Part shown: positions 1-64,000 of the stretch, piece by piece
Position numbering within the stretch: the first letter of the stretch is position 1
How the letters are laid out: each line of letters opens with the position of its first letter
Sequence record: OU509535.1
Strand: one strand, 5' to 3'
Length of the DNA: 64,000 nucleotides
Position numbers and translations under genes: made by a program
Notes under the pieces: generated by a model
Seen by the model: only the letters and a program-made list of their open reading frames with translations
What the model was told of the DNA's origin: nothing
Database searches by the model: none

Positions 1-107
1 ATTCAAGGAATTTCGACAGCTACGAGCTTCAAGGCTTAGCTTTTTATTTCTCTTCCCCTCCCTGTGGGGGGATGAAAATATCTCGTGCAAACGCCTTCAA
101 GTATTGA

Positions 108-216
108 AATTCACGAAGTGAATTGAAATTACTTGTTCTGTAGTCGAACGACAGTGAGACGTGAGAACCAAGTAATTTCTGCATGTATCAACGAAGTGCA
201 AACGGAGTTGATACAT
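108..216. repeat. cluster of inverted repeats (branched hairpins) in non-coding DNA
   Basis: aattcac-gaa-gtgaatt; gaaattacttg...caagtaatttc (11 bp); atgtatcaac...gttgatacat (10 bp). Confidence 0.7.
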
Positions 217-291
217 AGCACTTTAAAACATTATTGAATTCAATAATTAATATTATTATGGTTATTGAATAAATCAAATCGGAGTACTGAA

Positions 292-492
292 ATGAACACT
301 ATTATTTTTTTGATTATACTGAGTACTGGAACAACTACTACAGTAATTAAAGAAATGCCTTCTTTAGTACAATGCAAAGTAATTATGAATTCTGTTTATA
401 AACAACAAAAAGAAAAACAAAAAGAAACAAGTAAAACAGATTACTATTGTTTGAATTCAACAACTAACACTGAGTACTACCCAGATGAATGA
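292..492 (+). CDS. hypothetical protein
   Basis: ORF track; start moved to ATG after GGAG. Confidence 0.6.
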   Translation: MNTIIFLIILSTGTTTTVIKEMPSLVQCKVIMNSVYKQQKEKQKETSKTDYYCLNSTTNTEYYPDE

Positions 493-667
493 ATTCACAT
501 TTCTTTGTACTTATTATTATTATACTTCTGCTAATTCAAAGAAGTATGTAAAGGAAGAAATAAACGTATATACCAGTTCAGTACAAAAAGCTATTTGTGA
601 AGTACATTTGTACTTAGTTTGTTGTGAAGTAATTGATATAGAATATATACATACTATACAGGAATAA
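485..667 (+). CDS. hypothetical protein
   Basis: ORF track; overlaps upstream stop. Confidence 0.65.
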   Translation: MNEFTFLCTYYYYTSANSKKYVKEEINVYTSSVQKAICEVHLYLVCCEVIDIEYIHTIQE

Positions 668-672
668 ATCCA

Positions 673-1563
673 ATGACTTTAAGACTTATTACTGAAGTAG
701 ATAAAACAGTAAGTGAATTAACAAATGAAGAATTGAATAAACTGGACTGGAGTTCAGTACCAAAATCACAACTTCTTTCTATTTCAGATGATCGTTTGAT
801 GAAATGTCCCATCGACATTTTAACTCAAAGTTTTTCTTGTGATAACTATAGCAATGATTTGTGTTTATATATACTCACTTCTAAAATAAAGAAGTGTAAA
901 GATTTTCGAAATGGTTATGCATTATATCATTTATTAAGTAATTTTTTTAATCCAGATTTTATCAAGAATAATAAAAAAGAAATTCTTGAAATGTTAAAAC
1001 GACATGAAGAGATTCATAGTACTGTTACGTTTCCATCAGTTATTCAATACTTGATGAAACATGGAATCATTTCATTTTTTGATTTAAATATGACATTTGA
1101 AACAATCAATGACACATGGGATGCCTTGGAATCCGATATTCCACAGGAAGATTGGATTAAATTAATCACACGTACAAATTACCTTTATTCAACACTCACC
1201 GAACACCATTCAATACAGAATAATGTAATACCATTAAGTACTGAAAACTTATGGAAATGTGGGATTAAAATTAATCCAGTTGTTGATCTTTCGTGGGTTA
1301 AAAATGGAACATATGAATGTGATGATGATTATGTAGACATTTTACTGGAAGATTTAATAGAACAATTAAATTGTACTTCAATCACATGGGATGAAGTACT
1401 AGAAAAATTCAATACATATAAACTTGATAGGGACAACAATCCCCCTTATGGTGTTAATTTTATCAGTACTGTATGGGAACATCACATAATTGACACAAAG
1501 TTTGAATTGAACAGAGATGATTTTTTCAAGAAAAATTTACATCTTTACAAAACTATTGGATAA
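673..1563 (+). CDS. hypothetical protein (296 aa)
   Basis: long ORF, AGGA RBS; no motif recognised. Confidence 0.85.
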   Translation: MTLRLITEVDKTVSELTNEELNKLDWSSVPKSQLLSISDDRLMKCPIDILTQSFSCDNYSNDLCLYILTSKIKKCKDFRNGYALYHLLSNFFNPDFIKNNKKEILEMLKRHEEIHSTVTFPSVIQYLMKHGIISFFDLNMTFETINDTWDALESDIPQEDWIKLITRTNYLYSTLTEHHSIQNNVIPLSTENLWKCGIKINPVVDLSWVKNGTYECDDDYVDILLEDLIEQLNCTSITWDEVLEKFNTYKLDRDNNPPYGVNFISTVWEHHIIDTKFELNRDDFFKKNLHLYKTIG

Positions 1564-1628
1564 AAGTCTTGACATGGAGTACTATTTGAGTAATAATACT
1601 CCTATCTTAATTTAATGAGGAAACACTG

Positions 1629-1793
1629 ATGAAAACTCTATTACTTATTGTAGTCGTGGCTTTTGGTGCATGGTGGTTTTCTGAAAATTTCAGTATAACT
1701 TCAAAAAATGAACCACAACCTGTTCCACAAGAAGTACATACAGATTCTATTGGAACTAAGGTTGATAAAATAATTAAAGTAATTACGGAATAA
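1629..1793 (+). CDS. small membrane-anchored protein (54 aa, not in track)
   Basis: GAGG RBS, upstream TTGACA promoter; MKTLLLIVVVAFGAWWF hydrophobic N-terminus. Confidence 0.65.
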   Translation: MKTLLLIVVVAFGAWWFSENFSITSKNEPQPVPQEVHTDSIGTKVDKIIKVITE

Positions 1794-1798
1794 ATGTT

Positions 1799-2191
1799 AT
1801 GGGATTAGATGTAACTGAAGCTCAAGCAATATTAGAAAACCTAAGAGAAATTAATTCAAAATTTGAACGTAATAATCTCTGTACTGAATGGGATAAAAAA
1901 CTACCCAATAGATTTAGTGAAATCACCAATGAAATTTTATTCAGTACTGGTTTAGTTTGGATTGAACATACTTCTCTGTATAATGTTACATATCGCCATG
2001 AAGGTTATGTTGTTGAATACAATGAATATCTAGATCAGGGCATGAAAGTACTCAAAATGTGGAGTACTGTTTATAACGAGCTAGTAATTATCTGGATTAA
2101 TGAAAGTAATGGTGTTGACTTTGGTGATTTAGAAGAAAGCACTACTAAGGTAGCACCAATTTTTATTGGTTTGTCTGATAATACTATGTAA
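1799..2191 (+). CDS. hypothetical protein
   Basis: ORF track. Confidence 0.75.
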   Translation: MGLDVTEAQAILENLREINSKFERNNLCTEWDKKLPNRFSEITNEILFSTGLVWIEHTSLYNVTYRHEGYVVEYNEYLDQGMKVLKMWSTVYNELVIIWINESNGVDFGDLEESTTKVAPIFIGLSDNTM

Positions 2192-2213
2192 GTATCAAAG
2201 AAAGGTTTTGGTA

Positions 2214-2423
2214 ATGAATGAAAAATTGTCTTTAATTTGGAAAAGTGGTTATGACTTTAAAGTAACACCAAAGGAACTTAGAGTATTTCGTACTGAATAC
2301 TGTGAGTATCTTGATTTAGACCAGTATAATACCATTGTTCGTATTGAACACAATGGTGATGTTGAAGGTCATATCAGTGAAGTACTTGATAAAGCTATTT
2401 CAATTATTGAGGCAAAATTATGA
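2214..2423 (+). CDS. hypothetical protein
   Basis: ORF track; start moved to ATG after AAGG. Confidence 0.7.
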   Translation: MNEKLSLIWKSGYDFKVTPKELRVFRTEYCEYLDLDQYNTIVRIEHNGDVEGHISEVLDKAISIIEAKL

Positions 2424-2617
2424 TTAGTTTTTATTTGGCAGTGATACTTATTAATGGTAATATCGAACGAACACTAGGAAATGGGTTTTATAAAACACCT
2501 GAAGAATGCTATACGACGACAAATTGGCCTCGTGATAGTGAAACTCGTGAAGAATTCAAATGCATCAAGGCTACTGGTGATTTTGTAAATTTCAAAGTTA
2601 TTGAGGTACAAAAATGA
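2420..2617 (+). CDS. hypothetical protein
   Basis: ORF track; ATGA overlap. Confidence 0.7.
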   Translation: MISFYLAVILINGNIERTLGNGFYKTPEECYTTTNWPRDSETREEFKCIKATGDFVNFKVIEVQK

Positions 2618-2895
2618 TTCTTTCAAAAGAAGAACGTGATATTGTATTACACGCTTTATATTTTCTTGAGAATGAAAGTATGCATACGGATGCTTCTATG
2701 GCGTTGATTGAACGTCTTCAGAAAGAAGAAATACCAAAGATTTATCGTATCCGTTATCTTGATGGGGCTGGTGGTGATCGTATTGCCATTGCTGAATCAC
2801 GAGAAGAAGCAGAACAAATCTTCACTGATAATTATTTGAATCCTTTTTTGATGGAAGAAGTTTGTGAAGTGAAAAATGGCACTTTTATTGGTTGA
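2614..2895 (+). CDS. hypothetical protein (MILSKEE N-terminus shared with 3529)
   Basis: ORF track; GAGG RBS. Confidence 0.75.
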   Translation: MILSKEERDIVLHALYFLENESMHTDASMALIERLQKEEIPKIYRIRYLDGAGGDRIAIAESREEAEQIFTDNYLNPFLMEEVCEVKNGTFIG

Positions 2896-2919
2896 CAGAT
2901 AATAAAAATACAGTATAAT
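2892..2919 (+). promoter_or_regulatory. sigma70-like promoter for tRNA-like RNA 1
   Basis: TTGACA-16nt-TATAAT. Confidence 0.75.
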
Positions 2920-2928
2920 GTTTATATC

Positions 2929-3022
2929 AAGACAAGTAGTAGCTTAATATGTTCAAGAGCAGCGAGCAAACACAGCATAATGGTACTCGTCTGTACAGGT
3001 TGCATTCCTGTTTACTTGTCTT
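2929..3022 (+). tRNA. tRNA-like RNA 1 (non-canonical, ~19-nt anticodon loop)
   Basis: 10-bp end stem aagacaagta/tacttgtctt; D-arm-like gcttaatatgttcaagagc; gcgag/ctcgt stem; T-arm acagg-ttgcatt-cctgt. Confidence 0.55.
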
Positions 3023-3052
3023 TGATTTCTTTTAATTCAACGAGGTTATAAT

Positions 3053-3256
3053 ATGTTTACACCAAACACATCAAATGTAGGTAAGCGTGTAGTACTGTTA
3101 GAAGATGTATCAACACTTCGTGGCACTTTCAGTAAAGGCCATGAAATGACTATCATCGGTGAAACATCTCGCGGTTGGGATCTCGAAGATGATGATGGTA
3201 ATCGCATTTTAGAAGCTGGGATGTTTGGTCATAAAGAATTTAAACTTCTTGACTAA
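3053..3256 (+). CDS. hypothetical protein
   Basis: ORF track; GAGG RBS. Confidence 0.8.
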   Translation: MFTPNTSNVGKRVVLLEDVSTLRGTFSKGHEMTIIGETSRGWDLEDDDGNRILEAGMFGHKEFKLLD

Positions 3257-3283
3257 ATGATTACGTGCTGCTAATATAAGAAC

Positions 3284-3358
3284 AAGACGGGGTGATAAAT
3301 TAACATTAACCTTAATCGATCAACAGGTGGCTGCGGTTATCATCCCGTCTTTCCTTTT
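3284..3358 (+). ncRNA. promoter-proximal 15-bp hairpin RNA candidate
   Basis: TTGACT-17-TAATAT at 3249-3277; aagacggggtgataa/ttatcatcccgtctt followed by T-rich tract. Confidence 0.45.
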
Positions 3359-3375
3359 TAACAATGAGGTTTATC

Positions 3376-3516
3376 ATGAGTAAAGATGTTCACGTTCCAG
3401 TACAAAATGGTATGTCAGCATGTGGTAAACGAGTGGATTTAACTGGTTGGGTACGTTCAATGATCACTTGTAAAAAATGCAAAAAAACCAAAGAGTATTT
3501 TGATTTGGAAAAATAA
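3376..3516 (+). CDS. small putative zinc-binding protein (46 aa, not in track)
   Basis: GAGG RBS; H..C..CKKC. Confidence 0.6.
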   Translation: MSKDVHVPVQNGMSACGKRVDLTGWVRSMITCKKCKKTKEYFDLEK

Positions 3517-3528
3517 CAAGGATTTATT

Positions 3529-3774
3529 ATGATACTATCTAAAGAAGAACAACAAATTGTTGCACAAGCAATGAGTCTTTTGCACTTAACCACTGACAAA
3601 GAAAAAGATTTATTCAATCGTCTTAAAACTGGGGTTGATACAGTTCAACGTATAAAAGAGAGTAATGAACGTAAAATGAAATTCCATGCATCACTCATAG
3701 CTATGTATGGTCCAAATGCACATTTACATTATAATGATTATTATCAATACTGTGAAAAAAATGGTTTTTGGTGA
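3529..3774 (+). CDS. hypothetical protein (MILSKEE N-terminus)
   Basis: ORF track; AAGGA RBS. Confidence 0.75.
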   Translation: MILSKEEQQIVAQAMSLLHLTTDKEKDLFNRLKTGVDTVQRIKESNERKMKFHASLIAMYGPNAHLHYNDYYQYCEKNGFW

Positions 3775-3783
3775 AATAAAAGA

Positions 3784-3811
3784 TTGACAAATAACATTAG
3801 TACTGTATAAT
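3784..3811 (+). promoter_or_regulatory. sigma70-like promoter for tRNA-like RNAs 2/3
   Basis: TTGACA-16nt(ending AGTACTG)-TATAAT. Confidence 0.75.
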
Positions 3812-3819
3812 GTTTACAA

Positions 3820-3904
3820 TCAAGACAAGATTAGTTCAGTAGGTAGGAACCGTTCTATGTGTATCTAAGAATAAGTTGTGGTTCGATTCCCTATCTTGTC
3901 TTGA
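3820..3904 (+). tRNA. tRNA-like RNA 2 (non-canonical, ~11-nt anticodon loop)
   Basis: 12-bp end stem tcaagacaagat/atcttgtcttga; D arm gttc-agtaggtag-gaac; GGTTCGATTCC T-loop. Confidence 0.6.
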
Positions 3905-3942
3905 TTTCAGTGGTGAGCTTTAGTGATACATCTATTGACGAT

Positions 3943-4035
3943 GCGGGTGTGAGGGTGGCTACCTCAGCAGTGGCGAATTATGTAGCAACTGTGCTGAAAG
4001 ATGCTAAGACAGTTCGATTCTGTCCACCCGCCGCA
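3943..4035 (+). tRNA. tRNA-like RNA 3 (long variable arm, enlarged anticodon loop)
   Basis: 7-bp acceptor gcgggtg/cacccgc; perfect T arm gacag-ttcgatt-ctgtc; tgagg/cctca stem. Confidence 0.65.
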
Positions 4036-4130
4036 CTAAAGGTAGGGTACTAAGTACCAGAAACTAACACGAGGCAGTCGGAATATACGCCTACACCACA
4101 ATTACTTTTAATTTAATTGAGGAACAAAAC

Positions 4131-4478
4131 ATGTCAGAATCACTTGTAAATAAAAACTCTCAAGGATTTGTAATTGCAAATAAAAACCCTCAAGGGTTTG
4201 TAATTATTGATCTGAATCTTAACAGTGGGAGAATGTTCCAAAGTACTGATGCATGTATGCAATTTGACTTCCTCGGTTATGAAATTAGTGTTAGTACAGG
4301 TGGTTCAGTACTACAAGGTGGTTTTCTTCAGGAAATTTTAGTTACTGATCCAGAAGAACGTCCTCACTTCATTCAGGGTTCGGTGCAAGATGCTATTATG
4401 TTTGTTATTCAGCGTGAACAAAATAGAAACTTTAATGAATTTACTAATGCAATGAGTAATAAGATTGAAGAAGTTTAA
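4131..4478 (+). CDS. hypothetical protein (N-terminal duplicated NKN(S/P)QGFVI)
   Basis: ORF track; GAGG RBS. Confidence 0.8.
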   Translation: MSESLVNKNSQGFVIANKNPQGFVIIDLNLNSGRMFQSTDACMQFDFLGYEISVSTGGSVLQGGFLQEILVTDPEERPHFIQGSVQDAIMFVIQREQNRNFNEFTNAMSNKIEEV

Positions 4479-4728
4479 AGTTTATGTTAAGTACTTCACA
4501 TTCTATAGTTTAGATCCAAATGATTGTCATCCAGGCTTTTATGAATGCACTCTAATCAGGGATAACGAATGTGAAGTATTATATTTTATATATAAAATGT
4601 ATAACAGAATAACTGTTTACAATCAAAGAACAAGAAATATATATAGATATCCGGGAGAATCCTTTTATTTCAACCAAACAATTATTGACTCATACCGTAT
4701 AATTTGTACTGGTGAATATGATGAATAA
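4465..4728 (+). CDS. hypothetical protein
   Basis: ORF track; TTG start. Confidence 0.6.
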   Translation: MKKFKVYVKYFTFYSLDPNDCHPGFYECTLIRDNECEVLYFIYKMYNRITVYNQRTRNIYRYPGESFYFNQTIIDSYRIICTGEYDE

Positions 4729-4912
4729 TAAGTATTATAATTTTGAATTGAAATATATACTTCCCATATCAGACGATGATACAGAATGTGTCGCACATAT
4801 ACAAACTTTGGCATGTAATCCGACAGACGCAGTAATTAAAATTATAGAAGCTAATATTTTACCATGTAAAAAATCAAATTTTATATTAATAACATCAATT
4901 AAGTTAACTTAA
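4718..4912 (+). CDS. small paralog family E (NPxxA motif)
   Basis: CNPTDAVIKII. Confidence 0.7.
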   Translation: MMNNKYYNFELKYILPISDDDTECVAHIQTLACNPTDAVIKIIEANILPCKKSNFILITSIKLT

Positions 4913-4917
4913 AAAAA

Positions 4918-5124
4918 ATGTCAGATTGTAAAAAATATATCATATCTGGAACATATTCAATAAATTTCAAAGGTCTAAAAGAACAACAACAACAAAAAAC
5001 ATTCAATGTCATATTTTGTTCAACTAATCCTATTCAAGCATTGAATCAATTAATACGCAATACTATCTATACAGTACTCCATTTTATATATATTATTAAA
5101 TCTTATAAAATTGTGGAAATATAA
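4918..5124 (+). CDS. small paralog family E
   Basis: TNPIQALNQLI. Confidence 0.7.
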   Translation: MSDCKKYIISGTYSINFKGLKEQQQQKTFNVIFCSTNPIQALNQLIRNTIYTVLHFIYIIKSYKIVEI

Positions 5125-5126
5125 AA

Positions 5127-5309
5127 ATGAATTATTATACTTTTGCATTGAAATATATTTCGGCATATTCTCCTAGTGTAGAAGGTAAATGTATTATAAA
5201 AGCACAAGGAACTAACCCAATTGAAGCCATTATGAAAATAATATCTACTAATTCATTCCCTGATAAAAATTCAACGTTTGTACTAATTACTTCAATTGTC
5301 ATTCAATGA
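5127..5309 (+). CDS. small paralog family E
   Basis: TNPIEAIMKII; similar to 4718. Confidence 0.7.
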   Translation: MNYYTFALKYISAYSPSVEGKCIIKAQGTNPIEAIMKIISTNSFPDKNSTFVLITSIVIQ

Positions 5310-5324
5310 TAATTTGGATATAGC

Positions 5325-5558
5325 ATGAATATATATACAGTAACTGGAATTCATATGGCTCAATTTACAGGAACATTTCCAATGATTGGTGGTGTTCCTG
5401 TATATCCAATTCCCAAAAAATTTGAATTACGAATTTCAGCAGATAATGAAGTACATGCATATTATAAAGTTATAGAAAAATATAATGTTTATAATACCTG
5501 CAATTCTTTTTATATGATTTATGATGTTAAAGTTGACATTCATTATGCCATAGGATAG
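5325..5558 (+). CDS. small protein, probable family E
   Basis: ADNEVHAYYKVI. Confidence 0.65.
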   Translation: MNIYTVTGIHMAQFTGTFPMIGGVPVYPIPKKFELRISADNEVHAYYKVIEKYNVYNTCNSFYMIYDVKVDIHYAIG

Positions 5559-5597
5559 AATAACCTCATTATATCTTAATCTAAAAGAGAAAATAAA

Positions 5598-6266
5598 ATG
5601 CTTGCTAATCTGAAATACATGATCAGTACTGAAGCACGTGATGAAAAAGGTTGCTACATTAAATCCGAAACCAAAACATTTGATGATCTTGGTATGAGTG
5701 GTGTTTTTCATGAATGTCATTTCGATCCATATCACCCATTTTGGTCTAAACACCAGGAACCAGAGAAAGTACAAAATACTCGAATTTTTTGTGCATTACA
5801 AACAAATACACCTGGCATCATTGCGGCGTATAATGCGGATGATGTAATCGACCACATGACGAATTATGAAGTAATCGATGAGCAACCAATGATTAGTCCA
5901 AGGGGTGAAGTTTATACACATCAAGATTTCTATTCAATGTTTAATGAAATGGAGAGGATCATTCTTCCTAGTGGTAAACAACGACCTGAATATATGAACT
6001 TGGTTGGTTCTTATGGTGTAGCCGATAACATTGAGCAAATTCTTCGTAAGTATAAATCATTGTTAAATAGTCCAGATGAAGTTGTATTAACTATCCATCC
6101 AGTACTGAAAAAGGATCAACCAGAAAGTGGTGGCTGGCGTTGGCATAAATGGGGGTCATATATCGGTAATCACAAGATTAAGTGTGAATATTTGTATGAT
6201 GAAGTTGGTATTGATAAAGTTTTGTGTTATAATTGGATCTACGTAAAACCCAAAAAAGGAATCTAA
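5598..6266 (+). CDS. hypothetical protein, GWRWHKWGxYIG domain
   Basis: C-terminal domain paralogous to 16655. Confidence 0.85.
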   Translation: MLANLKYMISTEARDEKGCYIKSETKTFDDLGMSGVFHECHFDPYHPFWSKHQEPEKVQNTRIFCALQTNTPGIIAAYNADDVIDHMTNYEVIDEQPMISPRGEVYTHQDFYSMFNEMERIILPSGKQRPEYMNLVGSYGVADNIEQILRKYKSLLNSPDEVVLTIHPVLKKDQPESGGWRWHKWGSYIGNHKIKCEYLYDEVGIDKVLCYNWIYVKPKKGI

Positions 6267-6268
6267 AA

Positions 6269-6538
6269 ATGATTAATGTATTAGCATTGGTACTTATTTT
6301 GCTCTTTATTATGTTACCAACACTTATTTCCGTTACACGCAATACAGTAGAAACTTCACTACGTGTATTTTTACTTAACTTTATGTTATTGGTTACTTCA
6401 ATCATCGTTCCTTACAGTGAATCACTTATTGATGGTATCAGTAACATTTTACTTGTTTGGTCTTTTTTGATTATGTTATCTTATATTCCAGACGAATCAG
6501 ATCCAAAAGATTTAAGAAATGTTGTAAGATACATGTGA
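6269..6538 (+). CDS. membrane protein
   Basis: three hydrophobic segments; AAGGA RBS. Confidence 0.7.
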   Translation: MINVLALVLILLFIMLPTLISVTRNTVETSLRVFLLNFMLLVTSIIVPYSESLIDGISNILLVWSFLIMLSYIPDESDPKDLRNVVRYM

Positions 6539-6551
6539 TTAAGGATTAATT

Positions 6552-6812
6552 GTGGCAAGTGGGTTTGTTGATGATGATGGTGTAAACAATACCATAGAAA
6601 GCACAGTACTTAATGCTATTGATTTTGCAAGAAGTAATTTATATTCAGGTGAATCATTTAAGTACTGTACTGACTGCGGTGATGAAATACCAGAAAAACG
6701 TCGGGCAGTTCTTAATGGTGTAAAACGTTGTGTGAAATGTCAATCTAAGGTAGACAATTCATATAAAGAGTATTATAATAGACGTGGGTCAAAAGATTCA
6801 CAATTACGTTAA
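6552..6812 (+). CDS. TraR/DksA family C4 zinc-finger protein
   Basis: CTDCGDEIPEKRRAVLNGVKRCVKCQ; N-terminal GFVDDD acidic motif. Confidence 0.9.
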   Translation: MASGFVDDDGVNNTIESTVLNAIDFARSNLYSGESFKYCTDCGDEIPEKRRAVLNGVKRCVKCQSKVDNSYKEYYNRRGSKDSQLR

Positions 6813-6823
6813 AAGGAAACAAA

Positions 6824-7147
6824 ATGATTGGATTAATTTCGGTTGTACTTACTATCCCATATATTATTATTGTGTGGGCGATGGTTTGCAGTTTGTTACA
6901 GGAAAATGGTTCACTGAAGGGGAGTAGATTTAATTATAAAGAAGATTTTCTATTAGATTCTAATACAGTGTCCTTACTATACAAAATCGTTTGGATTTGG
7001 TTAGGAGCTACAGTACTGAACTTCTTTTTCCCTGTATTTGGAATTGTACTATATATTATTAATATTGTTATTATTCTGGTATCATTGTATTGGTTGTACG
7101 AATGTTACAAAGCTGGAAAATTCAAAGTTTGGTTTAATAAAAAATAA
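6824..7147 (+). CDS. membrane protein
   Basis: hydrophobic segments; AAGGA RBS. Confidence 0.75.
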   Translation: MIGLISVVLTIPYIIIVWAMVCSLLQENGSLKGSRFNYKEDFLLDSNTVSLLYKIVWIWLGATVLNFFFPVFGIVLYIINIVIILVSLYWLYECYKAGKFKVWFNKK

Positions 7148-7151
7148 AAAT

Positions 7152-7159
7152 TATAAATA
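7152..7159 (+). promoter_or_regulatory. possible T4-type late promoter
   Basis: TATAAATA upstream of 7207; AT-rich background lowers specificity. Confidence 0.3.
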
Positions 7160-7206
7160 CCTTTGTATACTACCTACAAAGGTATTTTCTTTTTAGAGGA
7201 TTTATT

Positions 7207-7542
7207 ATGCATATAATACTAAGTTTAGTACTTAGTACTATTTTGCTATCCTTTCTACCTGCCAGTGTATCAGCTAACAATGGTTCATTGTGCTTGTCTA
7301 ATGATGGTGAATGGTACGAAGTACGTTCCGATCCTGATAATCCAAATAACCTCACCATTGATGGTGAAGTCTTTTACATTCTACAACAACAAACCCACCT
7401 TAATAAAAAAGTCTTGACATTTAAAAGTACCAGTGGTACACTGGCATTGTTAGTTCTGGTTGGTAATCCAGAAACTAAAAAGGTTTCAATTGACATGTTC
7501 CTCACATCTGAGATAAAATCAGTTAAAATTCAATGTAAATAG
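7207..7542 (+). CDS. signal-peptide protein (CxSNDGE pair with 7919)
   Basis: hydrophobic N-terminus ending ASVSA; CLSNDGEW. Confidence 0.75.
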   Translation: MHIILSLVLSTILLSFLPASVSANNGSLCLSNDGEWYEVRSDPDNPNNLTIDGEVFYILQQQTHLNKKVLTFKSTSGTLALLVLVGNPETKKVSIDMFLTSEIKSVKIQCK

Positions 7543-7551
7543 GGTATAACA

Positions 7552-7908
7552 ATGCTAGACAAAATTTTTGATATTTTGTTTTTAATTCCAGTTGTATCAA
7601 CTGCTATTGTAGTTTTTACAATGCTTAGTTCAGTACTGATTGGTATCCTTTGTCTGGTAATGGGTAGTGATTCTGTATTGAGATTCAGTTCTAAATATTT
7701 TGTTTGGGGAGACGTGCCAGCATTTAATGCTACATTCGTCTCCTTTTTTCTTTTTATTTGTTCTCTCATGTTACATGAATTTGAATTGCTTAGTTCGATT
7801 TATATCGTAAGCTTCTATTCAATTTTTAGTATGTGTTGTCTGTGGTACATGATCTACAGTATTGATGTTTGGTATACAAATTATGTTGAATATAAACACA
7901 AAAAATGA
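7552..7908 (+). CDS. membrane protein
   Basis: multiple hydrophobic segments. Confidence 0.75.
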   Translation: MLDKIFDILFLIPVVSTAIVVFTMLSSVLIGILCLVMGSDSVLRFSSKYFVWGDVPAFNATFVSFFLFICSLMLHEFELLSSIYIVSFYSIFSMCCLWYMIYSIDVWYTNYVEYKHKK

Positions 7909-7918
7909 GAATAAAAAT

Positions 7919-8281
7919 ATGAAAACTATTATCTTCTTTGTATTAATGATGATTTGTAGTATCAGTGCACGTGCAGAACTTATTGTTGATATGGTATGTG
8001 TTAGTAATGATGGGGAATATCATACTTATAAGGTAGACAGAGATAACTTATTAACAATATTAATTGATAACATTCCATATGATTATGAAAAAAATACAAC
8101 TATTGGTGATACTGATATTTCGAAATACACAAATACGAATAATAAATCCGAATTGGCTTATATTTCAGTTGATGTATATGAAGATATGCGTACTAAACAA
8201 CAATTTCCAGAAATTAAATTAGTACTAATGGAAAATGGTGCTAAAGTTGCTAAATTTGGAGGATTATGTCATGATAATTAA
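7919..8281 (+). CDS. signal-peptide protein (CxSNDGE pair with 7207)
   Basis: MKTIIFFVLMMICSISARA; CVSNDGEY. Confidence 0.75.
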   Translation: MKTIIFFVLMMICSISARAELIVDMVCVSNDGEYHTYKVDRDNLLTILIDNIPYDYEKNTTIGDTDISKYTNTNNKSELAYISVDVYEDMRTKQQFPEIKLVLMENGAKVAKFGGLCHDN

Positions 8282-8546
8282 TTTATCAATTATGTATGAC
8301 TCTTTTAATTTAGGAAAAAGTACTGAAAACATTTATTATTCTGGTGGTGCACATTTATTTTTTGAAGATCATAAAATACCATATAAATTAATTGAAATTA
8401 ATAATACTGATCGTATTCAATATCATGAAGATAAAAATAAAGTTAATGTTGAAATTGATAAATTGGAAGAATTAATTAAATTTATGAAAAAATATAATTG
8501 TAATATTGAATTAAAATCTGATTATGGTATAATTTATTTCAAGTGA
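8271..8546 (+). CDS. hypothetical protein
   Basis: ORF track; start moved to ATG after GGAGG-like site. Confidence 0.65.
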   Translation: MIINLSIMYDSFNLGKSTENIYYSGGAHLFFEDHKIPYKLIEINNTDRIQYHEDKNKVNVEIDKLEELIKFMKKYNCNIELKSDYGIIYFK

Positions 8547-8553
8547 GATCCAA

Positions 8554-9084
8554 ATGAAGCACTGGTCATATAAAAAAAGATTAAAGAAGAATAAATGGTA
8601 TCCAAGATATGATTACATACCATGGATATCGAGTTTTGCAAGATTATCTGCTTTATCTAAAAAATGTACTATTAATAAATTTCAAGTAAGTGATATAAGC
8701 ACTAAAGGTGTATATAAAGTAAAAGTTAACCCAAATGATGAAATTGGTATTTGTTTATTGAATTACAATGAATTTAGTATTAACTATATATCTTCTGCGG
8801 TGAAATATTTAAATATACTAAGTACTAATTATGAATTTTCAGATTTTTTTACTGGAGGCCGCCGACGTATAATTTGTACTAAATATTACGAAACTATTTC
8901 TAATGATATAGATTTTTCAAATTTAACTGAAGAGGAATATTTTCAGTACAGTACGTTATATGATAATCTTGATGATTTAGTCAAACTTAATACATTGTTT
9001 AAATGTATTGAAGAAAAAACCAAAGACAAATTTACATTAATGAATTTTCTACGTGGAATTCAGAAATTTGAGGCTGAACAATGA
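8554..9084 (+). CDS. paralog family A (EExFQ(Y/L)ST)
   Basis: DFSNLTEEEYFQYSTLYD. Confidence 0.8.
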   Translation: MKHWSYKKRLKKNKWYPRYDYIPWISSFARLSALSKKCTINKFQVSDISTKGVYKVKVNPNDEIGICLLNYNEFSINYISSAVKYLNILSTNYEFSDFFTGGRRRIICTKYYETISNDIDFSNLTEEEYFQYSTLYDNLDDLVKLNTLFKCIEEKTKDKFTLMNFLRGIQKFEAEQ

Positions 9085-9488
9085 AAACGGTACTCGTTTA
9101 TCGAGTTGAACTGTGTTTTACTGCTATCAGTATTAGTGGTATGAATTATGCTCAACAAGGACCATATACTACATATGATGCATGGATGAGCAAAGACAAT
9201 GGATATAAACCGTGTTTAGTTTCATACGATCCAATTAATCAGCCTGAACCTGAAAATGATGGATTAGAACATACATTTGCAGTAATTTATGGATTTCGTG
9301 ATAAAAACCAAATGTTTGATTGGTTTTGTTGTGATATCGTCTCTTTACATTATGCTGGATTTGTGTTAAGCGTATATGAAGTACCAATTGAAGATGTAAA
9401 TTATGGTAGAAAACAGTTGAATTTTTATCCAAATGAGAGTAGACTTATCTCTGTAGAATCGTTGTTGGACATTGCAGAGGATTATTAA
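9081..9488 (+). CDS. hypothetical phage protein
   Basis: ORF track; GAGG RBS. Confidence 0.8.
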   Translation: MKTVLVYRVELCFTAISISGMNYAQQGPYTTYDAWMSKDNGYKPCLVSYDPINQPEPENDGLEHTFAVIYGFRDKNQMFDWFCCDIVSLHYAGFVLSVYEVPIEDVNYGRKQLNFYPNESRLISVESLLDIAEDY

Positions 9489-9772
9489 TGAAAACTGTGA
9501 CAATCAAAGAAATCCAAAATAATTGGCAAGATTTAATTGAATTTAAATATAATTTTGAAGAATACAAGAAGGATACAGCGGCAAGAAATGCTTTAAATTC
9601 TGCATTTGGTTGTAAGTTAAAAGCAGCATTCTGTACTGTATATCCTGCTGTGACAGTTGATAAAACAGGCATCGATTTTGGTGCAGCACGTATTATTTTC
9701 ATTACAGAGAAAGGTGATGTAAGAATGATCTCTTCTTCTGAATGGGGTGGTATCAGTACTAAATTAAATTAA
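9488..9772 (+). CDS. hypothetical protein
   Basis: ORF track; GAGG RBS. Confidence 0.8.
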   Translation: MKTVTIKEIQNNWQDLIEFKYNFEEYKKDTAARNALNSAFGCKLKAAFCTVYPAVTVDKTGIDFGAARIIFITEKGDVRMISSSEWGGISTKLN

Positions 9773-9784
9773 AGGTATATTCCC

Positions 9785-10273
9785 ATGAAACCAAATAATG
9801 TTATTGTTAATGTTCCTGAATTCCATAATGTTGTTGTGCAAGGAAAGGATTATATGACATTGGGATGTTGTGGATATGAATTGTTTACAGTACTAAAAGA
9901 CCATAAACAAGATGATCGTCATCATGTTATTGTACAAAATACTGGATATCTTTGTACTATTGATAATAGTCCAAATATGCTCGCAGAGAATCCAACAACA
10001 ATTCAAAAATACTTAATTGAAAATCATGGTAATGACGCTGGTTTATTCTCTTTCAGTGACATGACCGAAGAAGAAGTAAATGGTTTTATTCCCCTTGATA
10101 AAAATAAAAATACACCTGTAGTATTTTTATACGAAGATGATGCATTCATTTATCGTGACAAACTTTATATTCTCATCAATGGAGAAGAAAAGACTTTTCA
10201 TGAAATTAGTGCTGATAAGAAATATATTTTTACTGTAGTACTCAATCGTATTAATGAAGTACTGATGGATTGA
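9785..10273 (+). CDS. hypothetical protein
   Basis: ORF track. Confidence 0.8.
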   Translation: MKPNNVIVNVPEFHNVVVQGKDYMTLGCCGYELFTVLKDHKQDDRHHVIVQNTGYLCTIDNSPNMLAENPTTIQKYLIENHGNDAGLFSFSDMTEEEVNGFIPLDKNKNTPVVFLYEDDAFIYRDKLYILINGEEKTFHEISADKKYIFTVVLNRINEVLMD

Positions 10274-10278
10274 TATTA

Positions 10279-10315
10279 AAAATGGTTGACTTTATGTCAA
10301 CCATTTTGTTATTAT
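10279..10315 (+). promoter_or_regulatory. terminator/promoter fusion cassette
   Basis: aaaatggTTGAC-ttta-tgtcaaccatttt hairpin then TGtTATTAT. Confidence 0.7.
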
Positions 10316-10348
10316 ACGCATATATTAAGTCAATAAGGATTTATTTTA

Positions 10349-10651
10349 ATGAAAAATAAATTAGTGCTTACTATCATTTTTTTAATTCCATCAATCCCTT
10401 CATATGCAGGTAAATTGAGTGAGCCAGTTTGTGAAGTACGAGTATGTAATAAAATTTCTCGTTTTTCTTTAGATATTATGTCACATATTAAAGATAAAAT
10501 GGGTGAGAAATGTGATACTGTATTATTACCCAAATCAGAATCATATGTCGGTAATGTATTATCTTCAGAAAGCCGCTGGTATCAAGGTAGTTCGATCAAT
10601 CCGACAAAGAAATCAGTGACGAAAGTTGTAGAAGTAATTGAATGTCAATGA
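10349..10651 (+). CDS. signal-peptide, Cys-containing small protein
   Basis: hydrophobic N-terminus ending PSYA; four Cys. Confidence 0.75.
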   Translation: MKNKLVLTIIFLIPSIPSYAGKLSEPVCEVRVCNKISRFSLDIMSHIKDKMGEKCDTVLLPKSESYVGNVLSSESRWYQGSSINPTKKSVTKVVEVIECQ

Positions 10652-10671
10652 TTAATAATTAAAGCCATTAA

Positions 10672-10714
10672 AAAAAGGTTGACTTCGGTCAGCCTTTTTG
10701 CTATTGTATAAATA
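10672..10714 (+). promoter_or_regulatory. terminator/promoter cassette followed by TATAAATA (possible late promoter)
   Basis: aggTTGACttcggtcagcctttt; TATAAATA at 10707-10714. Confidence 0.6.
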
Positions 10715-10751
10715 TACTCATAGGAATAGAATACTATAGAGGAATAATACA

Positions 10752-12446
10752 ATGCCTGGTCAATTCACTGACAAAAATGGCGGTAACATGGCAGGTCACA
10801 GCGACAAGTGGTCTGATAAGAACCGTCGCCCGAATTCATATCAAGCAGGTCAAGGTTCAAGAGGTTCACGAAATCAAGGTACTGGTCTTGCTGGTAAAGC
10901 AAATACTGTATCAAGTGATGAAGTAGATACTTCTAAAATGAATCCAGAAGAAAAGTTGCGTTATTTTAATAAACTTGGACTTCTTAATCCAACACAAAAA
11001 CAGCAACTTGCTGATATTGATGCTAAAAAAGCACAATCCAGTACTGCAAATGTTGAACCAGTACAGAAACCTAGTACTGAACAACCTAAACCAGATGTTA
11101 ATCCAGTAAAAGAATTATCTGATAAATTAGGTAAAATTTTCGCTAATAAACCACAATTAATTCAGGGTATCGTGAAAGCATTACAATCTGTGCCGAAAGA
11201 ACAATTAAAAGATAAAGCACAAGCTGTATTGAAAGCTATGAATAACAATACCAGTACTGAACCAACTGAAGTATTCAGTACTGTAATGCAAGCAATTGAA
11301 GGTTCTCCTGAAAAGGATGAAGATGATATTGATTTCGATGAAAAAGAACCAGTTAAATCTGAACCAGAAGAAGGTTCTATTGACTGGATCCGTAAAATAC
11401 ATAAGTTTGTTTTTGATAAGTATTTTAATCAAGATTTTGATAGTTATAAATCTTATAGGGATTTACTAAAAAATAAACACGATGCTAATATTTTTCAGGA
11501 TTATCTTGAAAAAATGGAAAAAAATCCAAAAATCAAACCATTATATGATCTAGCTATGCATAAATTAAATGACTTCGATCCAGAAGAAGGTGAAGATTCC
11601 AAATTCATTAACATTGGTGACGCAGTATTCAGTATCATCAAAGATGGTGAAAATGTGCAGCAAAGTGCCGGTACTGAAGAAAGTGATAAGTACGCTCAGG
11701 ATTATGAAAGAGAAGAAGAAAAAAGTCGTGATCTAGAACGTCAATACAGTACTATGTCAGAGAATGATTTTAGAAAAGATTTTCATTTCTTAGATAGTAA
11801 AGATGTAGAAGCATTAATTAAACAAGCTAAGCAATTCAAAAATTATCAATCAGCACTATCAGCTATTGCTTCTGGTGTTGATAATAGTACAGATGGTGAT
11901 AACAATGAAATTCTTTCTTCCATGTATGCTATCGCTGATGATTTAGGTAGTATGGGATTTGAATTGAAAGATAACGATAACAGTACTTCAGATAATAATG
12001 AATATGGTTTTGTTATGTCTCCAGAAGAATTATCATCTACTGGAAAACATAGTTATAATAATGATCCAGAAGTATATCAACAGCCAACATTGGATGATGC
12101 CTTAGTACTTGCACGTAAACATGCAGCGGCTGCACGTAAAGAAGATTTTGATAAATTCTTGAAATATGTAGCTGATGGTATGAAAGAACAGGGTACTAAA
12201 CCAGCAATTATTAACAGAACTCTTAGTCATTATATGCATGAACTAAAAAATAATGGTTTTAAATTTCAATCTGCACTAAATTCTATGGTAGATAATGCCG
12301 AGGCTTATGATCCAGATGATGATTATGGTACTGAATTTGACCACAACATAGCTTCATTTGAAGGTGGGATGGAAAACTATGATAAAGATCAATCAAAATA
12401 TGAAGATCAAATAATTCACGTTTACAATCAATTACACGGAAAATAA
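10752..12446 (+). CDS. large acidic hypothetical protein (564 aa)
   Basis: long ORF, GAGG RBS; G/S/N-rich N-terminus, D/E-rich body; no family recognised. Confidence 0.9.
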   Translation: MPGQFTDKNGGNMAGHSDKWSDKNRRPNSYQAGQGSRGSRNQGTGLAGKANTVSSDEVDTSKMNPEEKLRYFNKLGLLNPTQKQQLADIDAKKAQSSTANVEPVQKPSTEQPKPDVNPVKELSDKLGKIFANKPQLIQGIVKALQSVPKEQLKDKAQAVLKAMNNNTSTEPTEVFSTVMQAIEGSPEKDEDDIDFDEKEPVKSEPEEGSIDWIRKIHKFVFDKYFNQDFDSYKSYRDLLKNKHDANIFQDYLEKMEKNPKIKPLYDLAMHKLNDFDPEEGEDSKFINIGDAVFSIIKDGENVQQSAGTEESDKYAQDYEREEEKSRDLERQYSTMSENDFRKDFHFLDSKDVEALIKQAKQFKNYQSALSAIASGVDNSTDGDNNEILSSMYAIADDLGSMGFELKDNDNSTSDNNEYGFVMSPEELSSTGKHSYNNDPEVYQQPTLDDALVLARKHAAAARKEDFDKFLKYVADGMKEQGTKPAIINRTLSHYMHELKNNGFKFQSALNSMVDNAEAYDPDDDYGTEFDHNIASFEGGMENYDKDQSKYEDQIIHVYNQLHGK

Positions 12447-12450
12447 TAAA

Positions 12451-12486
12451 AAAGGGGTTGACTTAGGTCAGCCCTTTTGTTATTAT
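12451..12486 (+). promoter_or_regulatory. terminator/promoter fusion cassette
   Basis: gggTTGACttaggtcagccctttt-g-t-TATTAT. Confidence 0.75.
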
Positions 12487-12517
12487 ATATACATCCAAAC
12501 AAAATAGGAATACTACA

Positions 12518-12910
12518 ATGTCTTTAATTAAATTGGAAACTCATATCGCTGCTATCGAATCCATGATGAAACAACTGGATGTTCTTGAACTGACAACTGA
12601 TAGTCCAGTACTGAATCACTGTCTCAGCCTTGAAGATATGGGTGAATTGGGTAATGGTATTGAAGCCATTCGCCGTAATCTGATTAATGCTAAAGAATGG
12701 GCTGTTGAGCAATATAATACACAAGTGTTACAATTATCATACACTACTAACAAAGGTGATTTTGCTCGTTTCCACGGTACTAAAGATGAACTTCGTAAAT
12801 TCTGGAATTCATCAAAAGATAATATGAAGTACGTTGAAATCTATTACAATTATTCTCGTGCTCCAATATGTGGTGATAAAGCTGTTGGAATATTTTTATC
12901 CACAAATTAA
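12518..12910 (+). CDS. hypothetical protein
   Basis: ORF track; AGGA RBS. Confidence 0.8.
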   Translation: MSLIKLETHIAAIESMMKQLDVLELTTDSPVLNHCLSLEDMGELGNGIEAIRRNLINAKEWAVEQYNTQVLQLSYTTNKGDFARFHGTKDELRKFWNSSKDNMKYVEIYYNYSRAPICGDKAVGIFLSTN

Positions 12911-12913
12911 TTA

Positions 12914-12949
12914 AAAAGGGTTGATTTCGGTCAGCCCTTTTGTTATCAT
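12914..12949 (+). promoter_or_regulatory. terminator/promoter fusion cassette
   Basis: gggTTGATttcggtcagccctttt-gt-TATCAT. Confidence 0.7.
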
Positions 12950-12987
12950 ATCAGTACTGAATAGTTAATTTAAAAGGATATCACATC

Positions 12988-13539
12988 ATGATCGTATCTG
13001 TACAGCCATTTGTGCATGGAACTTTTGTTCTTAAAATTGAAAGTGGATACAAAATGGGTCAATTCGTTAGTAAACCAAAGCTTAAAGATACTGATATCGA
13101 ATTTCCAGTAACATTCGGCACTGAAGCGTCTGCATTAAAATGGGCAATTGAAACTGGATATCAAATTTTCAAATACCATGATGAAATTCTTCCTACTGAA
13201 GAAAAGAAAAAACTAGATACTAATGATTATAAAATCTTACACGCCGCCTTACAAAAAATAATGGAAGGCGAACGCAATGAAGATTATGGCATTTGTTATA
13301 ATCTACAATCTAAAGTACTAAACTGTATTGAAAAACGATTCATTTATCAATTCCTCCAAGAATCACTAAAAAGTATTCTTGGTGGTAAATGTGGTCAATA
13401 TCCAATTGAAGGGTCGTATGAAGATTTCAAACGAAACAATGAAAAATGGAATACATTTACTGAATTCGGATTTAAGCGTTTAAATCTACTTAAATCAATG
13501 ATTGAGCGTACTGAAAAACTTTCTTTGGGAGAAAAATAA
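12988..13539 (+). CDS. hypothetical protein, C-terminal YPIEGS domain
   Basis: GICYNL...YPIEGS...RLNLLKSMI, paralogous to 17726. Confidence 0.8.
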   Translation: MIVSVQPFVHGTFVLKIESGYKMGQFVSKPKLKDTDIEFPVTFGTEASALKWAIETGYQIFKYHDEILPTEEKKKLDTNDYKILHAALQKIMEGERNEDYGICYNLQSKVLNCIEKRFIYQFLQESLKSILGGKCGQYPIEGSYEDFKRNNEKWNTFTEFGFKRLNLLKSMIERTEKLSLGEK

Positions 13540-13961
13540 TGTCCAACTGTCCACATTGTAATAAAGAATTAAAAATTGACTACTGTGTATATATGAATGT
13601 AGAGACTTATGGTAAATCCGCATTAGCAACATCTAAATGTTGTGGGCGTGCTGTGGTGGTTTCTCGTGTAGTCAACTTTGGTATCAGTGCTTATAATGGT
13701 GAACGAACTGAAGATGATTGGGGTAACAGTATTCTTCATACAACTCCAGTATCACAAAGTTGTATCAATGATGAATTGGCTATTAATGTTACTGAACTTT
13801 TAAAAGCAGATAGACTATATGAAGCATTGGAAATTATTCGTGGTATTAAAAATCCACTGACTGCTGGTTGGTTAGTACAAGAAGTATTAAATGAATTAAA
13901 TGTTCCAAGTCGTACACAAACAAAAAACTGGCTAATTAATGCTCTTTATAATGGTAAATGA
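13539..13961 (+). CDS. hypothetical protein with N-terminal zinc-ribbon motif
   Basis: CPHC...CCG. Confidence 0.75.
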   Translation: MSNCPHCNKELKIDYCVYMNVETYGKSALATSKCCGRAVVVSRVVNFGISAYNGERTEDDWGNSILHTTPVSQSCINDELAINVTELLKADRLYEALEIIRGIKNPLTAGWLVQEVLNELNVPSRTQTKNWLINALYNGK

Positions 13962-14281
13962 TTATGTTTGAATTATACAGATTCGCTGGAATTGCTATTG
14001 TTTTATTGGGATTTATGTATATTTTAATTTGCCTTTTGTTGAAATTTTTCAAATACAATACATTATTGAATAAAATTTTTCCAAAAGGAATTGATGACAT
14101 AGACAGGTGTGGTTTTTTAATTACTTTTTCTATATTTGGATTATGTTCGTTGCTTTTTGATATATCGGTACCAACGGCGTGCGTAAGTGCATTTCTTTCT
14201 TCTATAATTTTGTTTACATTAATTGTATGTCTAGCAATTAATGTGCTAATTTCATTTCATAAAAAATTACCAGAAAGGTAA
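13958..14281 (+). CDS. 3-TM membrane protein, family D outlier
   Basis: ends ISFHKKLPER like array at 24-26.8 kb. Confidence 0.7.
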   Translation: MIMFELYRFAGIAIVLLGFMYILICLLLKFFKYNTLLNKIFPKGIDDIDRCGFLITFSIFGLCSLLFDISVPTACVSAFLSSIILFTLIVCLAINVLISFHKKLPER

Positions 14282-14312
14282 TATTGTAGTACTAAAAAAT
14301 AAAAACCAAAAG

Positions 14313-14338
14313 ACCACTTTAATATAAGTGGTTTTTTT
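14313..14338 (+). terminator. intrinsic terminator
   Basis: accactt-taatat-aagtggt + T run. Confidence 0.6.
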
Positions 14339-14356
14339 ATATTATAAGGAATAATT

Positions 14357-14731
14357 ATGTTGATCAAAGAAACTGGTAGTAAAGTTAATTTTATTGATGT
14401 AAACGATGTATACGTAGGATATGATATTAGCCAGTCCTGTTGTGAACACGCTGGTTGGTTTATTCATCCAATGCAATGTGAATCACCATATATTGAGGAA
14501 TATGGTGATTCATACAGTGGTATTGTTAATAAAGAATTTGATTTAAATGGATTTGTATTTGATACTAAGTTTGTTGAATACTCAACCAAAGATACAGATT
14601 CTGGTGCAATGGTTATTTTCCGCATGGTTAAAGGTAATAATCAATTGTTTTTGCATCTATTCAATGTCCATAACGGATACTATGGTCATGGTTTTGATAC
14701 CAATCTTCCATGTGGGAATGGTTGTTTGTAA
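14357..14731 (+). CDS. hypothetical phage protein
   Basis: SCCEHAGW and HNGYYGHGF motifs; AAGGA RBS. Confidence 0.8.
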   Translation: MLIKETGSKVNFIDVNDVYVGYDISQSCCEHAGWFIHPMQCESPYIEEYGDSYSGIVNKEFDLNGFVFDTKFVEYSTKDTDSGAMVIFRMVKGNNQLFLHLFNVHNGYYGHGFDTNLPCGNGCL

Positions 14732-14743
14732 GAAATTAATATT

Positions 14744-14776
14744 AAGGTTGACTTCGGTCAACCTTTTTGCTATTAT
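14744..14776 (+). promoter_or_regulatory. terminator/promoter fusion cassette
   Basis: aggTTGACttcggtcaaccttttt-gc-TATTAT. Confidence 0.75.
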
Positions 14777-14808
14777 GTAATTACAATTGTATACCGAGGA
14801 TATTTAAT

Positions 14809-15063
14809 ATGTTCGCATTGCAAAATAAAAATACTAAACAGATAATGAAAGTATCTTATTATTTCACGAATAGTGATGCAGGGGTAGAATTTGATTCACA
14901 TGGTGATTATTTTTATTTAGAAAATGATCGTGAAGAACTGGAAAAACTACTTGAATTCTATCGTGAAGAAGGTAAAATAACACAGTTTGATGATTATCCA
15001 GAATGTGGGGTAGGAGAGTTGGATGGTTACGAAATAGTTGAAATTGAATTGGTAGTTAAATGA
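14809..15063 (+). CDS. hypothetical protein
   Basis: start moved to ATG after GAGGA. Confidence 0.75.
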   Translation: MFALQNKNTKQIMKVSYYFTNSDAGVEFDSHGDYFYLENDREELEKLLEFYREEGKITQFDDYPECGVGELDGYEIVEIELVVK

Positions 15064-15084
15064 AAACACATTAGGAATTATATC

Positions 15085-15267
15085 ATGAAAAACATCATCA
15101 AAAAAGATTCAGGCGGTTATTCTGTAGTATTGAATGGTATCGTTATTGGCGACGCAACAACCATGAAAGAAGCACGTAATATGATTGCTCAATACAAACG
15201 CAAACTTAAATACTCAAATTTAGTTCATAAGTATACTAAATTTTCCAACGATTTTAAGTCGAAATAA
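15085..15267 (+). CDS. small basic hypothetical protein
   Basis: ORF track; AGGA RBS. Confidence 0.7.
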   Translation: MKNIIKKDSGGYSVVLNGIVIGDATTMKEARNMIAQYKRKLKYSNLVHKYTKFSNDFKSK

Positions 15268-15271
15268 AAAT

Positions 15272-15655
15272 ATGAAAATTCAATTAAGTACTACAATACA
15301 AGACACAGAAAACAAAGATGATGTTGAAGTACAAGTTTCTGTTGATGTTACAAAACAAGATTCAGTACTAATTAGTGTTGGTGGTAAAACTTTTAAGTTA
15401 ACAGATATCGAACGTATCATTGATTGTGCTGATAAATTAGTTAATTTAAGTACCGAATTCAATGAAGAAGATAGTACTGAAGTATCTGATTTAAAATATT
15501 TTGATATTGATTTCTTTAATCAACAGGGTGAACACAATAAAGTAACACTTTTAGCAAAAGATCCAGCACAAGCTGTGATATCTTTCTATGGTTCTGCTCA
15601 TGCGGAACTCCACCCAAACTCTACAATTGTCAGCGTAATGCTGAAAAAATATTGA
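15272..15655 (+). CDS. hypothetical protein
   Basis: ORF track. Confidence 0.75.
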   Translation: MKIQLSTTIQDTENKDDVEVQVSVDVTKQDSVLISVGGKTFKLTDIERIIDCADKLVNLSTEFNEEDSTEVSDLKYFDIDFFNQQGEHNKVTLLAKDPAQAVISFYGSAHAELHPNSTIVSVMLKKY

Positions 15656-15712
15656 CAGTATGGTTTTCTTTTGATATTATGTATACATGTTGAGTGTACA
15701 GAGGATTTAATC

Positions 15713-15985
15713 ATGCATGGCGTATTGACTTCACAAAGTATGAAAGTTGTATTCAAAGGTGAAGATGAAATCAGTTTAGAATCTGAGATTGTTCAAGAAT
15801 GTCGCAGCTTTTCTGAGTTTAAAGACTTAGACATTCATACACACGGTGATTATTTTCATCACTATACAATTCAGTACAGTACTAATAGTATTGAACCGAA
15901 AAACTTTGCACCACAAATTATGAAAGCAGCACTGCTATTGATTTCAATTGCAACAAAACGTGGATTAGTACTAGTTAATTTATAA
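15713..15985 (+). CDS. hypothetical protein
   Basis: start moved to ATG after GAGGA; upstream TTGACA promoter. Confidence 0.75.
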   Translation: MHGVLTSQSMKVVFKGEDEISLESEIVQECRSFSEFKDLDIHTHGDYFHHYTIQYSTNSIEPKNFAPQIMKAALLLISIATKRGLVLVNL

Positions 15986-16065
15986 TAGTGTTTGACAAAT
16001 CTTAATGACTGCGGTACTATATCTATGTACCGCAAAACAACAAATTTTAATCTAAGGATATAAAC

Positions 16066-16653
16066 ATGAACGTTACTTTCCATAAAACTGCTAACCACAA
16101 ACATGAAATCCACATCAATGGTTTTAAAGCTGGTCTTATTCAACTTCTATCACATCATCCTGATCATAAAGTTAATGAGGAACAGCGTATGGATTGGCGT
16201 GTATTCTTTTGGGGAAAATATCAACAATTCCAAATGGATTATCGTGCAGTAGGTATCTGGCCTCAGACTCGCGGTTGCAATAGTGATATCTCTCTGAATC
16301 AAATGAAAAAAGATTTGGAATTTCTTTTGCAAAATAATATCGATATTGTTCTTCCTAAAAAGTATTTTGAAGATAAAGGATATGTATTCGCCCATTTCAA
16401 TGACGGTGATATCTATACTATTGATACTGAATATCAAGATAAATGGACAGAATATTTCCATATCGGAGGAAAACATCATCTGTTTGCATCTGAACACGAA
16501 CTGACTGAACGCGTACAAAAACTGTTTGATTATGAAAAACGTAATTACGCTGGTAAACCCCACTTATTGAGTGAAAATAAAATCCTGGATATTGAATATC
16601 GTATGGTAAATGCAATGTTCGATACTTCTTATTATAATAGCATTAAGGATTAA
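16066..16653 (+). CDS. hypothetical protein
   Basis: ORF track; AAGGA RBS. Confidence 0.85.
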   Translation: MNVTFHKTANHKHEIHINGFKAGLIQLLSHHPDHKVNEEQRMDWRVFFWGKYQQFQMDYRAVGIWPQTRGCNSDISLNQMKKDLEFLLQNNIDIVLPKKYFEDKGYVFAHFNDGDIYTIDTEYQDKWTEYFHIGGKHHLFASEHELTERVQKLFDYEKRNYAGKPHLLSENKILDIEYRMVNAMFDTSYYNSIKD

Positions 16654-16654
16654 C

Positions 16655-17242
16655 ATGTTAGTTAAACTACATTTTGATTTAGAAAAAATGAATGCTGAAG
16701 GTGCCAGAAATGGCACCTCGTATGAAGTAATCGATCACGATGGAAAGTATGCTCATATTGTGAAAGTAGATTATTCTCATTCATTGTGGAATGGTTTTGG
16801 TGCAGAAGGTGTTCATGATATTGATTTCTTAATTGAACATCAACCTGGTGTATATGAAACTCTAAGTGCAAACTTTCATTTAGAGATCGAAGAAACACAA
16901 ATGAAAATTTGTGATAAGGATAACATTACCACAAACGGTGAAGTACTTGGATACGATGAATATGAACCGTATAGTACTGAATTCTTACCAAGTTATGGTG
17001 TATGTGATAACATCGAACAAGTATTAGAACTATATAAACCTTGTATTGATCATAGTACTAATAAATTTGTTATTTCATTGACACCTATATATAAAAATAC
17101 ACAACCAGAATTACATGGCTGGCGTTGGCATAAATGGGGTGAGTATATTGGTACTCAAGAAATTACAACCGAATACATTGCTGATGAACCACTAATTGAA
17201 ATGGTATATTGCTTCCATATCTATTGTGTAGAAGAAAAATAA
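16655..17242 (+). CDS. hypothetical protein, GWRWHKWGxYIG domain
   Basis: paralog of 5598; start moved to ATG after AAGGA. Confidence 0.85.
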   Translation: MLVKLHFDLEKMNAEGARNGTSYEVIDHDGKYAHIVKVDYSHSLWNGFGAEGVHDIDFLIEHQPGVYETLSANFHLEIEETQMKICDKDNITTNGEVLGYDEYEPYSTEFLPSYGVCDNIEQVLELYKPCIDHSTNKFVISLTPIYKNTQPELHGWRWHKWGEYIGTQEITTEYIADEPLIEMVYCFHIYCVEEK

Positions 17243-17243
17243 T

Positions 17244-17281
17244 AAAAGGGGTTGACTTATGTCGACCCTTTTTGTTATAAT
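17244..17281 (+). promoter_or_regulatory. terminator/promoter fusion cassette
   Basis: gggTTGACttatgtcgaccctttt-tgt-TATAAT. Confidence 0.7.
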
Positions 17282-17313
17282 AAAATCATATTAATTAAAA
17301 GTGATAATCAATT

Positions 17314-17712
17314 ATGTCAAAATATCGTTCAGTACTTAAAGTAAAGAAAGAAGAAATTAAACCAGAAATGTTTGAAAATAAGAAAAGTTATGAATACTTT
17401 ATGACTTTGTATTATGAATTTCGTTGGTTGGAATTATTACGTAAACAAGGTGCAATCATCTTTATGGATGGTGAACCTATGGATAAAAAAGAATTTTTCT
17501 CTTTCGGTATTGATGATGATGGAACTATGCCACGTCTTGGAACCAGTACTACTAATAATAGTATGACTGTGTATTGTGGTTTTACTTATGGTAACAAACC
17601 AAATACAGTATTCGTTTATAAGAAAGAGATCAATGAAGCATTGAAAAATATCACTTACGTAGAAAAGAAAGATATTAAAAAATTCACTACACAAAAATAT
17701 TCATTTCAATAA
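17314..17712 (+). CDS. hypothetical protein
   Basis: ORF track. Confidence 0.8.
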   Translation: MSKYRSVLKVKKEEIKPEMFENKKSYEYFMTLYYEFRWLELLRKQGAIIFMDGEPMDKKEFFSFGIDDDGTMPRLGTSTTNNSMTVYCGFTYGNKPNTVFVYKKEINEALKNITYVEKKDIKKFTTQKYSFQ

Positions 17713-17725
17713 AGGAATAGAAAAT

Positions 17726-18157
17726 ATGTTCCAAAAAGAAACAGTACTTAAAAAATTAGATGAATGTATTGATACTCTTCAATATTATATTTCTGAATCA
17801 AATAGTAGTACTGAAATTTTAGATCATACTTCAATACTTAATAAAAAAAAGAAAAAGAATTATAAATTGATTCTTTCTGCTCTTGAAGAAATTAAAAGTG
17901 GGAACAGAAATGAACTTCATGGTATTTGTAACAACTTGTACTTTAAAGTGGACAATACCGATATGGTAGAGGAATTTATTAAGTATTCTTTTAATAGCAT
18001 TTATGGAAGTAATCATGATTATCCAATTGAGGGTTCTCGATTTCACTATCAAATGAATAAAAACAAATGGGACGAATCAACAGTACACGGTAAAAATCGA
18101 TTAAATCTTTTGGACTCGATGATTCAGTACTGTAAATGTCGATTGCTTTCTATTTAA
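17726..18157 (+). CDS. hypothetical protein, YPIEGS domain
   Basis: paralog of 12988 C-terminus. Confidence 0.8.
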   Translation: MFQKETVLKKLDECIDTLQYYISESNSSTEILDHTSILNKKKKKNYKLILSALEEIKSGNRNELHGICNNLYFKVDNTDMVEEFIKYSFNSIYGSNHDYPIEGSRFHYQMNKNKWDESTVHGKNRLNLLDSMIQYCKCRLLSI

Positions 18158-18218
18158 AAATATTAAAATATATGTATCCTCTTTAAATTCTAAATATATT
18201 AAAAAGGGGATACATTAA

Positions 18219-18899
18219 ATGGTTAAATTATTAAAAACATTAGTTCTTATTACAATATTTTATATTCCATTTGCATTTGGTGATAATAATTGTAATGATA
18301 AGTTTCTTAATTCAACTCTACCTGATGTTAAATACAATCAACAAATTTGTTATACTAAATTTGTAGTACTATACAATTACAATTATAAAATACCTATGGT
18401 AAGTGCTGAATTCTTAACGCCAGATGATATCAACGCATCAAGTAAATTGAAGAGAAAAGATGCATTCCATTCAGATAAATCCATTCCACCAGAATTTAAT
18501 CAAACCGTAGCTATGTATAAAGGCACTGGATATGATAAAGGACATATGACACCAGCGGGTGATATGGATAATGCATTTGATCAATCAGAAAGTTTTAGTT
18601 TAGCAAATATGACTCCCCAGACTAAAAAGTTAAATGAAATAGTATGGAGAGGAATCGAAGAAAAAGTACGAAATTCTATATTATCTGATGGTGCTGCCTA
18701 TGTTATTACTGGTAGTATAGTTCAGAATGGTTCAAATAGACTTAATACTATTGTCATACCAGATTATATCTATAAAGCAGTATACTTTGTTAATACAAAA
18801 AAATCCATTGTATATGTAGCAAAAAATGATAATTCAGGTGGAGAAGAGGAATTATCAGAAAAAGATTTTGAAGTGAAATATAAAATTAAACTTTTTTAA
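18219..18899 (+). CDS. DNA/RNA non-specific endonuclease (NucA/Serratia-nuclease family) with signal peptide
   Basis: YDKGHMTPAGD (DRGH motif), FSLANMTPQ...LNEIVWRGIE; N-terminal hydrophobic segment ending AFG. Confidence 0.9.
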   Translation: MVKLLKTLVLITIFYIPFAFGDNNCNDKFLNSTLPDVKYNQQICYTKFVVLYNYNYKIPMVSAEFLTPDDINASSKLKRKDAFHSDKSIPPEFNQTVAMYKGTGYDKGHMTPAGDMDNAFDQSESFSLANMTPQTKKLNEIVWRGIEEKVRNSILSDGAAYVITGSIVQNGSNRLNTIVIPDYIYKAVYFVNTKKSIVYVAKNDNSGGEEELSEKDFEVKYKIKLF

Positions 18900-18900
18900 T

Positions 18901-18939
18901 AAAAAGGGGTTGACTTAGGTCATCCCTTTTCGCTATAAT
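18901..18939 (+). promoter_or_regulatory. terminator/promoter fusion cassette
   Basis: gggTTGACttaggtcatccctttt-cgc-TATAAT. Confidence 0.7.
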
Positions 18940-18966
18940 CATTGAATCAATTAAAGGAGATACACA

Positions 18967-19407
18967 ATGACTCGTATTAATTTAGTACATGTTAAAGAAC
19001 TTGCAGATCAACATTTGATGGCTGAATACAGAGAGCTTCCACGTGTGTTTGGGGCAGTTCGTAAACATGTACAAGATGGTAAGCGAGTTTCTGATTTCAA
19101 AATCAACCGTACTTACATCTTAGGTACAGGACATGTGACATTCTTCTATAACAAATTATTGTACTTGCAGAAGCGTCACATTGATATTGTAAATGAATGT
19201 TTACGCCGTGGAATGAAGATTCAAAACACCGACATAAACGACCTCAGTGGTATTCCTACAGCTTTCTGCAATGATTATAACCCATTACCTCATGAGATTG
19301 AAATGTCCCGTTCTAGATTGATTGAGAAGATTCAGATGAAGCCTACCTGGTATAAGTTTACCAATGTGGAGTTTCCATCTTATTATATTACTATGTTGGA
19401 TAAGTAA
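18967..19407 (+). CDS. denV: pyrimidine-dimer DNA glycosylase / endonuclease V
   Basis: MTRINL...[25 protein letters not shown]...GHVTFFY closely matches T4 DenV. Confidence 0.96.
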
Positions 19408-19450
19408 TAATATAGTATTTGAATAAAATAAATTAGGTGGTTTTTATACT

Positions 19451-19684
19451 ATGAAATTTAAAAAATTTGATGGTACTGTCTATTCATGTGACGATATATA
19501 CTGTAATCCGTCTTATCATGATGGATTTTTCATCAAAACAAAAGATCATGAAGTATTGAAAGTTTCCTTACAGTGGGAAGAGGGTAGAACAAATAACTAT
19601 AGATTTGTTCGCGGTGATAAATTTTCATACACTCCAAAAGATATAATTTGGCCGGATAGTGTCGTTGAAATAGAAATTAAATAA
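19451..19684 (+). CDS. hypothetical protein
   Basis: ORF track. Confidence 0.7.
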   Translation: MKFKKFDGTVYSCDDIYCNPSYHDGFFIKTKDHEVLKVSLQWEEGRTNNYRFVRGDKFSYTPKDIIWPDSVVEIEIK

Positions 19685-19685
19685 G

Positions 19686-19967
19686 GTGGGAAATATTATG
19701 CCATTTCTCCTTATGATACTGTACTATTTGATTATTGTTCCATCTTATAAGATTGGTGATTTAGTAGAATCCAGATTTGGTAATAAAGTTGGTACCGAGA
19801 TTAAATGGATAGTTGTGCATCTTATTGTTCATTTAATAATCTTTGCGTTATTCATCGCATTACCATTATGGTTGTTTGGTGTAAAAATATTAATAATTGC
19901 AATTATTTTTTTAGTTCTGGAAGTAATATGTTTCTATCTTATTCATAAACATAATTCGAAAAAATGA
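19686..19967 (+). CDS. membrane protein
   Basis: hydrophobic segments; start uncertain. Confidence 0.7.
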   Translation: MGNIMPFLLMILYYLIIVPSYKIGDLVESRFGNKVGTEIKWIVVHLIVHLIIFALFIALPLWLFGVKILIIAIIFLVLEVICFYLIHKHNSKK

Positions 19968-19968
19968 A

Positions 19969-20004
19969 AAAAGGGTTGACTTCGGTCAGCCCTTTTGTTA
20001 TTAT
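19969..20004 (+). promoter_or_regulatory. terminator/promoter fusion cassette
   Basis: gggTTGACttcggtcagccctttt-gt-TATTAT; leader nearly identical to 12451 copy. Confidence 0.8.
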
Positions 20005-20037
20005 ATATACATCCAAACAAAACAGGAATTTAATTTA

Positions 20038-20484
20038 ATGAAACTTCAATTCGCCGCGGTCAGTGCTGGTTCCAAAACAATCACGATCAATTGTGGCTCT
20101 ATGACTCGTGAATTTCTTGAAGAATATAATATCCCATATACAATGCACTATGATGATATCAAACTTGATATCAATGCAGAAGCAGACGTAGATATCCGTT
20201 CTTTTGAAGATATAAACCACTTCTGCAAAAAATATTGTGCAAACATTACATTCGGTAATGGTACACCTGAAATTGAATTCTACAGCCTCCATGAAGAAGA
20301 TTTACCATTACATTGTTCATGGGATTACAAAGATATACCAGTACAACAATTGCGTGCAATGTATGCATCTTTTATCCAAGAATGTAGTGAAATCAACGGT
20401 AGTACCGAAATGAATGAAGATGAAAAAGAACAAATGAAACTCTTCGAGGAAACCATCGAATGGGTAAAAGGCCGAAATAAATGA
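20038..20484 (+). CDS. hypothetical protein
   Basis: ORF track; AGGA RBS. Confidence 0.8.
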   Translation: MKLQFAAVSAGSKTITINCGSMTREFLEEYNIPYTMHYDDIKLDINAEADVDIRSFEDINHFCKKYCANITFGNGTPEIEFYSLHEEDLPLHCSWDYKDIPVQQLRAMYASFIQECSEINGSTEMNEDEKEQMKLFEETIEWVKGRNK

Positions 20485-20675
20485 AAGATTCAGTACTGAA
20501 ATGTTCAGAAGGTGCTGATTGGTTAGTTGACAGACTACCAAATGCAGAGTATAATGCAATGAAATCTGAGATTGAATTGTGTGTTCATACTATCTTCCAG
20601 AAATACGGATATGGTAAAGAATTACAAGATGCATTCAATGAAACTATTCCAGTAAAATTAGAAAGAAGGAAATAA
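20481..20675 (+). CDS. hypothetical protein
   Basis: ORF track; ATGA overlap. Confidence 0.7.
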   Translation: MKDSVLKCSEGADWLVDRLPNAEYNAMKSEIELCVHTIFQKYGYGKELQDAFNETIPVKLERRK

Positions 20676-20677
20676 CA

Positions 20678-20857
20678 ATGCATAAGGCACAAGAACTAAA
20701 ACTATGTATTCAACAACTATGCACACTTCGTTGCGAAAACCTTCGTGCTATCTATGAAGGAAATACTATTGAATTGTCACGTTGTGAAACTGCAATCAAA
20801 GCAAAAGAATTTGAAGTTAACCGCTTAATTGATGAACTTTGTGGAGAAAAGAAATGA
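20678..20857 (+). CDS. small hypothetical protein (59 aa, not in track)
   Basis: AAGGA RBS; stop overlaps next ATG. Confidence 0.65.
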   Translation: MHKAQELKLCIQQLCTLRCENLRAIYEGNTIELSRCETAIKAKEFEVNRLIDELCGEKK

Positions 20858-21147
20858 ACGTATTTAAGTTAAAATTCTATGCAAACGATACCCGCCCATT
20901 CGGAAAGAAATTAGATTATGATCTGTACTTTAATAGTACTGAACTGGCATTAGAGTACCTCAATACTAAAATGCCAGGACATAAAGAAATCACAGAAGAA
21001 GTTGTTAAGCCGTGGTTCACTAATTACAATACTCGCACTTTTACATGGGAAGGTAAACGTTATGGTGAAAATGGTGAATGGGATTATCCTGTGGAGTTCA
21101 CTGTTGAACTCGACCAAATTGAAGTAATTCAATCACTAGAGAAATAA
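20854..21147 (+). CDS. hypothetical protein
   Basis: start moved to ATG after GGAG. Confidence 0.75.
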   Translation: MNVFKLKFYANDTRPFGKKLDYDLYFNSTELALEYLNTKMPGHKEITEEVVKPWFTNYNTRTFTWEGKRYGENGEWDYPVEFTVELDQIEVIQSLEK

Positions 21148-21150
21148 TAT

Positions 21151-21393
21151 ATGCCATTACTACTTTGTCCAGTACTTTTAATATTACTAACAGTTTATTA
21201 TTTCAATCCATTACTAGCTGGTACATTATTTTTATTTTTATTCTGTGCAACAATATATAATATGTTGTTGGTACTATTATGGTTGATTGGTACTTATATT
21301 GTACCACAAAAATATGAAAACCATTTTGCTGTGGTGATGATTGTTTTATTTGTAGTACTGAATGGTGCATGGATCTGGGCTATCTGGTTTTAA
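21151..21393 (+). CDS. membrane protein
   Basis: highly hydrophobic. Confidence 0.7.
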   Translation: MPLLLCPVLLILLTVYYFNPLLAGTLFLFLFCATIYNMLLVLLWLIGTYIVPQKYENHFAVVMIVLFVVLNGAWIWAIWF

Positions 21394-21396
21394 TAA

Positions 21397-21432
21397 AAAA
21401 GGGTTGACTTTGGTCAGCCCTTTTGTTATTAT
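21397..21432 (+). promoter_or_regulatory. terminator/promoter fusion cassette
   Basis: gggTTGACtttggtcagccctttt-gt-TATTAT. Confidence 0.75.
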
Positions 21433-21464
21433 ATTTGTATATTAAGTCAATGAGGTGTTGTATT

Positions 21465-21737
21465 ATGATTCGTTATGCTCTGCGTCATAGAACTTCCAAA
21501 CAGTACGTTGGATTTCGTACTGTGCAATGGGAATTCGGTACTGATATTCATTTGGATTTCGATGATGATTATATTTGGTTGAAAGAAGATCGCACATTAA
21601 TGGATACACTTATTGAAAATAGAAAGTCAAGTGATGCATCGTTACAATTGAGTGATTCAGTACTGAAGGCGTTAAAAGATTATAAATTAGAAGTGATGGA
21701 AATTAATTTCCCAGATACTGATTGGTGGGATGATTAA
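21465..21737 (+). CDS. hypothetical protein
   Basis: start moved to ATG after GAGG. Confidence 0.75.
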   Translation: MIRYALRHRTSKQYVGFRTVQWEFGTDIHLDFDDDYIWLKEDRTLMDTLIENRKSSDASLQLSDSVLKALKDYKLEVMEINFPDTDWWDD

Positions 21738-21793
21738 TGATTGTGAAAATACAATCTTAATTTTATAAACTAAAATTATCCAAAGGTGAAATA

Positions 21794-21940
21794 ATGCAAT
21801 ACTCTATCTATGCTCGTATGGGAGTTGATTATGAATGGAACAGACTTCGTACAGTTTACAATGAAGAGAAAGCAATTGAACTGAAAGAGTATTACGAACA
21901 AACATGGCGTATCGTTGAAATTCGTAATGAAAGCAAATAA
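21794..21940 (+). CDS. small hypothetical protein (48 aa, not in track)
   Basis: AAGGTG RBS; hand translation. Confidence 0.6.
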   Translation: MQYSIYARMGVDYEWNRLRTVYNEEKAIELKEYYEQTWRIVEIRNESK

Positions 21941-22005
21941 GCGTTGACAACATATATCAGTACTGTATAATATATACAATCTTAATCGAAAAAGGTAAAA
22001 CAAAA

Positions 22006-22347
22006 ATGAAAGTTACTCTGACTGGTGGTACAATCAATGTAGCAACAATCAAATCAGTACTGGAAAACAATAGCCGAGTATATATTTCACTTCCAATTAA
22101 TGATGTTTGTGAAATTTTAGTAACTCGTTTGGAATCGCATTTTAACGGGTATATCAAACAAGATAGTATTGAAGTTAAATTCGCCGAACGAGATTGTGGT
22201 GAAATCCAGTGTATGGCAACAGAATACTTCAACATCAATATGATGGAAAAAGCTGCAATGGCTGCCGTCGAGCGATATAATTCAGAAGATCCATGTGAAT
22301 TTTCTAATTATTCAGTGGCATTTGAAAATACATTTATTAAAGAATAA
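22006..22347 (+). CDS. hypothetical protein
   Basis: ORF track; own TTGACA/TATAAT promoter. Confidence 0.8.
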   Translation: MKVTLTGGTINVATIKSVLENNSRVYISLPINDVCEILVTRLESHFNGYIKQDSIEVKFAERDCGEIQCMATEYFNINMMEKAAMAAVERYNSEDPCEFSNYSVAFENTFIKE

Positions 22348-22404
22348 CAAAATGAAGTCATACCTTTTCCTATAATATAGTATTACTAAAATAGAGAATA
22401 TTGT

Positions 22405-22755
22405 ATGAAACTTGATTATGAATTAATAAGCAAAACGTTTAAATTGATATATTTTATTTTTGGTTATAGTAAAAATTCTAAATTTTTTCCAATATTATTT
22501 GACCTTGATGAAAATGATATTCACCAAGAATACAATAAAATATTGAATAGAGAGTTACATTTATCAATTAAAGAATTAGTAATTAATAAGTATATTCATT
22601 ATAAAAATAAAAATTTTGATGGATATTTGCAAATTATTGGATATGATTTTGATACATCGAAATTAATAGTAAAGGCACCCAATAATACAGGAATTTTCCA
22701 AATAACTTGGGCGAATTTAAAAATTTTTGACAGTATACCATCAAAAAAAGGTTGA
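22405..22755 (+). CDS. hypothetical protein
   Basis: ORF track. Confidence 0.65.
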   Translation: MKLDYELISKTFKLIYFIFGYSKNSKFFPILFDLDENDIHQEYNKILNRELHLSIKELVINKYIHYKNKNFDGYLQIIGYDFDTSKLIVKAPNNTGIFQITWANLKIFDSIPSKKG

Positions 22756-22781
22756 CGAAAGTCAGCCTTTTTTGTTATAAT
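22743..22781 (+). promoter_or_regulatory. terminator/promoter fusion cassette
   Basis: aggTTGAC-gaaa-gtcagcctttt then TATAAT. Confidence 0.75.
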
Positions 22782-22808
22782 GTGTTTATTAAGAAAGGAG
22801 AAATAAAA

Positions 22809-23579
22809 ATGCATCCTCGTTTAGTTAGAAGTCAGAAAATCCAGAAAAACTTCGATTCAATGCTCGCAGTACTGGAAAGTATGCTTAAACCAAATAGCCC
22901 TATTAATAGCATGATTGTAAGTGGTGCTCCGGGTATTGGTAAAACATACTCACTCTCTAACCGACTCAATAAAGCACATTCTAATGCTGAATGTAATGTA
23001 ACTACCGTTAGCGGTAAAATGACTACCCTAGCACTCTTCGAAGTACTGTACAAAAACCGGTTCAGTACTAATATCATTGTACTTGATGATATGGACAGTA
23101 TTTTTGATTCAGAAGATGGTATGAATCTGCTCAAAGCAGTACTTGATACTTCAAAACGTACAGTATCATATATGTCATCTTCTAAGTACTTAAAAGATAA
23201 TGGTATTCCAAGTACTTTTGATTTTTTTGGTAAAATTGTATTCATTACAAATAAAGATTTAACACGTATTGCTGCATCTAAAAGCAAACAAGCACCACAT
23301 TGTCAAGCATTGATTTCTCGTTCAGTGTATATTGATCTTGAAATTCAAAGCAAAGAAGATATCATGATCCATATCGAAAATGTTATGCTCAGTACTAACA
23401 TTCTAGAAAAATACAATGTGAATCAAAATGGTAGTAACATGATTCTTAATTGGATGCTGAAACACCAGGAACGTCTACAGTCTCCATCATTACGTACACC
23501 TGTACTTATTAGTGCTCTGTATAATTCCAATCCATATGATTGGGAAGAAATTTGCGAAAATGTTTATCTGGAGAAGTAA
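22809..23579 (+). CDS. AAA+ / P-loop ATPase
   Basis: Walker A GAPGIGKT, Walker B IIVLDDMD, VFITN; start at ATG after AAGGAG. Confidence 0.85.
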   Translation: MHPRLVRSQKIQKNFDSMLAVLESMLKPNSPINSMIVSGAPGIGKTYSLSNRLNKAHSNAECNVTTVSGKMTTLALFEVLYKNRFSTNIIVLDDMDSIFDSEDGMNLLKAVLDTSKRTVSYMSSSKYLKDNGIPSTFDFFGKIVFITNKDLTRIAASKSKQAPHCQALISRSVYIDLEIQSKEDIMIHIENVMLSTNILEKYNVNQNGSNMILNWMLKHQERLQSPSLRTPVLISALYNSNPYDWEEICENVYLEK

Positions 23580-23893
23580 TGAAATACAAATGTACAGTAT
23601 ACAAAGAAGGAATTGTATTCATTGAAGTATATGTAGATGATGATATTTGGTTTGAAGTTGATGAATGTTTTGATACAAATGTATACGTATCAAAAAATGG
23701 ATATATCTATGAATATAATTTAAATCACGATTTTGGTTCAATGCAAGATGATGAATTATTTCAATTGAGTACTGTAAGTCCGATTCCTTTTGACTTAAAA
23801 ATCATTAGAGAAGCCCATAAACAATTCAGTACTATTATAAAAGAAAATTCATCATTATTGTATCATTATATATTAGTAACAGAGGACGAATAA
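23579..23893 (+). CDS. paralog family A
   Basis: MQDDELFQLSTV. Confidence 0.8.
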   Translation: MKYKCTVYKEGIVFIEVYVDDDIWFEVDECFDTNVYVSKNGYIYEYNLNHDFGSMQDDELFQLSTVSPIPFDLKIIREAHKQFSTIIKENSSLLYHYILVTEDE

Positions 23894-24021
23894 TGAAACC
23901 AGAACAATGGATCATTGATGATATGCGTGCTATGCGTAAGATTGAAAATAAATCATACGAAGAACAAGCATACTTAGATCTTCTTCAATGGTATGTTAAA
24001 GTAATCCAATCAAAGGAATAA
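23893..24021 (+). CDS. small hypothetical protein (42 aa, not in track)
   Basis: GAGG RBS; TAATG coupling. Confidence 0.55.
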   Translation: MKPEQWIIDDMRAMRKIENKSYEEQAYLDLLQWYVKVIQSKE

Positions 24022-24023
24022 TT

Positions 24024-24371
24024 ATGTTAGACTTTATGCTAAAAAGTGAACTATCACATACTATTGGGTATAGTATTGCAGTACTGGTCGTATTCAGCTT
24101 TATGTTTGAAAAAATCAATTGGCTATTCAAAACCAATATCTATAAAAAATGTTATAAAGTTAAAAGTTTTGACAGACAAATCTTTTTGGGTATAATGTAT
24201 ACATTAACATTATACTGTAGTATATTCGAAGTTGGATTTGTACTGGCTGATTCACCATTAACATTATATCTTTCATTGTATACACTTTTTCTTATACCAT
24301 TTTCTTTGTATATTTTTTGTACTAAAATGTTCAATAAAATTATTGAATTCCGAAATAAATTACCGGACTGA
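24024..24371 (+). CDS. 3-TM membrane protein, family D (array copy 1)
   Basis: ends IIEFRNKLPD. Confidence 0.8.
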   Translation: MLDFMLKSELSHTIGYSIAVLVVFSFMFEKINWLFKTNIYKKCYKVKSFDRQIFLGIMYTLTLYCSIFEVGFVLADSPLTLYLSLYTLFLIPFSLYIFCTKMFNKIIEFRNKLPD

Positions 24372-24386
24372 TATGGAGTAATATAA

Positions 24387-24734
24387 ATGATTGAGTTTAT
24401 ATTCAAAAGTGATTTCGCATATAGTGTTGGGTATTGTATCTTTATTGCTATTATTTTTAATTACTTATTTGAGAAAATTAATTATTTTTTTAAGACTAAT
24501 ATTCACAAAAAGTATTATACAAACAAGAGCAGTAAAAGAAAAAATATTGAATTCACTCTGTATATTAGTACTATATATCTGGTAACAATTGAACTTCCTT
24601 CAGTACTAACTGATAAAAATGTAACAATGCTATTTTGTGTATATAGTGTAGTGATTATCTTCTTTTGGATATATTATACAATCAAAGCATTGAATCAAAA
24701 ATTAACTGAATTCCATAATAAACTACCGGATTAA
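24387..24734 (+). CDS. 3-TM membrane protein, family D (copy 2)
   Basis: ends LTEFHNKLPD; close to copy 1. Confidence 0.8.
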   Translation: MIEFIFKSDFAYSVGYCIFIAIIFNYLFEKINYFFKTNIHKKYYTNKSSKRKNIEFTLYISTIYLVTIELPSVLTDKNVTMLFCVYSVVIIFFWIYYTIKALNQKLTEFHNKLPD

Positions 24735-24740
24735 TTAAAA

Positions 24741-25085
24741 ATGAATGAATTTCTACGAAGTGGACTATTGTGTTCAGTACTACAATGCTTTTTGTTGTTA
24801 TTCATTGTGTACCATTTGTATATTTTAGTACTATGGTACTTTAAACGTAAATCGTATTTGACATTATGGCAAAACAATAAGTTAGCAGTTCCATTTCTTA
24901 CTACTACAACAATAGCTTATGCTCTTTCCGGGATTTTCCTGTTTCCGGTAGATGATCCTGTAATGCAAGAAAGTGGGATAGCAATTGCTAATCTTATTAG
25001 ATCACTGTTCATTAGTGCATGGTTTTTCTTTGTATTAATCAGGTACTTAGTGCGTTTACGTACTAAAATCGAAGGGGCATTCTAA
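24741..25085 (+). CDS. 3-TM membrane protein, family D (copy 3)
   Basis: same size/topology; ends LRTKIEGAF. Confidence 0.75.
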   Translation: MNEFLRSGLLCSVLQCFLLLFIVYHLYILVLWYFKRKSYLTLWQNNKLAVPFLTTTTIAYALSGIFLFPVDDPVMQESGIAIANLIRSLFISAWFFFVLIRYLVRLRTKIEGAF

Positions 25086-25086
25086 A

Positions 25087-25422
25087 ATGCTGGAGTACAT
25101 TAATCTGTTTGATACATCATTTGTTATAGTTAGTACTTATTATATTTGTAGTACTATTTTTTACTTTTTGATGTGGTTCTTTAAACGTAAACTGGATAAC
25201 TTCATTAAGCAATATTCGTTACAACTGGCATTACAATTGTATTACTGGATTGGATTTGGTTTAATGTATTTGCATTACTATTTTGTATTATATAATATCC
25301 GTGAAAATAATACATTTATGCTTTATATGCTACAAATTATCGGTACTACAATCTATGTAGGTTATCTAATGTCGATTGTACTGTCAAAATTAAGAAACAA
25401 AATCCCTGATATGAGGAATTAA
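25087..25422 (+). CDS. 3-TM membrane protein, family D (copy 4)
   Basis: ends LRNKIPD. Confidence 0.75.
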   Translation: MLEYINLFDTSFVIVSTYYICSTIFYFLMWFFKRKLDNFIKQYSLQLALQLYYWIGFGLMYLHYYFVLYNIRENNTFMLYMLQIIGTTIYVGYLMSIVLSKLRNKIPDMRN

Positions 25423-25425
25423 AAA

Positions 25426-25731
25426 ATGACATATATTTTTATTGCATTAGCAATGTATTACTGGATTTCGTGGACTGGATATCTCTTTGCATTAAAATCT
25501 TTTGATTATTTCAGTGCTTCATGTAAAGAAATTTGGGGATGGCATGTAATGGCAACTTCGTCAGTAACATACTGTGCTTATGAAAGTATTACTGATAAAA
25601 CATTCAATGATTTGGTATTGAGTACAGTACTGATGTATTTGTGGGGTTTTGCATTTATTGTTCATATTTCACCTTTAATTAGAGATAAAATTGTAAAATT
25701 TCATAATAAACAAAAGGAAAAGCGTTCATGA
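25426..25731 (+). CDS. 3-TM membrane protein, family D (copy 5)
   Basis: ends IVKFHNK. Confidence 0.75.
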   Translation: MTYIFIALAMYYWISWTGYLFALKSFDYFSASCKEIWGWHVMATSSVTYCAYESITDKTFNDLVLSTVLMYLWGFAFIVHISPLIRDKIVKFHNKQKEKRS

Positions 25732-26081
25732 TCATTACATTAAATTTACTGACATTTTTTAGTGTATTAACGTGTTTAATCTTTATTGGAAAATTCTTTT
25801 GTGTTAAAATAGCAGAAAAGATTTATGATTCATGGGAAAACGAAATGTCTTTATGGGTTCCTATATTCTGGACTGTTAGTAATGTATTTTTAATTCCAGC
25901 CTGGATTGGTGCAACAAAGGAAATCTTCCCACTTTTTTTATTCAGTGCAATGTTCAGTGCTGGTTTTTGTTTTATGTATATGGCATTTGAATTGATTGTT
26001 GTACTAAATGCTGTATTAGTACCTGCATTAAAGAATGTGCATGTAAAAATTAAACTCAAGAAATCACAGGGCAAATTATGA
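25728..26081 (+). CDS. 3-TM membrane protein, probable family D (copy 6)
   Basis: hydrophobic with basic C-tail. Confidence 0.7.
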   Translation: MIITLNLLTFFSVLTCLIFIGKFFCVKIAEKIYDSWENEMSLWVPIFWTVSNVFLIPAWIGATKEIFPLFLFSAMFSAGFCFMYMAFELIVVLNAVLVPALKNVHVKIKLKKSQGKL

Positions 26082-26467
26082 CTTACAGAGATTATTTTTG
26101 TATATTCGAAGTACTGGTTTTCACTTCAGGTAGTTTAGTATTGTTATTGCATTATTTTTGTGTTGAGCCTTTTTACAAATTATTAAAACCAAAAACTGAA
26201 ATGGGTGTATTTTGTTTATTTCAGTTTATGTATTACTATTTTCTGTCTATTCTTTCTGTTGTTGTAGAAGTAATTTTCGGAGGATTTGTTAATGCAGACA
26301 AAATGCCGTCATACGAGTTGTTTACAACCTTCAATGTACTTATGATTGCTTTAATTGTGTTCGTATCAATACTTGCTGGAATTTACAAATTTTTTGTATT
26401 CCTTGGTAACAAACACAATGATATAGTACTAAAACGAAAAGGAACACTAACAGATGAACGTAATTGA
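26078..26467 (+). CDS. 3-TM membrane protein, probable family D (copy 7)
   Basis: hydrophobic with basic C-tail. Confidence 0.7.
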   Translation: MTYRDYFCIFEVLVFTSGSLVLLLHYFCVEPFYKLLKPKTEMGVFCLFQFMYYYFLSILSVVVEVIFGGFVNADKMPSYELFTTFNVLMIALIVFVSILAGIYKFFVFLGNKHNDIVLKRKGTLTDERN

Positions 26468-26798
26468 AATAATTGTAGTTGCATACCACATTTTAGCAGT
26501 ACTTCTTATTTTATCTGTTCTCGTGGATTATGCATTAGGATTTGATAAACTTAAATTTATCTATCAGCACTTTGATGATAATTTCGACAGTGATAATCCA
26601 GTACACGTATTTCTTGGATTAGAATTTATGTGCTTAATTCTTGTACTGTTTATTCCCATTATCGGTACTGGAACCTCTCTTTTCTTCATTACTGCAATTA
26701 CATTATTGTACTTCGTGGTAATAGTTCTTATTTTAGTACTATATTCTGTTGCATATGGAATAGAAAAAATTAGAAATAAACGCCTAACAAAAAAATAA
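26454..26798 (+). CDS. 3-TM membrane protein, probable family D (copy 8)
   Basis: ends IEKIRNK. Confidence 0.7.
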   Translation: MNVIEIIVVAYHILAVLLILSVLVDYALGFDKLKFIYQHFDDNFDSDNPVHVFLGLEFMCLILVLFIPIIGTGTSLFFITAITLLYFVVIVLILVLYSVAYGIEKIRNKRLTKK

Positions 26799-26870
26799 AA
26801 AATAGTTCCTGAACTTGACAATGTGGGATTTTTTATATATAATAACATAATAAAATAATAGAGGCACAAA

Positions 26871-27467
26871 ATGAAACGCATAAATCGCATAACTCGCAGT
26901 AAAAATGTGATCAGGGATAGATTTCGCAAGGTAAACATTATTAAGTACAGTACTATTGCATTAGCATTAAGTACTACATTTGTACTCACTGCATGTGATG
27001 AACCAACAAATGTAGACGTATACAAATCATTAGAACAATGCAAAACTTCTGGAAAAAATCCAGCACAATGTGAAGAAGATTACAAAAATGCCCTGAAACA
27101 AAGTGTCAGTACTGCACCGCATTACAAATCACAAAGCGAATGCTACGCAGACTTTGATACAGTATGCCAGGAAGGTCATTACAGTACTGGTGGTATGTTC
27201 TTCTATCCTATGATGACAGGATTCCATAGTTCAGGACAAGGATATCATTCACAACCTTTATATAGTCATAAAGGTAATTACGTTGATGCTGGTGGAAATA
27301 ATTACGGATCAACTTACAGTACCACTACTAACAGAACTGTACCAAGATCCGGTCTAACACAAAAAGCACCAACCAGTACTATAACCAGAAGTGGATTTGG
27401 TAGTACTGTTTCAAGTCGTAGCTTTTCAAGTTCTCATAGTTCATCAAGCCATTCATTTGGTGGTTAA
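26871..27467 (+). CDS. DUF1190 (YgiB-like) lipoprotein
   Basis: lipobox LTAC; YKSLEQC..C; APHY..QSECYADF; PMMTGF; TRSGFG...SFGG C-terminus. Confidence 0.85.
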   Translation: MKRINRITRSKNVIRDRFRKVNIIKYSTIALALSTTFVLTACDEPTNVDVYKSLEQCKTSGKNPAQCEEDYKNALKQSVSTAPHYKSQSECYADFDTVCQEGHYSTGGMFFYPMMTGFHSSGQGYHSQPLYSHKGNYVDAGGNNYGSTYSTTTNRTVPRSGLTQKAPTSTITRSGFGSTVSSRSFSSSHSSSSHSFGG

Positions 27468-27484
27468 ACAACAAAGGAAAATAA

Positions 27485-28117
27485 ATGAAATATTCTAGCC
27501 TGAATCTTTATAATAATCCAGCAGTCGCTACTCATGCAATCACTGGTAGTATCAATGATTCTTCTTATAAAGAATTCCGTGAGTTCATCAAAGCAGTACT
27601 GGAAAATAATCAAAAAATCGCCGACGAAGAACGTATCCATAAAGAAAAGGAAGAATTCAATAAAATTCATAATCCAGAAGCTAAACCAGAATTCTTTAGC
27701 CCTAAAACTAAAGTACAACGTATTAACCTTATCGTAGATTCATATGGCGGTCAATGTTCTTCTATGACCAGTATTGTTGCACTAATGAATAGTTCTCCTA
27801 TTCCTATTGATACATATTGCTTCGGTGCTGCCATGTCAGCAGGATTTATGATTTTTATTCATGGAAAAAATCGTTATGTAGGTAATGCAGCAGACCTTAT
27901 GATGCATAGTTTAAGTACTGGTGTATATGATCACGCACCTGGTATTAAATCAAAAGCCGAACACCTGCTGAAAATTAATACAGTCTATCAACAAATGGTA
28001 GCAAATAAAACTGGTCTTACAATGGAATGGCTTAAAGAGCACGAAGAAAAGGATATGCACTTCCTTGCAGATGATTGTATTGAATACAAAATTGCAGATG
28101 CAATCATTGAGGAATAA
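27485..28117 (+). CDS. ClpP-like serine protease subunit
   Basis: INLIVDSYGG, GAAMSAG (catalytic Ser), LMMH (catalytic His). Confidence 0.85.
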   Translation: MKYSSLNLYNNPAVATHAITGSINDSSYKEFREFIKAVLENNQKIADEERIHKEKEEFNKIHNPEAKPEFFSPKTKVQRINLIVDSYGGQCSSMTSIVALMNSSPIPIDTYCFGAAMSAGFMIFIHGKNRYVGNAADLMMHSLSTGVYDHAPGIKSKAEHLLKINTVYQQMVANKTGLTMEWLKEHEEKDMHFLADDCIEYKIADAIIEE

Positions 28118-28120
28118 TAT

Positions 28121-28327
28121 ATGACAATATTATTCAGTACTAAAGATCCGGTAGGCGATTCTAGTAATGTAGTTAGTAACTTCTACAATCATGCTCGTCG
28201 TAAGACACATCATGGTTCATGGGGTGCTGATAAACATGCACGTAAGCTATTCCCGAGGGGAAAGGCGTATGATCGTCTGTTTGAATTACAATTGGATTGT
28301 TGGAAAAACCGCTACGATTATTTCTAA
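28121..28327 (+). CDS. hypothetical protein
   Basis: ORF track; GAGG RBS. Confidence 0.7.
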   Translation: MTILFSTKDPVGDSSNVVSNFYNHARRKTHHGSWGADKHARKLFPRGKAYDRLFELQLDCWKNRYDYF

Positions 28328-28336
28328 GAGAATACT

Positions 28337-28780
28337 ATGACTCCAGACCAATCACGTGAGGTGGAAGAAGCCAGTACATTGTTTAGTCAATCCAGTAGTG
28401 ATATCACATCACCATATACTGGCCTCGCCAAACATTATATGCGAGGTTTAGAATCTATTCATCGCATTTATAATGAACGGGACTGGTATGATTCTGCTTC
28501 AATTGATGATGTTGAATACATTAAAAACATGTGCAAGTACTATGAAGATAACAAAGAGTTTTATGATAATATTGGTTATCACGACCACGATTATAATACA
28601 GTATTTGAGATTGTCGATATTCATAACTTAGCACATAAAAACGCAATTAAAAGTATGATGAACGTTTACAAAATGGCATACAATGAGTTTCATCGCACAC
28701 ACTATCCAAACGAACCCGATGTGATATACGCCGGAACCGTTCTCAAGAAAATGGAAGAAATATTCCCAGAACTATTCTAA
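28337..28780 (+). CDS. hypothetical protein
   Basis: ORF track. Confidence 0.8.
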   Translation: MTPDQSREVEEASTLFSQSSSDITSPYTGLAKHYMRGLESIHRIYNERDWYDSASIDDVEYIKNMCKYYEDNKEFYDNIGYHDHDYNTVFEIVDIHNLAHKNAIKSMMNVYKMAYNEFHRTHYPNEPDVIYAGTVLKKMEEIFPELF

Positions 28781-28783
28781 GAT

Positions 28784-28819
28784 AAAGGGTTGACTTCGGT
28801 CAGCCTTTTTTGTTATTAT
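28784..28819 (+). promoter_or_regulatory. terminator/promoter fusion cassette
   Basis: gggTTGACttcggtcagcctttt then TATTAT. Confidence 0.75.
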
Positions 28820-28849
28820 AACAGTACTATATCAAAGAGGTAATTAATA

Positions 28850-29455
28850 ATGAAAAAAGTCAAAAAATTATACAAAGATTGGTACAACAAAATTAAACAA
28901 CAACATTTAACAGAAAAACGTAACCCACAATATACTTATGCGTTTGACTGGACTTTCAAATCGTCTGATAGTATGAAGAATATTAAGCCCGATGCTACAT
29001 TCAAAATTGCTAAAGTACTAAAGATATATCTCAGAGCTAATAATATCTATCTCAAAGAAGTAGGATGGAATAATAGAGGGAAAATCACCTGTACTAATAA
29101 AATTAAATCAGCAACCTTTGATGTATATATCAAAAATATTCCATGCTCAATTATGATTAGTAAATTTTTTGGGGTATCCATTGTAACCAATTACCATAAA
29201 CATAATCCTAAAAATACTATTATTACTAATAATATTGTATATAATGCACTGAATGATATCTTTGTACAGGATCGTCAAAAACATAAAGAATTAAACATCG
29301 ATTACAATAACTTAACAGAAGAAGAAATATTTCAACTAAGTACAGTACTTGATATCGATTTCTATAAAACCATCAAAAATATAGGAACAGAACTGTACAA
29401 CACACAAAACCTAAACTGTAATAAACTCGTAGCAGTACTAAACAAATACAAATAA
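28850..29455 (+). CDS. paralog family A (long form, like 8554)
   Basis: DYNNLTEEEIFQLSTVLD. Confidence 0.8.
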   Translation: MKKVKKLYKDWYNKIKQQHLTEKRNPQYTYAFDWTFKSSDSMKNIKPDATFKIAKVLKIYLRANNIYLKEVGWNNRGKITCTNKIKSATFDVYIKNIPCSIMISKFFGVSIVTNYHKHNPKNTIITNNIVYNALNDIFVQDRQKHKELNIDYNNLTEEEIFQLSTVLDIDFYKTIKNIGTELYNTQNLNCNKLVAVLNKYK

Positions 29456-29477
29456 AACCAATGAAGGATTTAAGTAA

Positions 29478-30035
29478 ATGATCATCCAAATCAATAGTTA
29501 TAAAACAAAAGAAGAACTGACCACTCTTATCATTAAAGCTATTCAAAAAGGGGAAAGTTATATCAAAATTCCATTAGATAAAACAAGCAATCGTAATATG
29601 GTTATTTCCCAAATTGATAAAGATTTTGATATCAATATATGCTATATGGAAGAAACCAGTACTGATATCATTTACTCAGGTACTGAATCATTTAAACCAG
29701 ACCAAATCATTACAGCAGCGGATAATTGCGTCCAACGTTATTTCAGTACTGAACCAAATAAAACAATCAGAGAACAACAAAAATATAATACACGAAATAT
29801 GCAAGAAGTAGAAAAACATAGTAAAAACTTCCCCAGTGGTATGACCGTTAAAGAACTAAAAGAATTAATTAGAGATTGGCCTGAAACCAATCAGTACGGA
29901 GAAGATACTTTAGTCTATATCAGTACTGAATCAGATACGGATTGTACTGTACATTCTTCGTGGTGTTCATCAGTAAGAACTAATGATAATGGCACACTTG
30001 TGTATGACTTGACTCTTGATACAGAACAAAGATAA
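29478..30035 (+). CDS. hypothetical protein
   Basis: ORF track; AAGGA RBS. Confidence 0.75.
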   Translation: MIIQINSYKTKEELTTLIIKAIQKGESYIKIPLDKTSNRNMVISQIDKDFDINICYMEETSTDIIYSGTESFKPDQIITAADNCVQRYFSTEPNKTIREQQKYNTRNMQEVEKHSKNFPSGMTVKELKELIRDWPETNQYGEDTLVYISTESDTDCTVHSSWCSSVRTNDNGTLVYDLTLDTEQR

Positions 30036-30043
30036 TTAAAAAG

Positions 30044-30083
30044 ACTCCCCGTAAAACTCGATCAAACGGATTCTACGGGGAGT
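30044..30083. terminator. large hairpin closing the left gene block
   Basis: actccccgta/tacggggagt 10-bp stem, no T run. Confidence 0.45.
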
Positions 30084-30140
30084 ATACTATATTGGACGAT
30101 ATGGTCATTATAGTAGACAATTTAATGGATATAGGTGATT

Positions 30141-30248
30141 CAGTACTGATAATAATGAATAGGAATTGATAAGAATGATTCAGTACTAATAATAATGATT
30201 CAGTACTATTCAGTACTATTCAGTACTATTCAGTACTATTCAGTACTG
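30141..30248. repeat. phased CAGTACT array; tandem 10-mer CAGTACTATT x4 plus CAGTACTG
   Basis: CAGTACT at 30141, 30181, 30201, 30211, 30221, 30231, 30241. Confidence 0.95.
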
Positions 30249-30504
30249 ATATGCCACTAAGTCCGTTTATAAAGTCGCACCCTGTGGGCTACATTTGTAA
30301 CTATTCAGTACTTAATAATTCAATTCATCAACTATTTCAAATCTAATTACCCCATTAACTAAATCCCCAAATTATATATTAGCAAAAATCCCAGTACTAA
30401 ATCAAGAAAAATCTGGATTACCAACGAGAAAAAATCTGGATTTTAAAAATTTTGAAATGTCGTTTATAGTTCAGGAAAAAAATGAAATTATAACAAGAAA
30501 ATTG

Positions 30505-30533
30505 TTGACACGGATATGGTGCCATTATATAAT
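30505..30533 (+). promoter_or_regulatory. consensus sigma70 promoter for ncRNA candidate
   Basis: TTGACA-17-TATAAT. Confidence 0.85.
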
Positions 30534-30539
30534 GTAATC

Positions 30540-30845
30540 CTCAAGACGAGAGAATGTTCTCTCATAGAAATGCGAAGAAGCCGAGTTTATCTGTCCCTGC
30601 GTTAGTGGGCTAACATTTGAATAGGACAATACGTAGATGAATGAAAAAGGTTCAAAGGGAAGTATTTGATTCCCTGTAGTATATAGTTAATGAGTTAGTA
30701 CTGATATAGTTTTAATCATTGAGTAGTACTACTGTCGCAAAGGGAAACCTTTGGCTTCCTTGGGGAGTGATGACAGAAGGGCATTATCCTCCATATGAGT
30801 TACTGCGAATAACTCGGTAAGTTGGGTTTTGGCAAACCTCGTTTC
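30540..30845 (+). ncRNA. ~305-nt highly structured ncRNA candidate
   Basis: no + strand ORF; 5'/3' ends pair (agacgag/ctcgttt); at least eight internal helices. Confidence 0.65.
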
Positions 30846-31031
30846 AATAATAAAATAATTACAGTACTACCAATCAGTAGTACTGCTTTTAATTCAAAGT
30901 GTTTCTTTCCATAGAGAAAAGGTGCATGTAACTTGAACATGTGAACTACGGGAACAGTACTGAACAATTCCAGTACTGATTCCTCTCCAAATTTTGGATA
31001 CAATAATGCTAGGCTTCAGTTAGTACTGAGT

Positions 31032-31148
31032 GAGAATGATAATGATTCTCATTTGAATTGGATGAGAACGATTCTCATTTACTATTGAAAATGATAATAG
31101 ATTGCATTTACTAATGGTTCTCATTCGCAGATGATAATGATTCTTATT
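31032..31148. promoter_or_regulatory. tandem Fur-box-like array
   Basis: GAGAATGATAATGATTCTC (16/19 to GATAATGATAATCATTATC) at 31032 plus further boxes near 31061, 31089, 31111, 31130. Confidence 0.7.
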
Positions 31149-31281
31149 CAAAATTGATTTTTCCGATTTTTTCCATTAGTCCCCCTTCAGCGTAGGGTTA
31201 ATTTTTCCCCTGCCGAATCGGTTTTATATTTTCAAAATCTGGATTAATCATATCAGTACTAACCAAGATAAACAATACCCC

Positions 31282-31296
31282 TTTACAAATCTTTAC
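31282..31296. promoter_or_regulatory. TTTAC-N5-TTTAC (CpxR-box-like) site
   Basis: TTTACAAATCTTTAC. Confidence 0.5.
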
Positions 31297-31320
31297 AAAA
31301 AGATTCTAAATGCGAATATA

Positions 31321-31339
31321 AATGATAATGATTCTCATT
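31321..31339. promoter_or_regulatory. Fur-box-like site
   Basis: TGATAATgATTCTCA, 13/14 to 7-1-7 core. Confidence 0.7.
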
Positions 31340-31344
31340 TACAG

Positions 31345-31394
31345 TACTGAATACTTTTTCCCACGCCCTGGCGTCTCCGGTTCCTCCCGTCTAT
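31345..31394 (-). ncRNA. degenerate small non-coding unit
   Basis: minus-strand TTGACT-16-TATAAT at 31401-31428; GC-rich motif variant, no ORF. Confidence 0.35.
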
Positions 31395-31496
31395 ATAAAC
31401 ATTATACAGTACTGAAATATTAAGTCAATACTATTTTTTCAAAAAGATTAAAATAAAATACTTGCAATGCTGATATTATTATATTATAATGTTTAT

Positions 31497-31545
31497 AGTA
31501 CTGAGAAAGTGCTTTTTGCCCACTAGGGTGCTGGGGAGTATGCGT
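31497..31545 (+). ncRNA. small non-coding unit (degenerate copy)
   Basis: TTGCAA-17-TATAAT at 31462-31490; 5' hairpin; CCCACTAGGGTGC. Confidence 0.5.
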
Positions 31546-31550
31546 TAAAT

Positions 31551-31569
31551 GAGAATGATAATCATTTAC
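31551..31569. promoter_or_regulatory. Fur-box-like site
   Basis: GAGAATGATAATCATTTAC, 16/19. Confidence 0.7.
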
Positions 31570-31615
31570 AGTACTGGACGGATTTTCCCACCCTCGGGGG
31601 TCTCTTTTTGTCTAT
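31570..31615 (-). ncRNA. degenerate small non-coding unit
   Basis: minus-strand TTGATA-16-TATAAT at 31622-31649; CCCCCGAGGGTGG. Confidence 0.35.
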
Positions 31616-31654
31616 GTAGTAATTATACAGTACTGAGATACTATATCAAGTCTC

Positions 31655-31669
31655 TTTACAAATCTTTAC
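31655..31669. promoter_or_regulatory. CpxR-box-like site
   Basis: TTTACAAATCTTTAC. Confidence 0.5.
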
Positions 31670-31763
31670 AAATCACCCGGGTAGATTTATCTTTACAATA
31701 AAAGTACTTGCTTTAATCTTTCAGTACTGTTATTATATATTCATACCAAACAGGAGAACTACC

Positions 31764-31934
31764 ATGAAATACGCGTACTCTTATTTTATTGTAAACGGTG
31801 AACGTTTGACCATCGGCCAGGCTGCTGTAAAACATGAAATCATTTGCGATGATCTGGCAAAGATGCTACCAGGTGAAACGCAAGAGTTTTACAAAGGCTT
31901 TCAGAAAGTCACTGTGACCCGCTGTGAAGATTGA
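31764..31934 (+). CDS. small hypothetical protein (56 aa, not in track)
   Basis: AGGAG RBS, own promoter. Confidence 0.7.
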   Translation: MKYAYSYFIVNGERLTIGQAAVKHEIICDDLAKMLPGETQEFYKGFQKVTVTRCED

Positions 31935-31998
31935 TCCAGTACTGGGGTAGGAATACCCCTAAAACGTCCTGTAACGCATTGTAAGAGGTTTTTATAAT

Positions 31999-32226
31999 AT
32001 GGCTATAGAAGTTAACGCTGGGGATATAAAGGCGGCTGTACTGCGTACCCTGAAAGCATACGGCAGAAAGCTGAATGATCGCAACGTTCCCTATTATTTC
32101 CTTGCTGCTACTCATAAAATGGCAATAGCTGAGGCTCGCGGGTGGCTGAATGATCGCAGTACTGTAAAGAGTACCAGAACAAGAAACGCAATTGAGCGAT
32201 GGATAAAAGAATTAAATCATTTCTAA
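31999..32226 (+). CDS. small basic hypothetical protein
   Basis: ORF track; GAGG RBS. Confidence 0.7.
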   Translation: MAIEVNAGDIKAAVLRTLKAYGRKLNDRNVPYYFLAATHKMAIAEARGWLNDRSTVKSTRTRNAIERWIKELNHF

Positions 32227-32299
32227 TAGTTCAGCTAAGGGAATCAGTACTGATTCCCTGTTTAGTACTGAAATTATAAGGGGAGTTAATTAATTCCCC

Positions 32300-32314
32300 T
32301 TTACAAATCTTTAC
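32300..32314. promoter_or_regulatory. CpxR-box-like site
   Basis: TTTACAAATCTTTAC 10 bp upstream of TTGACA at 32325. Confidence 0.5.
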
Positions 32315-32359
32315 AAAAGAATGGTTGACATAGTATTCCAGTACTGGTATTATGTATTC

Positions 32360-32410
32360 ATAGACAGAACAAGTCTTTGGCCCACCGGGTGCGGAGGAGT
32401 ATCTATTAGA
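32360..32410 (+). ncRNA. small non-coding unit (conserved family)
   Basis: promoter 32325-32353; agac-agaacaa-gtct; CCCACCGGGTGC; GTATCTAT. Confidence 0.6.
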
Positions 32411-32414
32411 TTGA

Positions 32415-32439
32415 ATGAGAATGAGAATGATTTGCATTT
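32415..32439. promoter_or_regulatory. Fur-box-like site
   Basis: TGAGAATgATTTGCA preceded by extra AATGAG hexamer. Confidence 0.6.
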
Positions 32440-32444
32440 ACTGT

Positions 32445-32494
32445 ACTGAATATATTTCCGCACCCTTTTGGGCTTTTCGATTACTTTCTACTTG
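32445..32494 (-). ncRNA. small non-coding unit (degenerate copy)
   Basis: minus-strand TTGCAT-16-TATACT; CCCAAAAGGGTGC. Confidence 0.45.
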
Positions 32495-32533
32495 TTAATA
32501 AGTATACCATAATCAGTACTGAATGCAATGGTC

Positions 32534-32548
32534 TTTACAAATCTTTAC
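32534..32548. promoter_or_regulatory. CpxR-box-like site
   Basis: TTTACAAATCTTTAC. Confidence 0.5.
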
Positions 32549-32645
32549 AAAAGAAAATAATTATAAAAAGTACTGAAAAAGTACTTGACGTAATAATGTA
32601 GTACTGGCATAATGAGTACATACCAAACAGAACGGAGTAACTAAA

Positions 32646-32933
32646 ATGTTTAATGAAAATGATCATATTGTTAAAGAGTTTTCTTTCAGTAAGCCGATCC
32701 ATTTAGAAAACGGTGAAACGCTGGACAATAAATTTTATGGTAGTATTATTAAGCGTTATACATCGCGTAGTAGTACTGGAATTTTGTGGGAAGTGAATAA
32801 ACAGTACAATGGTAATTCGCTGGTTGTCAATGAGTGGGAAAGTTATGCAGTAGCGGAAATGGATTTTTCTAACTTCATTACTGAATCTTTGAACGATGAT
32901 ATCTTTTACAAGTTCACAGCGGAAAGGGTTTAA
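32646..32933 (+). CDS. hypothetical protein
   Basis: ORF track; GGAG RBS, own promoter. Confidence 0.8.
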   Translation: MFNENDHIVKEFSFSKPIHLENGETLDNKFYGSIIKRYTSRSSTGILWEVNKQYNGNSLVVNEWESYAVAEMDFSNFITESLNDDIFYKFTAERV

Positions 32934-33053
32934 AAAGTTTTAAAGAGTACTTGACAACATAAACCAGTACTGTATAATGTATTGCATAGAAAGGAGATTC
33001 CATTATTCTGGAATCTCCGATAAAACAAACTAATCAGTGAAGGAGTAATTGCC

Positions 33054-33665
33054 ATGAATGTTATCGATACCATCTATTCTAAATCTTTCGATGAACTGAA
33101 TGCAGAGCAGAAAGAAAAAGCAATTGATATTATGCGGGATCTGGAACGCCACGATTCAGATCCATTCTGGGCACAATTAATTAATGAAGATAAACGCGAA
33201 TTAATGGATAATGAATATGGTTTTACTGATACTGTAATTCATTATAGCGGCTTTTGCTCACAAGGCGATGGGGCGTCAATTAGTACTGAATCAATCGACG
33301 CCGAGACGTTTTTACGCAAAATTAAAGCATGGTCGAAATTCCGTGTATTGCATAAACATTTCAATGATGGTAATATTACATTAAAGATCGCTCGCAACGA
33401 TCATCGTTATTCTCATGAAAATACCGTTTATGGTGTGGTGGATCTGGACTACGGCACTGAATTCACTGCTAAACAGGAAGAGAAAGCGGAAGAACTTGAA
33501 ACGCTTTTGACTGAAACTATTCGTGATCTTTCACGCCAGCATTATCAGGTTCTGAGCGATGAAAACGATTATCAAAATAGTGATGAAGCATTGATTGAAT
33601 CGATTAATGCAAATGATTATAATTTCAAAGTGGATAGTACTGGTAACGTATTGGGGTTAGCGTAA
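33054..33665 (+). CDS. conserved phage/ICE protein of the family often labelled antitoxin of toxin-antitoxin stability system
   Basis: YSGFCSQGDGAS, RYSHENT, YQNSDEALIESINANDYNF motifs recalled from that family; function unverified. Confidence 0.6.
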   Translation: MNVIDTIYSKSFDELNAEQKEKAIDIMRDLERHDSDPFWAQLINEDKRELMDNEYGFTDTVIHYSGFCSQGDGASISTESIDAETFLRKIKAWSKFRVLHKHFNDGNITLKIARNDHRYSHENTVYGVVDLDYGTEFTAKQEEKAEELETLLTETIRDLSRQHYQVLSDENDYQNSDEALIESINANDYNFKVDSTGNVLGLA

Positions 33666-33755
33666 TGACTAAATTATATATTCGTTTCTGTTTTGCCTGG
33701 TACTTGTATAATCTGCAAAATGGTTATACAGTGAAATAATGCACTGATATACTGT

Positions 33756-33787
33756 AAAACGTCCTGTAAACGATTATGGGACGTTTT
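33756..33787. repeat. AAACGTCCTGTAA hairpin repeat (also 31961, 41244, 46416)
   Basis: aaaacgtcc...ggacgtttt; ~43 bp near-identical to 41238-41280. Confidence 0.75.
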
Positions 33788-33954
33788 AAGGAATATTAGT
33801 ACAATGTTAGTACTGAATGATTTAAACGCCTTACAGTGGCTTACAGAGCGTTTAAAAAGTACTTGACGCAATAATGTAGTACTGGCATAATTCATCTATA
33901 CCAAATAAGCAACAAATGGAATCAGTACTGATTCCCTTGTAAGGAGTAACCAAA

Positions 33955-34269
33955 ATGAGTACTAAAGAACTGAATGTAACTACCAACACTTATAAGACGT
34001 TATGCGGTCGGTTGTTACGTGATTATTACACTGTTGAAATCGAAGAACGCGAATTACCCGAAGATAAACACTATTGGGAAAGTGGTGTGAGTCCTCTGTT
34101 ACGGGTAACAACGTCTAAGCATGTTTTCTTTACTTCCCGCATTCATGTTAATAAGCGTGTTGAATTGACTTTCTCTTTCAGTGGTAGTTATAAAGATCAT
34201 GAGATATTAAATGATCATATCGTTATTAGCAAATTTATCCAAATGTACGGGGCGGATTCTTTGCTTTAA
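33955..34269 (+). CDS. hypothetical protein
   Basis: ORF track; AAGGAG RBS. Confidence 0.8.
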   Translation: MSTKELNVTTNTYKTLCGRLLRDYYTVEIEERELPEDKHYWESGVSPLLRVTTSKHVFFTSRIHVNKRVELTFSFSGSYKDHEILNDHIVISKFIQMYGADSLL

Positions 34270-34355
34270 GTACTTGACAATGCGATCCAGTACTGTATAA
34301 TGTATTACACCAAAGGGGATACATAGTGTATCCCTGATATAAAGGAGTAGCGACT

Positions 34356-34715
34356 ATGCGAGCTTTTAACGTTTATAAGAATGACAAGAAAATTGACGTT
34401 GTTTATTATTCCGAAGTAATGACGGCAAAAGAAGTAACCGATTTGCTGAATAGCCGTGGTGAATACAACGGCGAAGTAAAAGCATTTCGGTCATTGAATA
34501 GTGCGAATATTCGCACAGTACTGAAAAATGCTAAAACTGTTTTATTCAATGATGACGAATATTTTAATAAAGATGTTACGGGTATTAAAAACCTGGAAGA
34601 TCTGAAAAGCCTTATTGGTATTAAAGGCAACGTATACAAAGTGGGGGAAGTCGGATCTCGCCATGAATATAAATTAGCCAATAGTGATTATAAATTTTCA
34701 ATCCTGGTAATGTAA
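34356..34715 (+). CDS. hypothetical protein
   Basis: ORF track; AAGGAG RBS. Confidence 0.8.
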   Translation: MRAFNVYKNDKKIDVVYYSEVMTAKEVTDLLNSRGEYNGEVKAFRSLNSANIRTVLKNAKTVLFNDDEYFNKDVTGIKNLEDLKSLIGIKGNVYKVGEVGSRHEYKLANSDYKFSILVM

Positions 34716-34716
34716 T

Positions 34717-34920
34717 ATGAAAGTTTATATTTTGGAAGTGGAAGAATGTAATTCATATTCTTACAGTGGTACACTATCACGTGTGGAGGCGGTATTTGCC
34801 AGCGAGAAAGAAGCCCATGCCGCCGGGATTCAAAAAGTAAAAGAAGGCTATGAAGGTTATAGCGTCGATGCTTATGATATTCAGGGCGATCTTTCAGTAC
34901 TGTTAAAGGAATTAAAATAA
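34717..34920 (+). CDS. hypothetical protein
   Basis: ORF track. Confidence 0.75.
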   Translation: MKVYILEVEECNSYSYSGTLSRVEAVFASEKEAHAAGIQKVKEGYEGYSVDAYDIQGDLSVLLKELK

Positions 34921-35135
34921 TGGAATATGAATTAATATATCACACTCGGTTATATGTTATTTTCTTTGAAATAGCGTTATGGGGAGTAAAGGCAACGATT
35001 TATAATAAAGACGTTGCCGACGATCAAGAATGGATCGTTGTTGCAGAAGATAAAACGCCTCATGATTCGTTAAGTACTGATTTTAAATTATGCCGTGAAT
35101 TATTAAAGAGAATAAGAAAAGATAATAATATATAA
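34920..35135 (+). CDS. hypothetical protein
   Basis: ORF track; AAGGA RBS. Confidence 0.7.
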   Translation: MEYELIYHTRLYVIFFEIALWGVKATIYNKDVADDQEWIVVAEDKTPHDSLSTDFKLCRELLKRIRKDNNI

Positions 35136-35234
35136 AACAAAGGGGATCAATCGATCCCCTTTTTGCTTCAGTACTGAATTAATAATAGATACACTACGGC
35201 ACCCTATGGGTCAGTGCCTTGTGTCCGGCTTATG
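35134..35234 (-). ncRNA. complete ~100-nt small RNA gene (conserved family)
   Basis: minus TTGACT-17-CATAAT (35241-35269); gcc-ggacacaa-ggc; ACCCATAGGGTGC; GTGTATCTAT; ends in terminator 35139. Confidence 0.7.
35139..35165. terminator. bidirectional intrinsic terminator
   Basis: aaaggggatc-aatc-gatccccttttt. Confidence 0.85.
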
Positions 35235-35279
35235 TGATACATTATGCCAGTACTGCGAACATAAGTCAATAGATGATTT

Positions 35280-35294
35280 GTAAAGAAGTGTAAA
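35280..35294. promoter_or_regulatory. CpxR-box-like site
   Basis: GTAAAGAAGTGTAAA. Confidence 0.5.
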
Positions 35295-35499
35295 TGCACA
35301 GGAAGCGTTTTAAGGCGTTAATCTGTTGCTGGTGGCTGATAGTACAGAGAAGTGTTTTAGATTGATTGTAGGCCGTTGTAGGCGTTTATAGATAGTAAAG
35401 TACTGATAATGTTTAATGATCCTGGTATGTGCGAATTATTTTAATTTTTTTCGTATTGGGTATTGACGGATTATGTCAGTACTGGCATAATGTATCACA

Positions 35500-35622
35500 T
35501 GAAGCGGCGAGATAGAAAATCATCTCAGTAGCTGGCCAGTAAAGCATACGAAGTCCTGGTGTCGCCTCAAACGGTTTTAGGTATCAAATAGAACGTAACA
35601 TCTAAACGTTGATGATACTGAA
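35500..35622 (+). ncRNA. structured RNA candidate upstream of H-NS-like gene
   Basis: promoter TTGACG-17-CATAAT at 35463; ggcga/tcgcc enclosing gagat/atctc and ccag/ctgg; gtatca/tgatac; second promoter follows at 35643. Confidence 0.4.
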
Positions 35623-35724
35623 AACTAAAAAGAAAAAAGTAGTTGACAAGTACTAACGAGAATGAGATAATCTCTCTCGTTGAAACAAACAAACAATCTT
35701 AATCAAAACTTAAAGGTGAATAAA

Positions 35725-36225
35725 ATGGCTAAACTGAATTCTGTTGTTGTTGCTCTGATCGCTGGTGATATCGCTGCTCTGAATGCTTCTTTCGCGTCGG
35801 TATCGATGGAAGATATGAAAACTGTTCGTAACAACTTTAACGATTTTTACTCCAAATTCAAAGCTGCAAATGAAGCGGCGGAAGCGGCTGCAAAAGAGCG
35901 TAAAGCACAGATCGAAACCGAAACTAAAGAACTGGTAGACGCCCTGGTAGCTGCTGGCCTGGATCTGGAAATGGCCGCCGAAGTCGCCAGCCAGAAAATG
36001 GCGGTGAAATATCCCGAACTGGCTCCGAAGTCGGGAACTGGTAAAACCTGGTCGTTTGAAACCGTATTCGTTAACGTTGACGGTGAAAAACTGGAAATTG
36101 GCACCAAAGGCAACAAAGGCAGTATGAAAGCACTGGCGGCGGCACGCGAAGCAATTGCCGCTGGCAAATACAAAGATCGTGCTGAATGGATCGCCGCTCA
36201 CGCCTGGACTGAAACCGAAGCGTAA
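35725..36225 (+). CDS. putative H-NS/StpA-like N-terminal domain protein
   Basis: SMEDMKTV..AAEAAAKERKAQIE..LVAAGLD resembles H-NS TLETLEEM..AAAAEVEERTRKLQ..LIADGID; strongly host-optimal codons; C-terminal H-NS TWTGQG motif absent. Confidence 0.45.
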   Translation: MAKLNSVVVALIAGDIAALNASFASVSMEDMKTVRNNFNDFYSKFKAANEAAEAAAKERKAQIETETKELVDALVAAGLDLEMAAEVASQKMAVKYPELAPKSGTGKTWSFETVFVNVDGEKLEIGTKGNKGSMKALAAAREAIAAGKYKDRAEWIAAHAWTETEA

Positions 36226-36246
36226 TAATTCAGTACTGTAATAATT

Positions 36247-36277
36247 AGCCTCCTGTAATTAGGAGGCTTTTTATTTT
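36247..36277 (+). terminator. intrinsic terminator
   Basis: agcctcct-gtaatt-aggaggct + T run. Confidence 0.9.
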
Positions 36278-36367
36278 GTTCAAAAAAATATTTTAATTTA
36301 TTTTTTGAACGAACTCGAAAAATCAGCTATAATAATAAAGGGTGTTAATTACAGAGACCCCCCATAG

Positions 36368-36420
36368 TGTTCGCTACGCTCACATAATGATCTTACTCGT
36401 TGCACTCGTAAGATCATTAT
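36368..36420. repeat. 13-bp inverted repeat with GTGCAA-containing loop
   Basis: ataatgatcttac-tcgttgcactc-gtaagatcattat. Confidence 0.8.
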
Positions 36421-36842
36421 CCAATCGGCCTTTGGCTATTTCTTTTTGATTTCCTACGGAAACCAAACGAAACCACCAGCAAAGGCAGATCCCATTATTT
36501 GATTTAGTTAGTACTGCAATGAATTAGTTTAATCGCACTACAAAGCAATCAATCCCTTTTGTAATAGCTCACAGAACGCAATAAGACGCGTTTAAATGAC
36601 TTCCCTATGTAATGCCATTCCTTTTTAATAAGTCCTCTTAAAACGCGTTACAGTGCGTTATACGGAGTTTAATAATACTCATCATTTCTTTTTCAAAAAG
36701 TACTTGCATTAATGATCCAGTACTGCAATAATGTACTTCACTGAAACGCAGTAGCGAAGTAAGTAAATGCAAATAAGTACTTGACAAAGTGTTGTAGTAC
36801 TGGCATAATGAATACATCAAAACGATTAAGGAGAAACACCAA

Positions 36843-37316
36843 ATGTTAAAACTTCATAAAGTACTTGATAACGCAGTTGTGACCGACTTTTTCCTGTCTC
36901 TTAACAACGAACCGAAAACAGCGAAGGAAATTGTTTTGAGTGGTTACATTGCCAGCAAGTCAGAGATCGCACATTTGGAAAGTGCTTTCAAGTCCGGCGA
37001 TGAATTGTATCGAAAAATGCAAAATACCATCGAAGATTTGCAATATATCAATTTACGTGATATTGTAGACAACAAATTGGATATTTCAGAAGAAGCACGC
37101 GAAAACCTGGTAAGTAAATTATGTTACCGCTGCCGAACTGCAAAATGGAATCGAATTCGTAGTATTATTACTTACGATTTAAGTAATATCGATTCCAAAT
37201 CAATTCTTGAACGTATGTTATTAAATTTACAAAGCAATGAGTGGTTTTATACCGCCGCTCAATCTCATAGCGAAGAAATTGCATATATTCGTGATTATGT
37301 AATTTACAGCAAGTAA
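36843..37316 (+). CDS. hypothetical protein
   Basis: ORF track; AAGGAG RBS. Confidence 0.85.
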   Translation: MLKLHKVLDNAVVTDFFLSLNNEPKTAKEIVLSGYIASKSEIAHLESAFKSGDELYRKMQNTIEDLQYINLRDIVDNKLDISEEARENLVSKLCYRCRTAKWNRIRSIITYDLSNIDSKSILERMLLNLQSNEWFYTAAQSHSEEIAYIRDYVIYSK

Positions 37317-37389
37317 TTAATAATTGATTAGCCATCATTAAAGCTGGTGGCTAATAGAATATTAATAACCTGTTAGGAGAATAATCTTT

Positions 37390-37659
37390 ATGAAAGGTAT
37401 TAGTACTTTAATTGATAAAAACACTCATGTAAGACGTTCAATGATTGCCGTATCACTGGCTAAAGTTGTTGCAAGTGGTTATCTGGTTTTTGTTGTAGAT
37501 GGTAAATTGCAAGAGCGTTCAATTGCATTTAGTACTAAAGAAAATTGCCGTTATATTGTATTCAAGAAAGAAGCATACAAGATAGATTTACCAGCGAAAC
37601 CGATCTCCGGCGGTTACAATGTTGAAAGCCTTTATGAAAGGCCACCGTATACTGCGTAG
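37390..37659 (+). CDS. hypothetical protein
   Basis: ORF track; AGGAG RBS. Confidence 0.8.
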   Translation: MKGISTLIDKNTHVRRSMIAVSLAKVVASGYLVFVVDGKLQERSIAFSTKENCRYIVFKKEAYKIDLPAKPISGGYNVESLYERPPYTA

Positions 37660-37913
37660 AATCGATTTTGAGCGGCTTTAATGAAATATAGGGTATCAGT
37701 ACTGATACCCGTTTAAAACAGTGTAGGAGTGATTCTGTGAAGCGTGAACAAGCTTTATTGACGCCTGAAGAGGCAAGACGCTATGAAATGTTTTCAAACC
37801 AGGAAACGATCAAAGCGGCACAATATAATCCGGTTGCTTGTACAGTACAAAGAAAGAATTTTGTACTAAATGAAGTAGAAAGTATTATCAAATCAAATAA
37901 GGAGTAAAACGCT

Positions 37914-38186
37914 ATGCAAAATAACCGTCCAATGATCCGCAACATGCTTTTCGTATTCCAGAAAAAAGTTAATGTAACTTCGGTAAATGGTGAACGTAAA
38001 TTAAATGCAGCATTCGCCAAATATACCCAAAGCAAAAACATCCATTACTTTTATCTTACTCTGAATGAGTTTAATGATCTGGTAAAAGAAATGTTTGTCA
38101 GTACTGAAATTGTTGCACCTGTAAGCACTGATATCATTCTAAAAGAATGGGAAAGTTTTTACAAAAGTTCTGTTGTAATCGCTTGA
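37914..38186 (+). CDS. hypothetical protein
   Basis: ORF track; AAGGAG RBS. Confidence 0.8.
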   Translation: MQNNRPMIRNMLFVFQKKVNVTSVNGERKLNAAFAKYTQSKNIHYFYLTLNEFNDLVKEMFVSTEIVAPVSTDIILKEWESFYKSSVVIA

Positions 38187-38240
38187 CAACATAATCCAGT
38201 ACTGGCATAATAACTACATAGACCACAAAGGAGAAACATA

Positions 38241-38420
38241 ATGGAAACTGTAATTGCTACTACCAAAATCAATGGACTGGATAATGAAGTTTCATTGATC
38301 CATGACGGTAACGAATATGTTGTGTCATATGGTATCTATAAAACCTATCATGACGCTATCAATGAAGCTTTTGAGGATTATATGAAAGCAATTGAAATTG
38401 CTTATGATGATTATCGTTAA
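38241..38420 (+). CDS. small acidic hypothetical protein (59 aa, not in track)
   Basis: AAGGAG RBS, own promoter. Confidence 0.7.
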   Translation: METVIATTKINGLDNEVSLIHDGNEYVVSYGIYKTYHDAINEAFEDYMKAIEIAYDDYR

Positions 38421-38503
38421 AAGTACTTGCATAATTCTTTCAGTACTGTATAATGTATTATATCAAAGGGAATGAATGATTCATTCCCACATAACCAGGA
38501 GTA

Positions 38504-38866
38504 ATGACTATGTTTGATAAAGTTTTATTTTCTGATAACACCTCTGAAACCGAGATCCCGGAAGCGGTAAAAGCTTTTGCTCAATTAGTTGCCCAGCGTC
38601 AAACTGATAATTACGACGGGCCTTATTCTTTTCTTACTGAGATTAGTAAAGGCAAAAAGTTTATTAAACTTATTCGCCGCGAGAAGTGGAAAGATAACGG
38701 ACAATTAACAGGCGGATCGGTATTTGCCTTTATTGATCCCGATGGTAACATTTACAAATCAGCGACAGCTAAAGCACCAGCTAAAGGCATTCGCGGAAAT
38801 GTTAACATCAACGGCGGCGGCGATGCAATCGGGCGTGATGGTTATATTCGTTACTTTCGTAATTGA
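38504..38866 (+). CDS. conserved phage hypothetical protein
   Basis: GKKFIKLI..SVFAFID.DGNIYKSA..KAPAKGIRGN motif. Confidence 0.8.
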   Translation: MTMFDKVLFSDNTSETEIPEAVKAFAQLVAQRQTDNYDGPYSFLTEISKGKKFIKLIRREKWKDNGQLTGGSVFAFIDPDGNIYKSATAKAPAKGIRGNVNINGGGDAIGRDGYIRYFRN

Positions 38867-38917
38867 CAAATCTTTACAAATCCAGGGGTTGACTTCGGTC
38901 GCCCCTTTTGTTATTAT
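38863..38917 (+). promoter_or_regulatory. CpxR-like half-match plus terminator/promoter fusion cassette
   Basis: TTGACAAATCTTTAC then ggggTTGACttcggtcgccccttttgtTATTAT. Confidence 0.7.
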
Positions 38918-38923
38918 ATATTC

Positions 38924-38975
38924 ATACCACAGAGCAAGTGGTTTAGCCCACAGGGTGCCGAGATGTATCTATAGT
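38924..38975 (+). ncRNA. small non-coding unit (conserved family)
   Basis: accac-agagcaa-gtggt; GCCCACAGGGTGCCGAGATGTATCTATAG. Confidence 0.7.
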
Positions 38976-39105
38976 TTAATGATTTGAAGTACTGAAAAAT
39001 AATTATAAAAAGTACTTGCTAGACGTGAATTCTTTTAAGAATTCACTTGTATTTGTGATTCAGTACTGCTATTATATATTCATACCAATTAAGGAGATTA
39101 TCCAA

Positions 39106-39264
39106 ATGAATACACAATATGTGCCGGTGATGAATATCACTATCGGAAATGGAAAAGGTATGCATCGATTCAGTACTACAAAGAGTTATACTCAGCGTAC
39201 ATTAGAATCGTGTGCAATTACTAAATGGCAAATCAAACATTACTTCACTACGGACAAGAAATAA
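39106..39264 (+). CDS. small hypothetical protein
   Basis: start moved to ATG after AAGGAG. Confidence 0.65.
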   Translation: MNTQYVPVMNITIGNGKGMHRFSTTKSYTQRTLESCAITKWQIKHYFTTDKK

Positions 39265-39376
39265 TGATTGTAAAAGTATTGACAACGATAATTCAGTACT
39301 GTATCATAACTGGTGTAGCGTTCGTGTTAGCAGTAGCTATAGTGTTTAGTACTGTAATTGTATTGGGGAATGTATT

Positions 39377-39682
39377 ATGATTAAAAATATTGAATCATTT
39401 GATAAAGCATATCTTTATACCAGTACCTTTCGGAATAGCGATGGCGATCCGGTTGAATTTAAAAATGTAGTACTGCTCCGGCCAGGGTTCGATATTATTC
39501 ATATCTGGAATTCATGGAATCAGGCGGCGGGCAATCGCTATACTATTGATAAAGAAATTTCAATAGAAGAAGCGTTGAAACTCCCATCATTACCGGATCG
39601 TTTATCACTGGCTAGTCGTGTGGAACTGGTAGGTGATACCGCACAATATATCACGCATGAGTATGAATTTAAGTACTTATAA
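39377..39682 (+). CDS. hypothetical protein
   Basis: ORF track. Confidence 0.75.
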   Translation: MIKNIESFDKAYLYTSTFRNSDGDPVEFKNVVLLRPGFDIIHIWNSWNQAAGNRYTIDKEISIEEALKLPSLPDRLSLASRVELVGDTAQYITHEYEFKYL

Positions 39683-39768
39683 GTGTTGACAACACGATTC
39701 AGTACTGTATAATGTATTACATCAAAGGGGATACATAGTGTATCCCTGAATTAACAGGAGTAAACCAT

Positions 39769-40017
39769 ATGTCTAGTATCGTTATCAATGAAACCTTATT
39801 ATCTGTTACCTATGACAATGACAGTGTTTTTCCGGGTAAAGATTATGGGGACGAAATTCCCGTAAAAGTTGAACTCGATCAAAGTGTCGGTAATTCCGAT
39901 GATATTAAACGCACTATGGTAGTTAAAATCGGTGATATCACTTTATTACCTAGTGATATTGACTATATCAAAAGTATGATTGATCGTGCAAATAGTATTG
40001 CCGACACTTTCAAATAA
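39769..40017 (+). CDS. hypothetical protein
   Basis: ORF track; AGGAG RBS. Confidence 0.8.
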   Translation: MSSIVINETLLSVTYDNDSVFPGKDYGDEIPVKVELDQSVGNSDDIKRTMVVKIGDITLLPSDIDYIKSMIDRANSIADTFK

Positions 40018-40110
40018 GTACTTGACAACTGATTTCAGTACTGTATAATGTATTACATAGAAAAGAGATTCCAGTACTGGAATCTCTAAGATAACCCCAG
40101 GAGATTAAAA

Positions 40111-40299
40111 ATGGCAGTAGTATACGGTTATATCAGCAACTATGATTTGACTTTCCGGGAAGTCGGTACTGAATTAGGTGCAAAGAATGCAGCAACGCGA
40201 AACGGCTCAACCCGTGTGGGATATCGCAGTAGTATTAATAATATGTATATTGAAACGCATATCCGCAACGATAAAAAGGGTAAATGGGAAAAAGTGTAA
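40111..40299 (+). CDS. hypothetical protein
   Basis: ORF track; AGGAG RBS. Confidence 0.8.
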   Translation: MAVVYGYISNYDLTFREVGTELGAKNAATRNGSTRVGYRSSINNMYIETHIRNDKKGKWEKV

Positions 40300-40309
40300 T
40301 CTAATTCCA

Positions 40310-40324
40310 TTTACAAATCTTTAC
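40310..40324. promoter_or_regulatory. CpxR-box-like site
   Basis: TTTACAAATCTTTAC upstream of promoter 40336-40364. Confidence 0.5.
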
Positions 40325-40370
40325 AAAACCAGTACTTGATTTAATTATTGAGTACTGGTATTATATATTC

Positions 40371-40418
40371 ATTGGCAGATAAGCCGTAGCCCACAGGGTG
40401 CCGAGGTGTATCTATAGT
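40371..40418 (+). ncRNA. small non-coding unit (conserved family)
   Basis: ggc-agataa-gcc; GCCCACAGGGTGCCGAGGTGTATCTATAG. Confidence 0.7.
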
Positions 40419-40689
40419 TTATTGAATTGAATTACAGAAAAATATTTCTTGCATAATTCATTTCTTATGTTATAATAGTAATCACATAAATTAATTGGAG
40501 TGAACAAAAATGTTATTAGATTGGCTCAATACTTTATCCCCTGCTGCTGGACGTCGCTGGGCTATCGGCTCGTCGGTTGCCATCGTTGTAGGCGTCATTG
40601 TACTTTTAGTGATGATTTTCTAAAAAGTACTTGCTTTAATGATCCAGTACTGTATAATGTACTTATACCAAATAACAGGAGTAAAACCG

Positions 40690-41046
40690 ATGAAAGATGT
40701 AACTTTACCAGTAGTTCAAACTAACTTTGAAAACCAATTCCTGGCCGAAGTATTCAAGATTGATAATGGCGTTGTATCAATCAATTACGGTTTCAATAGC
40801 GGTGGTTATGAAAAATTCATTTATTTCGTTACTGCCGATGGTGGATGCCTGGCAATTGATACGGTACTGAATGAATTCAGTAAAGTAGATTTTAATGATG
40901 ATAATGATCCTCAGTGGTATATCGTCGGCTATGACGTGAACTATGAAGATGAAGATCTTTATGATGATCATACTAATCAAAAAATTGAATCAGCTTGGGG
41001 TGATATTGAGGACGATTATCAGTCAGTCCCCGAGGATTTTGAATAA
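40690..41046 (+). CDS. acidic hypothetical phage protein
   Basis: start at ATG after AGGAG; GGY..FVTADG..IVGYDVNYED motif. Confidence 0.8.
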   Translation: MKDVTLPVVQTNFENQFLAEVFKIDNGVVSINYGFNSGGYEKFIYFVTADGGCLAIDTVLNEFSKVDFNDDNDPQWYIVGYDVNYEDEDLYDDHTNQKIESAWGDIEDDYQSVPEDFE

Positions 41047-41076
41047 AAAAACACTGGCATATACAGGGGAATAAAA

Positions 41077-41232
41077 ATGATCATCGTACTATCAGAGAAA
41101 GAAAAGAAATTAGTTCTTTCAGTACTGAAAGAATATCCCAGAAATATGCGGGAGCCGTTTGAAACAAATGGTGAATTCGAAGAGCATTTAAACGATATCG
41201 ATTTATTGATATCCAAGATCGAATCACAATAG
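41077..41232 (+). CDS. small hypothetical protein (51 aa, not in track)
   Basis: AGGGGA RBS; LSEKEKKLV resembles MILSKEE genes. Confidence 0.6.
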   Translation: MIIVLSEKEKKLVLSVLKEYPRNMREPFETNGEFEEHLNDIDLLISKIESQ

Positions 41233-41391
41233 TGATGTACTGTAAAACGTCCTGTAATCGATTATGGGACGTTTTAAGGAATAGCACTATGATTTATTCA
41301 GTACTGTAAAAAAACGCTTGTAAATTGATTCCAGTACTGTATAATGTTTTACATAGGAAAATTATTCTCCCCATTATTAGGAATAAAGAAT

Positions 41392-41619
41392 ATGTTTTAT
41401 CTTGGAACTGTTAAAGAAAATTCGAATGTAATTGAGGCGTCATTGATTTGTACTAATAATGAAGTCGCTGGCTATGATTTTGCAAAAGAGCGATTCATGA
41501 AATATTACACTGGTGATAATTCAGTGTCATTCGATTTTGAACGTATCGGTGATGGTGTTACAATTATGAAATTTGAAGATCTCCCTGAAATCGATTTTGA
41601 TTTTGTCGTTACACTGTAA
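41392..41619 (+). CDS. hypothetical protein
   Basis: start moved to ATG after AGGA. Confidence 0.7.
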   Translation: MFYLGTVKENSNVIEASLICTNNEVAGYDFAKERFMKYYTGDNSVSFDFERIGDGVTIMKFEDLPEIDFDFVVTL

Positions 41620-41717
41620 AAAAGTACTTGCATAATTCTTTCAGTACTGTATACTGTACTTATACCAAACAAAAGCAAATGGAATCAGTACTGATTCCCT
41701 GTAAAGGAGATAGACCA

Positions 41718-41969
41718 ATGTCAGATCGTATCACTCGCAAAATGGTAGCAGATAAAGTTGCTGGGCTGAATCTTGCTATTGACCGTCGTGGATTACCTGA
41801 AAAATATCAGGTAGTACTGGAAGATGGTAAATTCAATATTGAATTACAGCCGTCTCATGTTTATACTAATCCAAAAGTAATACAAAAGGATTTGAGTACA
41901 CGAGAAGCATATTTTTATCTGAAAGGTATGTTTCAAATTCTTCTCGACAATGTACCACATAAAGATTAA
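41718..41969 (+). CDS. hypothetical protein
   Basis: start moved to ATG after AAGGAG. Confidence 0.8.
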   Translation: MSDRITRKMVADKVAGLNLAIDRRGLPEKYQVVLEDGKFNIELQPSHVYTNPKVIQKDLSTREAYFYLKGMFQILLDNVPHKD

Positions 41970-42070
41970 AGAAAAAGGGGAGACAACAAGTCTCCCTTTT
42001 TTGTATTCAGTACTAAATTATATAGATACATTTATGCACCCTGTGGGTTAGTAGCTTGTTCTGCTTTATG
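41968..42070 (-). ncRNA. complete ~100-nt small RNA gene (conserved family)
   Basis: minus TTGACA-17-TATAAT (42076-42104); agc-agaacaa-gct; ACCCACAGGGTGCATAAATGTATCTAT; ends in terminator. Confidence 0.7.
41974..42002. terminator. bidirectional intrinsic terminator
   Basis: aaaaggggagac-aacaa-gtctcccttttt. Confidence 0.85.
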
Positions 42071-42195
42071 TAGTAATTATATGATAAAGCTGGTGGCTTG
42101 TCAACACTTATTTTAAAATAAAAAGTACTGAATAGTACTTGCAAAAAGTATTCAGTACTGTATAATGTTTATATTGAGATTAAGGAGTACTTACT

Positions 42196-42735
42196 ATGTT
42201 AATCAAAATGTATCACGGTTCTAATAATTTTGATCACCGCCAGGGATATCTGGGTGGAAAACCTGGCAATTTTCATATGGGTTTTGGACTATATCTAACT
42301 AACTCTTATCGCTGGGCTGATAATTATGGGCGACGTCATTATGAGTTAGATTTAGATATTTGTAGTACTGGTGCCGCACATAATGTATGGATTCCTACTA
42401 AACACTTTATGGAATTCATAAGAGTATATTGTACTAAAAAGTTTTATACAATGTGCTGTAAAGAATTTAAAGACCGTGAATCTTTGAATGTAGAACGCGT
42501 TGAATTGCTTATTATCAATATGGAAAGGCACGTTACGAAAATCGCTAAACCATTTGCTGAATTCGTCGCTGCCTGGGGTTGCACGCATAGTATTGAAATA
42601 TCCGGTAACTATGGTGGTGTTTGCGTGCGGCTTTATGATTTCAGTACTATAAAGAATTGTATCATAAGCCAGGAAACGCAGGATTTTTATTATCCAGATG
42701 AATTGACAAGATATCCTCAAAAAAACTTGTATTAA
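42196..42735 (+). CDS. putative ADP-ribosyltransferase-fold protein (H-Y class)
   Basis: YHGS near N-terminus and GFGLYLTNSYRWADNYG, the PARP/DUF3990-like signature. Confidence 0.55.
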   Translation: MLIKMYHGSNNFDHRQGYLGGKPGNFHMGFGLYLTNSYRWADNYGRRHYELDLDICSTGAAHNVWIPTKHFMEFIRVYCTKKFYTMCCKEFKDRESLNVERVELLIINMERHVTKIAKPFAEFVAAWGCTHSIEISGNYGGVCVRLYDFSTIKNCIISQETQDFYYPDELTRYPQKNLY

Positions 42736-42785
42736 TGATTCAGTACTGATATAATGTATTAAATTAATCAGGAGGAATATCTTAA

Positions 42786-42914
42786 ATGAATAACCGTCAA
42801 TTGATGATCGATGCATCTCGTTTTCGTTCAAAAGAAGAAAAGAGAAGTTGCATTAAATGGGTTTTGTCAACTTTCATTATTGGATTACTTATTGTTGCTT
42901 TTGTTTATAGTTAG
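42786..42914 (+). CDS. small membrane peptide (42 aa, not in track)
   Basis: GGAGG RBS; hydrophobic C-terminus. Confidence 0.55.
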   Translation: MNNRQLMIDASRFRSKEEKRSCIKWVLSTFIIGLLIVAFVYS

Positions 42915-42999
42915 TACTTGACAATATAATCCAGTACTGTATAATGTTTATCAAAGGGAATGAATTATTCATTCCCAAAATAATCAAAGGAGTTTTACC

Positions 43000-43224
43000 A
43001 TGATCTATATTATCAAAGTATCCACGACCGTAGGAAAATCAGAAGTTGTGGCTGTTATCACTTCCCTGGAAGCGAAAGATCTTCATACCCCGTTTAATGT
43101 ATGGGTGGAGGATAATTTCGGCCAATTCAGTACTGCTGAATATATCGAACAATTCGCCGTCCCGGATACTGGTAAAATCAAAGTGGATCGTATCCTGGAT
43201 TTTGATAACAGTAATTACTTTTAA
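43000..43224 (+). CDS. hypothetical protein
   Basis: ORF track; AAGGAG RBS. Confidence 0.8.
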   Translation: MIYIIKVSTTVGKSEVVAVITSLEAKDLHTPFNVWVEDNFGQFSTAEYIEQFAVPDTGKIKVDRILDFDNSNYF

Positions 43225-43310
43225 AAACGTTTGACAACTGATTTCAGTACTGTATAATGTTTATCAAAGGGAATGAATTATTCATTCCCGATTAATCAAA
43301 GGGGTTTATC

Positions 43311-43457
43311 ATGAAAGAGTATATCTTTGAAGTAACTTTCACCTTTGGCCCGCACCAACTGATCCGGTCTTCTGGCTACAACCGCGAACAAGCATTCAGC
43401 AACCTTCGCCGTATGTACCCCAATGTCGTGACCTGGGTCAAGTGTGAAGAAGCATAA
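43311..43457 (+). CDS. small hypothetical protein (48 aa, not in track)
   Basis: AGGGG RBS, own promoter and 5' hairpin. Confidence 0.65.
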   Translation: MKEYIFEVTFTFGPHQLIRSSGYNREQAFSNLRRMYPNVVTWVKCEEA

Positions 43458-43537
43458 AATAATTAGTCAGTACTATTGACAACGGGTGATAGTACTGCTA
43501 TAATTATTTTAACTTATACGGAATGGAGTTAAAACAA

Positions 43538-43774
43538 ATGTTCAGTGTCAGCAAACAAGGCGACAAATTTCTGGTTCAATACCATCATTTTGATCTGGTA
43601 TACACTCAGCCAGATTGTGTATTCAGTACTCAGGAAGGTGCTGAAAAGCACAAAAAAGCCTTGATCGAAAATAGCAACAGTGGTACATTAGATTTCATCC
43701 AACAGTACTGGAATGAATCTAAGCTGGTGGACGGTTATTCCAACACAGTTTATTATGTAGGTATCACTGATTAA
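43538..43774 (+). CDS. hypothetical protein
   Basis: start moved to ATG after GGAG. Confidence 0.75.
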   Translation: MFSVSKQGDKFLVQYHHFDLVYTQPDCVFSTQEGAEKHKKALIENSNSGTLDFIQQYWNESKLVDGYSNTVYYVGITD

Positions 43775-44052
43775 TCGGGAGTACTGTTAATGTATATGCC
43801 AATTATCATACCGTTAGCAGTACTGTTAATCGCCGCCGTTATCTGCGAACAATATCATTTGTTAGGAATGTAAACTATGATTCAATGTGAATTGTCAGTA
43901 CTGATCACGCTGTTCTATATGTTGGGGCAAAAGAAACAAGATATTTCTGGTGATAATGCATTATTGTATCAATCATTAGACCAATGGCAACGATCTGAAT
44001 TAAGCAATGCATGGGCGAAAGGTTACAACGATAGTACTGCAAAATAATTTAA

Positions 44053-44089
44053 AAAAGGGGTTGACTTACGTCAGCCCTTTTGTTATCAT
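44053..44089 (+). promoter_or_regulatory. terminator/promoter fusion cassette
   Basis: gggTTGACttacgtcagccctttt-gt-TATCAT. Confidence 0.75.
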
Positions 44090-44095
44090 TAGTAC

Positions 44096-44145
44096 ATAGC
44101 AAGAACAATGCTCAAGCCCACAGGGTGCCGAAGTGTATCTATAGT
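44096..44145 (+). ncRNA. small non-coding unit (conserved family)
   Basis: agca-agaacaa-tgct; GCCCACAGGGTGCCGAAGTGTATCTATAG. Confidence 0.7.
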
Positions 44146-44233
44146 TTATGTAGTACTGAATCATTAATTTTCTTGACAATTGGTTTAGTACTGGATATAA
44201 TAGCCGCCATTGAATACAGGAGGATTTTAAAAA

Positions 44234-44500
44234 ATGGCCTATCATACACCACATAGACACTTCATTGATAAACGCGGTATGGCTTTTAAAGCAATGAGTG
44301 ACAATCGTAACACACAAATGTACTTTAAAGATATGACGTTAGAAGAAGCTATTGAAGCTGTAAGGAATGATCGTAAGCTTTCCAAGAAAGTTGCATCAGT
44401 ACTTAATGCTTTTTGGTTTGAACGTACTACCAACAAAGAATACAAAGAAAAGATGATTGCACTTGGTAAAGTAGTAAGAGAAGAAAAATTATATCTTTAA
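44234..44500 (+). CDS. hypothetical protein
   Basis: ORF track; GGAGG RBS. Confidence 0.8.
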   Translation: MAYHTPHRHFIDKRGMAFKAMSDNRNTQMYFKDMTLEEAIEAVRNDRKLSKKVASVLNAFWFERTTNKEYKEKMIALGKVVREEKLYL

Positions 44501-44751
44501 GTACTTGACTATGTGATTCAGTACTGCTATTATATATTCATACCAATTAAGGAGATTAACCAAATGAAACAAGCTAAATTTAATTCAGAAATCAAAGCTG
44601 CAAAAGCACATAAAGTACAGTTAGTAGTACTGGCTATTGTATCAATCTTTTTGCTGTGCAACATCGGCTAAAATAATTATTACAGTACTATTGACAACAC
44701 GTGATAGTACTGGTATAATTACTTTACCAAATCAAAAAGGAGTAACCAAAA

Positions 44752-45027
44752 ATGCGGATTAAACTTACCAGTGATGAGATTCATTCAGTACTGACTACCA
44801 ATATGCAGGACTGGAAAAAGTACGCTGATATCGAAGAAGTCCAGGAACTCAATGATGATTTGAGTGTAGATGAAATTATCACTATTTGCTCATCTCAATT
44901 CTTTGATGATATCAATGATGAAGAGCAAGATGTATTTGATATCATGGATAAACATTTTATTGCGTATGATGTTTTTCCGTACACTCGCCAGGCTTATATT
45001 CTTATTCACAACATTTACAACAAATAA
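44752..45027 (+). CDS. acidic hypothetical protein
   Basis: ORF track; AAGGAG RBS. Confidence 0.8.
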   Translation: MRIKLTSDEIHSVLTTNMQDWKKYADIEEVQELNDDLSVDEIITICSSQFFDDINDEEQDVFDIMDKHFIAYDVFPYTRQAYILIHNIYNK

Positions 45028-45039
45028 GGAATAATAATC

Positions 45040-45405
45040 ATGGAAAAAGAATTTAGAATCAAATACAATATCAGTACCGATGGCGGTTTTGAAGTACCAG
45101 AAGAAGATCAAGAACGTCTTAATGATGTTATTATGATTGACATTTCAAATAAAATCATTCAAGGCTACCGCGAAGGCGAATTGTGTGAATCGTTGATGGA
45201 TCAATTCAATGAAGTGGAAACGTTTTATCGTGGCTGGTGGAGTATCGAAGAAGTTCACAAAGTACACGAATACCGTGTATTCTGGATTAACGGCGTTAAT
45301 GATATCGAAGATATCATTGTAAAAGAAAGTAGTGAATCCGCCGCCATTCAGTACTTTAAAGATCACTACCCCAATAAACGTTATCACCATTTAGAAAAAA
45401 TTTAA
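45040..45405 (+). CDS. acidic hypothetical protein
   Basis: ORF track; AAGGA RBS. Confidence 0.8.
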   Translation: MEKEFRIKYNISTDGGFEVPEEDQERLNDVIMIDISNKIIQGYREGELCESLMDQFNEVETFYRGWWSIEEVHKVHEYRVFWINGVNDIEDIIVKESSESAAIQYFKDHYPNKRYHHLEKI

Positions 45406-45493
45406 AAAGTACTTGACACCTAATATCAGTACTGCCATAATATACACATCAAGGGGAGAATAGTTCTCCCCACCATAAAAGGAGTATAATACT

Positions 45494-45925
45494 ATGTCTA
45501 AATCTATTTCTCTCGCACCAATTGAAGTACAGAATGCTTTTGCTCATGTACGTTCGTTTTTTCCTGATGTTGTTAGTGTTTCATTTGATGAAGATTGCCG
45601 CTGGAGTTATGAAACGCCTGGTGGATATTCCCCGGACTTTGATGATCATGATATTGACCAAGATATTCTAGAAGCTGCCGCTGATGCTCAATATAACATT
45701 ATGGTTCCAGTTGAATATATTGCGGATTGCTTTATTGAAATTGAACTAGCTCGCAGTACTGTAAAAGATAAACCAACTATTGTATTAACACAAATTGATG
45801 AAGAATTGTGGGACGTTACTGTGGGCGAAGGTGCTGCAACAACTTGGGAAACATTAGAAAGTGCTGTGTGTGAATATACCGATTCAATCCGTGAATATCA
45901 GTTTAAAGTTTCACGTAGTGCATAA
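45494..45925 (+). CDS. acidic hypothetical protein
   Basis: ORF track; AAGGAG RBS. Confidence 0.8.
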   Translation: MSKSISLAPIEVQNAFAHVRSFFPDVVSVSFDEDCRWSYETPGGYSPDFDDHDIDQDILEAAADAQYNIMVPVEYIADCFIEIELARSTVKDKPTIVLTQIDEELWDVTVGEGAATTWETLESAVCEYTDSIREYQFKVSRSA

Positions 45926-46013
45926 AAAAGGTATTGACAACATAATCCAGTACTGATATATTAATACACATAGGGGCAAACAACTTGCCCCACTAAACAA
46001 AAGGAACTACCAA

Positions 46014-46370
46014 ATGATTACTAAATTCTACGCTACTCGTGAACTGGCTCGGAACGTCGCTCGTGAAGAAGGTGAAACCTTCAAAGATATGGGTAAAGAT
46101 TCCCCTGCTGGTCAACGCTGGGCAGTGCTGTTCCGCGAGGTCAAAGACCTGGTAGAAAACGCTAAAGCCGTTGAAATGAACGTTCCCACCAAAGAAGATA
46201 AAGATCTGACTGATGCCCTCGCCGCTGCATTCTCCGCGATGGATAAAGCAGCAGCGGTAGTACTGAAAGTGCCGGAATTCGTAACCCGCAAAGTGCATTC
46301 AGTACTACAAAATAAATTCAACGGTAAACAGGTTCAAGTGTTTACTAAACGTAAAATTCCGGTCATGTAA
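46014..46370 (+). CDS. hypothetical phage protein, host-optimal codons
   Basis: FYATRELAR..KDMGKDSPAGQRWAV. Confidence 0.85.
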   Translation: MITKFYATRELARNVAREEGETFKDMGKDSPAGQRWAVLFREVKDLVENAKAVEMNVPTKEDKDLTDALAAAFSAMDKAAAVVLKVPEFVTRKVHSVLQNKFNGKQVQVFTKRKIPVM

Positions 46371-46393
46371 AATCTGACTATTACAGTACTAAC

Positions 46394-46415
46394 AAAGGGG
46401 CTTCAATGCCCCTTT
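46394..46415. terminator. intrinsic terminator
   Basis: aaaggggc-ttcaat-gccccttt. Confidence 0.7.
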
Positions 46416-46448
46416 AAACGTCCTGTAAACCATTCTAAGAGGTTTTAC

Positions 46449-46697
46449 ATGAAAAAGGTACAACTACACAAAGGAGTGATGAAAGTTCATTATAATGCCC
46501 CGCAACGCATTATAGATAGAGCCATTGAACTAGCCAATCAATACCTAGCTGGTGGATTAACTCCCAGGAAGTTAAGCAACGGGAAGTTATATGTAATCAA
46601 CGTTGATACTAATAATCGTATAGTAATCAAAGGTGAAAGCATATCACTGTATGAACATCAGCAGTATAACAAGAAAGTAAAAAATATTAGTAGATAA
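46449..46697 (+). CDS. small basic protein, possible ParE/RelE-like fold
   Basis: YVINV..NNRIVI..SLYEHQQYN resembles ParE-like small phage proteins (recall only). Confidence 0.35.
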   Translation: MKKVQLHKGVMKVHYNAPQRIIDRAIELANQYLAGGLTPRKLSNGKLYVINVDTNNRIVIKGESISLYEHQQYNKKVKNISR

Positions 46698-46776
46698 GTG
46701 TTGACAACTCATTTCAGTACTGCCATAATGTATACATACAAGGCAATACCGCCTAATAACATAGGAGTAACTGAAA

Positions 46777-47199
46777 ATGAAAAAATCCACTAAAATTGTC
46801 TTAGGTGTATTTGTTGTTCCGACAGTCGCCTTTTTTACTTGTGCTATGATTTTTGGTGATGCTTCTCGGGTTGCCGCAAAAATCGAAAAAGAAAAACAAG
46901 TCCAGGCACAAGTTAAGAAAGAAGAAAAACCAAATTATAACACTGTATGGGAAGCAATTTGCCATACCAGTAATGGTAAAAGGATCTCCATCCTTACAGC
47001 GATGAATAATGGAAAATCAATCGTCGGAAACGAATATATGGAAGTTACTTCCAGTACTGGTAAAGAATTTGTAATGACGAACTATAATAACAATAACGTT
47101 GCAATTGTTACACAAGATTTTAAAGGTAATGCAGTACTTGAATATCATACGGAATATGAAGTAATATTTGCAAAATGCACATTTGAATGGGGTGCATAA
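46777..47199 (+). CDS. membrane-anchored exported protein
   Basis: N-terminal KK + hydrophobic segment; AGGAG RBS. Confidence 0.75.
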   Translation: MKKSTKIVLGVFVVPTVAFFTCAMIFGDASRVAAKIEKEKQVQAQVKKEEKPNYNTVWEAICHTSNGKRISILTAMNNGKSIVGNEYMEVTSSTGKEFVMTNYNNNNVAIVTQDFKGNAVLEYHTEYEVIFAKCTFEWGA

Positions 47200-47214
47200 A
47201 ATAAACAAAAAATC

Positions 47215-47256
47215 AAAAAAGGGGGGGTTGACATATGTCAGCCCCTTTGCTATTAT
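47215..47256 (+). promoter_or_regulatory. terminator/promoter fusion cassette
   Basis: gggTTGACatatgtcagcccc-tttgc-TATTAT. Confidence 0.7.
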
Positions 47257-47262
47257 TAATAT

Positions 47263-47307
47263 CAAGAAAACAAGCTAACCCACAGGGTGCATAAATGTAT
47301 CTATAGT
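47263..47307 (+). ncRNA. small non-coding unit (conserved family)
   Basis: CTAACCCACAGGGTGCATAAATGTATCTATA identical to reverse complement at 42021-42051. Confidence 0.65.
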
Positions 47308-47382
47308 TTATTAAAGAATTTTAGTACTTGACAACGTAGTACAGCAGTACTAAAATATCTACATACAAAGGAGATTACCAAA

Positions 47383-47967
47383 ATGAACAAACATCTTAAA
47401 GTACTGAATAAATGTAAATCCAATACCGAAATGTTACTGTACTGTTACAAAAATTTAATTAAACTCGGGAGAGGTTCATCCAGAACAGTATTTTTGTTAA
47501 CAAAAAATAAAGTACTGAAAGTTGCTCATAACCATATTGGCAACCAACAGAATACGGCGGAAATCACCGCCTGGCTGTATGTTGATTATGATCGCTATTA
47601 TAATAAACGTTTTTTCGCTAAAGTGTTCCCTGATATGTCGCATTTCAAAGATGTATACATAGTACAGGAGTACTGCGACAATATCAGTACTAAAGAAGCG
47701 AAGCCATACATTGAACATTACTTGACACCTCGCACAATTGAAAATGAGCGTGCTAAACGCTTCCACACGGCGTTAAGAGATGTAGACAATACCCTTAACT
47801 ATAAAACGCTGGTGGACTTAAACATGGGCAATATAGGCCGTTCTGTAAGGGGTGCAATCAAAATCCGTGATTATGGATTATCTGAGCATATTGCTAAACA
47901 GTACCGAGAAGCCCGCTTCCAATACCAGAAGCTCAAAAGTATTAGTAAAATAAGTATTGATTTATAA
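47383..47967 (+). CDS. putative Ser/Thr protein kinase (protein-kinase-like fold)
   Basis: Gly loop LGRGSSRTV, VLK lysine, NTAE, catalytic DLNMGN, DYG. Confidence 0.75.
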   Translation: MNKHLKVLNKCKSNTEMLLYCYKNLIKLGRGSSRTVFLLTKNKVLKVAHNHIGNQQNTAEITAWLYVDYDRYYNKRFFAKVFPDMSHFKDVYIVQEYCDNISTKEAKPYIEHYLTPRTIENERAKRFHTALRDVDNTLNYKTLVDLNMGNIGRSVRGAIKIRDYGLSEHIAKQYREARFQYQKLKSISKISIDL

Positions 47968-48034
47968 TTTCAGTACTGGTATAGTACTTTCACAGGGGAG
48001 ATAATCTCCCCCAAATCACAAAGGAGATTTTACC

Positions 48035-48397
48035 ATGAGTACTAAACCATTTGTAACCACTCGTTCCAATCTGACTGAGATCTATGTACATGGTGGATAT
48101 GAGGAAACGTATGTCACTGGTATTATGGTAGAATTCCATCAGGGTTATCGGTTTATGTTGGTAGATTCAGAAATCTATCATACCCAACAAGATAAACATG
48201 GTTATGTCAATAAGTACTCCACCGATGAAGTACTGAAACGCCTGGATAATAAAATTAAACAAATTCAAAAACATCTTGACAACGGCGGAAAACTTAATCA
48301 TTTACTTTGGGATAGCTTAGATCCCTGCTACGGTTCGGATGCATATGGTAAAAGCCGTGACACTGCAATGAAAGTACTTAAAGATTATTTCTTTTAA
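48035..48397 (+). CDS. hypothetical protein
   Basis: ORF track; AAGGAG RBS. Confidence 0.8.
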   Translation: MSTKPFVTTRSNLTEIYVHGGYEETYVTGIMVEFHQGYRFMLVDSEIYHTQQDKHGYVNKYSTDEVLKRLDNKIKQIQKHLDNGGKLNHLLWDSLDPCYGSDAYGKSRDTAMKVLKDYFF

Positions 48398-48488
48398 GTA
48401 TTGACATAGGTTATCAGTACTGTATAATGTTTTGCATACACAAGAGATTCCAGTACTGGAATCTCTAATCTAAAGGAGAATACCGAAA

Positions 48489-48770
48489 ATGATTACTGGT
48501 CACATTACTAACTATGCAAAACGCCGCGATGTAGAAATCGAAGTACTGAAAGCTGGCGAAGTTGACGATGACGCCCAGGTATGGTTCTACACCGCAGACA
48601 ATGACTGCGAACCAGTACTGATGTACCTGATTAATAATGATGGTTCTCTTACTTATCGTAGCAAACTGATGAAGTCACTGGAAGATATGCCAGCACATAT
48701 CAATAATAAAGAAGTACTGAAACGCGTAATCTGCTACATCTCAGACCAGCACAAAGCGGATATGATGTAA
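48489..48770 (+). CDS. hypothetical protein
   Basis: ORF track; AAGGAG RBS. Confidence 0.8.
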   Translation: MITGHITNYAKRRDVEIEVLKAGEVDDDAQVWFYTADNDCEPVLMYLINNDGSLTYRSKLMKSLEDMPAHINNKEVLKRVICYISDQHKADMM

Positions 48771-48783
48771 TCTTTACAAATAT

Positions 48784-48817
48784 GGGGGTTGACTAATGTC
48801 AGCCCTATTGGTATTAT
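48784..48817 (+). promoter_or_regulatory. terminator/promoter fusion cassette (degenerate T run)
   Basis: gggTTGACtaatgtcagccc-tattgg-TATTAT. Confidence 0.65.
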
Positions 48818-48823
48818 ATATTC

Positions 48824-48873
48824 AATCCAGCGAAATGGTCTAACCCTCAAGGGTGCCGAGATGTATCTATAGT
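48824..48873 (+). ncRNA. small non-coding unit (conserved family)
   Basis: cca-gcgaaa-tgg; ACCCTCAAGGGTGCCGAGATGTATCTATAG. Confidence 0.65.
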
Positions 48874-49022
48874 TTAATGATTTGAAGTACTGAAAAATAA
48901 TTATAAAAAAAGTACTTGTATTTGTGATTCAGTACTGCCATAATATATCCATACAAGGGAAACATAGTGTTTCCCGATAATCCACAGCAATAGTGCTGGT
49001 GGATGAACCAGGAGTAATAACC

Positions 49023-49319
49023 ATGCAAGACAAATCAATTCATGTTCAAGTAGTTTCAAGCCGTGGCTATGACGATGTAGTACTGGATATCATGGTTAAA
49101 GATCTGCGGGACTATGCAATCATTGCACGTCATATCATGGTTAACTCCATTTGTATCAGTACTGGTGCTGATATGGAAGAAAACCGCTTACATATAGAGG
49201 AACATCTATACAAAGCACGTATGAATGATAGTAGTGTATTCATCATTGAAGGTGCCGAGGGTAAAGAGTATACCGTATACCTTCGCCAGTACCTGGAAGT
49301 AGAAAAAGAAGAAGATTAA
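49023..49319 (+). CDS. hypothetical protein
   Basis: start moved to ATG after AGGAG. Confidence 0.8.
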   Translation: MQDKSIHVQVVSSRGYDDVVLDIMVKDLRDYAIIARHIMVNSICISTGADMEENRLHIEEHLYKARMNDSSVFIIEGAEGKEYTVYLRQYLEVEKEED

Positions 49320-49410
49320 TTTATATAAAGTACTTGCTTTAATAGTTCAGTACTGTATACTGTTTATCAAGGGGAAGCAATAGTGCCTCCCCACTCATAG
49401 GAGATACACC

Positions 49411-49809
49411 ATGTTTACTATCACTTCTCGCCAGGATGTTCTGTACGTTGCTAAAACTTTTGGTCTGGAAGCACTGGATCATATCATCCGCAACAGTACA
49501 ATGAATGCTGATGCAAATGGGATTATCATTGATACTCGGGCATGGGCCGCCAATGAAGTCATTGCCATCGAACATGTTAACGATGGTAACAATGTCTATG
49601 AAGTGGATGCATGTTTCAATGCTGTTAATGTAGCAGGTATGTATATCACTGGTATTGATGATATCACTATCATCCGCTCCGGTATGGGTAACTTCTCCAT
49701 GCCTTTACGTTCAGCAATGGAAAGAAAAGAGATCAGTACTGAACAATGTGCAAATTTAATCAATGAGATTACCGCACGCAATGAAGCTGCTGCTATCCTT
49801 TACCCGTAG
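49411..49809 (+). CDS. hypothetical protein
   Basis: ORF track; AGGAG RBS. Confidence 0.8.
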   Translation: MFTITSRQDVLYVAKTFGLEALDHIIRNSTMNADANGIIIDTRAWAANEVIAIEHVNDGNNVYEVDACFNAVNVAGMYITGIDDITIIRSGMGNFSMPLRSAMERKEISTEQCANLINEITARNEAAAILYP

Positions 49810-49828
49810 TAGTTCAGTACAGTACTGT

Positions 49829-49860
49829 AAGCCCATAGGATAAACCCTGTGGGCTTTTTC
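49829..49860 (+). terminator. intrinsic terminator ending the central block
   Basis: aagcccatagg-ataaac-cctgtgggcttttt. Confidence 0.8.
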
Positions 49861-50115
49861 TTTATTGGTAATATGATTGGGTAGGTTATGGTGTAAGTAC
49901 TGTCAGAATTGATTACAGGAGGATAGCGTAAAAATTGATTAATTGATTTCAGTACTGAATTGTCATTGAGAAAAAATATTAGTCAAAAAATAATTGACTT
50001 AGAAAATAATTAAACCAATACCTTATACTGTATGAAATAGTTTCGGACTGTTATTATATATTTGACTAAGTAAAGTGGTATTAGGCTTAGCACTTTTATA
50101 TAGTATTACAGTACT

Positions 50116-50199
50116 GAACAATTTATACTATTCTGTACACTATTCTGTACATCATTCTGTACTGGAACAATTTATACTATTCTGTACACTATTCTGTAC
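50116..50199. repeat. 35-bp direct repeat x2 (period 49) built from TATTCTGTAC units
   Basis: gaacaatttatactattctgtacactattctgtac at 50116 and 50165. Confidence 0.9.
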
Positions 50200-50305
50200 T
50201 ACACTAATTGAAATTCATGGATATAAAACCCTTGCCTCTTCAATAAAAGTGTGCTATGATGTAATTAATATGTGTGTTTCTATTATGTGAAATTATGGGT
50301 ACAAA

Positions 50306-50494
50306 ATGAAAACCAGACCGTATCACACTGAAATAAAAGAAGCTTTTTATAATGGTAATCCATTAAGAAGTATTGAATTAGTTTTGCTTCGTAATTTAGG
50401 TACACCATCACAAGAAGAGTGTGTTCAAGAATATATAAATCGTTTGATATATAATGTAAAGTACAAAGCAAAAGGTATTTTTATCATTACTTAA
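50306..50494 (+). CDS. paralog family C (LGTxxQE..YI..LI)
   Basis: LRNLGTPSQEECVQEYINRLI. Confidence 0.7.
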   Translation: MKTRPYHTEIKEAFYNGNPLRSIELVLLRNLGTPSQEECVQEYINRLIYNVKYKAKGIFIIT

Positions 50495-50586
50495 ATCGTA
50501 ATACATAAAGAATTAGATGATATTTAATGCTGTACTAATATCTTGACTCTTTTCTTTTTCTATAATTGTATATAACAGGAATAGTA

Positions 50587-50952
50587 ATGCAACCTAAATT
50601 AATAAATTTTAAAAAATTCGATTCAAGAGTTAGTAAATCATGTCAAGAGTATACAAAAAGATATTCAATTCAACCCAATACTGTTAGGGTAAAAGAAATC
50701 TATCTACTTCATGCACTGGATACTAATGTACAATACGGGTACTCATTGCAGTACATTGATGCATTAATGCAAGAAATAAAAAGAAAGTGTATATGTGTGT
50801 ACATTACTGGTATGAATTATGAAAAGTTCAGATTTGCAGTAAAAGACTGGAACGATCCTGCTGTGGTACTGAAAGAATGTGAAACGATGGAAGAAGCCCT
50901 GTTGTTTATCAAGGCCAACAATTATCTTTGTGTAGAAAATTTATCAATTTGA
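50587..50952 (+). CDS. family C domain fused to C-terminal domain (like 54274)
   Basis: HALDTNVQ..QYIDALM; CETMEEALLFIKANNY. Confidence 0.75.
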   Translation: MQPKLINFKKFDSRVSKSCQEYTKRYSIQPNTVRVKEIYLLHALDTNVQYGYSLQYIDALMQEIKRKCICVYITGMNYEKFRFAVKDWNDPAVVLKECETMEEALLFIKANNYLCVENLSI

Positions 50953-51049
50953 CTAACCTTTGTTTGCAAAAAGTAGACAAAGGTTTTTCTTTTTGCTATG
51001 ATATCAGTACTACATAATCGTATCAACTCATTGCTGAGGAATCAAAAAA

Positions 51050-51457
51050 ATGGCAAAGAAAAAGAAAAAGATTGACAGAACATTACGGCATCCTAAGTAC
51101 AGAGTTCAATATCATGATAGTGAACAGATAGAAGTAGATTTGGGAGGTGGAAGTAGGTTAAAATATGCTAACAATGCATATGTGAATAATAAATTTGTAT
51201 TAACATTGTATAAAAATTTCAAGTATCATTCAAGTAATGATCTTCTTGATTATACATTTATTAGTACTGAAGAAGAATTATTTCAGCATTCTTTGTTGTG
51301 TACTGTTGATATTGATTTTTCTGTACTCGTACAGTTACAGAAAGCTTTAAAGCATCAAATGTATCAATATATTTTTCCAAATAAACTGGAAATGATCAAT
51401 ATGAAGAATAGATATGTTTTGGATATTACTGGTGCTGGGATTGAATTAGAAGAATGA
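51050..51457 (+). CDS. paralog family A
   Basis: STEEELFQHSLL. Confidence 0.8.
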   Translation: MAKKKKKIDRTLRHPKYRVQYHDSEQIEVDLGGGSRLKYANNAYVNNKFVLTLYKNFKYHSSNDLLDYTFISTEEELFQHSLLCTVDIDFSVLVQLQKALKHQMYQYIFPNKLEMINMKNRYVLDITGAGIELEE

Positions 51458-51642
51458 AAACAATATCGGAATCTGAGTACAATGAAATAGTTTCTGAATG
51501 TATTAGAAAACGCAATGGAAATTTTAATTTTGGTAATGTAAGAGGTAGAGAAATTTTACTTATTGCATTTTTAGATACAAATTTACAAGAGAGCTATTAT
51601 CAAGAATATATTAAACATTTAATTCATAGTTTACACAAATGA
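51454..51642 (+). CDS. paralog family C
   Basis: IAFLDTNLQESYYQEYIKHLI. Confidence 0.7.
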   Translation: MKTISESEYNEIVSECIRKRNGNFNFGNVRGREILLIAFLDTNLQESYYQEYIKHLIHSLHK

Positions 51643-51956
51643 AAATAAAAGAACATAAAAAAGTACGTATAGAGAGAATGGGTAAATTATATACTTTTAA
51701 TTACAATAATAATGTTATATTTTACAGTACTGTAATGAAACATTTCTATTCTAAGCACGGAGTAGTTCCTACATTTATAGATTTACCCAGTGATGAGTTA
51801 TTCCAGCAATTATGTTCTTACGATGAATCAGAATTGGGATTATCTATATCTGAATTTGAAGGATTACAGATATTGTTTAAATTCAATGAAATTCCTAATT
51901 TGTGTTATGTAAACATACAAGATGGATACAGTTATATCTATGAAGTTTTTAACTGA
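51639..51956 (+). CDS. paralog family A
   Basis: DLPSDELFQQLCSYD. Confidence 0.75.
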   Translation: MKIKEHKKVRIERMGKLYTFNYNNNVIFYSTVMKHFYSKHGVVPTFIDLPSDELFQQLCSYDESELGLSISEFEGLQILFKFNEIPNLCYVNIQDGYSYIYEVFN

Positions 51957-51970
51957 GGTCGCGTACAGCA

Positions 51971-52334
51971 ATGAAAACTACTAAATTTGAATACAGAATT
52001 CAAGTATTTGATGAGGATATTTTGTGGTCTTACGAATATTATAAAAATGAGTACAAGAGTGAAGCGATAGATAAGGTTCTGAGAAAAATGATACGATTAA
52101 AGTACTGAATAATCATCTAATATTAGAATTTTTTATAGAGAAGATACATGCAGGTTATTGTGTATTATTACATCCTTGGAGATGACCGAGGAATATGTAT
52201 TTCAATTAAGTACAGTACATGAATATTTTTCTGCTATTATAATGATCACAGAGTTAAAGAAAAGAATTAATCGCAAGATGCGTGTTCATATACCTGATTT
52301 CAGTACTGAATTGATCAAGTACATTGAGCATTGA
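51971..52334 (+). pseudogene. possibly frameshifted family A gene (or two tiny ORFs)
   Basis: 45-aa ORF stops at 52108; a different frame carries MTEEYVFQLSTVHE to 52334. Confidence 0.35.
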
Positions 52335-52420
52335 GATATAAAATGTCTTGACATTGGCTTTTCTTTTTGCTATTATAATTATAAACCCGTATTATCCTTT
52401 ACAAAGAGTAAGAAAATAAA

Positions 52421-53059
52421 ATGACTACAAGTGAATTATCTGAACTGTTTGGGATTTTATCAGTACTGATGCCTAAGATCGAAAGTAATCCACATCATTT
52501 ATTGAGTCCAAAAGCACAATCTATTTTCAGTATTGAAAAACATGTGCAAATGGAATACCATGAATACCATGCTTATTTCAAAGCTATTAAAAATGGTGAG
52601 ATCATCCCAAAAGTATATCATGTTAGTATTAATGAATTGAGTTCTTACACTCGCTGCGAAGTTACTCGTCGTGAAAATTATTATAATGCTACTTGTACTT
52701 GTGAACGAGTATTAACATTGAAAGAAAATTCACATGATTTTAATGTAATTAATCTTACTGATGATGGTAAAGTGAAAGAAGTTATGTATCATCCTACATC
52801 AGAAGAAATTATGATCAACAAAGGTGGTTTTTGGGGAAGTCGACATAAAATTAAAATTCCTAATTACAAAGACTATGATGATGTTGATGCTTACATGTTT
52901 CAGTTAAGTACTGTAAAGAATATTAGTACTGAAGAAGAAAATATTATGAAGTTCTTTATGTTCTTACAGAAGTTTAAAAGTTCACGAAAGCGTTTACCTA
53001 AATTTAGTACAAACATTGAACTGATTTCATTATCTAAACTGCTAGAGTTATATGACTAA
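52421..53059 (+). CDS. paralog family A (long form)
   Basis: YDDVDAYMFQLSTV; similar to 63574. Confidence 0.85.
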   Translation: MTTSELSELFGILSVLMPKIESNPHHLLSPKAQSIFSIEKHVQMEYHEYHAYFKAIKNGEIIPKVYHVSINELSSYTRCEVTRRENYYNATCTCERVLTLKENSHDFNVINLTDDGKVKEVMYHPTSEEIMINKGGFWGSRHKIKIPNYKDYDDVDAYMFQLSTVKNISTEEENIMKFFMFLQKFKSSRKRLPKFSTNIELISLSKLLELYD

Positions 53060-53330
53060 AAGTGAATACTATTCAGTACTGAATATACAGGAAGTATGCA
53101 ACGAATTATACTTCACTCCTTATACAGAAGTATTGCGTTCTGTACTACAATCACTACAGAAGGAATTCAATGCAAAGTACAAAGGAACGCCAGTGCGAAC
53201 AAAAAACAATGAATTTGTCTATGAGACTGTAATTGATCATTATATTATATCCTTCATTGATTGTGTGTTCAAAACTGATATTGGATGGAACAGATATTTT
53301 GATGAAACCGTTATGATCATTGGGAAATAA
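53052..53330 (+). CDS. paralog family B (LQxxFNxKY)
   Basis: MTKSEYYSVLNIQE..LQKEFNAKYKGTP. Confidence 0.8.
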   Translation: MTKSEYYSVLNIQEVCNELYFTPYTEVLRSVLQSLQKEFNAKYKGTPVRTKNNEFVYETVIDHYIISFIDCVFKTDIGWNRYFDETVMIIGK

Positions 53331-53334
53331 AAAA

Positions 53335-53616
53335 ATGACTAAAGATGAATATAAATCTGTTTCTATTATTAGAAAAATGTGTGATTCTTTTTACAGAAAT
53401 ACAGAATACGGTACTGCTATGCGTTCAGTACTGAATACTTTATCAAAAGATTTTACTCATAAGTATCATGGACGAAAGATAAAAATTAATACTATTAATG
53501 CAGAATATTACACAAAAATTAAAAAGTACAAGATTACATTGGGTGAATGTGATTTTCGTACTAACACCGGAATCAATGGTTCATTTTTTGGTGATTATGT
53601 GACGCTATGTGATTAA
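53335..53616 (+). CDS. paralog family B
   Basis: MTKDEYKSV..LSKDFTHKY. Confidence 0.8.
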   Translation: MTKDEYKSVSIIRKMCDSFYRNTEYGTAMRSVLNTLSKDFTHKYHGRKIKINTINAEYYTKIKKYKITLGECDFRTNTGINGSFFGDYVTLCD

Positions 53617-53688
53617 AAAATGTTTTTTTACTTACCATGTTAGTACATAGATAAAAACAACCATGATATTTAATATAAAGGAAACGTT

Positions 53689-53937
53689 ATGAAACAATTT
53701 TTTAAAACCATCTGGAATTCACTGTTTAGTAAAAATGCAAGTACTGTTGATAGTACTGTTACTGTTACTACAAATACACAAAGTACATACATTCCAGTAT
53801 ATAGCGATGAAAATCCATTCTATACAGAAGAAGAGAAGAAACAATGGATTGAGGATGAGATTCGTTTACGCAAAGAAGAAGCAGAGCGTATGAAACTTGA
53901 AAAAAGTAATAAGAAATGCAACCAATGCAACAAATAA
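53689..53937 (+). CDS. hypothetical protein
   Basis: ORF track; AAGGA RBS. Confidence 0.75.
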   Translation: MKQFFKTIWNSLFSKNASTVDSTVTVTTNTQSTYIPVYSDENPFYTEEEKKQWIEDEIRLRKEEAERMKLEKSNKKCNQCNK

Positions 53938-54098
53938 ATTCTGACTATTATTACAGTACTGTACAGTACAATATGTATTTAAGTTCTTTTATGAATTTAA
54001 AAACGAGTTCAATAGACAAAGACGTATATGAAAGTATATTGGGTTGTTTGAATCATAGTATTCATAAATTATATAAATTAAAAGGTACGTTGGGATGA
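53916..54098 (+). CDS. small family F (LYKLKGTL)
   Basis: C-terminus like 54095 and 55024. Confidence 0.6.
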   Translation: MQPMQQINSDYYYSTVQYNMYLSSFMNLKTSSIDKDVYESILGCLNHSIHKLYKLKGTLG

Positions 54099-54277
54099 TT
54101 GATAATTACCAGCAAATAAAAATACTATCTGAGTATTATAAAATTGATACTAATTATATAGTACGGATGCCTGTAGAGTTGGATGAATCTTTACATAAGT
54201 GGAGATATTTTTCAGTACTACAGAATTTGAATTTTGTCATTAATAGTTTATATGAATTACAAGGTAAATTACCATGA
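54095..54277 (+). CDS. small family F
   Basis: LYELQGKLP. Confidence 0.65.
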   Translation: MIDNYQQIKILSEYYKIDTNYIVRMPVELDESLHKWRYFSVLQNLNFVINSLYELQGKLP

Positions 54278-54621
54278 AATATAAACGATGTGATGATGGA
54301 TATCTGGCTGCCAGGTATTACAGTAAATTTGTATCTACAACTAACAAAGATGATTTGTTATTGCTTATGTTAGTGGGTACAATTAAACAAGAAATGGCGG
54401 CGGAAAGATATATCAACACATTAATACATAAAATGGTACTGAAACACAGGCTGGTTAAAATTAGAACTATTGGTGGTTATGAACCTTATAAATTTGGTGT
54501 ATTTTATCTTGACAATACTAAATTAGCTGCTGCTGATTCTATTATAATTTGTGAGTCCATTGAAAAAGCGGTTCAGTACTGTAAAAATAATAATTATAAA
54601 TTGATTGGTACAGAGGTATGA
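54274..54621 (+). CDS. family C fusion protein (like 50587)
   Basis: MLVGTIKQE..YINTLIHK; CESIEKAVQYCKNNNY. Confidence 0.75.
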   Translation: MKYKRCDDGYLAARYYSKFVSTTNKDDLLLLMLVGTIKQEMAAERYINTLIHKMVLKHRLVKIRTIGGYEPYKFGVFYLDNTKLAAADSIIICESIEKAVQYCKNNNYKLIGTEV

Positions 54622-54624
54622 ATT

Positions 54625-54876
54625 ATGATGAGTTTAAAATTTTATGACCATTTACCAAAAAGTATTAAATTCAGTAATATACAATATTATACATTAGAAG
54701 ATTGGGAAATGCATTTTCGAAAGATACTCGGTTTTTCTTTGGGATTTGAAGAAACTGAGTACCATGAAATATATTATAATTATTATATTGAAATATTAAA
54801 ATGTATGATACATAAAGATTATGAAATTTTAATTTCCAGATATATAGTGACGAGTAAAAATGGATCAAGAAACTAA
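54625..54876 (+). CDS. hypothetical protein
   Basis: ORF track. Confidence 0.65.
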   Translation: MMSLKFYDHLPKSIKFSNIQYYTLEDWEMHFRKILGFSLGFEETEYHEIYYNYYIEILKCMIHKDYEILISRYIVTSKNGSRN

Positions 54877-55027
54877 GAAGAAGTTAACAGAACTTATTGA
54901 AGCATCTATTAAAGCCGAGGGTGCTTTCTTTGAGCACTACGATAAGTACGATAAAAAAGGACGAGTATTGTGGGAGAAGCGTAATAGTACCAGGAAGGAG
55001 TTGGATGAATTTGTTTCTAAATTGTGA
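54860..55027 (+). CDS. small charged protein (55 aa, not in track)
   Basis: hand translation; stop overlaps next start. Confidence 0.55.
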   Translation: MDQETKKKLTELIEASIKAEGAFFEHYDKYDKKGRVLWEKRNSTRKELDEFVSKL

Positions 55028-55227
55028 GGAAATTAGTGAATAGTCCAAATGGTCGTGCATCAAGAACCCAAGTGCATATGTTTTATATTAATTTATCTTA
55101 TATTATCAAAGCAGGAAAAAACACTAAATTCAAATTGTACATAAATGTAATGGAAAGAGATTTAGATCAATTTAGCAAGTATATGATAGAAATATATAAA
55201 ATTCAGGGTAAGTTACCACCATTTTAA
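55024..55227 (+). CDS. small family F
   Basis: IYKIQGKLPPF. Confidence 0.6.
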   Translation: MRKLVNSPNGRASRTQVHMFYINLSYIIKAGKNTKFKLYINVMERDLDQFSKYMIEIYKIQGKLPPF

Positions 55228-55339
55228 TACATTCTGTGTACTTTTCACTTCAGACTCACCGTGTGTATTTTTAAACACTTGACATGTAGTAAGATCTGTG
55301 TTATTGTTCTTATTGTAATAATCAAAATGGTACAATATA

Positions 55340-55624
55340 ATGACCAAAATTGAATACTATTCTGTACTGAATATTCAGGAAGCGTGCAAAGGTTTATACT
55401 TTACTCCTTATACTGAAGTTATGCGTTCTGTGTTACACTCATTACAGATGGAATTTAATGCAAAGTACAAAGGGACACCCATTTCCATAAAATGCTATAA
55501 TGAAGATTTTGGTGTTTTAATTAATAGTTATAGTATAACATTTATTGTTTGTTATTTTGAAACATCGGGTTCTATAGCAGTGACAAGAAAATATTTTGAT
55601 TCTGATACAAAGATTAGGAAATAA
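55340..55624 (+). CDS. paralog family B (near-duplicate of 53052)
   Basis: MTKIEYYSVLNIQE..LQMEFNAKYKGTP. Confidence 0.8.
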   Translation: MTKIEYYSVLNIQEACKGLYFTPYTEVMRSVLHSLQMEFNAKYKGTPISIKCYNEDFGVLINSYSITFIVCYFETSGSIAVTRKYFDSDTKIRK

Positions 55625-55685
55625 AAATAGTGTAATCTTTTATACATCCAATAATCTTTAAAAAATAACGGGTAATTACTTTATC

Positions 55686-55961
55686 ATGACTGAACAAGAA
55701 TACAAATGCACAACGCATGTAATCGGAGTATTAGGTAATATTGAATCAAAGTATCGCAGTACAATGCTTACTATCTTATCAATGCTACAAACTGATTTTA
55801 ATAAAAAGTACGCACAAAGAAAGGTACAACTAACTGTAGGTTCAGGTGTTAAAACCAAAACAATCAAAGGGTATTGTATTGGATTTAGATATGTGTATTT
55901 TACTATTACCAAAGGATATAAAAGAGATCATTTCAATGAATTCACTACTTTGTGTTCATAA
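55686..55961 (+). CDS. paralog family B
   Basis: LQTDFNKKYAQ. Confidence 0.8.
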   Translation: MTEQEYKCTTHVIGVLGNIESKYRSTMLTILSMLQTDFNKKYAQRKVQLTVGSGVKTKTIKGYCIGFRYVYFTITKGYKRDHFNEFTTLCS

Positions 55962-55970
55962 AGAGGGATT

Positions 55971-56237
55971 ATGAAAAGAGATAAACATTATAAACAAATT
56001 GAATTCATTTATAAACTCGCACGAAATAGTGATGCTTACACTTATATTTCTTATGAATCATATCTCAAAGAAGTTGTTGTTTTGTATCTTAAAAAGTATA
56101 AATCAAAAAAGGTTGATTCTGGTACTTACATCATAGACGATATTAAATTTTTATACGGCGAACTTCGTGTATACCAGAGAAGAGTAAGTGATGGTATGCT
56201 TTTGTGGGATTCTATCTGGAATACAAAAATAGATTAA
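55971..56237 (+). CDS. hypothetical protein, possible family B variant
   Basis: ORF track; similar to 60127. Confidence 0.7.
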   Translation: MKRDKHYKQIEFIYKLARNSDAYTYISYESYLKEVVVLYLKKYKSKKVDSGTYIIDDIKFLYGELRVYQRRVSDGMLLWDSIWNTKID

Positions 56238-56239
56238 TT

Positions 56240-56668
56240 ATGAAAACATTAGAAGAATTAATTAGAATAAGTAAAAATATAATTTATATTAACAATATAT
56301 TCAGTACAGGAAAAGGTCATCTTATTATTGATGATGTTGAGTACTTTTATTCACACTTTTCTCATGTATGGTACAAATCATTCTATGTTCGTGGTTTTGA
56401 TCCTGAGTGGGATTGTATTTCTTATTCGAGGGGTTTGAGTACAGTCACGACTATTACTTCTATACATGAACATAATCACACACTCGATTGTTCAGAATTT
56501 GATTTAAGTGAAGAGATGATTTTTCAGTACAGTACCATGTATTCCAGTCTTGAACTGGAAGCTATATTCGTTAAAGTGTACCTGGATAAATTCACTGATA
56601 TAGATGAATTTTGTATAAATCTCTCACAATACCCTTCGTATTGCGAAAAACTTGGATTAATACCATGA
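56240..56668 (+). CDS. paralog family A
   Basis: DLSEEMIFQYSTMYS. Confidence 0.8.
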   Translation: MKTLEELIRISKNIIYINNIFSTGKGHLIIDDVEYFYSHFSHVWYKSFYVRGFDPEWDCISYSRGLSTVTTITSIHEHNHTLDCSEFDLSEEMIFQYSTMYSSLELEAIFVKVYLDKFTDIDEFCINLSQYPSYCEKLGLIP

Positions 56669-57081
56669 GTTACAGAAGTTCATTATTTTTTGCACAAAAG
56701 GTATACTACACCGTTCAGTGCTTTTATAATTCTGAATTTGATAATACAGTACTAAAAAAGACAGGAAATGACAGTGTATTTGATTACTACGATTATCAGA
56801 ATTTATTTTTTGGTTATCCGGTCTTCAATACTACACAGATGGATTGTCATATTTCTCTTGATTTTTCTTTTATGACATTCAATTCAAATAACACAGACTA
56901 TATGTCACTCGATTCCGTGGTTAGATTAAATTCTGATAACATAGTGTTAATTCATAATAGCGAGGATTATGATTTCTTTAGTAATTCTTATACTGAAAAA
57001 GAATTGTTTGTTTGTACTGTATTTTCGTACCTAATTCTTAACAAATGTAAACCATTCTATCTGGATTTGAGTATAATTTAA
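56665..57081 (+). CDS. family G (pair with 57703)
   Basis: SLFFAQKVY..CKPFYLDLSII. Confidence 0.8.
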   Translation: MSYRSSLFFAQKVYYTVQCFYNSEFDNTVLKKTGNDSVFDYYDYQNLFFGYPVFNTTQMDCHISLDFSFMTFNSNNTDYMSLDSVVRLNSDNIVLIHNSEDYDFFSNSYTEKELFVCTVFSYLILNKCKPFYLDLSII

Positions 57082-57100
57082 AGAGGGGATTTTCATTATC

Positions 57101-57703
57101 ATGCTAGAGAATTTTTATTCAAATTTAATGAAAGCTTTCCCTACAAAAGAGGAAGTTGGATTAGGCCATGTATCAGATTTGGATTATGATATTTACGTTG
57201 CTATGGTAATTGTTGGTCAAGCAAAAAATGTTCATGAAGTACATGAACGATTTACAAAACTAGAGAATGAAAGAAATTATACAAATGAATTGAAATCTGA
57301 ACCTGAAATACAAGGTAGATTGTTTATTGTAAAAAATACAAGAACATTAGAATTAATTTTGATACCCACCAAGGAAACATTTAATGAGATATCAAAAACC
57401 GAAGAATATCTTTTGAATAATCATGGAATTTCTTATAAATCAAAAGACTGGATTATAGATACAGTACTGTACGTTTCTCGCAAAGATAGAGGATTAACAA
57501 GAGTACATGATTTATATTCTTCTGTTCTAAAAATTGCTACACCAAATGAATTTGGAATATTCAATTCAGAACAATATGATACAATCATGAACTGTATTAA
57601 TGATAAAATATCAAGATGTTATAATCGTTGTGTATATCCAAATGGATATCATAGTAATAAAATTTTTCACTACAATTACAATGAAATATGGAATAAAGTA
57701 TAA
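57101..57703 (+). CDS. hypothetical protein
   Basis: ORF track. Confidence 0.8.
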   Translation: MLENFYSNLMKAFPTKEEVGLGHVSDLDYDIYVAMVIVGQAKNVHEVHERFTKLENERNYTNELKSEPEIQGRLFIVKNTRTLELILIPTKETFNEISKTEEYLLNNHGISYKSKDWIIDTVLYVSRKDRGLTRVHDLYSSVLKIATPNEFGIFNSEQYDTIMNCINDKISRCYNRCVYPNGYHSNKIFHYNYNEIWNKV

Positions 57704-58098
57704 TGAACAACAACGAATCACTTTTTCTTGCTAAAAAGATATATAACACTGCACAACTTTTTTATAATTCAAGTTTCAACTGTACTGGATTTAAGAGAAG
57801 TTTTGTGGGGCTGGATTATGAATACAAATTTTCCAATTTAATTGTTTTCAGTACTGAAAATACATATGGCTGTTTCTTTTCTTTTAAAAAAAATATTATA
57901 ATTTTTGATAATGAATTCGCCGGTATAATTGAATGTGAATACAAAGATGGAACACGTAATTATCTTTCCCGTATAATGAATTTACATCAACAGTGTCAAC
58001 CTGTGCATACAAAGGATAATATGTCAGTACTGACAATTTTTTCGTACTTAGCACAGATGAAGTGTCAACCATTCTATATGGATTTACGCATAATTTAG
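57703..58098 (+). CDS. family G (pair with 56665)
   Basis: SLFLAKKIY..CQPFYMDLRII. Confidence 0.8.
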   Translation: MNNNESLFLAKKIYNTAQLFYNSSFNCTGFKRSFVGLDYEYKFSNLIVFSTENTYGCFFSFKKNIIIFDNEFAGIIECEYKDGTRNYLSRIMNLHQQCQPVHTKDNMSVLTIFSYLAQMKCQPFYMDLRII

Positions 58099-58111
58099 GG
58101 GGGTATATTTT

Positions 58112-58408
58112 GTGTTAAAAATTCACTGTCACAACGGTATATTTTTTTGTAACACTGCAATACATAACGGAAAGTTGATTTATCATAAAAGTGAGGATTC
58201 TTTTTATTATACCCATGTGAATTCTGAAAAAATGCACAAAATTATTGATTATTCAGGATTACAAGAGGATGAACTTTTCCAGATGCATTTAGTATATGAT
58301 AAAGTACTTAATTTGGATTTTTACACTTTAACATATATTCAAACCAAAATGCGAGAATTATCAAAAATTTATACTGCTGATTTTAAGATTATAACACCTG
58401 AAATATAA
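58112..58408 (+). CDS. paralog family A
   Basis: DYSGLQEDELFQMHLVYD. Confidence 0.75.
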   Translation: MLKIHCHNGIFFCNTAIHNGKLIYHKSEDSFYYTHVNSEKMHKIIDYSGLQEDELFQMHLVYDKVLNLDFYTLTYIQTKMRELSKIYTADFKIITPEI

Positions 58409-58409
58409 G

Positions 58410-58742
58410 ATGAATAAAAATATTAGAACCAATCGTAATATGTGGTGCACTGTATATAAACTGATTTATTCTACTTTTACCCTTATACGATTAGTTAACA
58501 AAAATAATATAAAAATTGATGTTTATTTCCATAACAACGGTAATAAAGAGTATTACTTAACAGAGGGTAACATATATGAAATTAATGATTTATCCTCTTT
58601 GAGTACTGAAGAATATTTTCAATTACTTACTGTATGGGACTATAAAACTGATATTGATTTTGTTATTTCTGCACATAAACGCATAGAGGAACTTAAAAAG
58701 GATGAGTTTTTCAATCGTGTCGATACAGTGATTGAATATTAA
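58410..58742 (+). CDS. paralog family A
   Basis: DLSSLSTEEYFQLLTVWD. Confidence 0.8.
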   Translation: MNKNIRTNRNMWCTVYKLIYSTFTLIRLVNKNNIKIDVYFHNNGNKEYYLTEGNIYEINDLSSLSTEEYFQLLTVWDYKTDIDFVISAHKRIEELKKDEFFNRVDTVIEY

Positions 58743-58909
58743 AAGAGTGTACTAAAAAATGATTTATGATGAAAATGTTAAGTATATAACACAATTCATA
58801 GTACTATCATACACCAGATATGGCAGTTCTGGTTCTAGGTATATTGATAGCATACTTAAACAACATATTAAGTTCAATGTTATCAATAACAAGAAAGGTT
58901 AATATAGAA

Positions 58910-59374
58910 ATGATTTTTGATACAAGGGAGGGTGCACTTTTTTATGCCAATCAAATATGCAATTTAGTATTGTATTACAAAAGTAATGAAAATTTATTAG
59001 ATGAATATAAATGTTTGTATTCTAAAGTAGATGATATAGAAAGAGTTTCTTTGGAAATCGAAAACGACGACCCATTCCCTGAATCAATTATTGATTTTCA
59101 AGAAAAATATATTAATTATATTCCAGGTGAAGAATGTGAAATAATTCTTTCCGATGTATTTGGTCATAGTATCAAAATCAATCCCAGTGACCAAAATGAA
59201 GAATTCAATACCAGTACAGAAGAAGGTTATTTCCAGAAGAGTACTATATACAATTCTGATGAATTGTTCTGCATTATTCTTTTTGAAAATATAGTACGTA
59301 AAATTCCCTTTCAATTCTATATTGATTTAGAAACAATTAATGACATAATAAAAGAGAAAAATTATGCGATATAA
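58910..59374 (+). CDS. paralog family A
   Basis: STEEGYFQKSTIYN; start moved to ATG after AAGG. Confidence 0.75.
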   Translation: MIFDTREGALFYANQICNLVLYYKSNENLLDEYKCLYSKVDDIERVSLEIENDDPFPESIIDFQEKYINYIPGEECEIILSDVFGHSIKINPSDQNEEFNTSTEEGYFQKSTIYNSDELFCIILFENIVRKIPFQFYIDLETINDIIKEKNYAI

Positions 59375-59702
59375 AATATATAAAACCAACCACCTGGTTG
59401 TAGCTGAGTACCTTTGTGATAATATGTTAGATATGTTCGAAAATGAACATGATTTTGTTTTAAATTTAAGTACTAAAAAATTTAAGTTGAACTATTATGG
59501 TTCACATGAATTATCTGAACAATATTCAGTTGAATTGCAAGATTGTACTCAGATGCAGGATGATGAATTGTTTCAGTACTCTTTGATTTTTGATTTTAAT
59601 TTATTAAGTTTAAAGAATATTGTATTACTTCAGAAAGAAATGCTTACCATACAAGATGATGATACTCATGATACTAAAGAAATTAATTTTATTGACTTTT
59701 GA
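59364..59702 (+). CDS. paralog family A
   Basis: DCTQMQDDELFQYSLIFD. Confidence 0.8.
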   Translation: MRYKIYKTNHLVVAEYLCDNMLDMFENEHDFVLNLSTKKFKLNYYGSHELSEQYSVELQDCTQMQDDELFQYSLIFDFNLLSLKNIVLLQKEMLTIQDDDTHDTKEINFIDF

Positions 59703-59762
59703 ATGTATATGTGATAGCATATGTTGTATGGGTGATACAAAACCATAAAAGGGGAATATATA

Positions 59763-60137
59763 GTGCAGACAAAACAAGAAATACAAATAAAATTAAAAAT
59801 TAATAATTATTTTAATAAAGTTGTTAGTGCTTCGTATAATGAAGAAGTTTTGTACGAAATAAATTATTCCATGAATTGTTCATCCTTTTCATTTCGTGAG
59901 TATAATGGTATAACTTTAATTAGATCTTATGTAATTCCAGTGATTGATTATACTGAAATGCAAGATGATGAATTGTTCCAGTACTCTTTAATATACGATC
60001 TGGAACATGTTATCCCCTTTGACTCTATGGTTGAATTACAGGGTATTATGAAATCATGTACACAATTAGACCAATTGCAGGGTGGTATTGAATACACATT
60101 TAGTACAATGAATAAGAAGAATTATTATGTACAATGA
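59763..60137 (+). CDS. paralog family A
   Basis: DYTEMQDDELFQYSLIYD. Confidence 0.8.
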   Translation: MQTKQEIQIKLKINNYFNKVVSASYNEEVLYEINYSMNCSSFSFREYNGITLIRSYVIPVIDYTEMQDDELFQYSLIYDLEHVIPFDSMVELQGIMKSCTQLDQLQGGIEYTFSTMNKKNYYVQ

Positions 60138-60366
60138 ATGTATTAAATCTCACATAGAAAAAATAACTCTAATGTCTCCTGAGTATTTTACTTTACGAAA
60201 TGCAAAAATTTATCGTAAAATACAAAAAGATGTTGTGAATTATTATCTTTCATTGTACTGCAATGGAACCAAATCGAATTATATGATAATAGATATAAGG
60301 TCGATAATTGATGGTACCTTTAGTATCCAGTACAGGGTTTATCAAAGGAAATATAATGATGACTAG
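60127..60366 (+). CDS. hypothetical protein, possible family B variant
   Basis: ORF track; similar to 55971. Confidence 0.65.
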   Translation: MYNECIKSHIEKITLMSPEYFTLRNAKIYRKIQKDVVNYYLSLYCNGTKSNYMIIDIRSIIDGTFSIQYRVYQRKYNDD

Positions 60367-60640
60367 AGATGAATATTTTGTATTGCAATGCATCAATTCA
60401 TTTTACTACGATAATACGATTAATTACAAATACAGGGATGTATTTTTTGACTATATTTGTGAAGCTCAGGAGTACTACAGCAAAAAAATAAAAGGTACAC
60501 CATGCACAATAAAAAACATAAATGAAGATGCTATACTGGAGAATATACACTGTATTGGGTTTAAACATATATTATTCACTGTATATATGTTTAATCTAAA
60601 GAATTCAACAATAACTCGATACGAGAATATAGAATTTTGA
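60356..60640 (+). CDS. paralog family B
   Basis: MTRDEYF..YSKKIKGTP. Confidence 0.75.
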   Translation: MMTRDEYFVLQCINSFYYDNTINYKYRDVFFDYICEAQEYYSKKIKGTPCTIKNINEDAILENIHCIGFKHILFTVYMFNLKNSTITRYENIEF

Positions 60641-60864
60641 AAACAACAAAAAATATATCAAAACAACAAAGTACTGACCTCATGTTTAAAGCTTATTTAC
60701 AAGTGGAATTGGAAAGTAGTACTTCTCCAGAGTTGTCGAGTTATCGTTTATCTGAATTGTTCATGTTGTATCATTTGGGTACTACGAGTCAGAATGAAAT
60801 GTCGGAGTTCTACATTTATGCACTTATTCATAAAATGAATTATACCCACAAGGTAAGTAAATGA
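60637..60864 (+). CDS. paralog family C
   Basis: YHLGTTSQNE..YIYALIHK. Confidence 0.7.
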   Translation: MKTTKNISKQQSTDLMFKAYLQVELESSTSPELSSYRLSELFMLYHLGTTSQNEMSEFYIYALIHKMNYTHKVSK

Positions 60865-61064
60865 AAACATTAACAATTCCTCAGTGGTCTAAATTATATG
60901 ATTATTATCATGAAAAATACAAAACCAATTGCAAATCCAGTAAAGACGTGATAAGATGTATTGAAGTGACATTGATTGCTTCACTTGGTACAGATAAACA
61001 AACATATTGTGTAGAGCAATATGTTGCAATTCTAATTGATTACACAAAGGAGTTTCAACATTAG
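60861..61064 (+). CDS. paralog family C
   Basis: IASLGTDKQ..QYVAILI. Confidence 0.7.
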   Translation: MKTLTIPQWSKLYDYYHEKYKTNCKSSKDVIRCIEVTLIASLGTDKQTYCVEQYVAILIDYTKEFQH

Positions 61065-61494
61065 TACAAATTTATCAAGTGCAGAATTAGATTTTTTGGT
61101 ACGTAAATGTGATCCTTATGTACAAAAATTACTAAAGAAATGTAAAACATATTCATACACAAATATTAAATTACAGTTCGAATTTACTACAATAAAAATT
61201 TATTCCTGTGTGTTAATTGATTCTGATATTATACCAAAAAGAAGTTCATGTGAAATTCCTTTGGAAATCTTTTATAAGAAACATTATAAATTATTAAAGA
61301 AGTTGAATTATATTCAGTACTACAGTAATGCACATTTATATACTGAATTACAATGTATGTATAATCAGTACCTTGAAAGTATGGGGGTATCTATTGACGA
61401 TTTTGATGGATATCCTTTAAGTACTGAACAGATTAATTTATACAAATTTGTTTTTAATTTTAATTGTTCATTTTTAAGGAATCAATTAATATGA
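61036..61494 (+). CDS. hypothetical protein
   Basis: ORF track; start uncertain. Confidence 0.65.
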   Translation: MITQRSFNISTNLSSAELDFLVRKCDPYVQKLLKKCKTYSYTNIKLQFEFTTIKIYSCVLIDSDIIPKRSSCEIPLEIFYKKHYKLLKKLNYIQYYSNAHLYTELQCMYNQYLESMGVSIDDFDGYPLSTEQINLYKFVFNFNCSFLRNQLI

Positions 61495-61835
61495 AAAACG
61501 AATTGCGTGGTTTATTGAGTACTCAATCGTTTCTTAAACGAATATCCACGGAAGAAATAGATTTTATCAGGAAAGAATTACTAAATCAATTATTTGATAG
61601 TGCCATTAAAAATTTCGCAAATGATCTTACTGTAATACATAAAGATAAAATTGTATCAATTAAAATTCTAGTGTGTAATACAAATACAAATACAAATACG
61701 TTTGAATACATTAAATCTGATTTTGTTATAAATGAATTCAGTTGTTCTTTATTCAATGCTACATGTCTTGTTGATAGTGTTGAGGGTTACAGCAGAATAA
61801 CACGAGTGCATTGTAAATTTATAGTGGATGAGTAA
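61491..61835 (+). CDS. hypothetical protein, possible family B variant
   Basis: start moved to ATG after AAGGA. Confidence 0.7.
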   Translation: MKNELRGLLSTQSFLKRISTEEIDFIRKELLNQLFDSAIKNFANDLTVIHKDKIVSIKILVCNTNTNTNTFEYIKSDFVINEFSCSLFNATCLVDSVEGYSRITRVHCKFIVDE

Positions 61836-62107
61836 TGCAAAAATATGAATTTGACTCAGTACATATCATCATAAGTACTTTATGGGATATGGATCCTTCT
61901 TATACAACAGTGTATTATAAAATATTCTCTTCAATACAAGATGATTTTAATAAAAAATACGCACAAAAAGAAGTACTCATAGAATCGAATAATAAAGTGA
62001 TAAAAGAAAAAATATCGTACTACATTATTTCCTTTGGTGTATTGAAATTTATTTGTACAAATTCATTTAGTATACAATACTTCGGCGACTGGTGTCAATT
62101 ATTATGA
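61835..62107 (+). CDS. paralog family B
   Basis: IQDDFNKKYAQ. Confidence 0.8.
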   Translation: MQKYEFDSVHIIISTLWDMDPSYTTVYYKIFSSIQDDFNKKYAQKEVLIESNNKVIKEKISYYIISFGVLKFICTNSFSIQYFGDWCQLL

Positions 62108-62403
62108 CTAAAGAAGAATATATGAAAGTTTTGTTCATTAAAGAAATTTTTGTCCAAATGGTATTGGGTACTGATTATTTGTACAAAAATGCATTCATTA
62201 ACATTCTTGAAGTACTACAAGATGATTTTGATTCAAAGTATAATGGAATGAAGATAAATTACAAAACATATAATCAGGATTATATTAAAATTATCAAAAA
62301 ATATACAATTAATTTAAGTTCTGTAAATTTTGAAACTGCACTTGGTATGAAGTTTAAACATTTTGATTATTATTTAATTCCAATTGGATTTAAAGATGAA
62401 TAA
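62104..62403 (+). CDS. paralog family B
   Basis: MTKEEY..LQDDFDSKY. Confidence 0.8.
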   Translation: MTKEEYMKVLFIKEIFVQMVLGTDYLYKNAFINILEVLQDDFDSKYNGMKINYKTYNQDYIKIIKKYTINLSSVNFETALGMKFKHFDYYLIPIGFKDE

Positions 62404-62701
62404 ATTCGAATACCAATCAATACAATTAATTAAAGAGTATTCAAATTCTTTACATAGTTCTTTTATTTTAAAAAATAATAATTATTCCACTAAAATTTGT
62501 GATATAATTAATAATTATTTTAAATGTATATCTAAAGAATTTTCTACAAAATATAAGAATAAAAATATAAAAACCGATGTAGATGTTTTTGTAATAGTGG
62601 GTTTCATTATACAACAAGATTTATGTGTTGTAAAATCACTAGCGAATAGTACTAATTATTTCTTTAATTGTAAATCCCTTATAGAAGGTGAACTTTTGTG
62701 A
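62396..62701 (+). CDS. paralog family B
   Basis: MNKFEY..ISKEFSTKY. Confidence 0.75.
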   Translation: MNKFEYQSIQLIKEYSNSLHSSFILKNNNYSTKICDIINNYFKCISKEFSTKYKNKNIKTDVDVFVIVGFIIQQDLCVVKSLANSTNYFFNCKSLIEGELL

Positions 62702-63030
62702 ATAAACCAAACATTTATCTGGAATTTGATAACAGCATAAAGCAAGTTAATATGTTGAGATCAATTTTGAGAGATTGTTATATAGAAGCATATTACTACA
62801 AGAACTGGAATACTAAAATGTATTCTAATACATTATATTACTCATTCAATGAATATTTAGATTACATTTCCGAAGAATTCAATGAAAAATATAATTCAAT
62901 TGTACTTACCTATAATTCAAAAAAGCATGTACTGAATAATATAGAAATGAGTTTGAAATTTATCACATTACATTTATCCAGTTCAGAATTACCAACGACA
63001 ATTATTATACATCCTTCATATCTGGAATAA
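62698..63030 (+). CDS. paralog family B
   Basis: ISEEFNEKY. Confidence 0.75.
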   Translation: MNKPNIYLEFDNSIKQVNMLRSILRDCYIEAYYYKNWNTKMYSNTLYYSFNEYLDYISEEFNEKYNSIVLTYNSKKHVLNNIEMSLKFITLHLSSSELPTTIIIHPSYLE

Positions 63031-63036
63031 AATATA

Positions 63037-63240
63037 ATGAATGATTTGGATTCCATGTTGTGGTATACTTTATCCGTTCTTTCATTTGAACGCGATAAAC
63101 ACAAAGTACAAGCATCAAAAAATCCAGATATATTACAGAAAAAGAAAGAATACGCATTAGTGTATTCTTTGGAAAAAACATTTATTTCTATGCATCTGGA
63201 ATACAGAGAATACATAACATCAAATGGTATTAAAAAATGA
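63037..63240 (+). CDS. hypothetical protein
   Basis: ORF track. Confidence 0.65.
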   Translation: MNDLDSMLWYTLSVLSFERDKHKVQASKNPDILQKKKEYALVYSLEKTFISMHLEYREYITSNGIKK

Positions 63241-63572
63241 AATATAAATCCATAGTACACAAAAGATTTAAGTCAATATATTACACGGAAATTAATGTTC
63301 ATAAAAAAGTAAAAGGTATTGATTTTTATATTGATAAAGTATATCTGGATTATGATGTAGTTACTAATACATTCGAATGCACAGATCTCTTTGATTCAAT
63401 ACCAGTACCTAACTTGGCTGAATTAAGTGAAGAAGAAGAATTTCAGTACTCACTAGTATATGAAGATATATGGGGATTTAAATGGGATTATTATCGAATG
63501 GTGTCTTATCAAAAAGCACTAATATCCTCTATAAAAAAACAAAATTACTTATTAATTAATCTGGAATATTAA
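63237..63572 (+). CDS. paralog family A
   Basis: NLAELSEEEEFQYSLVYE. Confidence 0.8.
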   Translation: MKYKSIVHKRFKSIYYTEINVHKKVKGIDFYIDKVYLDYDVVTNTFECTDLFDSIPVPNLAELSEEEEFQYSLVYEDIWGFKWDYYRMVSYQKALISSIKKQNYLLINLEY

Positions 63573-63573
63573 T

Positions 63574-64000
63574 ATGCAAAACAAGTACAATTATAATGAC
63601 CCCGAATTTGCTACACTCGCATATGATATAGCAAAAATGGTAAAAGATTTAAAGGAATGTGCTATTGGTACAAAGGATATCAGTACTGTGATGAATACCG
63701 ATGTAAATTTTAAGAAAGAATTACAGGTAACTGATTCGACAAATCCTTTGGCTGCATTCAAGAATTGTGTGGTAAATTACTATGGTGTAGTACAATGTAA
63801 CATCGGATATAAATCCCACGAATGTAATATAGTAACTTTTGATGCATATGGAAATCTCCATGAAATTGATATTTATAAGGGTCAAAAATTAATCATTAAA
63901 TTCATGGATAGATACCTATTTACCAAATCATATCATTTCGAATTACCAAAAATTGATGGTGCATTCATTGATAATTATGATGCTTATATTTTTCAGTTAA
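63574..64000 (+). CDS. paralog family A long form, truncated by window end
   Basis: open to the edge, ends DNYDAYIFQL like 52421. Confidence 0.75.
   Translation, partial: MQNKYNYNDPEFATLAYDIAKMVKDLKECAIGTKDISTVMNTDVNFKKELQVTDSTNPLAAFKNCVVNYYGVVQCNIGYKSHECNIVTFDAYGNLHEIDIYKGQKLIIKFMDRYLFTKSYHFELPKIDGAFIDNYDAYIFQL

Follow-up and report, generated by a model that had tools for sequence, protein, structure and literature searches.

In the PeSL (promoter-early stem-loop) cassettes of T4-type phages, a sigma70 early promoter close to consensus, preceded by an A/T-rich stretch, is joined to a G...C stem-loop at which transcription arriving from upstream ends; such cassettes recur many times among the small ORFans of a plastic early region (Arbiol et al. 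2010, PMC2839356; Comeau et al. 2014, PMC4122927). The put RNA of HK022 (putL and putR) mediates factor-independent antitermination; it is ~70 nt long, with two long stems and a triplex, and putL contains a -10-like element thought to cause a sigma-dependent pause (PMC9378689). In virulent Pseudomonas phages, ONT-cappable-seq has identified both 5'-UTR-derived and stand-alone small RNA candidates (PMC10914365).

We analyzed a 64-kb window, the start of the genome of OU509535.1, a RaK2/K64-1-type Klebsiella jumbo phage. By blastn, positions 30260..50090 correspond to positions 1-20030 of Klebsiella phage Muenster, annotated as 'terminal repeat region predicted by PhageTerm'; for OU509535.1 these bounds are predicted from the relative. 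This presumed long-terminal-repeat equivalent, hereafter the early region, has a G+C content of 35-38%, compared with 25-34% in its flanks. It is rich in terminators, several of which are fused to the next promoter, and it contains about 30 strong promoters, only eight of which are followed by the element described here. There is good support for the element forming the initial ~50 nt of RNAs that start at some of the very strong sigma70 early promoters, and it is probably a control element, undescribed so far, that acts in early phage transcription.

A covariance model (CM) built on six copies, five from other phages and one from the window, detected exactly eight strong copies in the 64 kb (35-73 bits, E 1e-6 to 3e-17), all between 32.3 and 48.9 kb. 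The next-best match scored 14.6 bits, and a search of the remaining 283 kb of OU509535.1 returned nothing with E <0.7. All eight conserved copies proposed by the sequence-only reading are present at the positions claimed, each behind a sigma70-like promoter, as had also been stated. Judging by the alignment with Muenster, all eight appear to fall within the equivalent of a ~20-kb terminal repeat carrying early genes. The order of parts is well supported: a 5'-terminal hairpin, an invariant 4-bp hairpin (the second hairpin), a hexamer capable of pairing, and a -10-like hexamer. Transcription starts are predicted throughout.

Six copies lie on the + strand. Copy 1 (32325..32409, 35.2 bits) has its -35 at 32325-32330 and its -10 at 32348-32353 (promoter score 11/12), a predicted start near 32360, a 5' hairpin, the second hairpin at 32380-32390 and the -10-like hexamer at 32404-32409, with one mismatch in the conserved 9-mer. 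Second hairpin and hexamer occupy 38946-38956 and 38970-38975 in copy 3 (38889..38975, 53.2 bits), whose -35 lies within a terminator-like stem-loop, and 40389-40399 and 40413-40418 in copy 4 (40336..40418, 57 bits), whose promoter was read by hand (-35 40336-40341, -10 40359-40364) and which shares ~85% identity over 108 nt with Asteriusvirus coliphages. In copy 6 (44061..44145, 49.8 bits) they are found at 44116-44126 and 44140-44145, with the promoter inside terminator stem-loop 44054-44081; in copy 7 (47228..47307, 46.8 bits), which has a weak 5' hairpin, they lie at 47278-47288 and 47302-47307, with the promoter inside terminator stem-loop 47221-47248. Copy 8 (48789..48873, 72.8 bits) has a second hairpin with a 4-nt loop at 48843-48854, a hexamer at 48868-48873 and a promoter within stem-loop 48785-48806.

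The two copies on the - strand are gene-free units. Copy 2 (35133..35269, 39.8 bits) runs from its promoter (-35 35269-35264, -10 35246-35241) through the second hairpin (35211-35201) and hexamer (35187-35182) to a terminator found by terminator scan at 35162-35139; its fold includes the terminator hairpin, and its GTG frame spans only 8 codons. Copy 5 (41972..42104, 48.8 bits) has a 12/12 promoter at 42104-42076, the second hairpin at 42048-42038, the hexamer at 42024-42019 and a terminator at 41996-41978. Its ATG frame passes through the terminator, and the length of this frame varies between copies. The same layout occurs at two further loci (L030 and L031).

Between 91 and 123 distinct copies were collected from relatives including Alcyoneus-, Asterius- and Eneladusvirus, CBB and GAP32, and the core is invariant in phages of Klebsiella, Escherichia, Yersinia, Serratia, Erwinia, Cronobacter and Xanthomonas. 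A sigma70-like promoter (score at least 8/12) precedes 91 of 91 copies, and in 85 of these the -10 ends 19-30 nt upstream of the second hairpin. A search of 185,579 bacterial genomes and of E. coli genomes found no match to the element. An Rfam scan gave none at gathering scores and no relevant match at E up to 10, in line with the original impression that no known family was involved. Since the element is shared across a giant-phage clade and uncatalogued among RNA families, it is probably undescribed.

The 5' stem had been described as variable yet paired, and the alignment of copies confirmed this. Across 91 distinct copies, the three pairs of the 5' hairpin are formed in 94-96% of cells, and each of them shows 26-43 double-sided changes; the covariation score was reached in 0 of 500 shuffles and collapsed in slid controls, and RNAalifold predicts both hairpins unaided. 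The downstream parts (an A-U or G-U closing pair, GC, a 5-nt spacer and the 9-mer) all match the original description. The second hairpin is closed by A-U in 50 copies and by G-U in 41, the U being constant, and a compensated C-G to U-A change occurs in two copies that belong to different phages. Among copies of one genome, the 5' stem varies freely and the 5'-hairpin loops differ, while the second hairpin and 9-mer are kept exactly. The data support a multicopy element that works at the RNA level and is tied to early sigma70 promoters.

Two features are new relative to the earlier description: an alternative hairpin and the terminal -10-like hexamer. The conserved hexamer downstream of the second hairpin can serve as an alternative partner for that hairpin's 3' strand, which yields two mutually exclusive hairpins (in the window copies, the second hairpin has energies of -3.7 to -4.8 kcal/mol and the alternative -4.4 to -5.7). 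The alternative is paired in 94% of cells. Within its five inner positions, pairing survives 62 substitutions and is lost through 18, nearly all the support being one-sided (wobble) changes that a transition bias could partly mimic; changes that disrupt the pair are frequent at the outer position. The -10-like hexamer ends the motif at about +44 to +49 (column shares in 121 copies: T 0.86, A 0.81, T 0.84, A 0.65, A 0.49, T 0.61).

The 9-mer admits two further readings. It could be the single-stranded seed of a small RNA that base-pairs with host mRNAs, being the most conserved unpaired stretch between the structured 5' part and, in gene-free units, an A/U-rich region and terminator, a layout usual for Hfq-type small RNAs. 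We regard this as improbable: the phage genome shows no excess of the 9-mer complement (5 sites on each strand, as many as for the motif itself), pairing with the preceding hexamer together with the -10-like hexamer explains the 9-mer better, and in distant copies it varies by pair-preserving changes, unlike a fixed seed. Alternatively, the NTG of the 9-mer could start a leader mini-ORF, Met/Val-Tyr-Leu-stop; an ATG or GTG stands 6 nt past a G-rich stretch in seven of the eight window copies, and five + strand copies encode three codons followed by a stop. This is hardly credible, as the start codon is absent in copy 1 and in about a quarter of the 91 distinct copies (outer pair scored as 'other' in 22), the stop falls anywhere from 3 to 21 codons, and it is the nucleotides that are conserved, even at third positions.

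The reading we place first, tentatively and on sequence grounds, is that the element may be a co-transcriptional transcription-elongation control site of the nut/qut/put kind. Sigma70 retained by RNA polymerase would re-engage the -10-like hexamer, causing a pause roughly 10 nt beyond it, with the conserved hairpin freshly out of the exit channel and presented to the polymerase or an early phage factor. Polymerase modified in this way would read through the numerous terminators embedded in early-region promoters, and polymerases from plain gene-proximal promoters would be halted there; the promoter-unit-terminator 'orphans' would represent the uninduced state of the switch, and the 5' hairpin would chiefly protect the 5' end. 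The covarying 5' hairpin and paired second hairpin are consistent with a signal at the RNA level, and the promoter ahead of all 91 copies, the exclusive hairpins of similar energy, and a terminator-filled region in which 8 of ~30 strong promoters carry the element also favor this reading. A put-like RNA had been suggested from the outset; the -10-like hexamer inside the element, as in putL, adds one parallel to it, whereas the RNA is far smaller than put. Further points against elongation control are that +44 lies farther from the start than classic sigma-dependent pause sites, and that the evidence for the alternative hairpin is almost wholly one-sided. Neither an N-like arginine-rich protein nor an antiterminator family emerged from a Pfam scan of 40 of the 41 early-region ORFs, inspection of all 41 for arginine/lysine-rich stretches, and searches of PHROGs (ten of these ORFs) and PDB (one). 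Moreover, read-through of the minus-strand orphans would merely produce RNA antisense to early genes, and convergent inverted pairs, which comprise 17 of 89 distinct copies (about one-fifth), are left unaccounted for.

The arrangement of the copies bears on a second reading. The family had been portrayed as ORF-free small RNA units; this holds for the two minus-strand copies, which run from promoter to terminator without a credible ORF, and fails for the other six. On the + strand, copy 1 (at 32357) faces a degenerate partner, and each of the other five has a gene 80-150 nt downstream. In at least four of the five cases a second sigma70-like promoter adjoins the gene, its activity being inferred from consensus matches (40449..40476 after copy 4; 44173-44201, 47328-47356 and 48916-48944 after copies 6, 7 and 8, all + strand). 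Nor is the family as a whole of the ORF-free kind: about half of the 89 distinct copies are leaders running into a second promoter and a gene, and about one-fifth are the convergent inverted pairs. The gene-free arrangement recurs in other genera. Orphans have their own promoter, ~95-100 nt, an intrinsic terminator (at a fixed offset of ~39 nt in several genera) and no conserved ORF. The element could be an abundant, stable, trans-acting early RNA that either sequesters a conserved RNA-binding protein of host or phage, as a decoy or sponge, or serves as a tag recognized by a phage protein, a possibility we consider nearly as likely as elongation control. Here the 5' hairpin and the orphan terminator would guard the ends, the invariant hairpin and tail would form the putative binding site, and leader copies would bear the module on mRNAs or free it by processing. 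The orphan layout is that of a classic small-RNA gene; the gene-proximal promoters imply that the upstream promoter is not required merely for gene expression; core invariance across phages of seven host genera suggests a very conserved partner; and copy number is high, at 8-9 or more per repeat. Against it, convergent pairs would yield mutually complementary RNAs, the -10-like hexamer would be superfluous, there is no resemblance to any Rfam family, and half of the copies lack their own terminator. The more specific idea of a ToxI-like or CRISPR-repeat-like decoy found no sequence support, given the absence of tandem repeats and the negative Rfam scan.

Three of the five degenerate copies proposed earlier (31519, 32460 and 30277) are recognizable; those at 31587 and 31360 could not be related to the motif. 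The first (31462..31545, + strand) retains a promoter (31462-31490), a 5-bp 5' hairpin and the second hairpin (31518-31528), but its downstream 9-mer has diverged and the covariance model gives no match at E up to 10. The second is the convergent partner of copy 1 (32450..32512, - strand; 14.6 bits, E 0.58), with an intact second hairpin, a promoter seen by eye and an offset of 67 nt from copy 1, equal to that in other phages. At 30277 (- strand), the second-hairpin sequence lies 17 nt from the inferred left repeat boundary, and it also forms both arms of a terminator at 49829-49856. AGTACTGAA, reported to follow the motif, does occur within 20 nt of five of the eight copies; it is, however, a separate genome-wide DNA palindrome (AGTACT: 945 occurrences compared with 117 expected, symmetric across both strands). 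The second-hairpin sequences at 30277 and 49829-49856 suit a DNA-level role, in which the palindrome would be an operator or activator box and, with the hexamer 17 bp further on, would make up a promoter for modified polymerase, or would act as a signal for recombination or packaging; the block also occupies -36 to -24 when numbered from the -10-like hexamer, a promoter geometry. We nevertheless judge such a role quite unlikely: the block is absent outside the repeat and hence no general promoter class, its orientation to the upstream promoter is constant in all full copies, the 5' hairpin covaries, and RNA pairing fits both the R/T asymmetry seen at the closing pair and the two compensated changes.

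The element might instead be an extended PeSL-type cassette, in which a terminator stem-loop is fused to a strong early promoter and no specific RNA partner is involved; the transcribed part would serve as a built-in 5' stabilizer and promoter-clearance leader, and conservation would stem partly from use as a homology patch in shuffling small early genes. Copies 3, 6, 7 and 8 have their -35 in a G/C stem-loop followed by a T run, an arrangement that is among those published for PeSLs (PMC2839356, PMC4122927), and the early region is a mosaic of small ORFans, with just 49-69% of the 7 kb at 38000-45000 common to close relatives. By eye, the 5' hairpin leaves ~2-5 unpaired 5' nucleotides, and so few are consistent with a 5' stabilizer. 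Described PeSLs, however, extend only as far as the ribosome site and start codon of the following gene and contain no conserved transcribed structure, and gene conversion would not yield a free 5' stem beside an exactly kept second hairpin and 9-mer. Breakpoints between OU509535.1 and Muenster lie away from the copies, and orphans and inverted pairs serve no gene. On balance, this reading seems doubtful, and elongation control remains our tentative preference.

In comparison with known systems, the element resembles PeSLs in that half of its promoters in the window have the -35 inside such a stem-loop. It differs by adding a ~50-nt transcribed part with covarying and invariant hairpins, by the second promoter that often follows, by its gene-free and convergent arrangements, and by the lack of shuffling breakpoints at its copies in the comparison with Muenster. 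Like put, it is a multicopy, nascent two-stem-loop RNA just past an early sigma70 promoter, with an internal -10-like element; unlike put, it has ~50 nt, stems of 3-5 bp and putative polymerase binding, and, as judged by the Rfam scan, it has no sequence match to put. As with the small RNAs of virulent phages, short structured RNAs would share the 5' end of a longer mRNA or stop at a nearby terminator, although those of Pseudomonas phages are single loci defined by expression, whereas the element is multicopy and defined by covariation. Lambdoid nut (N) and qut (Q) sites differ in that the 5'-hairpin loops of the element vary between copies of one genome and that the searches of the early-region ORFs turned up no N-like or Q-like protein. 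They share with it a free-stem hairpin with a purine-rich loop near the 5' end of an early transcript and a promoter-proximal -10-like element. Lambdoid late promoters are strong promoters with a terminator shortly downstream, and the orphans of the phage element have the same design.

Transcription in Rak2-like jumbo phages, distant members of the T4 superfamily, relies on the host polymerase, and several of these phages are under consideration for use against Klebsiella and E. coli. To our knowledge, almost nothing is known about the early programme of these 350-kb phages. The window coincides with positions 1-64000 of OU509535.1, a 347.5-kb Klebsiella phage genome that lacks annotation. The relatives RaK2, K64-1, Muenster, and RCIP0023 (Alcyoneusvirus) show 95-98% identity to the phage studied here, but the shared part of a 7-kb test stretch amounts to 49-69%. 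In a blastn comparison, positions 30260-50090 of the window matched Muenster 1-20030, which the authors of that genome annotated as a terminal repeat predicted by PhageTerm. Within this interval of the window, the G+C content reaches 35-38%. The early region is dense in small ORFs without an assigned function and in sigma70-type promoters. Between 30200 and 50100, 12 promoters match the sigma70 consensus perfectly (12/12) and about 20 more match at 10-11 of 12 positions, all within 20 kb; this extreme density implies that nearly every small gene has a promoter of its own. The same stretch holds 35 terminator-like hairpins, compared with 10.5 expected.

To locate the element, an RNA of about 50 nt behind early promoters, we built a covariance model from six copies, five of other phages and one of the window, and ran it over the window without filters. 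The model returned eight matches in the 64 kb, at 35-73 bits, with everything else at or below 14.6 bits; the remaining 283 kb of the genome yielded no match below an E-value of 0.7. The second hairpins of these copies, numbered 1-8, lie at 32380, 35211-35201 (minus strand), 38946, 40389, 42048-42038 (minus strand), 44116, 47278, and 48843. The search, which the sequence-only reading had named as a check, thus reproduced its coordinates for eight conserved copies; three of the five “degenerate” copies that it also reported are real though partial, and two could not be related to the motif. The 9-mer downstream of the second hairpin is unremarkable by itself (50 matches versus 40 expected at one mismatch), unlike the full architecture, which is remarkable. 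The second-hairpin block is confined to 20-60 kb of the genome. Since it is missing from the other 300 kb, we rejected a general “middle promoter” composed of the hairpin block and the -10-like hexamer. The second-hairpin sequence also occurs in reverse orientation at 30277-30290, 17 nt inside the inferred left boundary of the terminal repeat. At the other end, the last strong terminator of the repeat region (49829-49856) consists of two inverted copies of this sequence, which suggests descent from a collapsed convergent pair.

Pattern scans and the covariance model recovered 69 copies in viral-contig loci and 104 after metagenome loci were added, the sources including the Muenster region and several uncultured jumbo-phage contigs. 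A further scan provided 37 additional matches, about 30 of them previously unseen. Blastn searches extended the element to Eneladusvirus (Yersinia fHe-Yen9-04 and Erwinia pEa_SNUABM phages), Serratia BF, and Xanthomonas XaC1/XbC2. For example, the linear record of fHe-Yen9-04 carries nine copies within its first 12.2 kb and none in the next 28 kb. The strict pattern had no match in 185,579 bacterial and archaeal species, represented by one genome each, and a 48-nt copy had no blastn match in 5,426 E. coli genomes; we therefore rejected a host origin or mimicry of a host sequence. Overall, the element is conserved in phages of at least seven host genera despite the turnover of the surrounding genes.

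Both hairpins were predicted unaided by RNAalifold. In the 5' hairpin, 94-96% of cells are paired at the three modelled pairs, with 26-43 double-sided changes each, and the paired share drops to 3-50% in slid controls. Our alignments were fitted to the model and so are biased toward the structure; the covariation is nonetheless plain in the raw sequences and clear enough to define a new RNA family. Purines dominate the loops of the 5' hairpin; these loops vary among the copies of a single genome and show no covariation with the tail. Of 91 copies, 89 share an invariant second hairpin. The closing pair of this hairpin is either A-U or G-U, always with the same U, and a compensated change is present in two copies of different phage origin; such changes are the mark of base pairing in the transcribed strand. 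A site read as DNA is accordingly an improbable explanation. On sequence comparison, the element appears to act as RNA and to be under strong selection across genera while the adjacent genes turn over.

Two points on this element are new, an alternative hairpin and a -10-like hexamer. In single-sequence folds, the 3' strand of the second hairpin and the following GC are often paired with the hexamer within the 9-mer. Alignment counts find 94% of cells paired in this alternative helix. A count over 123 distinct copies gave, at the five inner positions of the helix, 62 substitutions compatible with pairing and 18 that disrupt it; at the outer position, pair-breaking changes predominate and three double changes restore the pair. 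The second and alternative hairpins are mutually exclusive, and their energies lie about 1-2 kcal/mol apart in the window copies. We consider the alternative helix likely but not proven because its support is almost wholly one-sided. The -10-like hexamer comprises the last base of the hexamer within the 9-mer and the five bases that follow, with column shares of T 0.86, A 0.81, T 0.84, A 0.65, A 0.49, and T 0.61. Relative to the predicted start (for example, near 38924 and 42069), it occupies about +44 to +49, 17 nt past the CCC and loop of the second hairpin. Two further pairings were rejected: a pseudoknot between the 5' loop and the 9-mer, in which own-loop duplexes (-1.59 kcal/mol) were matched by swapped-loop ones (-1.65 kcal/mol) and covariation was absent, and a closing stem that would join the 5' end to the 9-mer, which appeared neither in single folds nor in RNAalifold.

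The genomic context of the copies begins with a constant: a sigma70-like promoter lies at a fixed distance upstream in all 91 distinct copies, with TG before the -10 in 54 of them. In the window, these promoters score 10-12 of 12 (that of copy 4 was read by hand). The element tags a defined subset of the strongest early promoters in Rak2-like phages. A direct repeat with CTTTACAAA (31270-31290, 32297-32316, 32533-32552, and others) is found 7-9 nt upstream of the -35 in five of the eight element-bearing promoters, and 14 of its 18 occurrences on both strands fall within 20-60 kb of the genome; possible identities are an UP-like element and a factor site.

Downstream, the arrangements diverge. 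Among the 89 copies with enough flank, 17 belong to convergent inverted pairs with a partner offset of 45 or 63-67 nt, 14 passed our terminator test, mostly with the terminator about 39 nt past the second hairpin, and most of the rest are followed by a second promoter 35-90 nt on and then by a ribosome site and a gene. The sequence-only reading had described the family as ORF-free small RNA units. This description fits copies 2 and 5, which are gene-free orphans running from promoter to terminator; copies 3, 4, 6, 7, and 8 lie upstream of genes, at least four of which have their own promoter, and copy 1 is one half of an inverted pair. Translation of the element itself, as a mini-ORF starting from NTG, was rejected as a scarcely credible account. 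The convergent pairs of some relatives form long imperfect palindromes, with the promoters included (locus L011, 793-973; locus L006, 3307-3379), with arms of 36 nt at 75% complementarity and 28-32 nt across the elements, so that a read-through RNA would fold as a long hairpin.

Every step of interpretation beyond the anatomy of the element is inferred. We tentatively prefer to read it as an elongation-control site of the nut, qut, or put type, because elongation control would tie together the fixed position close to the promoter, the unvarying hairpin, the -10-like hexamer (which parallels putL; PMC9378689), the abundance of terminators nearby, and the confinement of the element to some of the promoters. 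If this reading holds, it would explain how a region so rich in terminators is transcribed on a schedule. The inverted pairs are not accounted for by elongation control, and the factor search was empty. An abundant early RNA acting in trans is almost as likely, if itself doubtful, and offers the best account of the orphans; were it a decoy, a conserved host target struck in the first minutes of infection would be implied. Action by base pairing is a slightly remoter prospect than a DNA site. An Hfq-type small RNA gene has a promoter of its own, an intrinsic terminator, and no ORF, a layout shared by copies 2 and 5 only in the window and by about 14 of 89 copies across the family. Sites complementary to the 9-mer are not enriched in the phage genome. 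Under either elongation control or action in trans, annotators can use the element to recognize the early region and the terminal repeat in this clade.

The search for a partner protein covered the ORFs of the early region. None of 41 ORFs in the repeat region encodes an arginine-rich N-terminal stretch, and no RNA-binding or antiterminator family was found by Pfam (40 ORFs) or PHROGs (10 ORFs), so a partner among these ORFs was rejected. The only matches were an H-NS-like N-terminal domain (35680-36222) and a ParE-like toxin domain (46449-46694), both weak family matches, a protein-kinase domain below the Pfam cut-off (47383-47964), and several DUFs. A 75-aa basic protein (31999-32223) matched nothing in Pfam, PHROGs, or PDB; it is the counterpart of a Muenster protein for which the annotators note HHpred matches to sigma factors.

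The region may also carry signals at the DNA level. Over the 347.5 kb of the genome, we counted 945 occurrences of the hexamer AGTACT versus about 117 expected, symmetrically on both strands and usually within a longer palindrome (preceded by C in 49% and followed by G in 49%). Its density is two to three times higher in the terminal-repeat region (for example, 30139-30312), and its sites fall in promoter spacers immediately ahead of the -10, a short way upstream of certain -35 elements, in hairpins, and in genes. Five tandem 10-nt repeats with AGTACT (30198-30247) flank the inferred left boundary of the terminal repeat (30260) on its outer side. AGTACT looks like a DNA-level site for a protein, separate from the RNA element. 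In addition, six matches to the published 19-bp Fur-box consensus cluster at 31032-32435, where the left part of the repeat is largely non-coding. The highest-scoring of them are 16/19 at 31032 and 31551 and 15/19 at 31324; at five or fewer mismatches, the window contains 18 matches versus 6 in shuffles. A similar palindrome is central in the 63-67-nt class of convergent pairs of other phages (loci L003 and L006). The cluster could reflect iron-dependent control or titration of host Fur.

Comparison with known RNAs supported the earlier view that the element belongs to no recognized family. The 4227 models of Rfam release 15 gave no match at gathering scores in the whole window. At E-values up to 10, there were 15 sub-threshold matches in 30000-50500, none of which spanned a copy from its start to the hexamer; those touching a copy (about 41921-42116 and 43929-44089) cover adjoining terminator or promoter stem-loops. 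A full-text literature search for the motif strings returned unrelated papers only, and papers on RaK2, CBB, and PeSL, the promoter-early stem-loop cassette of T4-type phages, describe the promoters without this leader. The proposed likeness to ToxI did not hold up: type III antitoxins and their phage mimics are tandem repeats of about 35 nt processed by the toxin, whereas the copies here are scattered across 16 kb, have individual promoters, and lack an Rfam match. As regards RNA anti-CRISPRs (repeat mimics), neither the Rfam models nor the E. coli genomes gave a match to the element.

PeSL cassettes come closer. Like them, all eight window copies follow a strong sigma70-like early promoter whose upstream region is A/T-rich, and a terminator stem-loop is fused to or adjoins the promoter in four of the eight (38889, 44061, 47228, and 48789). 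A PeSL, however, extends only to the ribosome site and start codon of the gene that follows, and a transcribed element is outside its description, whereas here a 50-nt structured element and usually a second promoter intervene, and some copies are geneless. PeSL-type breakpoints at the copies were not seen against Muenster, where, in this one genome pair compared by blastn, the breaks fall at 34902-35141, 40996-41066, and 45445-45934, away from the copies. A PeSL-type cassette with a stabilising leader is, in our estimate, an unlikely identity for the element, which extends the PeSL concept by a transcribed, structured part.

Among antitermination systems, lambda-type nut sites work with N, a small arginine-rich protein encoded nearby, a counterpart of which was not found in the repeat region here. 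The put RNA of HK022 binds the zinc-binding domain of the polymerase beta' subunit and suppresses pausing and termination without a protein factor. The put-like reading suggested earlier stands as to the promoter-proximal site downstream of early promoters and the -10-like hexamer, as in putL, and falls as to size and shape: put is about 70 nt with two long stem-loops (PMC9378689), and the element about 50 nt with stems of 3-5 and 4 bp. It is conceivable, at about the level we give to action in trans, that Rak2-like phages time their early genes by an RNA switch of their own, in which a minimal bistable nascent-RNA element and a sigma70-dependent pause would confer termination resistance on polymerases from selected promoters, alone or with a phage factor. 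Such a switch would join nut and put as a third type of RNA antitermination site, and it would offer a concrete way into the question of how the T4 superfamily gains access to its delayed-early genes.

Follow-up and report, generated by a model that had tools for sequence, protein, structure and literature searches.

Predicted convergent small-RNA gene pairs around Fur-like boxes in the terminal repeat of a Klebsiella jumbo phage, in a layout that appears to echo the T5 injection-stop region

Introduction

Why should promoters near one end of a jumbo phage genome face each other across a box that resembles an operator of the host regulator Fur, each leading into a short structured RNA? The window analysed here, a stretch of 64,000 nucleotides from record OU509535.1, belongs to a RaK2-like Klebsiella jumbo phage with a genome of 347.5 kb. 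A sequence-only reading had described two mirror-symmetric cassettes, in which convergent promoters each transcribe one motif copy towards a central Fur-like box, edged by CpxR-like boxes, and had proposed that DNA-bound Fur could be the transcription stop that defines the RNA 3' ends, rendering RNA length or antisense overlap iron-dependent. Roadblock repression by DNA-bound regulators is established, with CodY and CcpA among the cases cited in PMC4324032.

Results

Both cassettes are conserved and non-coding, and lie within the initial ~2 kb of a direct terminal repeat (DTR) of about 20 kb, 1.2-2.3 kb inward from its left end. PhageTerm gives a DTR of 20,030 bp in Muenster and 19,736 bp in fENko-Kae01, whose start maps to about 30260 in the window, and G+C is higher across 30-50 kb. 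GC skew, considered in view of a replication-origin reading (divergent or convergent promoters with iterons), does not switch; tRNA and tmRNA genes were not detected, small genes located between the cassettes and beyond them had no match in Pfam, and no reading frame is conserved across the cassettes as judged from the sequences of relatives.

Each cassette represents a convergent pair of predicted small-RNA genes with host-type early promoters, i.e. two converging sigma-70 promoters, each driving one two-hairpin RNA unit of about 60 nt. All the elements described earlier were recovered in place (Table 1), including the central Fur-like boxes near 31551 and 32415, the latter in a weaker version, and the box ahead of the minus-strand unit at 31394. 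The minus-strand promoter of cassette 2 was read by eye from the sequence and was not called by the promoter scan, and the compensated hairpin 2 of the half-cassette (ACGC/GCGU) was likewise read from the sequence. Near-consensus promoters are kept on both sides in Munch, Hallingskeid, PBECO4, CBB and GAP32, and the right arm of cassette 1 is orthologous to the right arms of Munch, Hallingskeid and PBECO4. The earlier spacing of 160-200 bp applies to the outer promoter boxes, whereas the predicted transcription starts of the converging units are separated by about 118-135 bp. Mirror symmetry, in turn, does not extend to the centre, where the Fur box precedes CAGTACTG, always in that order on the plus strand, nor to the arms, as left and right ones are distinct conserved subtypes (tails ...GGAGG and ...GGAAA, respectively), nor to the flanking TTTAC repeats (see below).

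Table 1. Window coordinates of the cassette elements and neighbouring boxes; promoters, RNA units and Fur-like boxes are predictions
Feature	Position	Strand	Details
Fur-like array	31030-31150		promoter-less; about 5 boxes with 3-5 mismatches of 19 (consensus scan); about 800 bp from left physical genome end
TTTAC-N5-TTTAC	31282-31299	+	left of half-cassette
Half-cassette target	31318-31349		3' of minus unit from ~31394; Fur-like box 16/19 (31324-31342), then CAGTACTG
Half-cassette	31350-31428	-	promoter TTGACT-16-TATAAT (31428-31401); right-type RNA motif, start ~31394
Cassette 1, left arm	31462-31547	+	promoter TTGCAA-17-TATAAT (31462-31490, promoter scan); two-hairpin RNA unit 31492-31555 (covariance model, E 3e-9)
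Cassette 1, centre	31548-31576		Fur-like box 16/19 (31551-31569), then CAGTACTG
Cassette 1, right arm	31577-31649	-	promoter TTGATA-16-TATAAT (31649-31622, promoter scan); right-type motif
TTTAC-N5-TTTAC	31655-31672	+	5 nt outside right -35 of cassette 1; 33 nt upstream of next gene promoter
TTTAC-N5-TTTAC	32300-32317	+	7 nt upstream of left -35 of cassette 2
Cassette 2, left arm	32325-32411	+	promoter TTGACA-17-TATTAT with TG, 11/12 (32325-32353); two-hairpin RNA unit 32354-32416 (covariance model, E 3e-16)
Cassette 2, centre	32412-32450		weaker three-hexamer Fur-like box (32412-32442, 14/19), then CTGTACTG
Cassette 2, right arm	32451-32528	-	weaker promoter TTGCAT-16-TATACT (32528-32501); right-type RNA unit 32435-32501 (-) (covariance model, E 4e-5)
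TTTAC-N5-TTTAC	32534-32551	+	outside right promoter of cassette 2

The two-hairpin units form a new RNA family, confined to the terminal repeat and without counterpart in Rfam (no match at E ≤ 1 in 29-35 kb, and sub-threshold noise alone in 35-51 kb). Across five genomes from five genera, the covariance model identifies 10-13 units per genome, every match being inside the DTR. Hairpin 1 contains 37 double-change cells compared to 18 ± 3.3 in shuffles (0/500), and its covariation score of 0.279 contrasts with at most 0.069 when slid. In the window the model detects the left arm of cassette 1 and both arms of cassette 2; the right arm of cassette 1 and the 31394 unit remain below threshold, sharing just hairpin 2 and the G-rich tail. 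Separately, a coding reading was rejected for the 50-aa frame (31549-31701) that is annotated in K64-1 and Muenster, as it begins within the Fur box and crosses the opposite RNA unit and its promoter, measures only 9 aa in Munch and is missing in PBECO4.

The direct repeats at the cassette edges are real: TTTAC-N5-TTTAC occurs six times in the window against 0.62 expected (31282, 31655, 32300, 32534, 35280 on the minus strand, and 40310), as five identical copies of TTTACAAATCTTTAC and one variant, and the identical sequence is found in E. coli phage 121Q at the place equivalent to 32300. Their reported position outside the -35 boxes was confirmed for both sides of cassette 2 and one side of cassette 1. 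Assignment to CpxR is another matter. The CpxR box consensus is a GTAAA-N5-GTAAA direct repeat, with which the repeats agree, but OmpR-type TTTACA direct repeats with 10-bp spacing fit equally well. Furthermore, position and orientation relative to the promoters are inconsistent, since the repeats are located 7-8 nt upstream of left-type -35 boxes, yet 5 nt away and inverted at right-type promoters, the four cassette-flanking copies all being on the plus strand.

On sequence grounds, the cassette centres are Fur operators by every test available. Boxes were accepted as Fur-operator-like on a match to the 19-bp consensus GATAATGATAATCATTATC or on at least three NAT(A/T)AT hexamers; those at 31032, 31324 and 31551 match the consensus at 16/19, and those at 32417 and 32423 at 14/19. 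Three 16/19 matches are present in the window compared to 0.13 expected, and four in the whole 347.5-kb genome, three of which cluster within 540 bp (31032-31569). As in the enterobacterial operators of fepA-fes, fepB-entC and fepD-entS, the hexamers are arranged forward-forward-x-reverse, and a matrix learnt de novo from the phage boxes alone places these true operators first: its top six matches in a 49-kb stretch of E. coli K-12 are in the three intergenic regions, which make up 1.5% of the sequence scanned. The candidate phage sites differ from these operators by being located about 50 nt past two converging starts or in promoter-less arrays, rather than over the -10 and -35 boxes, and they favour GAGAAT over GATAAT half-sites.

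This half-site preference would also suit binding by a protein that the phage encodes or carries in its virion, as would the other box type that relatives carry at equivalent positions (GAATTTTGGRYRYAA plus GGCTAGAT-type iterons), a pattern expected of co-evolving protein/site pairs; mimicry or coincidence would then explain why the boxes look like Fur operators. We consider such a protein very unlikely, however, as the phage-derived matrix finds the true E. coli operators, the early promoters are active before any phage protein is made, and the same boxes occur in unrelated phage families having only Enterobacterales hosts in common. No Fur-family gene was found in the phage genome, and a phage-encoded Fur was rejected on this basis.

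Comparison of relatives separates the cassette from its central box. Both cassettes of Munch and of Hallingskeid have central Fur boxes, which are kept in the Salmonella and Erwinia relatives; the length of the cassette 2 centre differs between close relatives while its Fur-likeness is retained, and the box array is kept in Muenster, K64-1, Munch, fENko-Kae01 and Hallingskeid. In contrast, the E. coli, Cronobacter and Pectobacterium relatives possess the same cassettes with a different central box or none: the PBECO4, CBB and GAP32 cassettes contain a non-Fur box, cassette 2 of 121Q has no recognisable one, and type-B relatives have iteron-like arrays where the Fur array sits. Overall, a central protein-type box is found in examined cassettes of all five other lineages, though some cassettes are without one. 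Fur, and with it iron, is therefore not intrinsic to the cassette.

The missing boxes in E. coli relatives also speak against a role of the boxes as a sponge, in which replicating DNA, each genome having two repeats with about eight boxes apiece, would titrate Fur and thereby lift repression of the Fur-controlled ribonucleotide reductase and of iron uptake by the host, aiding phage DNA synthesis. Many strong boxes are indeed clustered, and multicopy Fur boxes derepress the Fur regulon, the principle of the Fur titration assay. Nevertheless, we find this highly improbable, as the sites are positioned early whereas derepression would set in late, and neither the placement between converging promoters nor that at the repeat boundary would be explained.

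We tentatively propose, with confidence clearly short of even, that bound Fur would form a barrier between the converging units and end both RNAs. The boxes are Fur-operator-like by sequence and begin +46 to +52 from each predicted start, spanning about +46 to +82 on both transcripts. Minus-strand arms are devoid of a U-tract terminator in every case, and stand-alone minus-strand members of the family have a canonical intrinsic terminator in place of the cassette box. Conversely, the plus-strand arms of cassettes 1 and 2 already end in a terminator-like hairpin and U-tract, in cassette 1 seen at 31585-31610 when the right arm is read on the plus strand, and cassette 2 of 121Q has no recognisable box. 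Five further boxes reside in the promoter-less array at 31030-31150, and T5 has similar arrays in its injection-stop region; ending RNAs can therefore not be the general role of the boxes. Polymerase trains from strong promoters usually dislodge roadblocks. As in roadblock repression by CodY, CcpA and LacI-type regulators, a mechanism cited in PMC4324032, the regulator site is within the transcribed region, downstream of the promoter; the difference is that a single candidate site would here serve two converging units and set small-RNA 3' ends, an arrangement of which no description was found.

Alternatively, the cassettes may produce two overlapping complementary RNAs or one long stem-loop, with ends that are intrinsic or processed by RNase III and with a centre that matters as AU-rich single-stranded RNA and not as a protein site, Fur being uninvolved. 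We judge this decidedly unlikely. It is in agreement with the fold of the cassette 2 plus transcript (-40 kcal/mol, z -4.35, then a U-tract), with the terminator-like site called at 31585-31600 and with the cassettes that are without Fur boxes. However, the U-tract is not kept in Munch, Hallingskeid and PBECO4, and the central boxes are recognisable as repeated motifs of protein-site type, and promoter-less arrays contain them outside the cassettes as well. In addition, long-range pairing of left and right arms was rejected as a selected feature, as the arms do not co-vary and the cassette 1 folds do not surpass those of shuffled sequences (z -1.6 and -0.6). Overlapping complementary RNAs, as in convergent antisense pairs and type I toxin-antitoxin systems, could arise from two converging promoters separated by 120-135 bp, but the cassettes have no Rfam match and no conserved small frame (9 aa in Munch against 27-50 aa in some phages, and no frame at all in PBECO4); no conserved toxic frame opposite an antisense RNA was found, the frames that start in the Fur box varying in length or missing among relatives.

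A search of sequencing runs retrieved only wastewater, plant or gut metagenome assemblies and three low-share metatranscriptomes; the sequence itself was present in wastewater assemblies alone, as scattered, low-depth contigs without strand, start or end information, which count neither for nor against expression. Contigs in the three metatranscriptome assemblies cover 31098-31401 and with it the Fur box at 31321-31342, which is read through if they derive from RNA, but they may equally reflect DNA carry-over or repeat-limited contigs.

The array points to a wider distribution. BLAST of 31030-31150 returned 232 phage records from several unrelated families, including the T5 injection-stop signal, within which, at the inner end of the terminal repeat, T5 has a Fur-like array of about six boxes. 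All T5 sites with at most three mismatches from the Fur consensus are within the terminal repeats, and six of the seven such matches in Munch (four of five distinct positions) are in the first 7.5 kb of 350 kb. T5-like phages have Fur-like arrays without the RNA units described here.

Similar to Repeat Region 3 of the left T5 terminal repeat, which comprises the injection-stop signal (Davison, 10.1101/866236), the window phage has a long conserved non-coding stretch that is dense in repeats, palindromes and boxes for host factors and is located within a long direct terminal repeat; both are virulent enterobacterial phages. T5 differs by its paired DnaA boxes and the A1 and A2 genes, by the lack of any copy of the two-hairpin unit (covariance model) and by its array being at the inner end of the left repeat, compared to 0.8 kb from the left end in the window phage. 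DnaA boxes (TTWTNCACA) were not found in 30-33 kb, and A1/A2 homologues gave no match at E ≤ 1 in the 347.5-kb genome, in a search run without positive control; hence, the T5 machinery is not common to the window phage. The T5 preprint (10.1101/866236) never mentions Fur, and searches of the open-access literature found no paper that ties Fur to phage terminal repeats or to T5 first-step-transfer DNA.

These similarities suggest a DNA-level landmark, a possibility we rate as somewhat unlikely, in which the eight Fur boxes of the array and cassette centres recruit host Fur into a nucleoprotein complex at the terminal-repeat boundary, the convergent RNA units being independent neighbours. Such a complex could pause or pace genome entry, as at the T5 injection-stop, serve end processing or packaging by marking the repeat boundary, or shield AT-rich leading DNA from silencing proteins. 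Besides the BLAST matches and the concentration of T5 and Munch sites, support comes from the array being without flanking promoters (promoter scan), from the iteron-like arrays at the equivalent place in type-B relatives, and from the position of the array, which in both T5 and the window phage falls less than 1 kb from a physical end in one copy and, in the other, where repeat and unique sequence meet. On the other hand, DnaA boxes and A1/A2 homologues are missing as described, the literature found contains no report of two-step injection for RaK2-like phages, and the landmark would leave unexplained that, in several genera, boxes fall precisely between promoters that converge. Gene-less promoters near physical genome ends are also known from T7, which has direct terminal repeats like the window phage; its phiOL and phiOR are, however, served by the phage polymerase, not convergent and without a host regulator site.

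Discussion

Based on the cassette architecture and the comparison of relatives, we tentatively propose the following sequence of events for Fur as a barrier between converging units. Iron-loaded Fur would already be present in the cell when the DNA arrives, and would occupy the cassette operators together with the five-box array 300 bp upstream. Within a cassette, bound Fur would then act as a protein barrier between two converging polymerases, replacing the intrinsic terminator of the stand-alone members, so that the RNAs are kept short and do not overlap. At low iron, once Fur has left the DNA, transcripts would run into the opposite units and become complementary. As relatives infecting E. 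coli, Cronobacter and Pectobacterium carry another box at the equivalent spot, what is conserved would be the presence of some bound protein where two early units converge and not Fur as such, Fur having been chosen in the Klebsiella, Salmonella and Erwinia lineages. The Fur-roadblock idea is plausible, but not universal.

In a broader and unlikely scenario, large virulent Enterobacterales phages with long terminal repeats (T5-like, RaK2-like and probably phAPEC8-like) would use pre-existing host Fur as a landmark on the DNA that enters first, with boundary arrays pacing or arresting entry and single operators serving as protein terminators common to converging early small-RNA genes, tying the start of infection to the iron state of the host.

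In conclusion, the layout is conserved in related phages and, as judged from sequence comparison, echoes the unexplained injection-stop region of T5. At the genome end, where annotations now put spurious small proteins, jumbo phages of this group have a conserved non-coding programme composed of a new DTR-restricted RNA family, convergent cassettes and predicted host-regulator sites. How T5 halts its injection is a question of several decades' standing; should the arrays bind Fur, a specific host factor for that region could be put to the test, and an element comparable to that of T5 would exist in another phage group unrelated to it. A host transcription factor acting as a bidirectional stop between converging RNA genes would, if true, represent a new use of roadblocks. 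Finally, RaK2-like Klebsiella phages are candidates for phage therapy and iron is limiting in infected tissue, and any iron dependence of the early programme would therefore matter.

Results

The window, bases 1-64000 of OU509535.1, belongs to Alcyoneusvirus (RaK2-like Klebsiella jumbo phages), and RaK2, K64-1, Muenster and RCIP0023 are 95-97% identical to it in this region. The direct terminal repeat of Muenster (20,030 bp, PhageTerm) begins at window position ~30260, that of fENko-Kae01 (19,736 bp) has the same start, and across 30-50 kb the G+C content rises from 0.27-0.30 to 0.34-0.39, so that the cassettes lie within the repeat, 1.2-2.3 kb from its left end, in a ~2.3-kb stretch that has no credible genes. 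The repeat of the Pectobacterium phage CBB is 22.5 kb.

Five tandem copies of TTCAGTACTA immediately precede the left genome end. They are built from the palindrome CAGTACTG, which occurs 101 times in the window (0.6 expected; 3.1 per kb within the terminal repeat vs 0.9 per kb outside), occupies the spacer of early promoters, where it provides the extended -10 TG, and also comes after Fur boxes. Its AGTACT core may resemble the SlmA-binding site.

The two-hairpin RNA motif is a real family, restricted to the terminal repeat. Using a covariance model built from an alignment of eleven left-type units, we detected ten units in the window and, at the terminus, a further, marginal unit (E 0.22); they all lie within 30.3-48.9 kb. 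Whole-genome searches gave 10 in the window phage, 10 in Munch (Salmonella), 11 in Hallingskeid (Erwinia), 13 in GAP32 (Cronobacter) and 12 per repeat copy in CBB, every match in these five phages lying inside the ~20-kb terminal region. Rfam gave no match. Hairpin 1 retains pairing despite sequence change (AGAC/GUCU, AGCA/UGCU, ACCAC/GUGGU, CCUG/CAGG, GUCA/UGAC). It has 37 double-change cells, against a shuffle value of 18 +/- 3.3 (0/500), and its covariation score is 0.279, where slid partners reach at most 0.069; both figures come from a model-fitted alignment that somewhat favours structure. Hairpin 2 and its tail show sequence conservation; a single variant is fully compensated (31355-31375). 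The marginal match is a copy of hairpin 2 (GCCCACAGGGTGCGAC) that points to the predicted left physical end from a distance of ~15 nt.

Both minus-strand stand-alone units have intrinsic terminators at their ends and so resemble usual small-RNA genes of ~95-105 nt; the Fur box is absent from all stand-alone units listed, on both strands. Reading frames starting within the Fur boxes are not conserved, and the cassettes are therefore regarded as non-coding. A 50-aa hypothetical protein over cassette 1, publicly annotated as K64-1 gp409 and Muenster_001 (L002 3648-3800 and L001 1304-1456), is probably spurious, since its start falls within the Fur box and other genera do not conserve it.

Positions of the features described (window coordinates; record coordinates where another phage is named)
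Feature	Phage	Position	Strand	Remark
Promoter	window	31462-31490	+	promoter scan, 10/12
Promoter	window	31649-31622	-	promoter scan, 11/12
Promoter	window	31428-31401	-	promoter scan, 11/12
Promoter	window	32325-32353	+	promoter scan, 11/12 with TG
Stand-alone unit	window	35090-35240	-	canonical intrinsic terminator at end
Stand-alone unit	window	41950-42075	-	canonical intrinsic terminator at end
Stand-alone units	window	near 38918, 40363, 44090, 47252, 48817	+	just upstream of gene promoters, without terminator
Tandem TTCAGTACTA copies	window	30190-30248		terminus
Hairpin 2 copy	window	30274-30289	-
Five-box array	window	31030-31150		completed by weaker Fur-like copies
Non-coding element	window	31160-31255
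50-aa frame	window	31549-31701		probably spurious
Convergent pairs	Munch	976/1114, 7377/7509
Convergent pairs	Hallingskeid			two pairs
Convergent pairs	PBECO4, Turkey5, 121Q			one or two pairs
Convergent pairs	GAP32	3763/3883, 6592/6712, 22872/22993
Convergent pairs	CBB	982/1102, 3791/3913, 20813/20934
Replaced-box regions	PBECO4	1100-1300, 1420-1720
Replaced-box regions	CBB	640-810, 1040-1062
Replaced-box regions	GAP32

The elements named in the sequence-only reading, which had proposed mirror-symmetric cassettes edged by CpxR-like boxes, were found in the window, and the layout is real and conserved. Convergence of the arms held (the minus promoter of cassette 2 is weaker and was identified by eye); full mirror symmetry did not, as the flanking TTTAC boxes occupy one strand, the centre invariably reads Fur box, then CAGTACTG, and the left arms form one subtype, the right arms another. 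Convergent pairing is conserved across relatives, every inspected pair having near-consensus promoters on both sides. TTTAC-N5-TTTAC occurs 6 times in the window (0.62 expected), and the boxes flanking the cassettes are all on the plus strand (4/4), which argues for their belonging to plus-strand promoters rather than to symmetric edges. They fit the CpxR consensus and, equally well, OmpR-type TTTACA repeats with 10-bp spacing. Comparable boxes precede other left-type units, the E. coli phage 121Q carries the identical sequence ahead of its cassette 2 left promoter, and the boxes look functional.

Wastewater contigs join 31430 to 31706, with cassette 1 missing, and 31730/31752 to 32232/32237, with the two small genes missing, so that cassettes and genes act like modules swapped at the repeated promoters. 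A non-coding element (T-rich, C-rich hairpin, AATCTGGA, in this order) separates the Fur array from the first RNA unit and is still recognisable as conserved in Munch, Hallingskeid, PBECO4 and CBB, although its surroundings diverge by ~30%.

Three sites in the window match the Fur consensus with at most three mismatches (0.13 expected), and the entire 347.5-kb genome has four, three of these within 31032-31569; weaker copies complete the five-box array and the centre of cassette 2. For sites clustered in this way a Fur sponge was weighed, and is very improbable. The central box is Fur-like in the Klebsiella phages, where close relatives differ by indels in the cassette 2 centre and keep its Fur-likeness, and in both cassettes of Munch (17/19 match at 7434-7452) and Hallingskeid. 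A 19-bp matrix learnt from phage arrays and cassette centres, with segments picked by position and not by Fur likeness, has the consensus AATGAGAATGATTATCATT; in 49 kb of E. coli K-12 its best six matches are confined to three intergenic regions, fepB-entC, fepA-fes and fepD-entS, classical Fur-controlled promoters that make up 1.5% of the scanned sequence. At the sequence level, the phage boxes are equivalent to Fur operators. Since no Fur-family gene was found in the phage genome, host Fur would be the obvious binder. In Hallingskeid, the homologue of a 56-aa gene (window 31764-31934) has its start codon overlapped by a 16/19 Fur box (1703-1727), and Fur control may there extend to an early protein gene.

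In PBECO4, Turkey5, CBB and GAP32, GAATTTTGGRYRYAA holds the central-box position and is repeated upstream, beside an iteron-like GGCTAGAT array in place of the Fur array; in the E. coli, Pectobacterium and Cronobacter relatives, GGCTAGAT / GACGGCTAAA iterons substitute for that array at unchanged positions. Cassette 2 of 121Q has no recognisable central box.

By BLAST, the five-box array matched 232 phage records, including many T5-like, phAPEC8-like and others. The T5 match (AY692264.1 ~9535-9715) belongs to the annotated injection-stop signal, which sits in the left terminal repeat at its inner end; about six Fur-like boxes stand there alongside known DnaA boxes, and no T5 site within three mismatches of the Fur consensus lies outside the terminal repeats. 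Arrays of 4-6 Fur-like boxes occupy this signal and equivalent places of other T5-like phages, and one phAPEC8-like phage has such an array with TTTAC-N5-TTTAC ~100 bp away (phages concerned: T5, bastian, AAS21 and tuntematon).

Discussion

The anatomy of the cassettes, their conservation and their restriction to the terminal repeat are established here; the searchable papers do not describe convergent RNA units combined with Fur-like boxes in a terminal repeat. Early promoters would be active before any phage protein, so that the acting factor must pre-exist, as Fur does. Binding of the boxes by a phage or virion protein is correspondingly weighed as improbable. The box begins 46-52 nt from each predicted start, which would be too far downstream to stop initiation and suitably placed against elongation. 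In the minus-strand stand-alone members of the family, a terminator takes the position that the box has in the cassettes, and the minus arms of the cassettes are without terminator. On these grounds we tentatively rank first, at well short of even probability, a bound protein that would bar the way between the converging polymerases, a role that Fur would fill in the lineage of the window phage.

The evidence against such a barrier is substantial. Terminator-like ends are present on the plus arms, some cassettes hold a non-Fur box or none, and promoter-less arrays and those of T5 need a different role; contigs from three metatranscriptomes cross the box at 31321-31342, ambiguously. An antisense or long-hairpin RNA module working without Fur is unlikely, if less so than a phage or virion protein as binder. 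In a close rival reading, possible though doubtful, the boxes serve as a landmark on the DNA itself at the boundary of the repeat, such a role being suspected for the T5 injection-stop region. The window phage shares with T5 the Fur-like array but not the T5 machinery, as the cassette region holds no DnaA boxes, and no A1 or A2 homologues were found in the phage. Davison's comparative study catalogues repeats, palindromes and DnaA boxes of the T5 region and makes no mention of Fur, and no paper in the searchable literature connects Fur with that region or reports these arrays.

The earlier proposal that DNA-bound Fur stops transcription is thus plausible and in part favoured by the comparison, but would not be universal, given the non-Fur and box-less cassettes. 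Comparison of Fur-like, GAATTTTGGRYRYAA and box-less centres shows that a protein-type box between converging units is the rule in these phages, and that its identity depends on the lineage.

Follow-up and report, generated by a model that had tools for sequence, protein, structure and literature searches.

Why should the early promoters of a jumbo phage carry two copies of the palindrome AGTACT exactly 20 bp apart, straddling the -35 box? RaK2-like jumbo phages are in development as agents against plant pathogens as well as Klebsiella and E. coli, yet how their genes are regulated has received no study, and promoters are not mentioned in the RaK2 genome paper. The question arises from a stretch of 64,000 nucleotides of record OU509535.1 (the window), matched only by metagenome sequencing runs, in which the initial annotation listed 18 such pairs, starting from 31703 to 49329. 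It proposed that they form a helically phased operator for a phage protein or a methylation switch. All 18 pairs are exact AGTACT-N14-AGTACT matches; four further matches in the window all lie within an array at 30182-30247, and none were found in 100 dinucleotide-preserving shuffles. As had been claimed, the -35 hexamer begins with the last T of the first site, and the distance is the same with spacers of 16 and 17 nt, because the extra base falls downstream of the second site, ahead of the -10. The interpretation as a whole is partly supported. The pairs are the visible tip of a palindrome of approximately 950 copies, which is kept genome-wide by a clade of jumbo phages.

Promoter architecture of the terminal repeat

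By homology, the promoter block can be identified as the direct terminal repeat (DTR), of ~19.8 kb, of a RaK2/K64-1-like Klebsiella jumbo phage. The PhageTerm repeat of Muenster (1-20030) maps to positions 30260 to ~50087 of the window, on the + strand, a region with a GC content of 35-38% (26-32% outside) that contains small + strand ORFs and nearly all the paired promoters. The block is probably transcribed early, judging by the sigma-70 consensus, although the early timing of such a terminal-repeat block is known only for PA5oct (PMC7318152).

The 18 paired promoters, all on the + strand, have AGTACT at offsets -5 and +15 from the start of the -35. The arrangement TTGACA-16-TATAAT is found at 32946-32971, 34269-34294, 40017-40042, and 42913-42938, and TTGACA-17-CATAAT at 36776-36801 and 45408-45433. 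The others are TTGCTT with a spacer of 17 (31703-31728), TTGACG with a spacer of 17 and a TG extended -10 (32580-32605), TTGACG-17-CATAAT (33858-33883), TTGCAT-17-AATAAT (36699-36724), TTGCAT-16-TATAAT (38422-38447), TTGATT-17-TATTAT (40331-40356), TTGCTT-16-TATAAT (40626-40651), TTGCAT-16-TATACT (41623-41648), TTGCAA-16-TATAAT (42134-42159), TTGACT-17-TATTAT (44500-44525), TTGTAT-17-CATAAT (48911-48936), and TTGCTT-16-TATACT (49329-49354). The 5' UTR of the 33858 promoter contains the palindrome GGAATCAGTACTGATTCC (33918-33935), that of the 40017 promoter a perfect 22-bp palindrome with CAGTACTG at its centre (40065-40086), and one of the copies of the GCCCACAGGGTGC repeat lies downstream of the 40331 promoter. 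Several 5' UTR hairpins bear CAGUACUG at the tip, and homologous hairpins keep the stem, with an altered centre.

The basic unit of this architecture is a single AGTACT at either fixed offset, not the pair. The site at -5 shares its last T with TTGACA, while the last T of the site at +15, together with the following G, forms the TG of an extended -10. The +15 site is present in ~33 promoters, 18 of which also have the site at -5. Approximately 15 sigma-70-type promoters on the + strand (32325-48428) have the spacer site alone, at +15 or at +14/+16, with their -35 starting at 32325, 35463, 38183, 39047, 39279, 39686, 41318, 42727, 43231, 43476, 44173, 44691, 45934, 46701, and 48401. The offsets -5 and +15 are the only ones enriched, with 13 and 26 cases, respectively, in this phage, and 6 and 23 in 121Q; offset -5 is also enriched in Yen9-04, XbC2, and Munch, and in Munch and 121Q the site mostly stands alone. 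The 20-bp spacing is thus the product of two separately fixed offsets and, despite this spacing, the pair is not obligate, so that the helically phased two-site operator is not required, since each offset occurs singly, both here and in other genera. Other features do fit an operator, in that AGTACT is dyad-symmetric and its two placements overlap the T of TTGACA in the -35 and that of the TG in the extended -10. A protein bound at these sites would therefore compete with RNA polymerase for the sigma-70 contact bases.

Across the paired promoters, AGTACT is unchanged despite nine different -35 and five different -10 hexamers. This apparent invariance is inflated, because the promoters are duplicated, recombining cassettes. 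They fall into near-identical sub-families, and are thus not independent; metagenome contigs fuse one early promoter to another (40661 to 43263, 41639 to 44517, and 41135 to 42918, for example), and the terminal repeat is common to relatives only in patches, a patchy synteny. Repeated promoters with stem-loops, small ORFs, and joints at the promoters are all features of the mobile PeSL cassettes of T4-type phages, in which these repeats flank small ORFs and act as gene-shuffling recombination points. Here, unlike in PeSL, the hairpins follow the promoter, within the 5' UTR, except in one sub-class where they surround the -35, and AGTACT sites are no part of the described PeSL.

This raises the alternative of no promoter-specific function at all. 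A genome-wide pressure for AGTACT would fill every tolerated position, and the cheapest placements in a promoter would be those that share an existing base, the T of the -35 or that of the TG, with cassette duplication and recombination then spreading and homogenizing the arrangement. The single occurrence of each offset, the near-identity of the sub-families, the fused promoters of the metagenome contigs, and the patchy similarity of the repeats would all follow from such a process. This alternative nevertheless appears somewhat unlikely, given that, of the ~12 spacer offsets that would be tolerated, the promoters use hardly any but +15, which is found again in a different genus, and that AGTACT varies less than the core hexamers.

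Strong host-polymerase promoters in a long DTR are also found in the Bacillus phage SPO1, where the early promoters are bound by TF1, and in the pre-early genes of T5. In these phages, as here, the promoters serve small takeover genes and are overlapped by repeated sites of protein-binding type. The TF1 sites of SPO1, in contrast, form no simple palindrome and need modified DNA. In the present phage, the same word is also dispersed elsewhere in ~800 copies, and its binder is only putative.

Genome-wide excess and conservation of AGTACT

The motif is not promoter-specific, since there are 301 copies in the window (14.9 +/- 4.0 expected) and 945 in the 347.5-kb genome, where it is the most over-represented hexamer, at ~8 times expectation. 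Any explanation must thus cover the ~800 non-promoter copies. The preferred form, CAGTACTG, occurs 246 times in the genome and makes up 101 of the sites dispersed over positions 1-64000 of the window, against ~0.6 expected from base composition.

Approximately 200 of the window sites lie within ORFs, in frames that mostly encode Ser-Thr or Val-Leu. The genes of the phage contain 663 copies, compared with 205 +/- 10 when synonymous codons are shuffled and 113 +/- 8 when the order of the codons is shuffled. These figures indicate DNA-level selection for AGTACT in genes, where the motif skews both codon and dipeptide use, with 770 Ser-Thr dipeptides (440 expected; Thr-Ser, 446) and 673 Val-Leu (443 expected). 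Between close relatives, AGTACT sites diverge less than their surroundings, by 2.2% versus 3.5% in coding DNA. In intergenic DNA the figures are 3.8% versus 4.5%, a weak positional constraint on single sites. The gaps between sites are Poisson-like, and it is therefore density, rather than position, that seems to be selected.

The density of AGTACT is the same in core and lineage-specific genes. Outside the DTR, it is equal in coding and intergenic DNA, as would also be expected if the pressure filled every tolerated position. The DTR region, with 151 sites, has 5.2 per kb in coding and 13.5 per kb in intergenic DNA, compared with 2.8 per kb in the intergenic DNA outside it. This difference weighs against an absence of promoter-specific function, a view that also leaves the genome-wide pressure itself unexplained.

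The excess is found in every other relative counted except the distant PA5oct, that is, in six further lineages, infecting Escherichia, Salmonella, Yersinia, Erwinia, Cronobacter, Pectobacterium, and Xanthomonas. Eight relatives have between 903 and 1313 copies each, versus 134-200 of the reversed-word control, and Munch has 68 copies of CAGTACTG, versus 5 for the control. In the Klebsiella, Escherichia, Xanthomonas, and Yersinia phage genomes, AGTACT is the top hexamer, whereas the outgroup PA5oct has only 15 copies, 0.15 times expectation. The flanks are symmetric and follow the same rule in all four genomes examined, with a preceding C enriched 1.8-3.1 times and a preceding G depleted to 0.37-0.45 times. 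This rule, together with the spread of hosts, favours a phage-encoded reader.

Symmetric flanks are expected of double-stranded DNA, and argue against a role of the motif in RNA, as AGUACU, in processing or stability, for example. Most genes are on one strand and several of the 5' UTR hairpins carry the motif at the tip, as such a signal might. This role is nonetheless highly improbable, given that sites are present in promoter DNA that is not transcribed and next to the genome end, and that homologous hairpins retain the stem rather than the centre.

Against both composition and codon-aware null models, the excess of AGTACT is many-fold, within genes as well as outside them, and in this it resembles other hyperabundant genomic words, such as the HIP1 of the cyanobacteria (GCGATCGC), Chi, and the DNA uptake sequences. 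Like HIP1, it is a short palindrome, evenly distributed between coding and non-coding DNA, which influences the choice of codons and dipeptides and is retained by related genomes, and in both cases a methyltransferase is present, which may or may not be related to the palindrome. Unlike HIP1, AGTACT is viral, a hexamer or octamer of a different sequence, with fixed promoter positions and a cluster at the genome end. HIP1 and the uptake sequences occur roughly once per kb, and the density of AGTACT is higher, at ~2.7 per kb.

Genome ends and candidate binders

A cluster of seven AGTACT sites (30142-30247) stops 12 bp short of where the left physical end of the genome is placed by homology. It comprises sites at 30142 and 30182, and then five ATTCAGTACT units at 30202-30247. 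The array assigned to 30201 in the initial annotation does have the 10-bp period described there, over these five sites, although it belongs to the genome terminus and not to the promoters. Just outside the right boundary of the DTR (50110-50205), a single AGTACT is followed by five ATTCTGTAC(A/T) units, one-off variants spaced by ~12 bp. The phages fEgEco12, fENko-Kae01, CBB, and Yen9-04 have homologous clusters, also upstream of the left end. In the present phage and the first three of these, (A/G)TTCAGTACT is found 12-22 bp from that end, on its upstream side, as it is in Yen9-04, where the end is placed by homology. The genome ends of fEgEco12 have been verified by digestion (PMC13070987).

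A hexamer cluster with its last site 12-22 bp upstream of the cut, in five lineages, is reminiscent of the pac site of P1, where several palindromic hexamers adjoin the cut that forms the end, and the phage encodes an adenine methyltransferase. Adenine methylation of the TGATC(A/G) hexamers controls the pac site, and the highly iterated palindromes of the cyanobacteria are also methylated. In P1, the Dam-dependent hexamers flank the cut, whereas AGTACT clusters on the upstream side only, and the headful packaging of P1 contrasts with the fixed ends and 20-kb repeat found here.

A methylation switch would have to act through a conserved Dam-family enzyme (PF05869, 172 aa, genome positions 86431-86949), of which AGTACT would be the putative target, its methylation state controlling both the early promoters and genome-end cutting. 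All four AGTACT-rich genomes examined have the enzyme at a syntenic position, and none was found in PA5oct. Even so, 110 other core genes have the same pattern of presence and absence, and the Muenster annotation relates the enzyme to T1 Dam, which targets GATC. Methylation alone would also leave the eight-fold enrichment unexplained, and this explanation is considered improbable. The phage also encodes a DNMT3-like C5-methyltransferase, and RaK2 DNA has been reported to be CpG-methylated (PMC3622015). If it is CpG-specific, this enzyme cannot act on AGTACT.

The initial annotation also named a candidate binder, the H-NS-like ORF at 35725-36225 (+ strand), in which only the N-terminal oligomerisation domain was recognised (PF22470, E 6e-6). 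This ORF has a tblastn match in 121Q and none (E <= 1e-4) in XbC2 (Xanthomonas) or Yen9-04 (Yersinia), despite the same excess of AGTACT in these phages, which makes it an unlikely reader. The DNA binding of H-NS-type proteins is, moreover, not palindrome-specific.

A host protein might be bound instead, such as the nucleoid-occlusion factor SlmA, for the manipulation of the cell. The SlmA site, GTGAGTACTCAC, is palindromic, its six central bases are identical to AGTACT, and the T at position 2 is also common to both (PMC3020112). However, the SlmA half-site has G, T, A, and G at positions 1, 2, 4, and 5 and a purine at 3, with a strong preference for the G at 1 and the purine at 3, and the phage half-site reads T/A, T, C, A, G, T, with T at 1 and C at 3 in the consensus. 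The required flanks are not only absent but partly avoided: a G preceding AGTACT is depleted 2.2- to 2.7-fold, and GAGTACTC occurs once in the window. The motif and its flank rule also persist in a Xanthomonas phage, and there is very little likelihood that SlmA or another host protein is the target.

A putative reader and its significance

The observed statistics, positions, and cross-genus conservation of AGTACT point to an as yet unassigned sequence-reading factor. Pfam scans of ~56 proteins (the conserved core and the terminal-repeat ORFs) revealed no clear sequence-specific DNA-binding domain; a 203-aa protein is a candidate for the reader. The reading preferred here, tentatively and at somewhat less than an even chance, is that of a single conserved reader, encoded by the phage, with the promoter copies placed to occlude the sigma-70 contacts. 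The recognition site would be AGTACT, preferably as CAGTACTG and never favouring a preceding G, contacted in double-stranded DNA by a symmetric dimer or an enzyme, and selection would maintain ~2.4-2.8 copies per kb across the whole genome. At the early promoters of the DTR, served by the host sigma-70, one copy is fused to the -35 and/or one to the TG extended -10, and the bound reader would exclude sigma regions 4 and 3, switching off the early block together. The clusters that lie upstream of the left end, at 12-22 bp, may mark the genome-end cut, and the dispersed copies may label the DNA as that of the phage, for packaging, protection, or compaction. The reader itself, its origin in the phage, its action as a repressor, and its use in all three contexts are inferred, and a single reader for the three roles is an argument of parsimony, not of evidence.

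A more speculative and less probable view would join all these roles through one clade-specific reader, with AGTACT as the self-identity word of the phage chromosome. A single recognition event would shut the early promoters of the DTR and, through the phased cluster, position the end cut, while some 1000 marks per genome would direct packaging, nuclease protection, or compaction to the DNA of the phage rather than that of the host. If this were true, AGTACT would be a viral counterpart of the uptake sequences or HIP1, with a known job.

A word present at ~8 times expectation, which gives the proteins hundreds of additional Ser-Thr and Val-Leu dipeptides, implies a major DNA transaction. It is conserved between phages whose hosts are as far apart as Xanthomonas and Klebsiella. 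AGTACT maps ~33 early promoters, together with the genome ends, and provides a handle on this transaction, through a 12-bp pull-down probe and ScaI digestion as a test of modification. What highly iterated palindromes do is a question of long standing, which may be testable here, in a phage with a 30-minute life cycle.

Fixed positions of AGTACT in the early promoters

The initial annotation described 18 pairs of AGTACT sites, exactly 20 bp apart, at early promoters between 31703 and 49354, and all of these AGTACT-N14-AGTACT pairs were recovered exactly where they had been placed, with 0 matches in 100 shuffles. Four more matches lie inside the AGTACT array at 30182–30247. The layout of the pair is aaaAGTACT-TGACA (or TGCAT/TGCTT)-N9-(c)AGTACT-G(n)-TATAAT, in which the first site ends on the T that opens the –35 hexamer, and the second site is followed by a G and then by either the –10 hexamer (16-nt spacer) or one extra base (17-nt spacer), leaving the 20-bp distance the same. 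As the coordinates, the shared T and the spacer geometry all checked out, this description is right in every detail. With the 17-nt spacer, the T and G at –15/–14 form an extended –10 TG.

In a promoter scan that ignored AGTACT, approximately 15 more strong plus-strand sigma-70-like promoters of the block carried the spacer site alone, at +15 from the start of the –35 hexamer (for example, at 32325, 38183, 39686, 43231, 45934, 46701 and 48401). The Salmonella phage Munch has some 18 early promoters with the –5 site, in the form AAAAGTACT-TGACA/TGCAT, only three of which also have the +15 site. Among all near-consensus promoters, –5 and +15 are the only enriched offsets, with 13 and 26 cases, respectively, in this phage and 6 and 23 in 121Q; Yen9-04 (8) and XbC2 (4) likewise show enrichment at –5. 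Given that each offset is fixed and is found alone, the 20-bp distance is the outcome of two independently fixed positions, so that the geometry leaves the proposed operator plausible, but not the pair as its unit.

Each fixed position shares one base with a polymerase contact, and AGTACT is invariant in the 18 paired promoters, as against nine different –35 hexamers and five –10 hexamers, these promoters not being independent cases because they are grouped in duplicated sub-families. The reading favoured here, tentatively and at a level short of probable, is that a putative phage-encoded reader, bound at AGTACT, would repress the early promoters by occlusion.

A likeness to the LexA box is not favoured by a CTG-to-CAG spacing of 12 rather than 10, nor is one to the T4 MotA box by the presence of TGCTTTA in three promoters only. 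The window also encodes a 75-aa sigma-like ORF. In one promoter of the type found at 48911 (39011–39075), a hairpin-forming insertion of approximately 27 bp (GTGAATTCTTTTAAGAATTCAC) separates the –35 from the upstream AGTACT, which it has displaced. The sole AGTACT-N14-AGTACT promoter outside the terminal repeat (genome position 335327) is located in a tRNA cluster that includes tRNA-Ser(GCU), the reader of the motif-inflated AGU codon.

The terminal repeat and recombination between promoters

The window comprises bases 1–64000 of OU509535.1, an unannotated Klebsiella phage genome of 347,546 bp, which was rebuilt whole from the record and matches K64-1, RaK2, Muenster and RCIP0023 (genus Alcyoneusvirus) in patches at 95–97% identity; the sequence was found in metagenome sequencing runs only. 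By homology to the direct terminal repeat predicted by PhageTerm in Muenster (1–20030), the promoter block is the putative terminal repeat of this phage, with Muenster bases 1 and 20030 aligning to 30260 and approximately 50087. A step in GC content matches these limits (35–38% inside versus 26–32% outside), and restriction digests have confirmed repeats of approximately 20 kb in a related phage, fEgEco12 (PMC13070987). The block is probably transcribed early, to judge from its sigma-70 consensus and by analogy with the distant relative PA5oct, whose repeat genes are highly transcribed early (PMC7318152).

The repeat encodes a ParE-like toxin domain protein (46449–46697), a clade-conserved protein kinase (47383–47967) and a protein annotated in relatives as a YeeU-like antitoxin (33054–33665); a related-locus search with the kinase returned RaK2 alone, and neither Rfam nor a tRNA scan found a match in the repeat. 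Its leftmost non-coding part (30370–30440) holds three iteron-like copies of AAAAATCTGGA(T); Muenster has them too, as does CBB in a similar form. Most early 5' UTRs begin with a perfect hairpin (among others, 32993–33018, 33918–33935, 34316–34334, 38468–38488, 40065–40086 and 41681–41698), in some cases centred on CAGTACTG. These hairpins resemble intrinsic terminators on the minus strand, and could stop antisense transcription from entering the repeat.

An element of approximately 75 nt with the core (T)AGCCCACAGGGTGCCGAGRTGTATCTATAGTTTA is repeated in about 9–10 copies on both strands (30277, 32380, 35199, 38946, 40389, 42036, 44116, 47278, 48840 and 49842), usually downstream of a promoter whose –35 lies inside a GGGGTTGAC...GTCAGCCCC hairpin. 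It has a 3–4-bp stem around an AGAACAA loop, which covaries by eye; Rfam gave no match to the element and RNAalifold no covariation. The piece conserved in the megablast matches of most of the 56 phage records, distant ones among them, is the copy at 40311–40418.

In wastewater metagenome contigs with relatives of the region, one early promoter is joined to another, at the promoter-proximal points 40661/43263, 41639/44517, 41135/42918 and 40444/44512, which indicates the shuffling of gene cassettes through recombination between early promoters. As relatives also share the terminal repeat in pieces only, the early promoters double as recombination joints, as has likewise been described for the PeSL cassettes of T4-type phages. 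This recombination partly explains the uniformity of the promoters, and to that extent supports a doubtful but possible alternative, that is, that AGTACT is a passenger in the promoters, or was spread by promoter cassettes.

Abundance of AGTACT in the genome and the clade

The window contains 301 copies of AGTACT, where 14.9 ± 4.0 are expected, and the whole genome 945. The extended consensus of the motif is TTCAGTACTGAA, and CAGTACTG is found 246 times in the genome and 101 times in the window, where base composition predicts approximately 0.6. Based on our greedy longest-ORF calls, rather than a gene finder, the density outside the repeat is the same in intergenic and coding DNA (2.8 and 2.4 per kb), with values of 13.5 and 5.2 per kb, respectively, inside the repeat. 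Regular spacing of the dispersed sites was ruled out, the gaps being Poisson-like (coefficient of variation 0.92–1.18), and core, partly conserved and lineage-specific genes are equally dense in the motif (2.37, 2.61 and 2.26 per kb, respectively).

There are 663 sites in 360 ORFs, whereas the null models predict 205 ± 10 (synonymous codons shuffled gene by gene) or 113 ± 8 (shuffled codon order). The dipeptides Ser-Thr (770 versus 440 expected) and Val-Leu (673 versus 443) are in excess, compared with 446 Thr-Ser and 408 Leu-Val, and AGT-ACT encodes 49% of the Ser-Thr dipeptides, where 16% would be expected. Together, the codon nulls and the dipeptide excess point to a pressure on the nucleic acid that is strong enough to alter proteins. 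That AGTACT acts as a signal at the RNA level seems very improbable. Individual sites appear to be under modest constraint, with divergence between close relatives of 2.2% inside sites versus 3.5% at other bases in coding DNA, and 3.8% versus 4.5% in intergenic DNA.

AGTACT likewise ranks first among hexamers in 121Q, the Xanthomonas phage XbC2 and the Yersinia phage fHe-Yen9-04, and there are 903–1313 copies, versus 134–200 of the reversed word, in 121Q, XbC2, Yen9-04, Hallingskeid, EJP2, GAP32 and CBB; CAGTACTG outnumbers its control by 242 to 1 in K64-1 and 68 to 5 in Munch. PA5oct, which has a similar GC content, has 15 copies, or 0.15 times the expectation; AGTACT is one of its two most depleted palindromic hexamers, contrary to the situation in the Rak2-like clade. 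No description of the motif, or of CAGTACTG, was found in the searchable literature on phage promoters, jumbo phages or RaK2.

In all four genomes analysed, the base just before AGTACT is enriched in C (1.8–3.1 times) and depleted in G (0.37–0.45 times). This bears on the binding of AGTACT by a host factor, which is hardly likely: the phage motif shares its centre with the SlmA site GTGAGTACTCAC, but for SlmA binding positions 1 and 3 must be G and a purine, respectively (PMC3020112), where the phage motif has T and C, and avoids G before the site. SlmA was ruled out on these flank requirements and on host range, the avoidance of G holding in the Xanthomonas phage too.

The genome shows an approximately 20-fold enrichment, with a strand bias, of the E. 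coli Chi sequence GCTGGTGG (16 copies on the plus strand and 4 on the minus, versus some 0.8 expected per strand), which is also enriched in 121Q, Yen9-04 and XbC2. CTGGTG is the next hexamer after the AGTACT-derived words in all four genomes, with CTGGTG/GCTGGT as examples in the window.

Candidate readers and the left genome end

The H-NS-like ORF (35725–36225) contains an H-NS N-terminal domain, and tblastn matched it in 121Q only, with none in XbC2 or Yen9-04. A protein of 175–206 aa (203 aa here; genome 85796–86407) directly precedes a Dam-family enzyme in each of the four AGTACT-rich genomes. In Muenster, it is annotated as DNA-binding, citing HHpred hits to the AP2/ERF domain and I-HmuI, an assignment that was not reproduced in HMM searches against Pfam and solved-structure sequences.

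The enzyme itself (172 aa; PF05869; genome 86431–86949) is relevant to the methylation switch of the initial annotation, which we consider unlikely in the form of a mechanism based on this enzyme. It is present in all four AGTACT-rich genomes, and neither it nor the preceding protein was found in PA5oct, but this absence is matched by 109 other core proteins. Of the 179 proteins common to the four genomes, 111 lack a PA5oct match, too many candidates for presence/absence profiling to single out the reader. Pfam searches of approximately 56 of these proteins returned enzymes, with no clear DNA-binding domain, and a protein atlas search with the most conserved early protein gave no result. Among the products of the core genes are a Sir2-family protein and one with a cyclic-phosphate-processing receiver (cREC) domain (genome 114086–114826 and 115377–115712).

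No N6/N4 (PF01555), D12 Dam (PF02086) or N6_Mtase (PF02384) methyltransferase was found in the genome, which encodes a 297-aa DNMT3-like C5-methyltransferase. CpG methylation of RaK2 DNA has been reported from bisulfite sequencing whose data were not shown (PMC3622015). CpG is absent from AGTACT. The methylation sensitivities of EcoRI, HindIII, SmaI, ClaI and NruI underlie the reading of the fEgEco12 digestion, which speaks against non-specific adenine methylation and, in that phage, also against CpG methylation. All five enzymes cut fEgEco12 DNA (PMC13070987).

The 10-bp period noted earlier for the array holds, and the array stops 12 bp before the inferred left genome end, AGTACTgatatgccacta/agtccg (the slash marks the cut). 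In three other phages with mapped ends, (A/G)TTCAGTACT lies 12–22 bp upstream of the cut, usually with more sites before it, the left ends being AGTACTgaaggtggcgatatcccacta/agtagg in fEgEco12, AGTACTtacccccttccgcta/tatc in fENko-Kae01 and AGTACTgttgaccccttccgcta/tatcc in CBB. By homology, Yen9-04 shares this arrangement, with ten sites at a 20-bp period followed by ...ccgctatatc. The right boundary (CT/TAGC) has no consistent AGTACT; in this phage, the one-off variant ATTCTGTAC(A/T) forms an array just past it. An operator-like role in the early promoters is plausible as one use of a palindrome that is hyperabundant throughout the clade, and that also appears to be tied to the left genome end.
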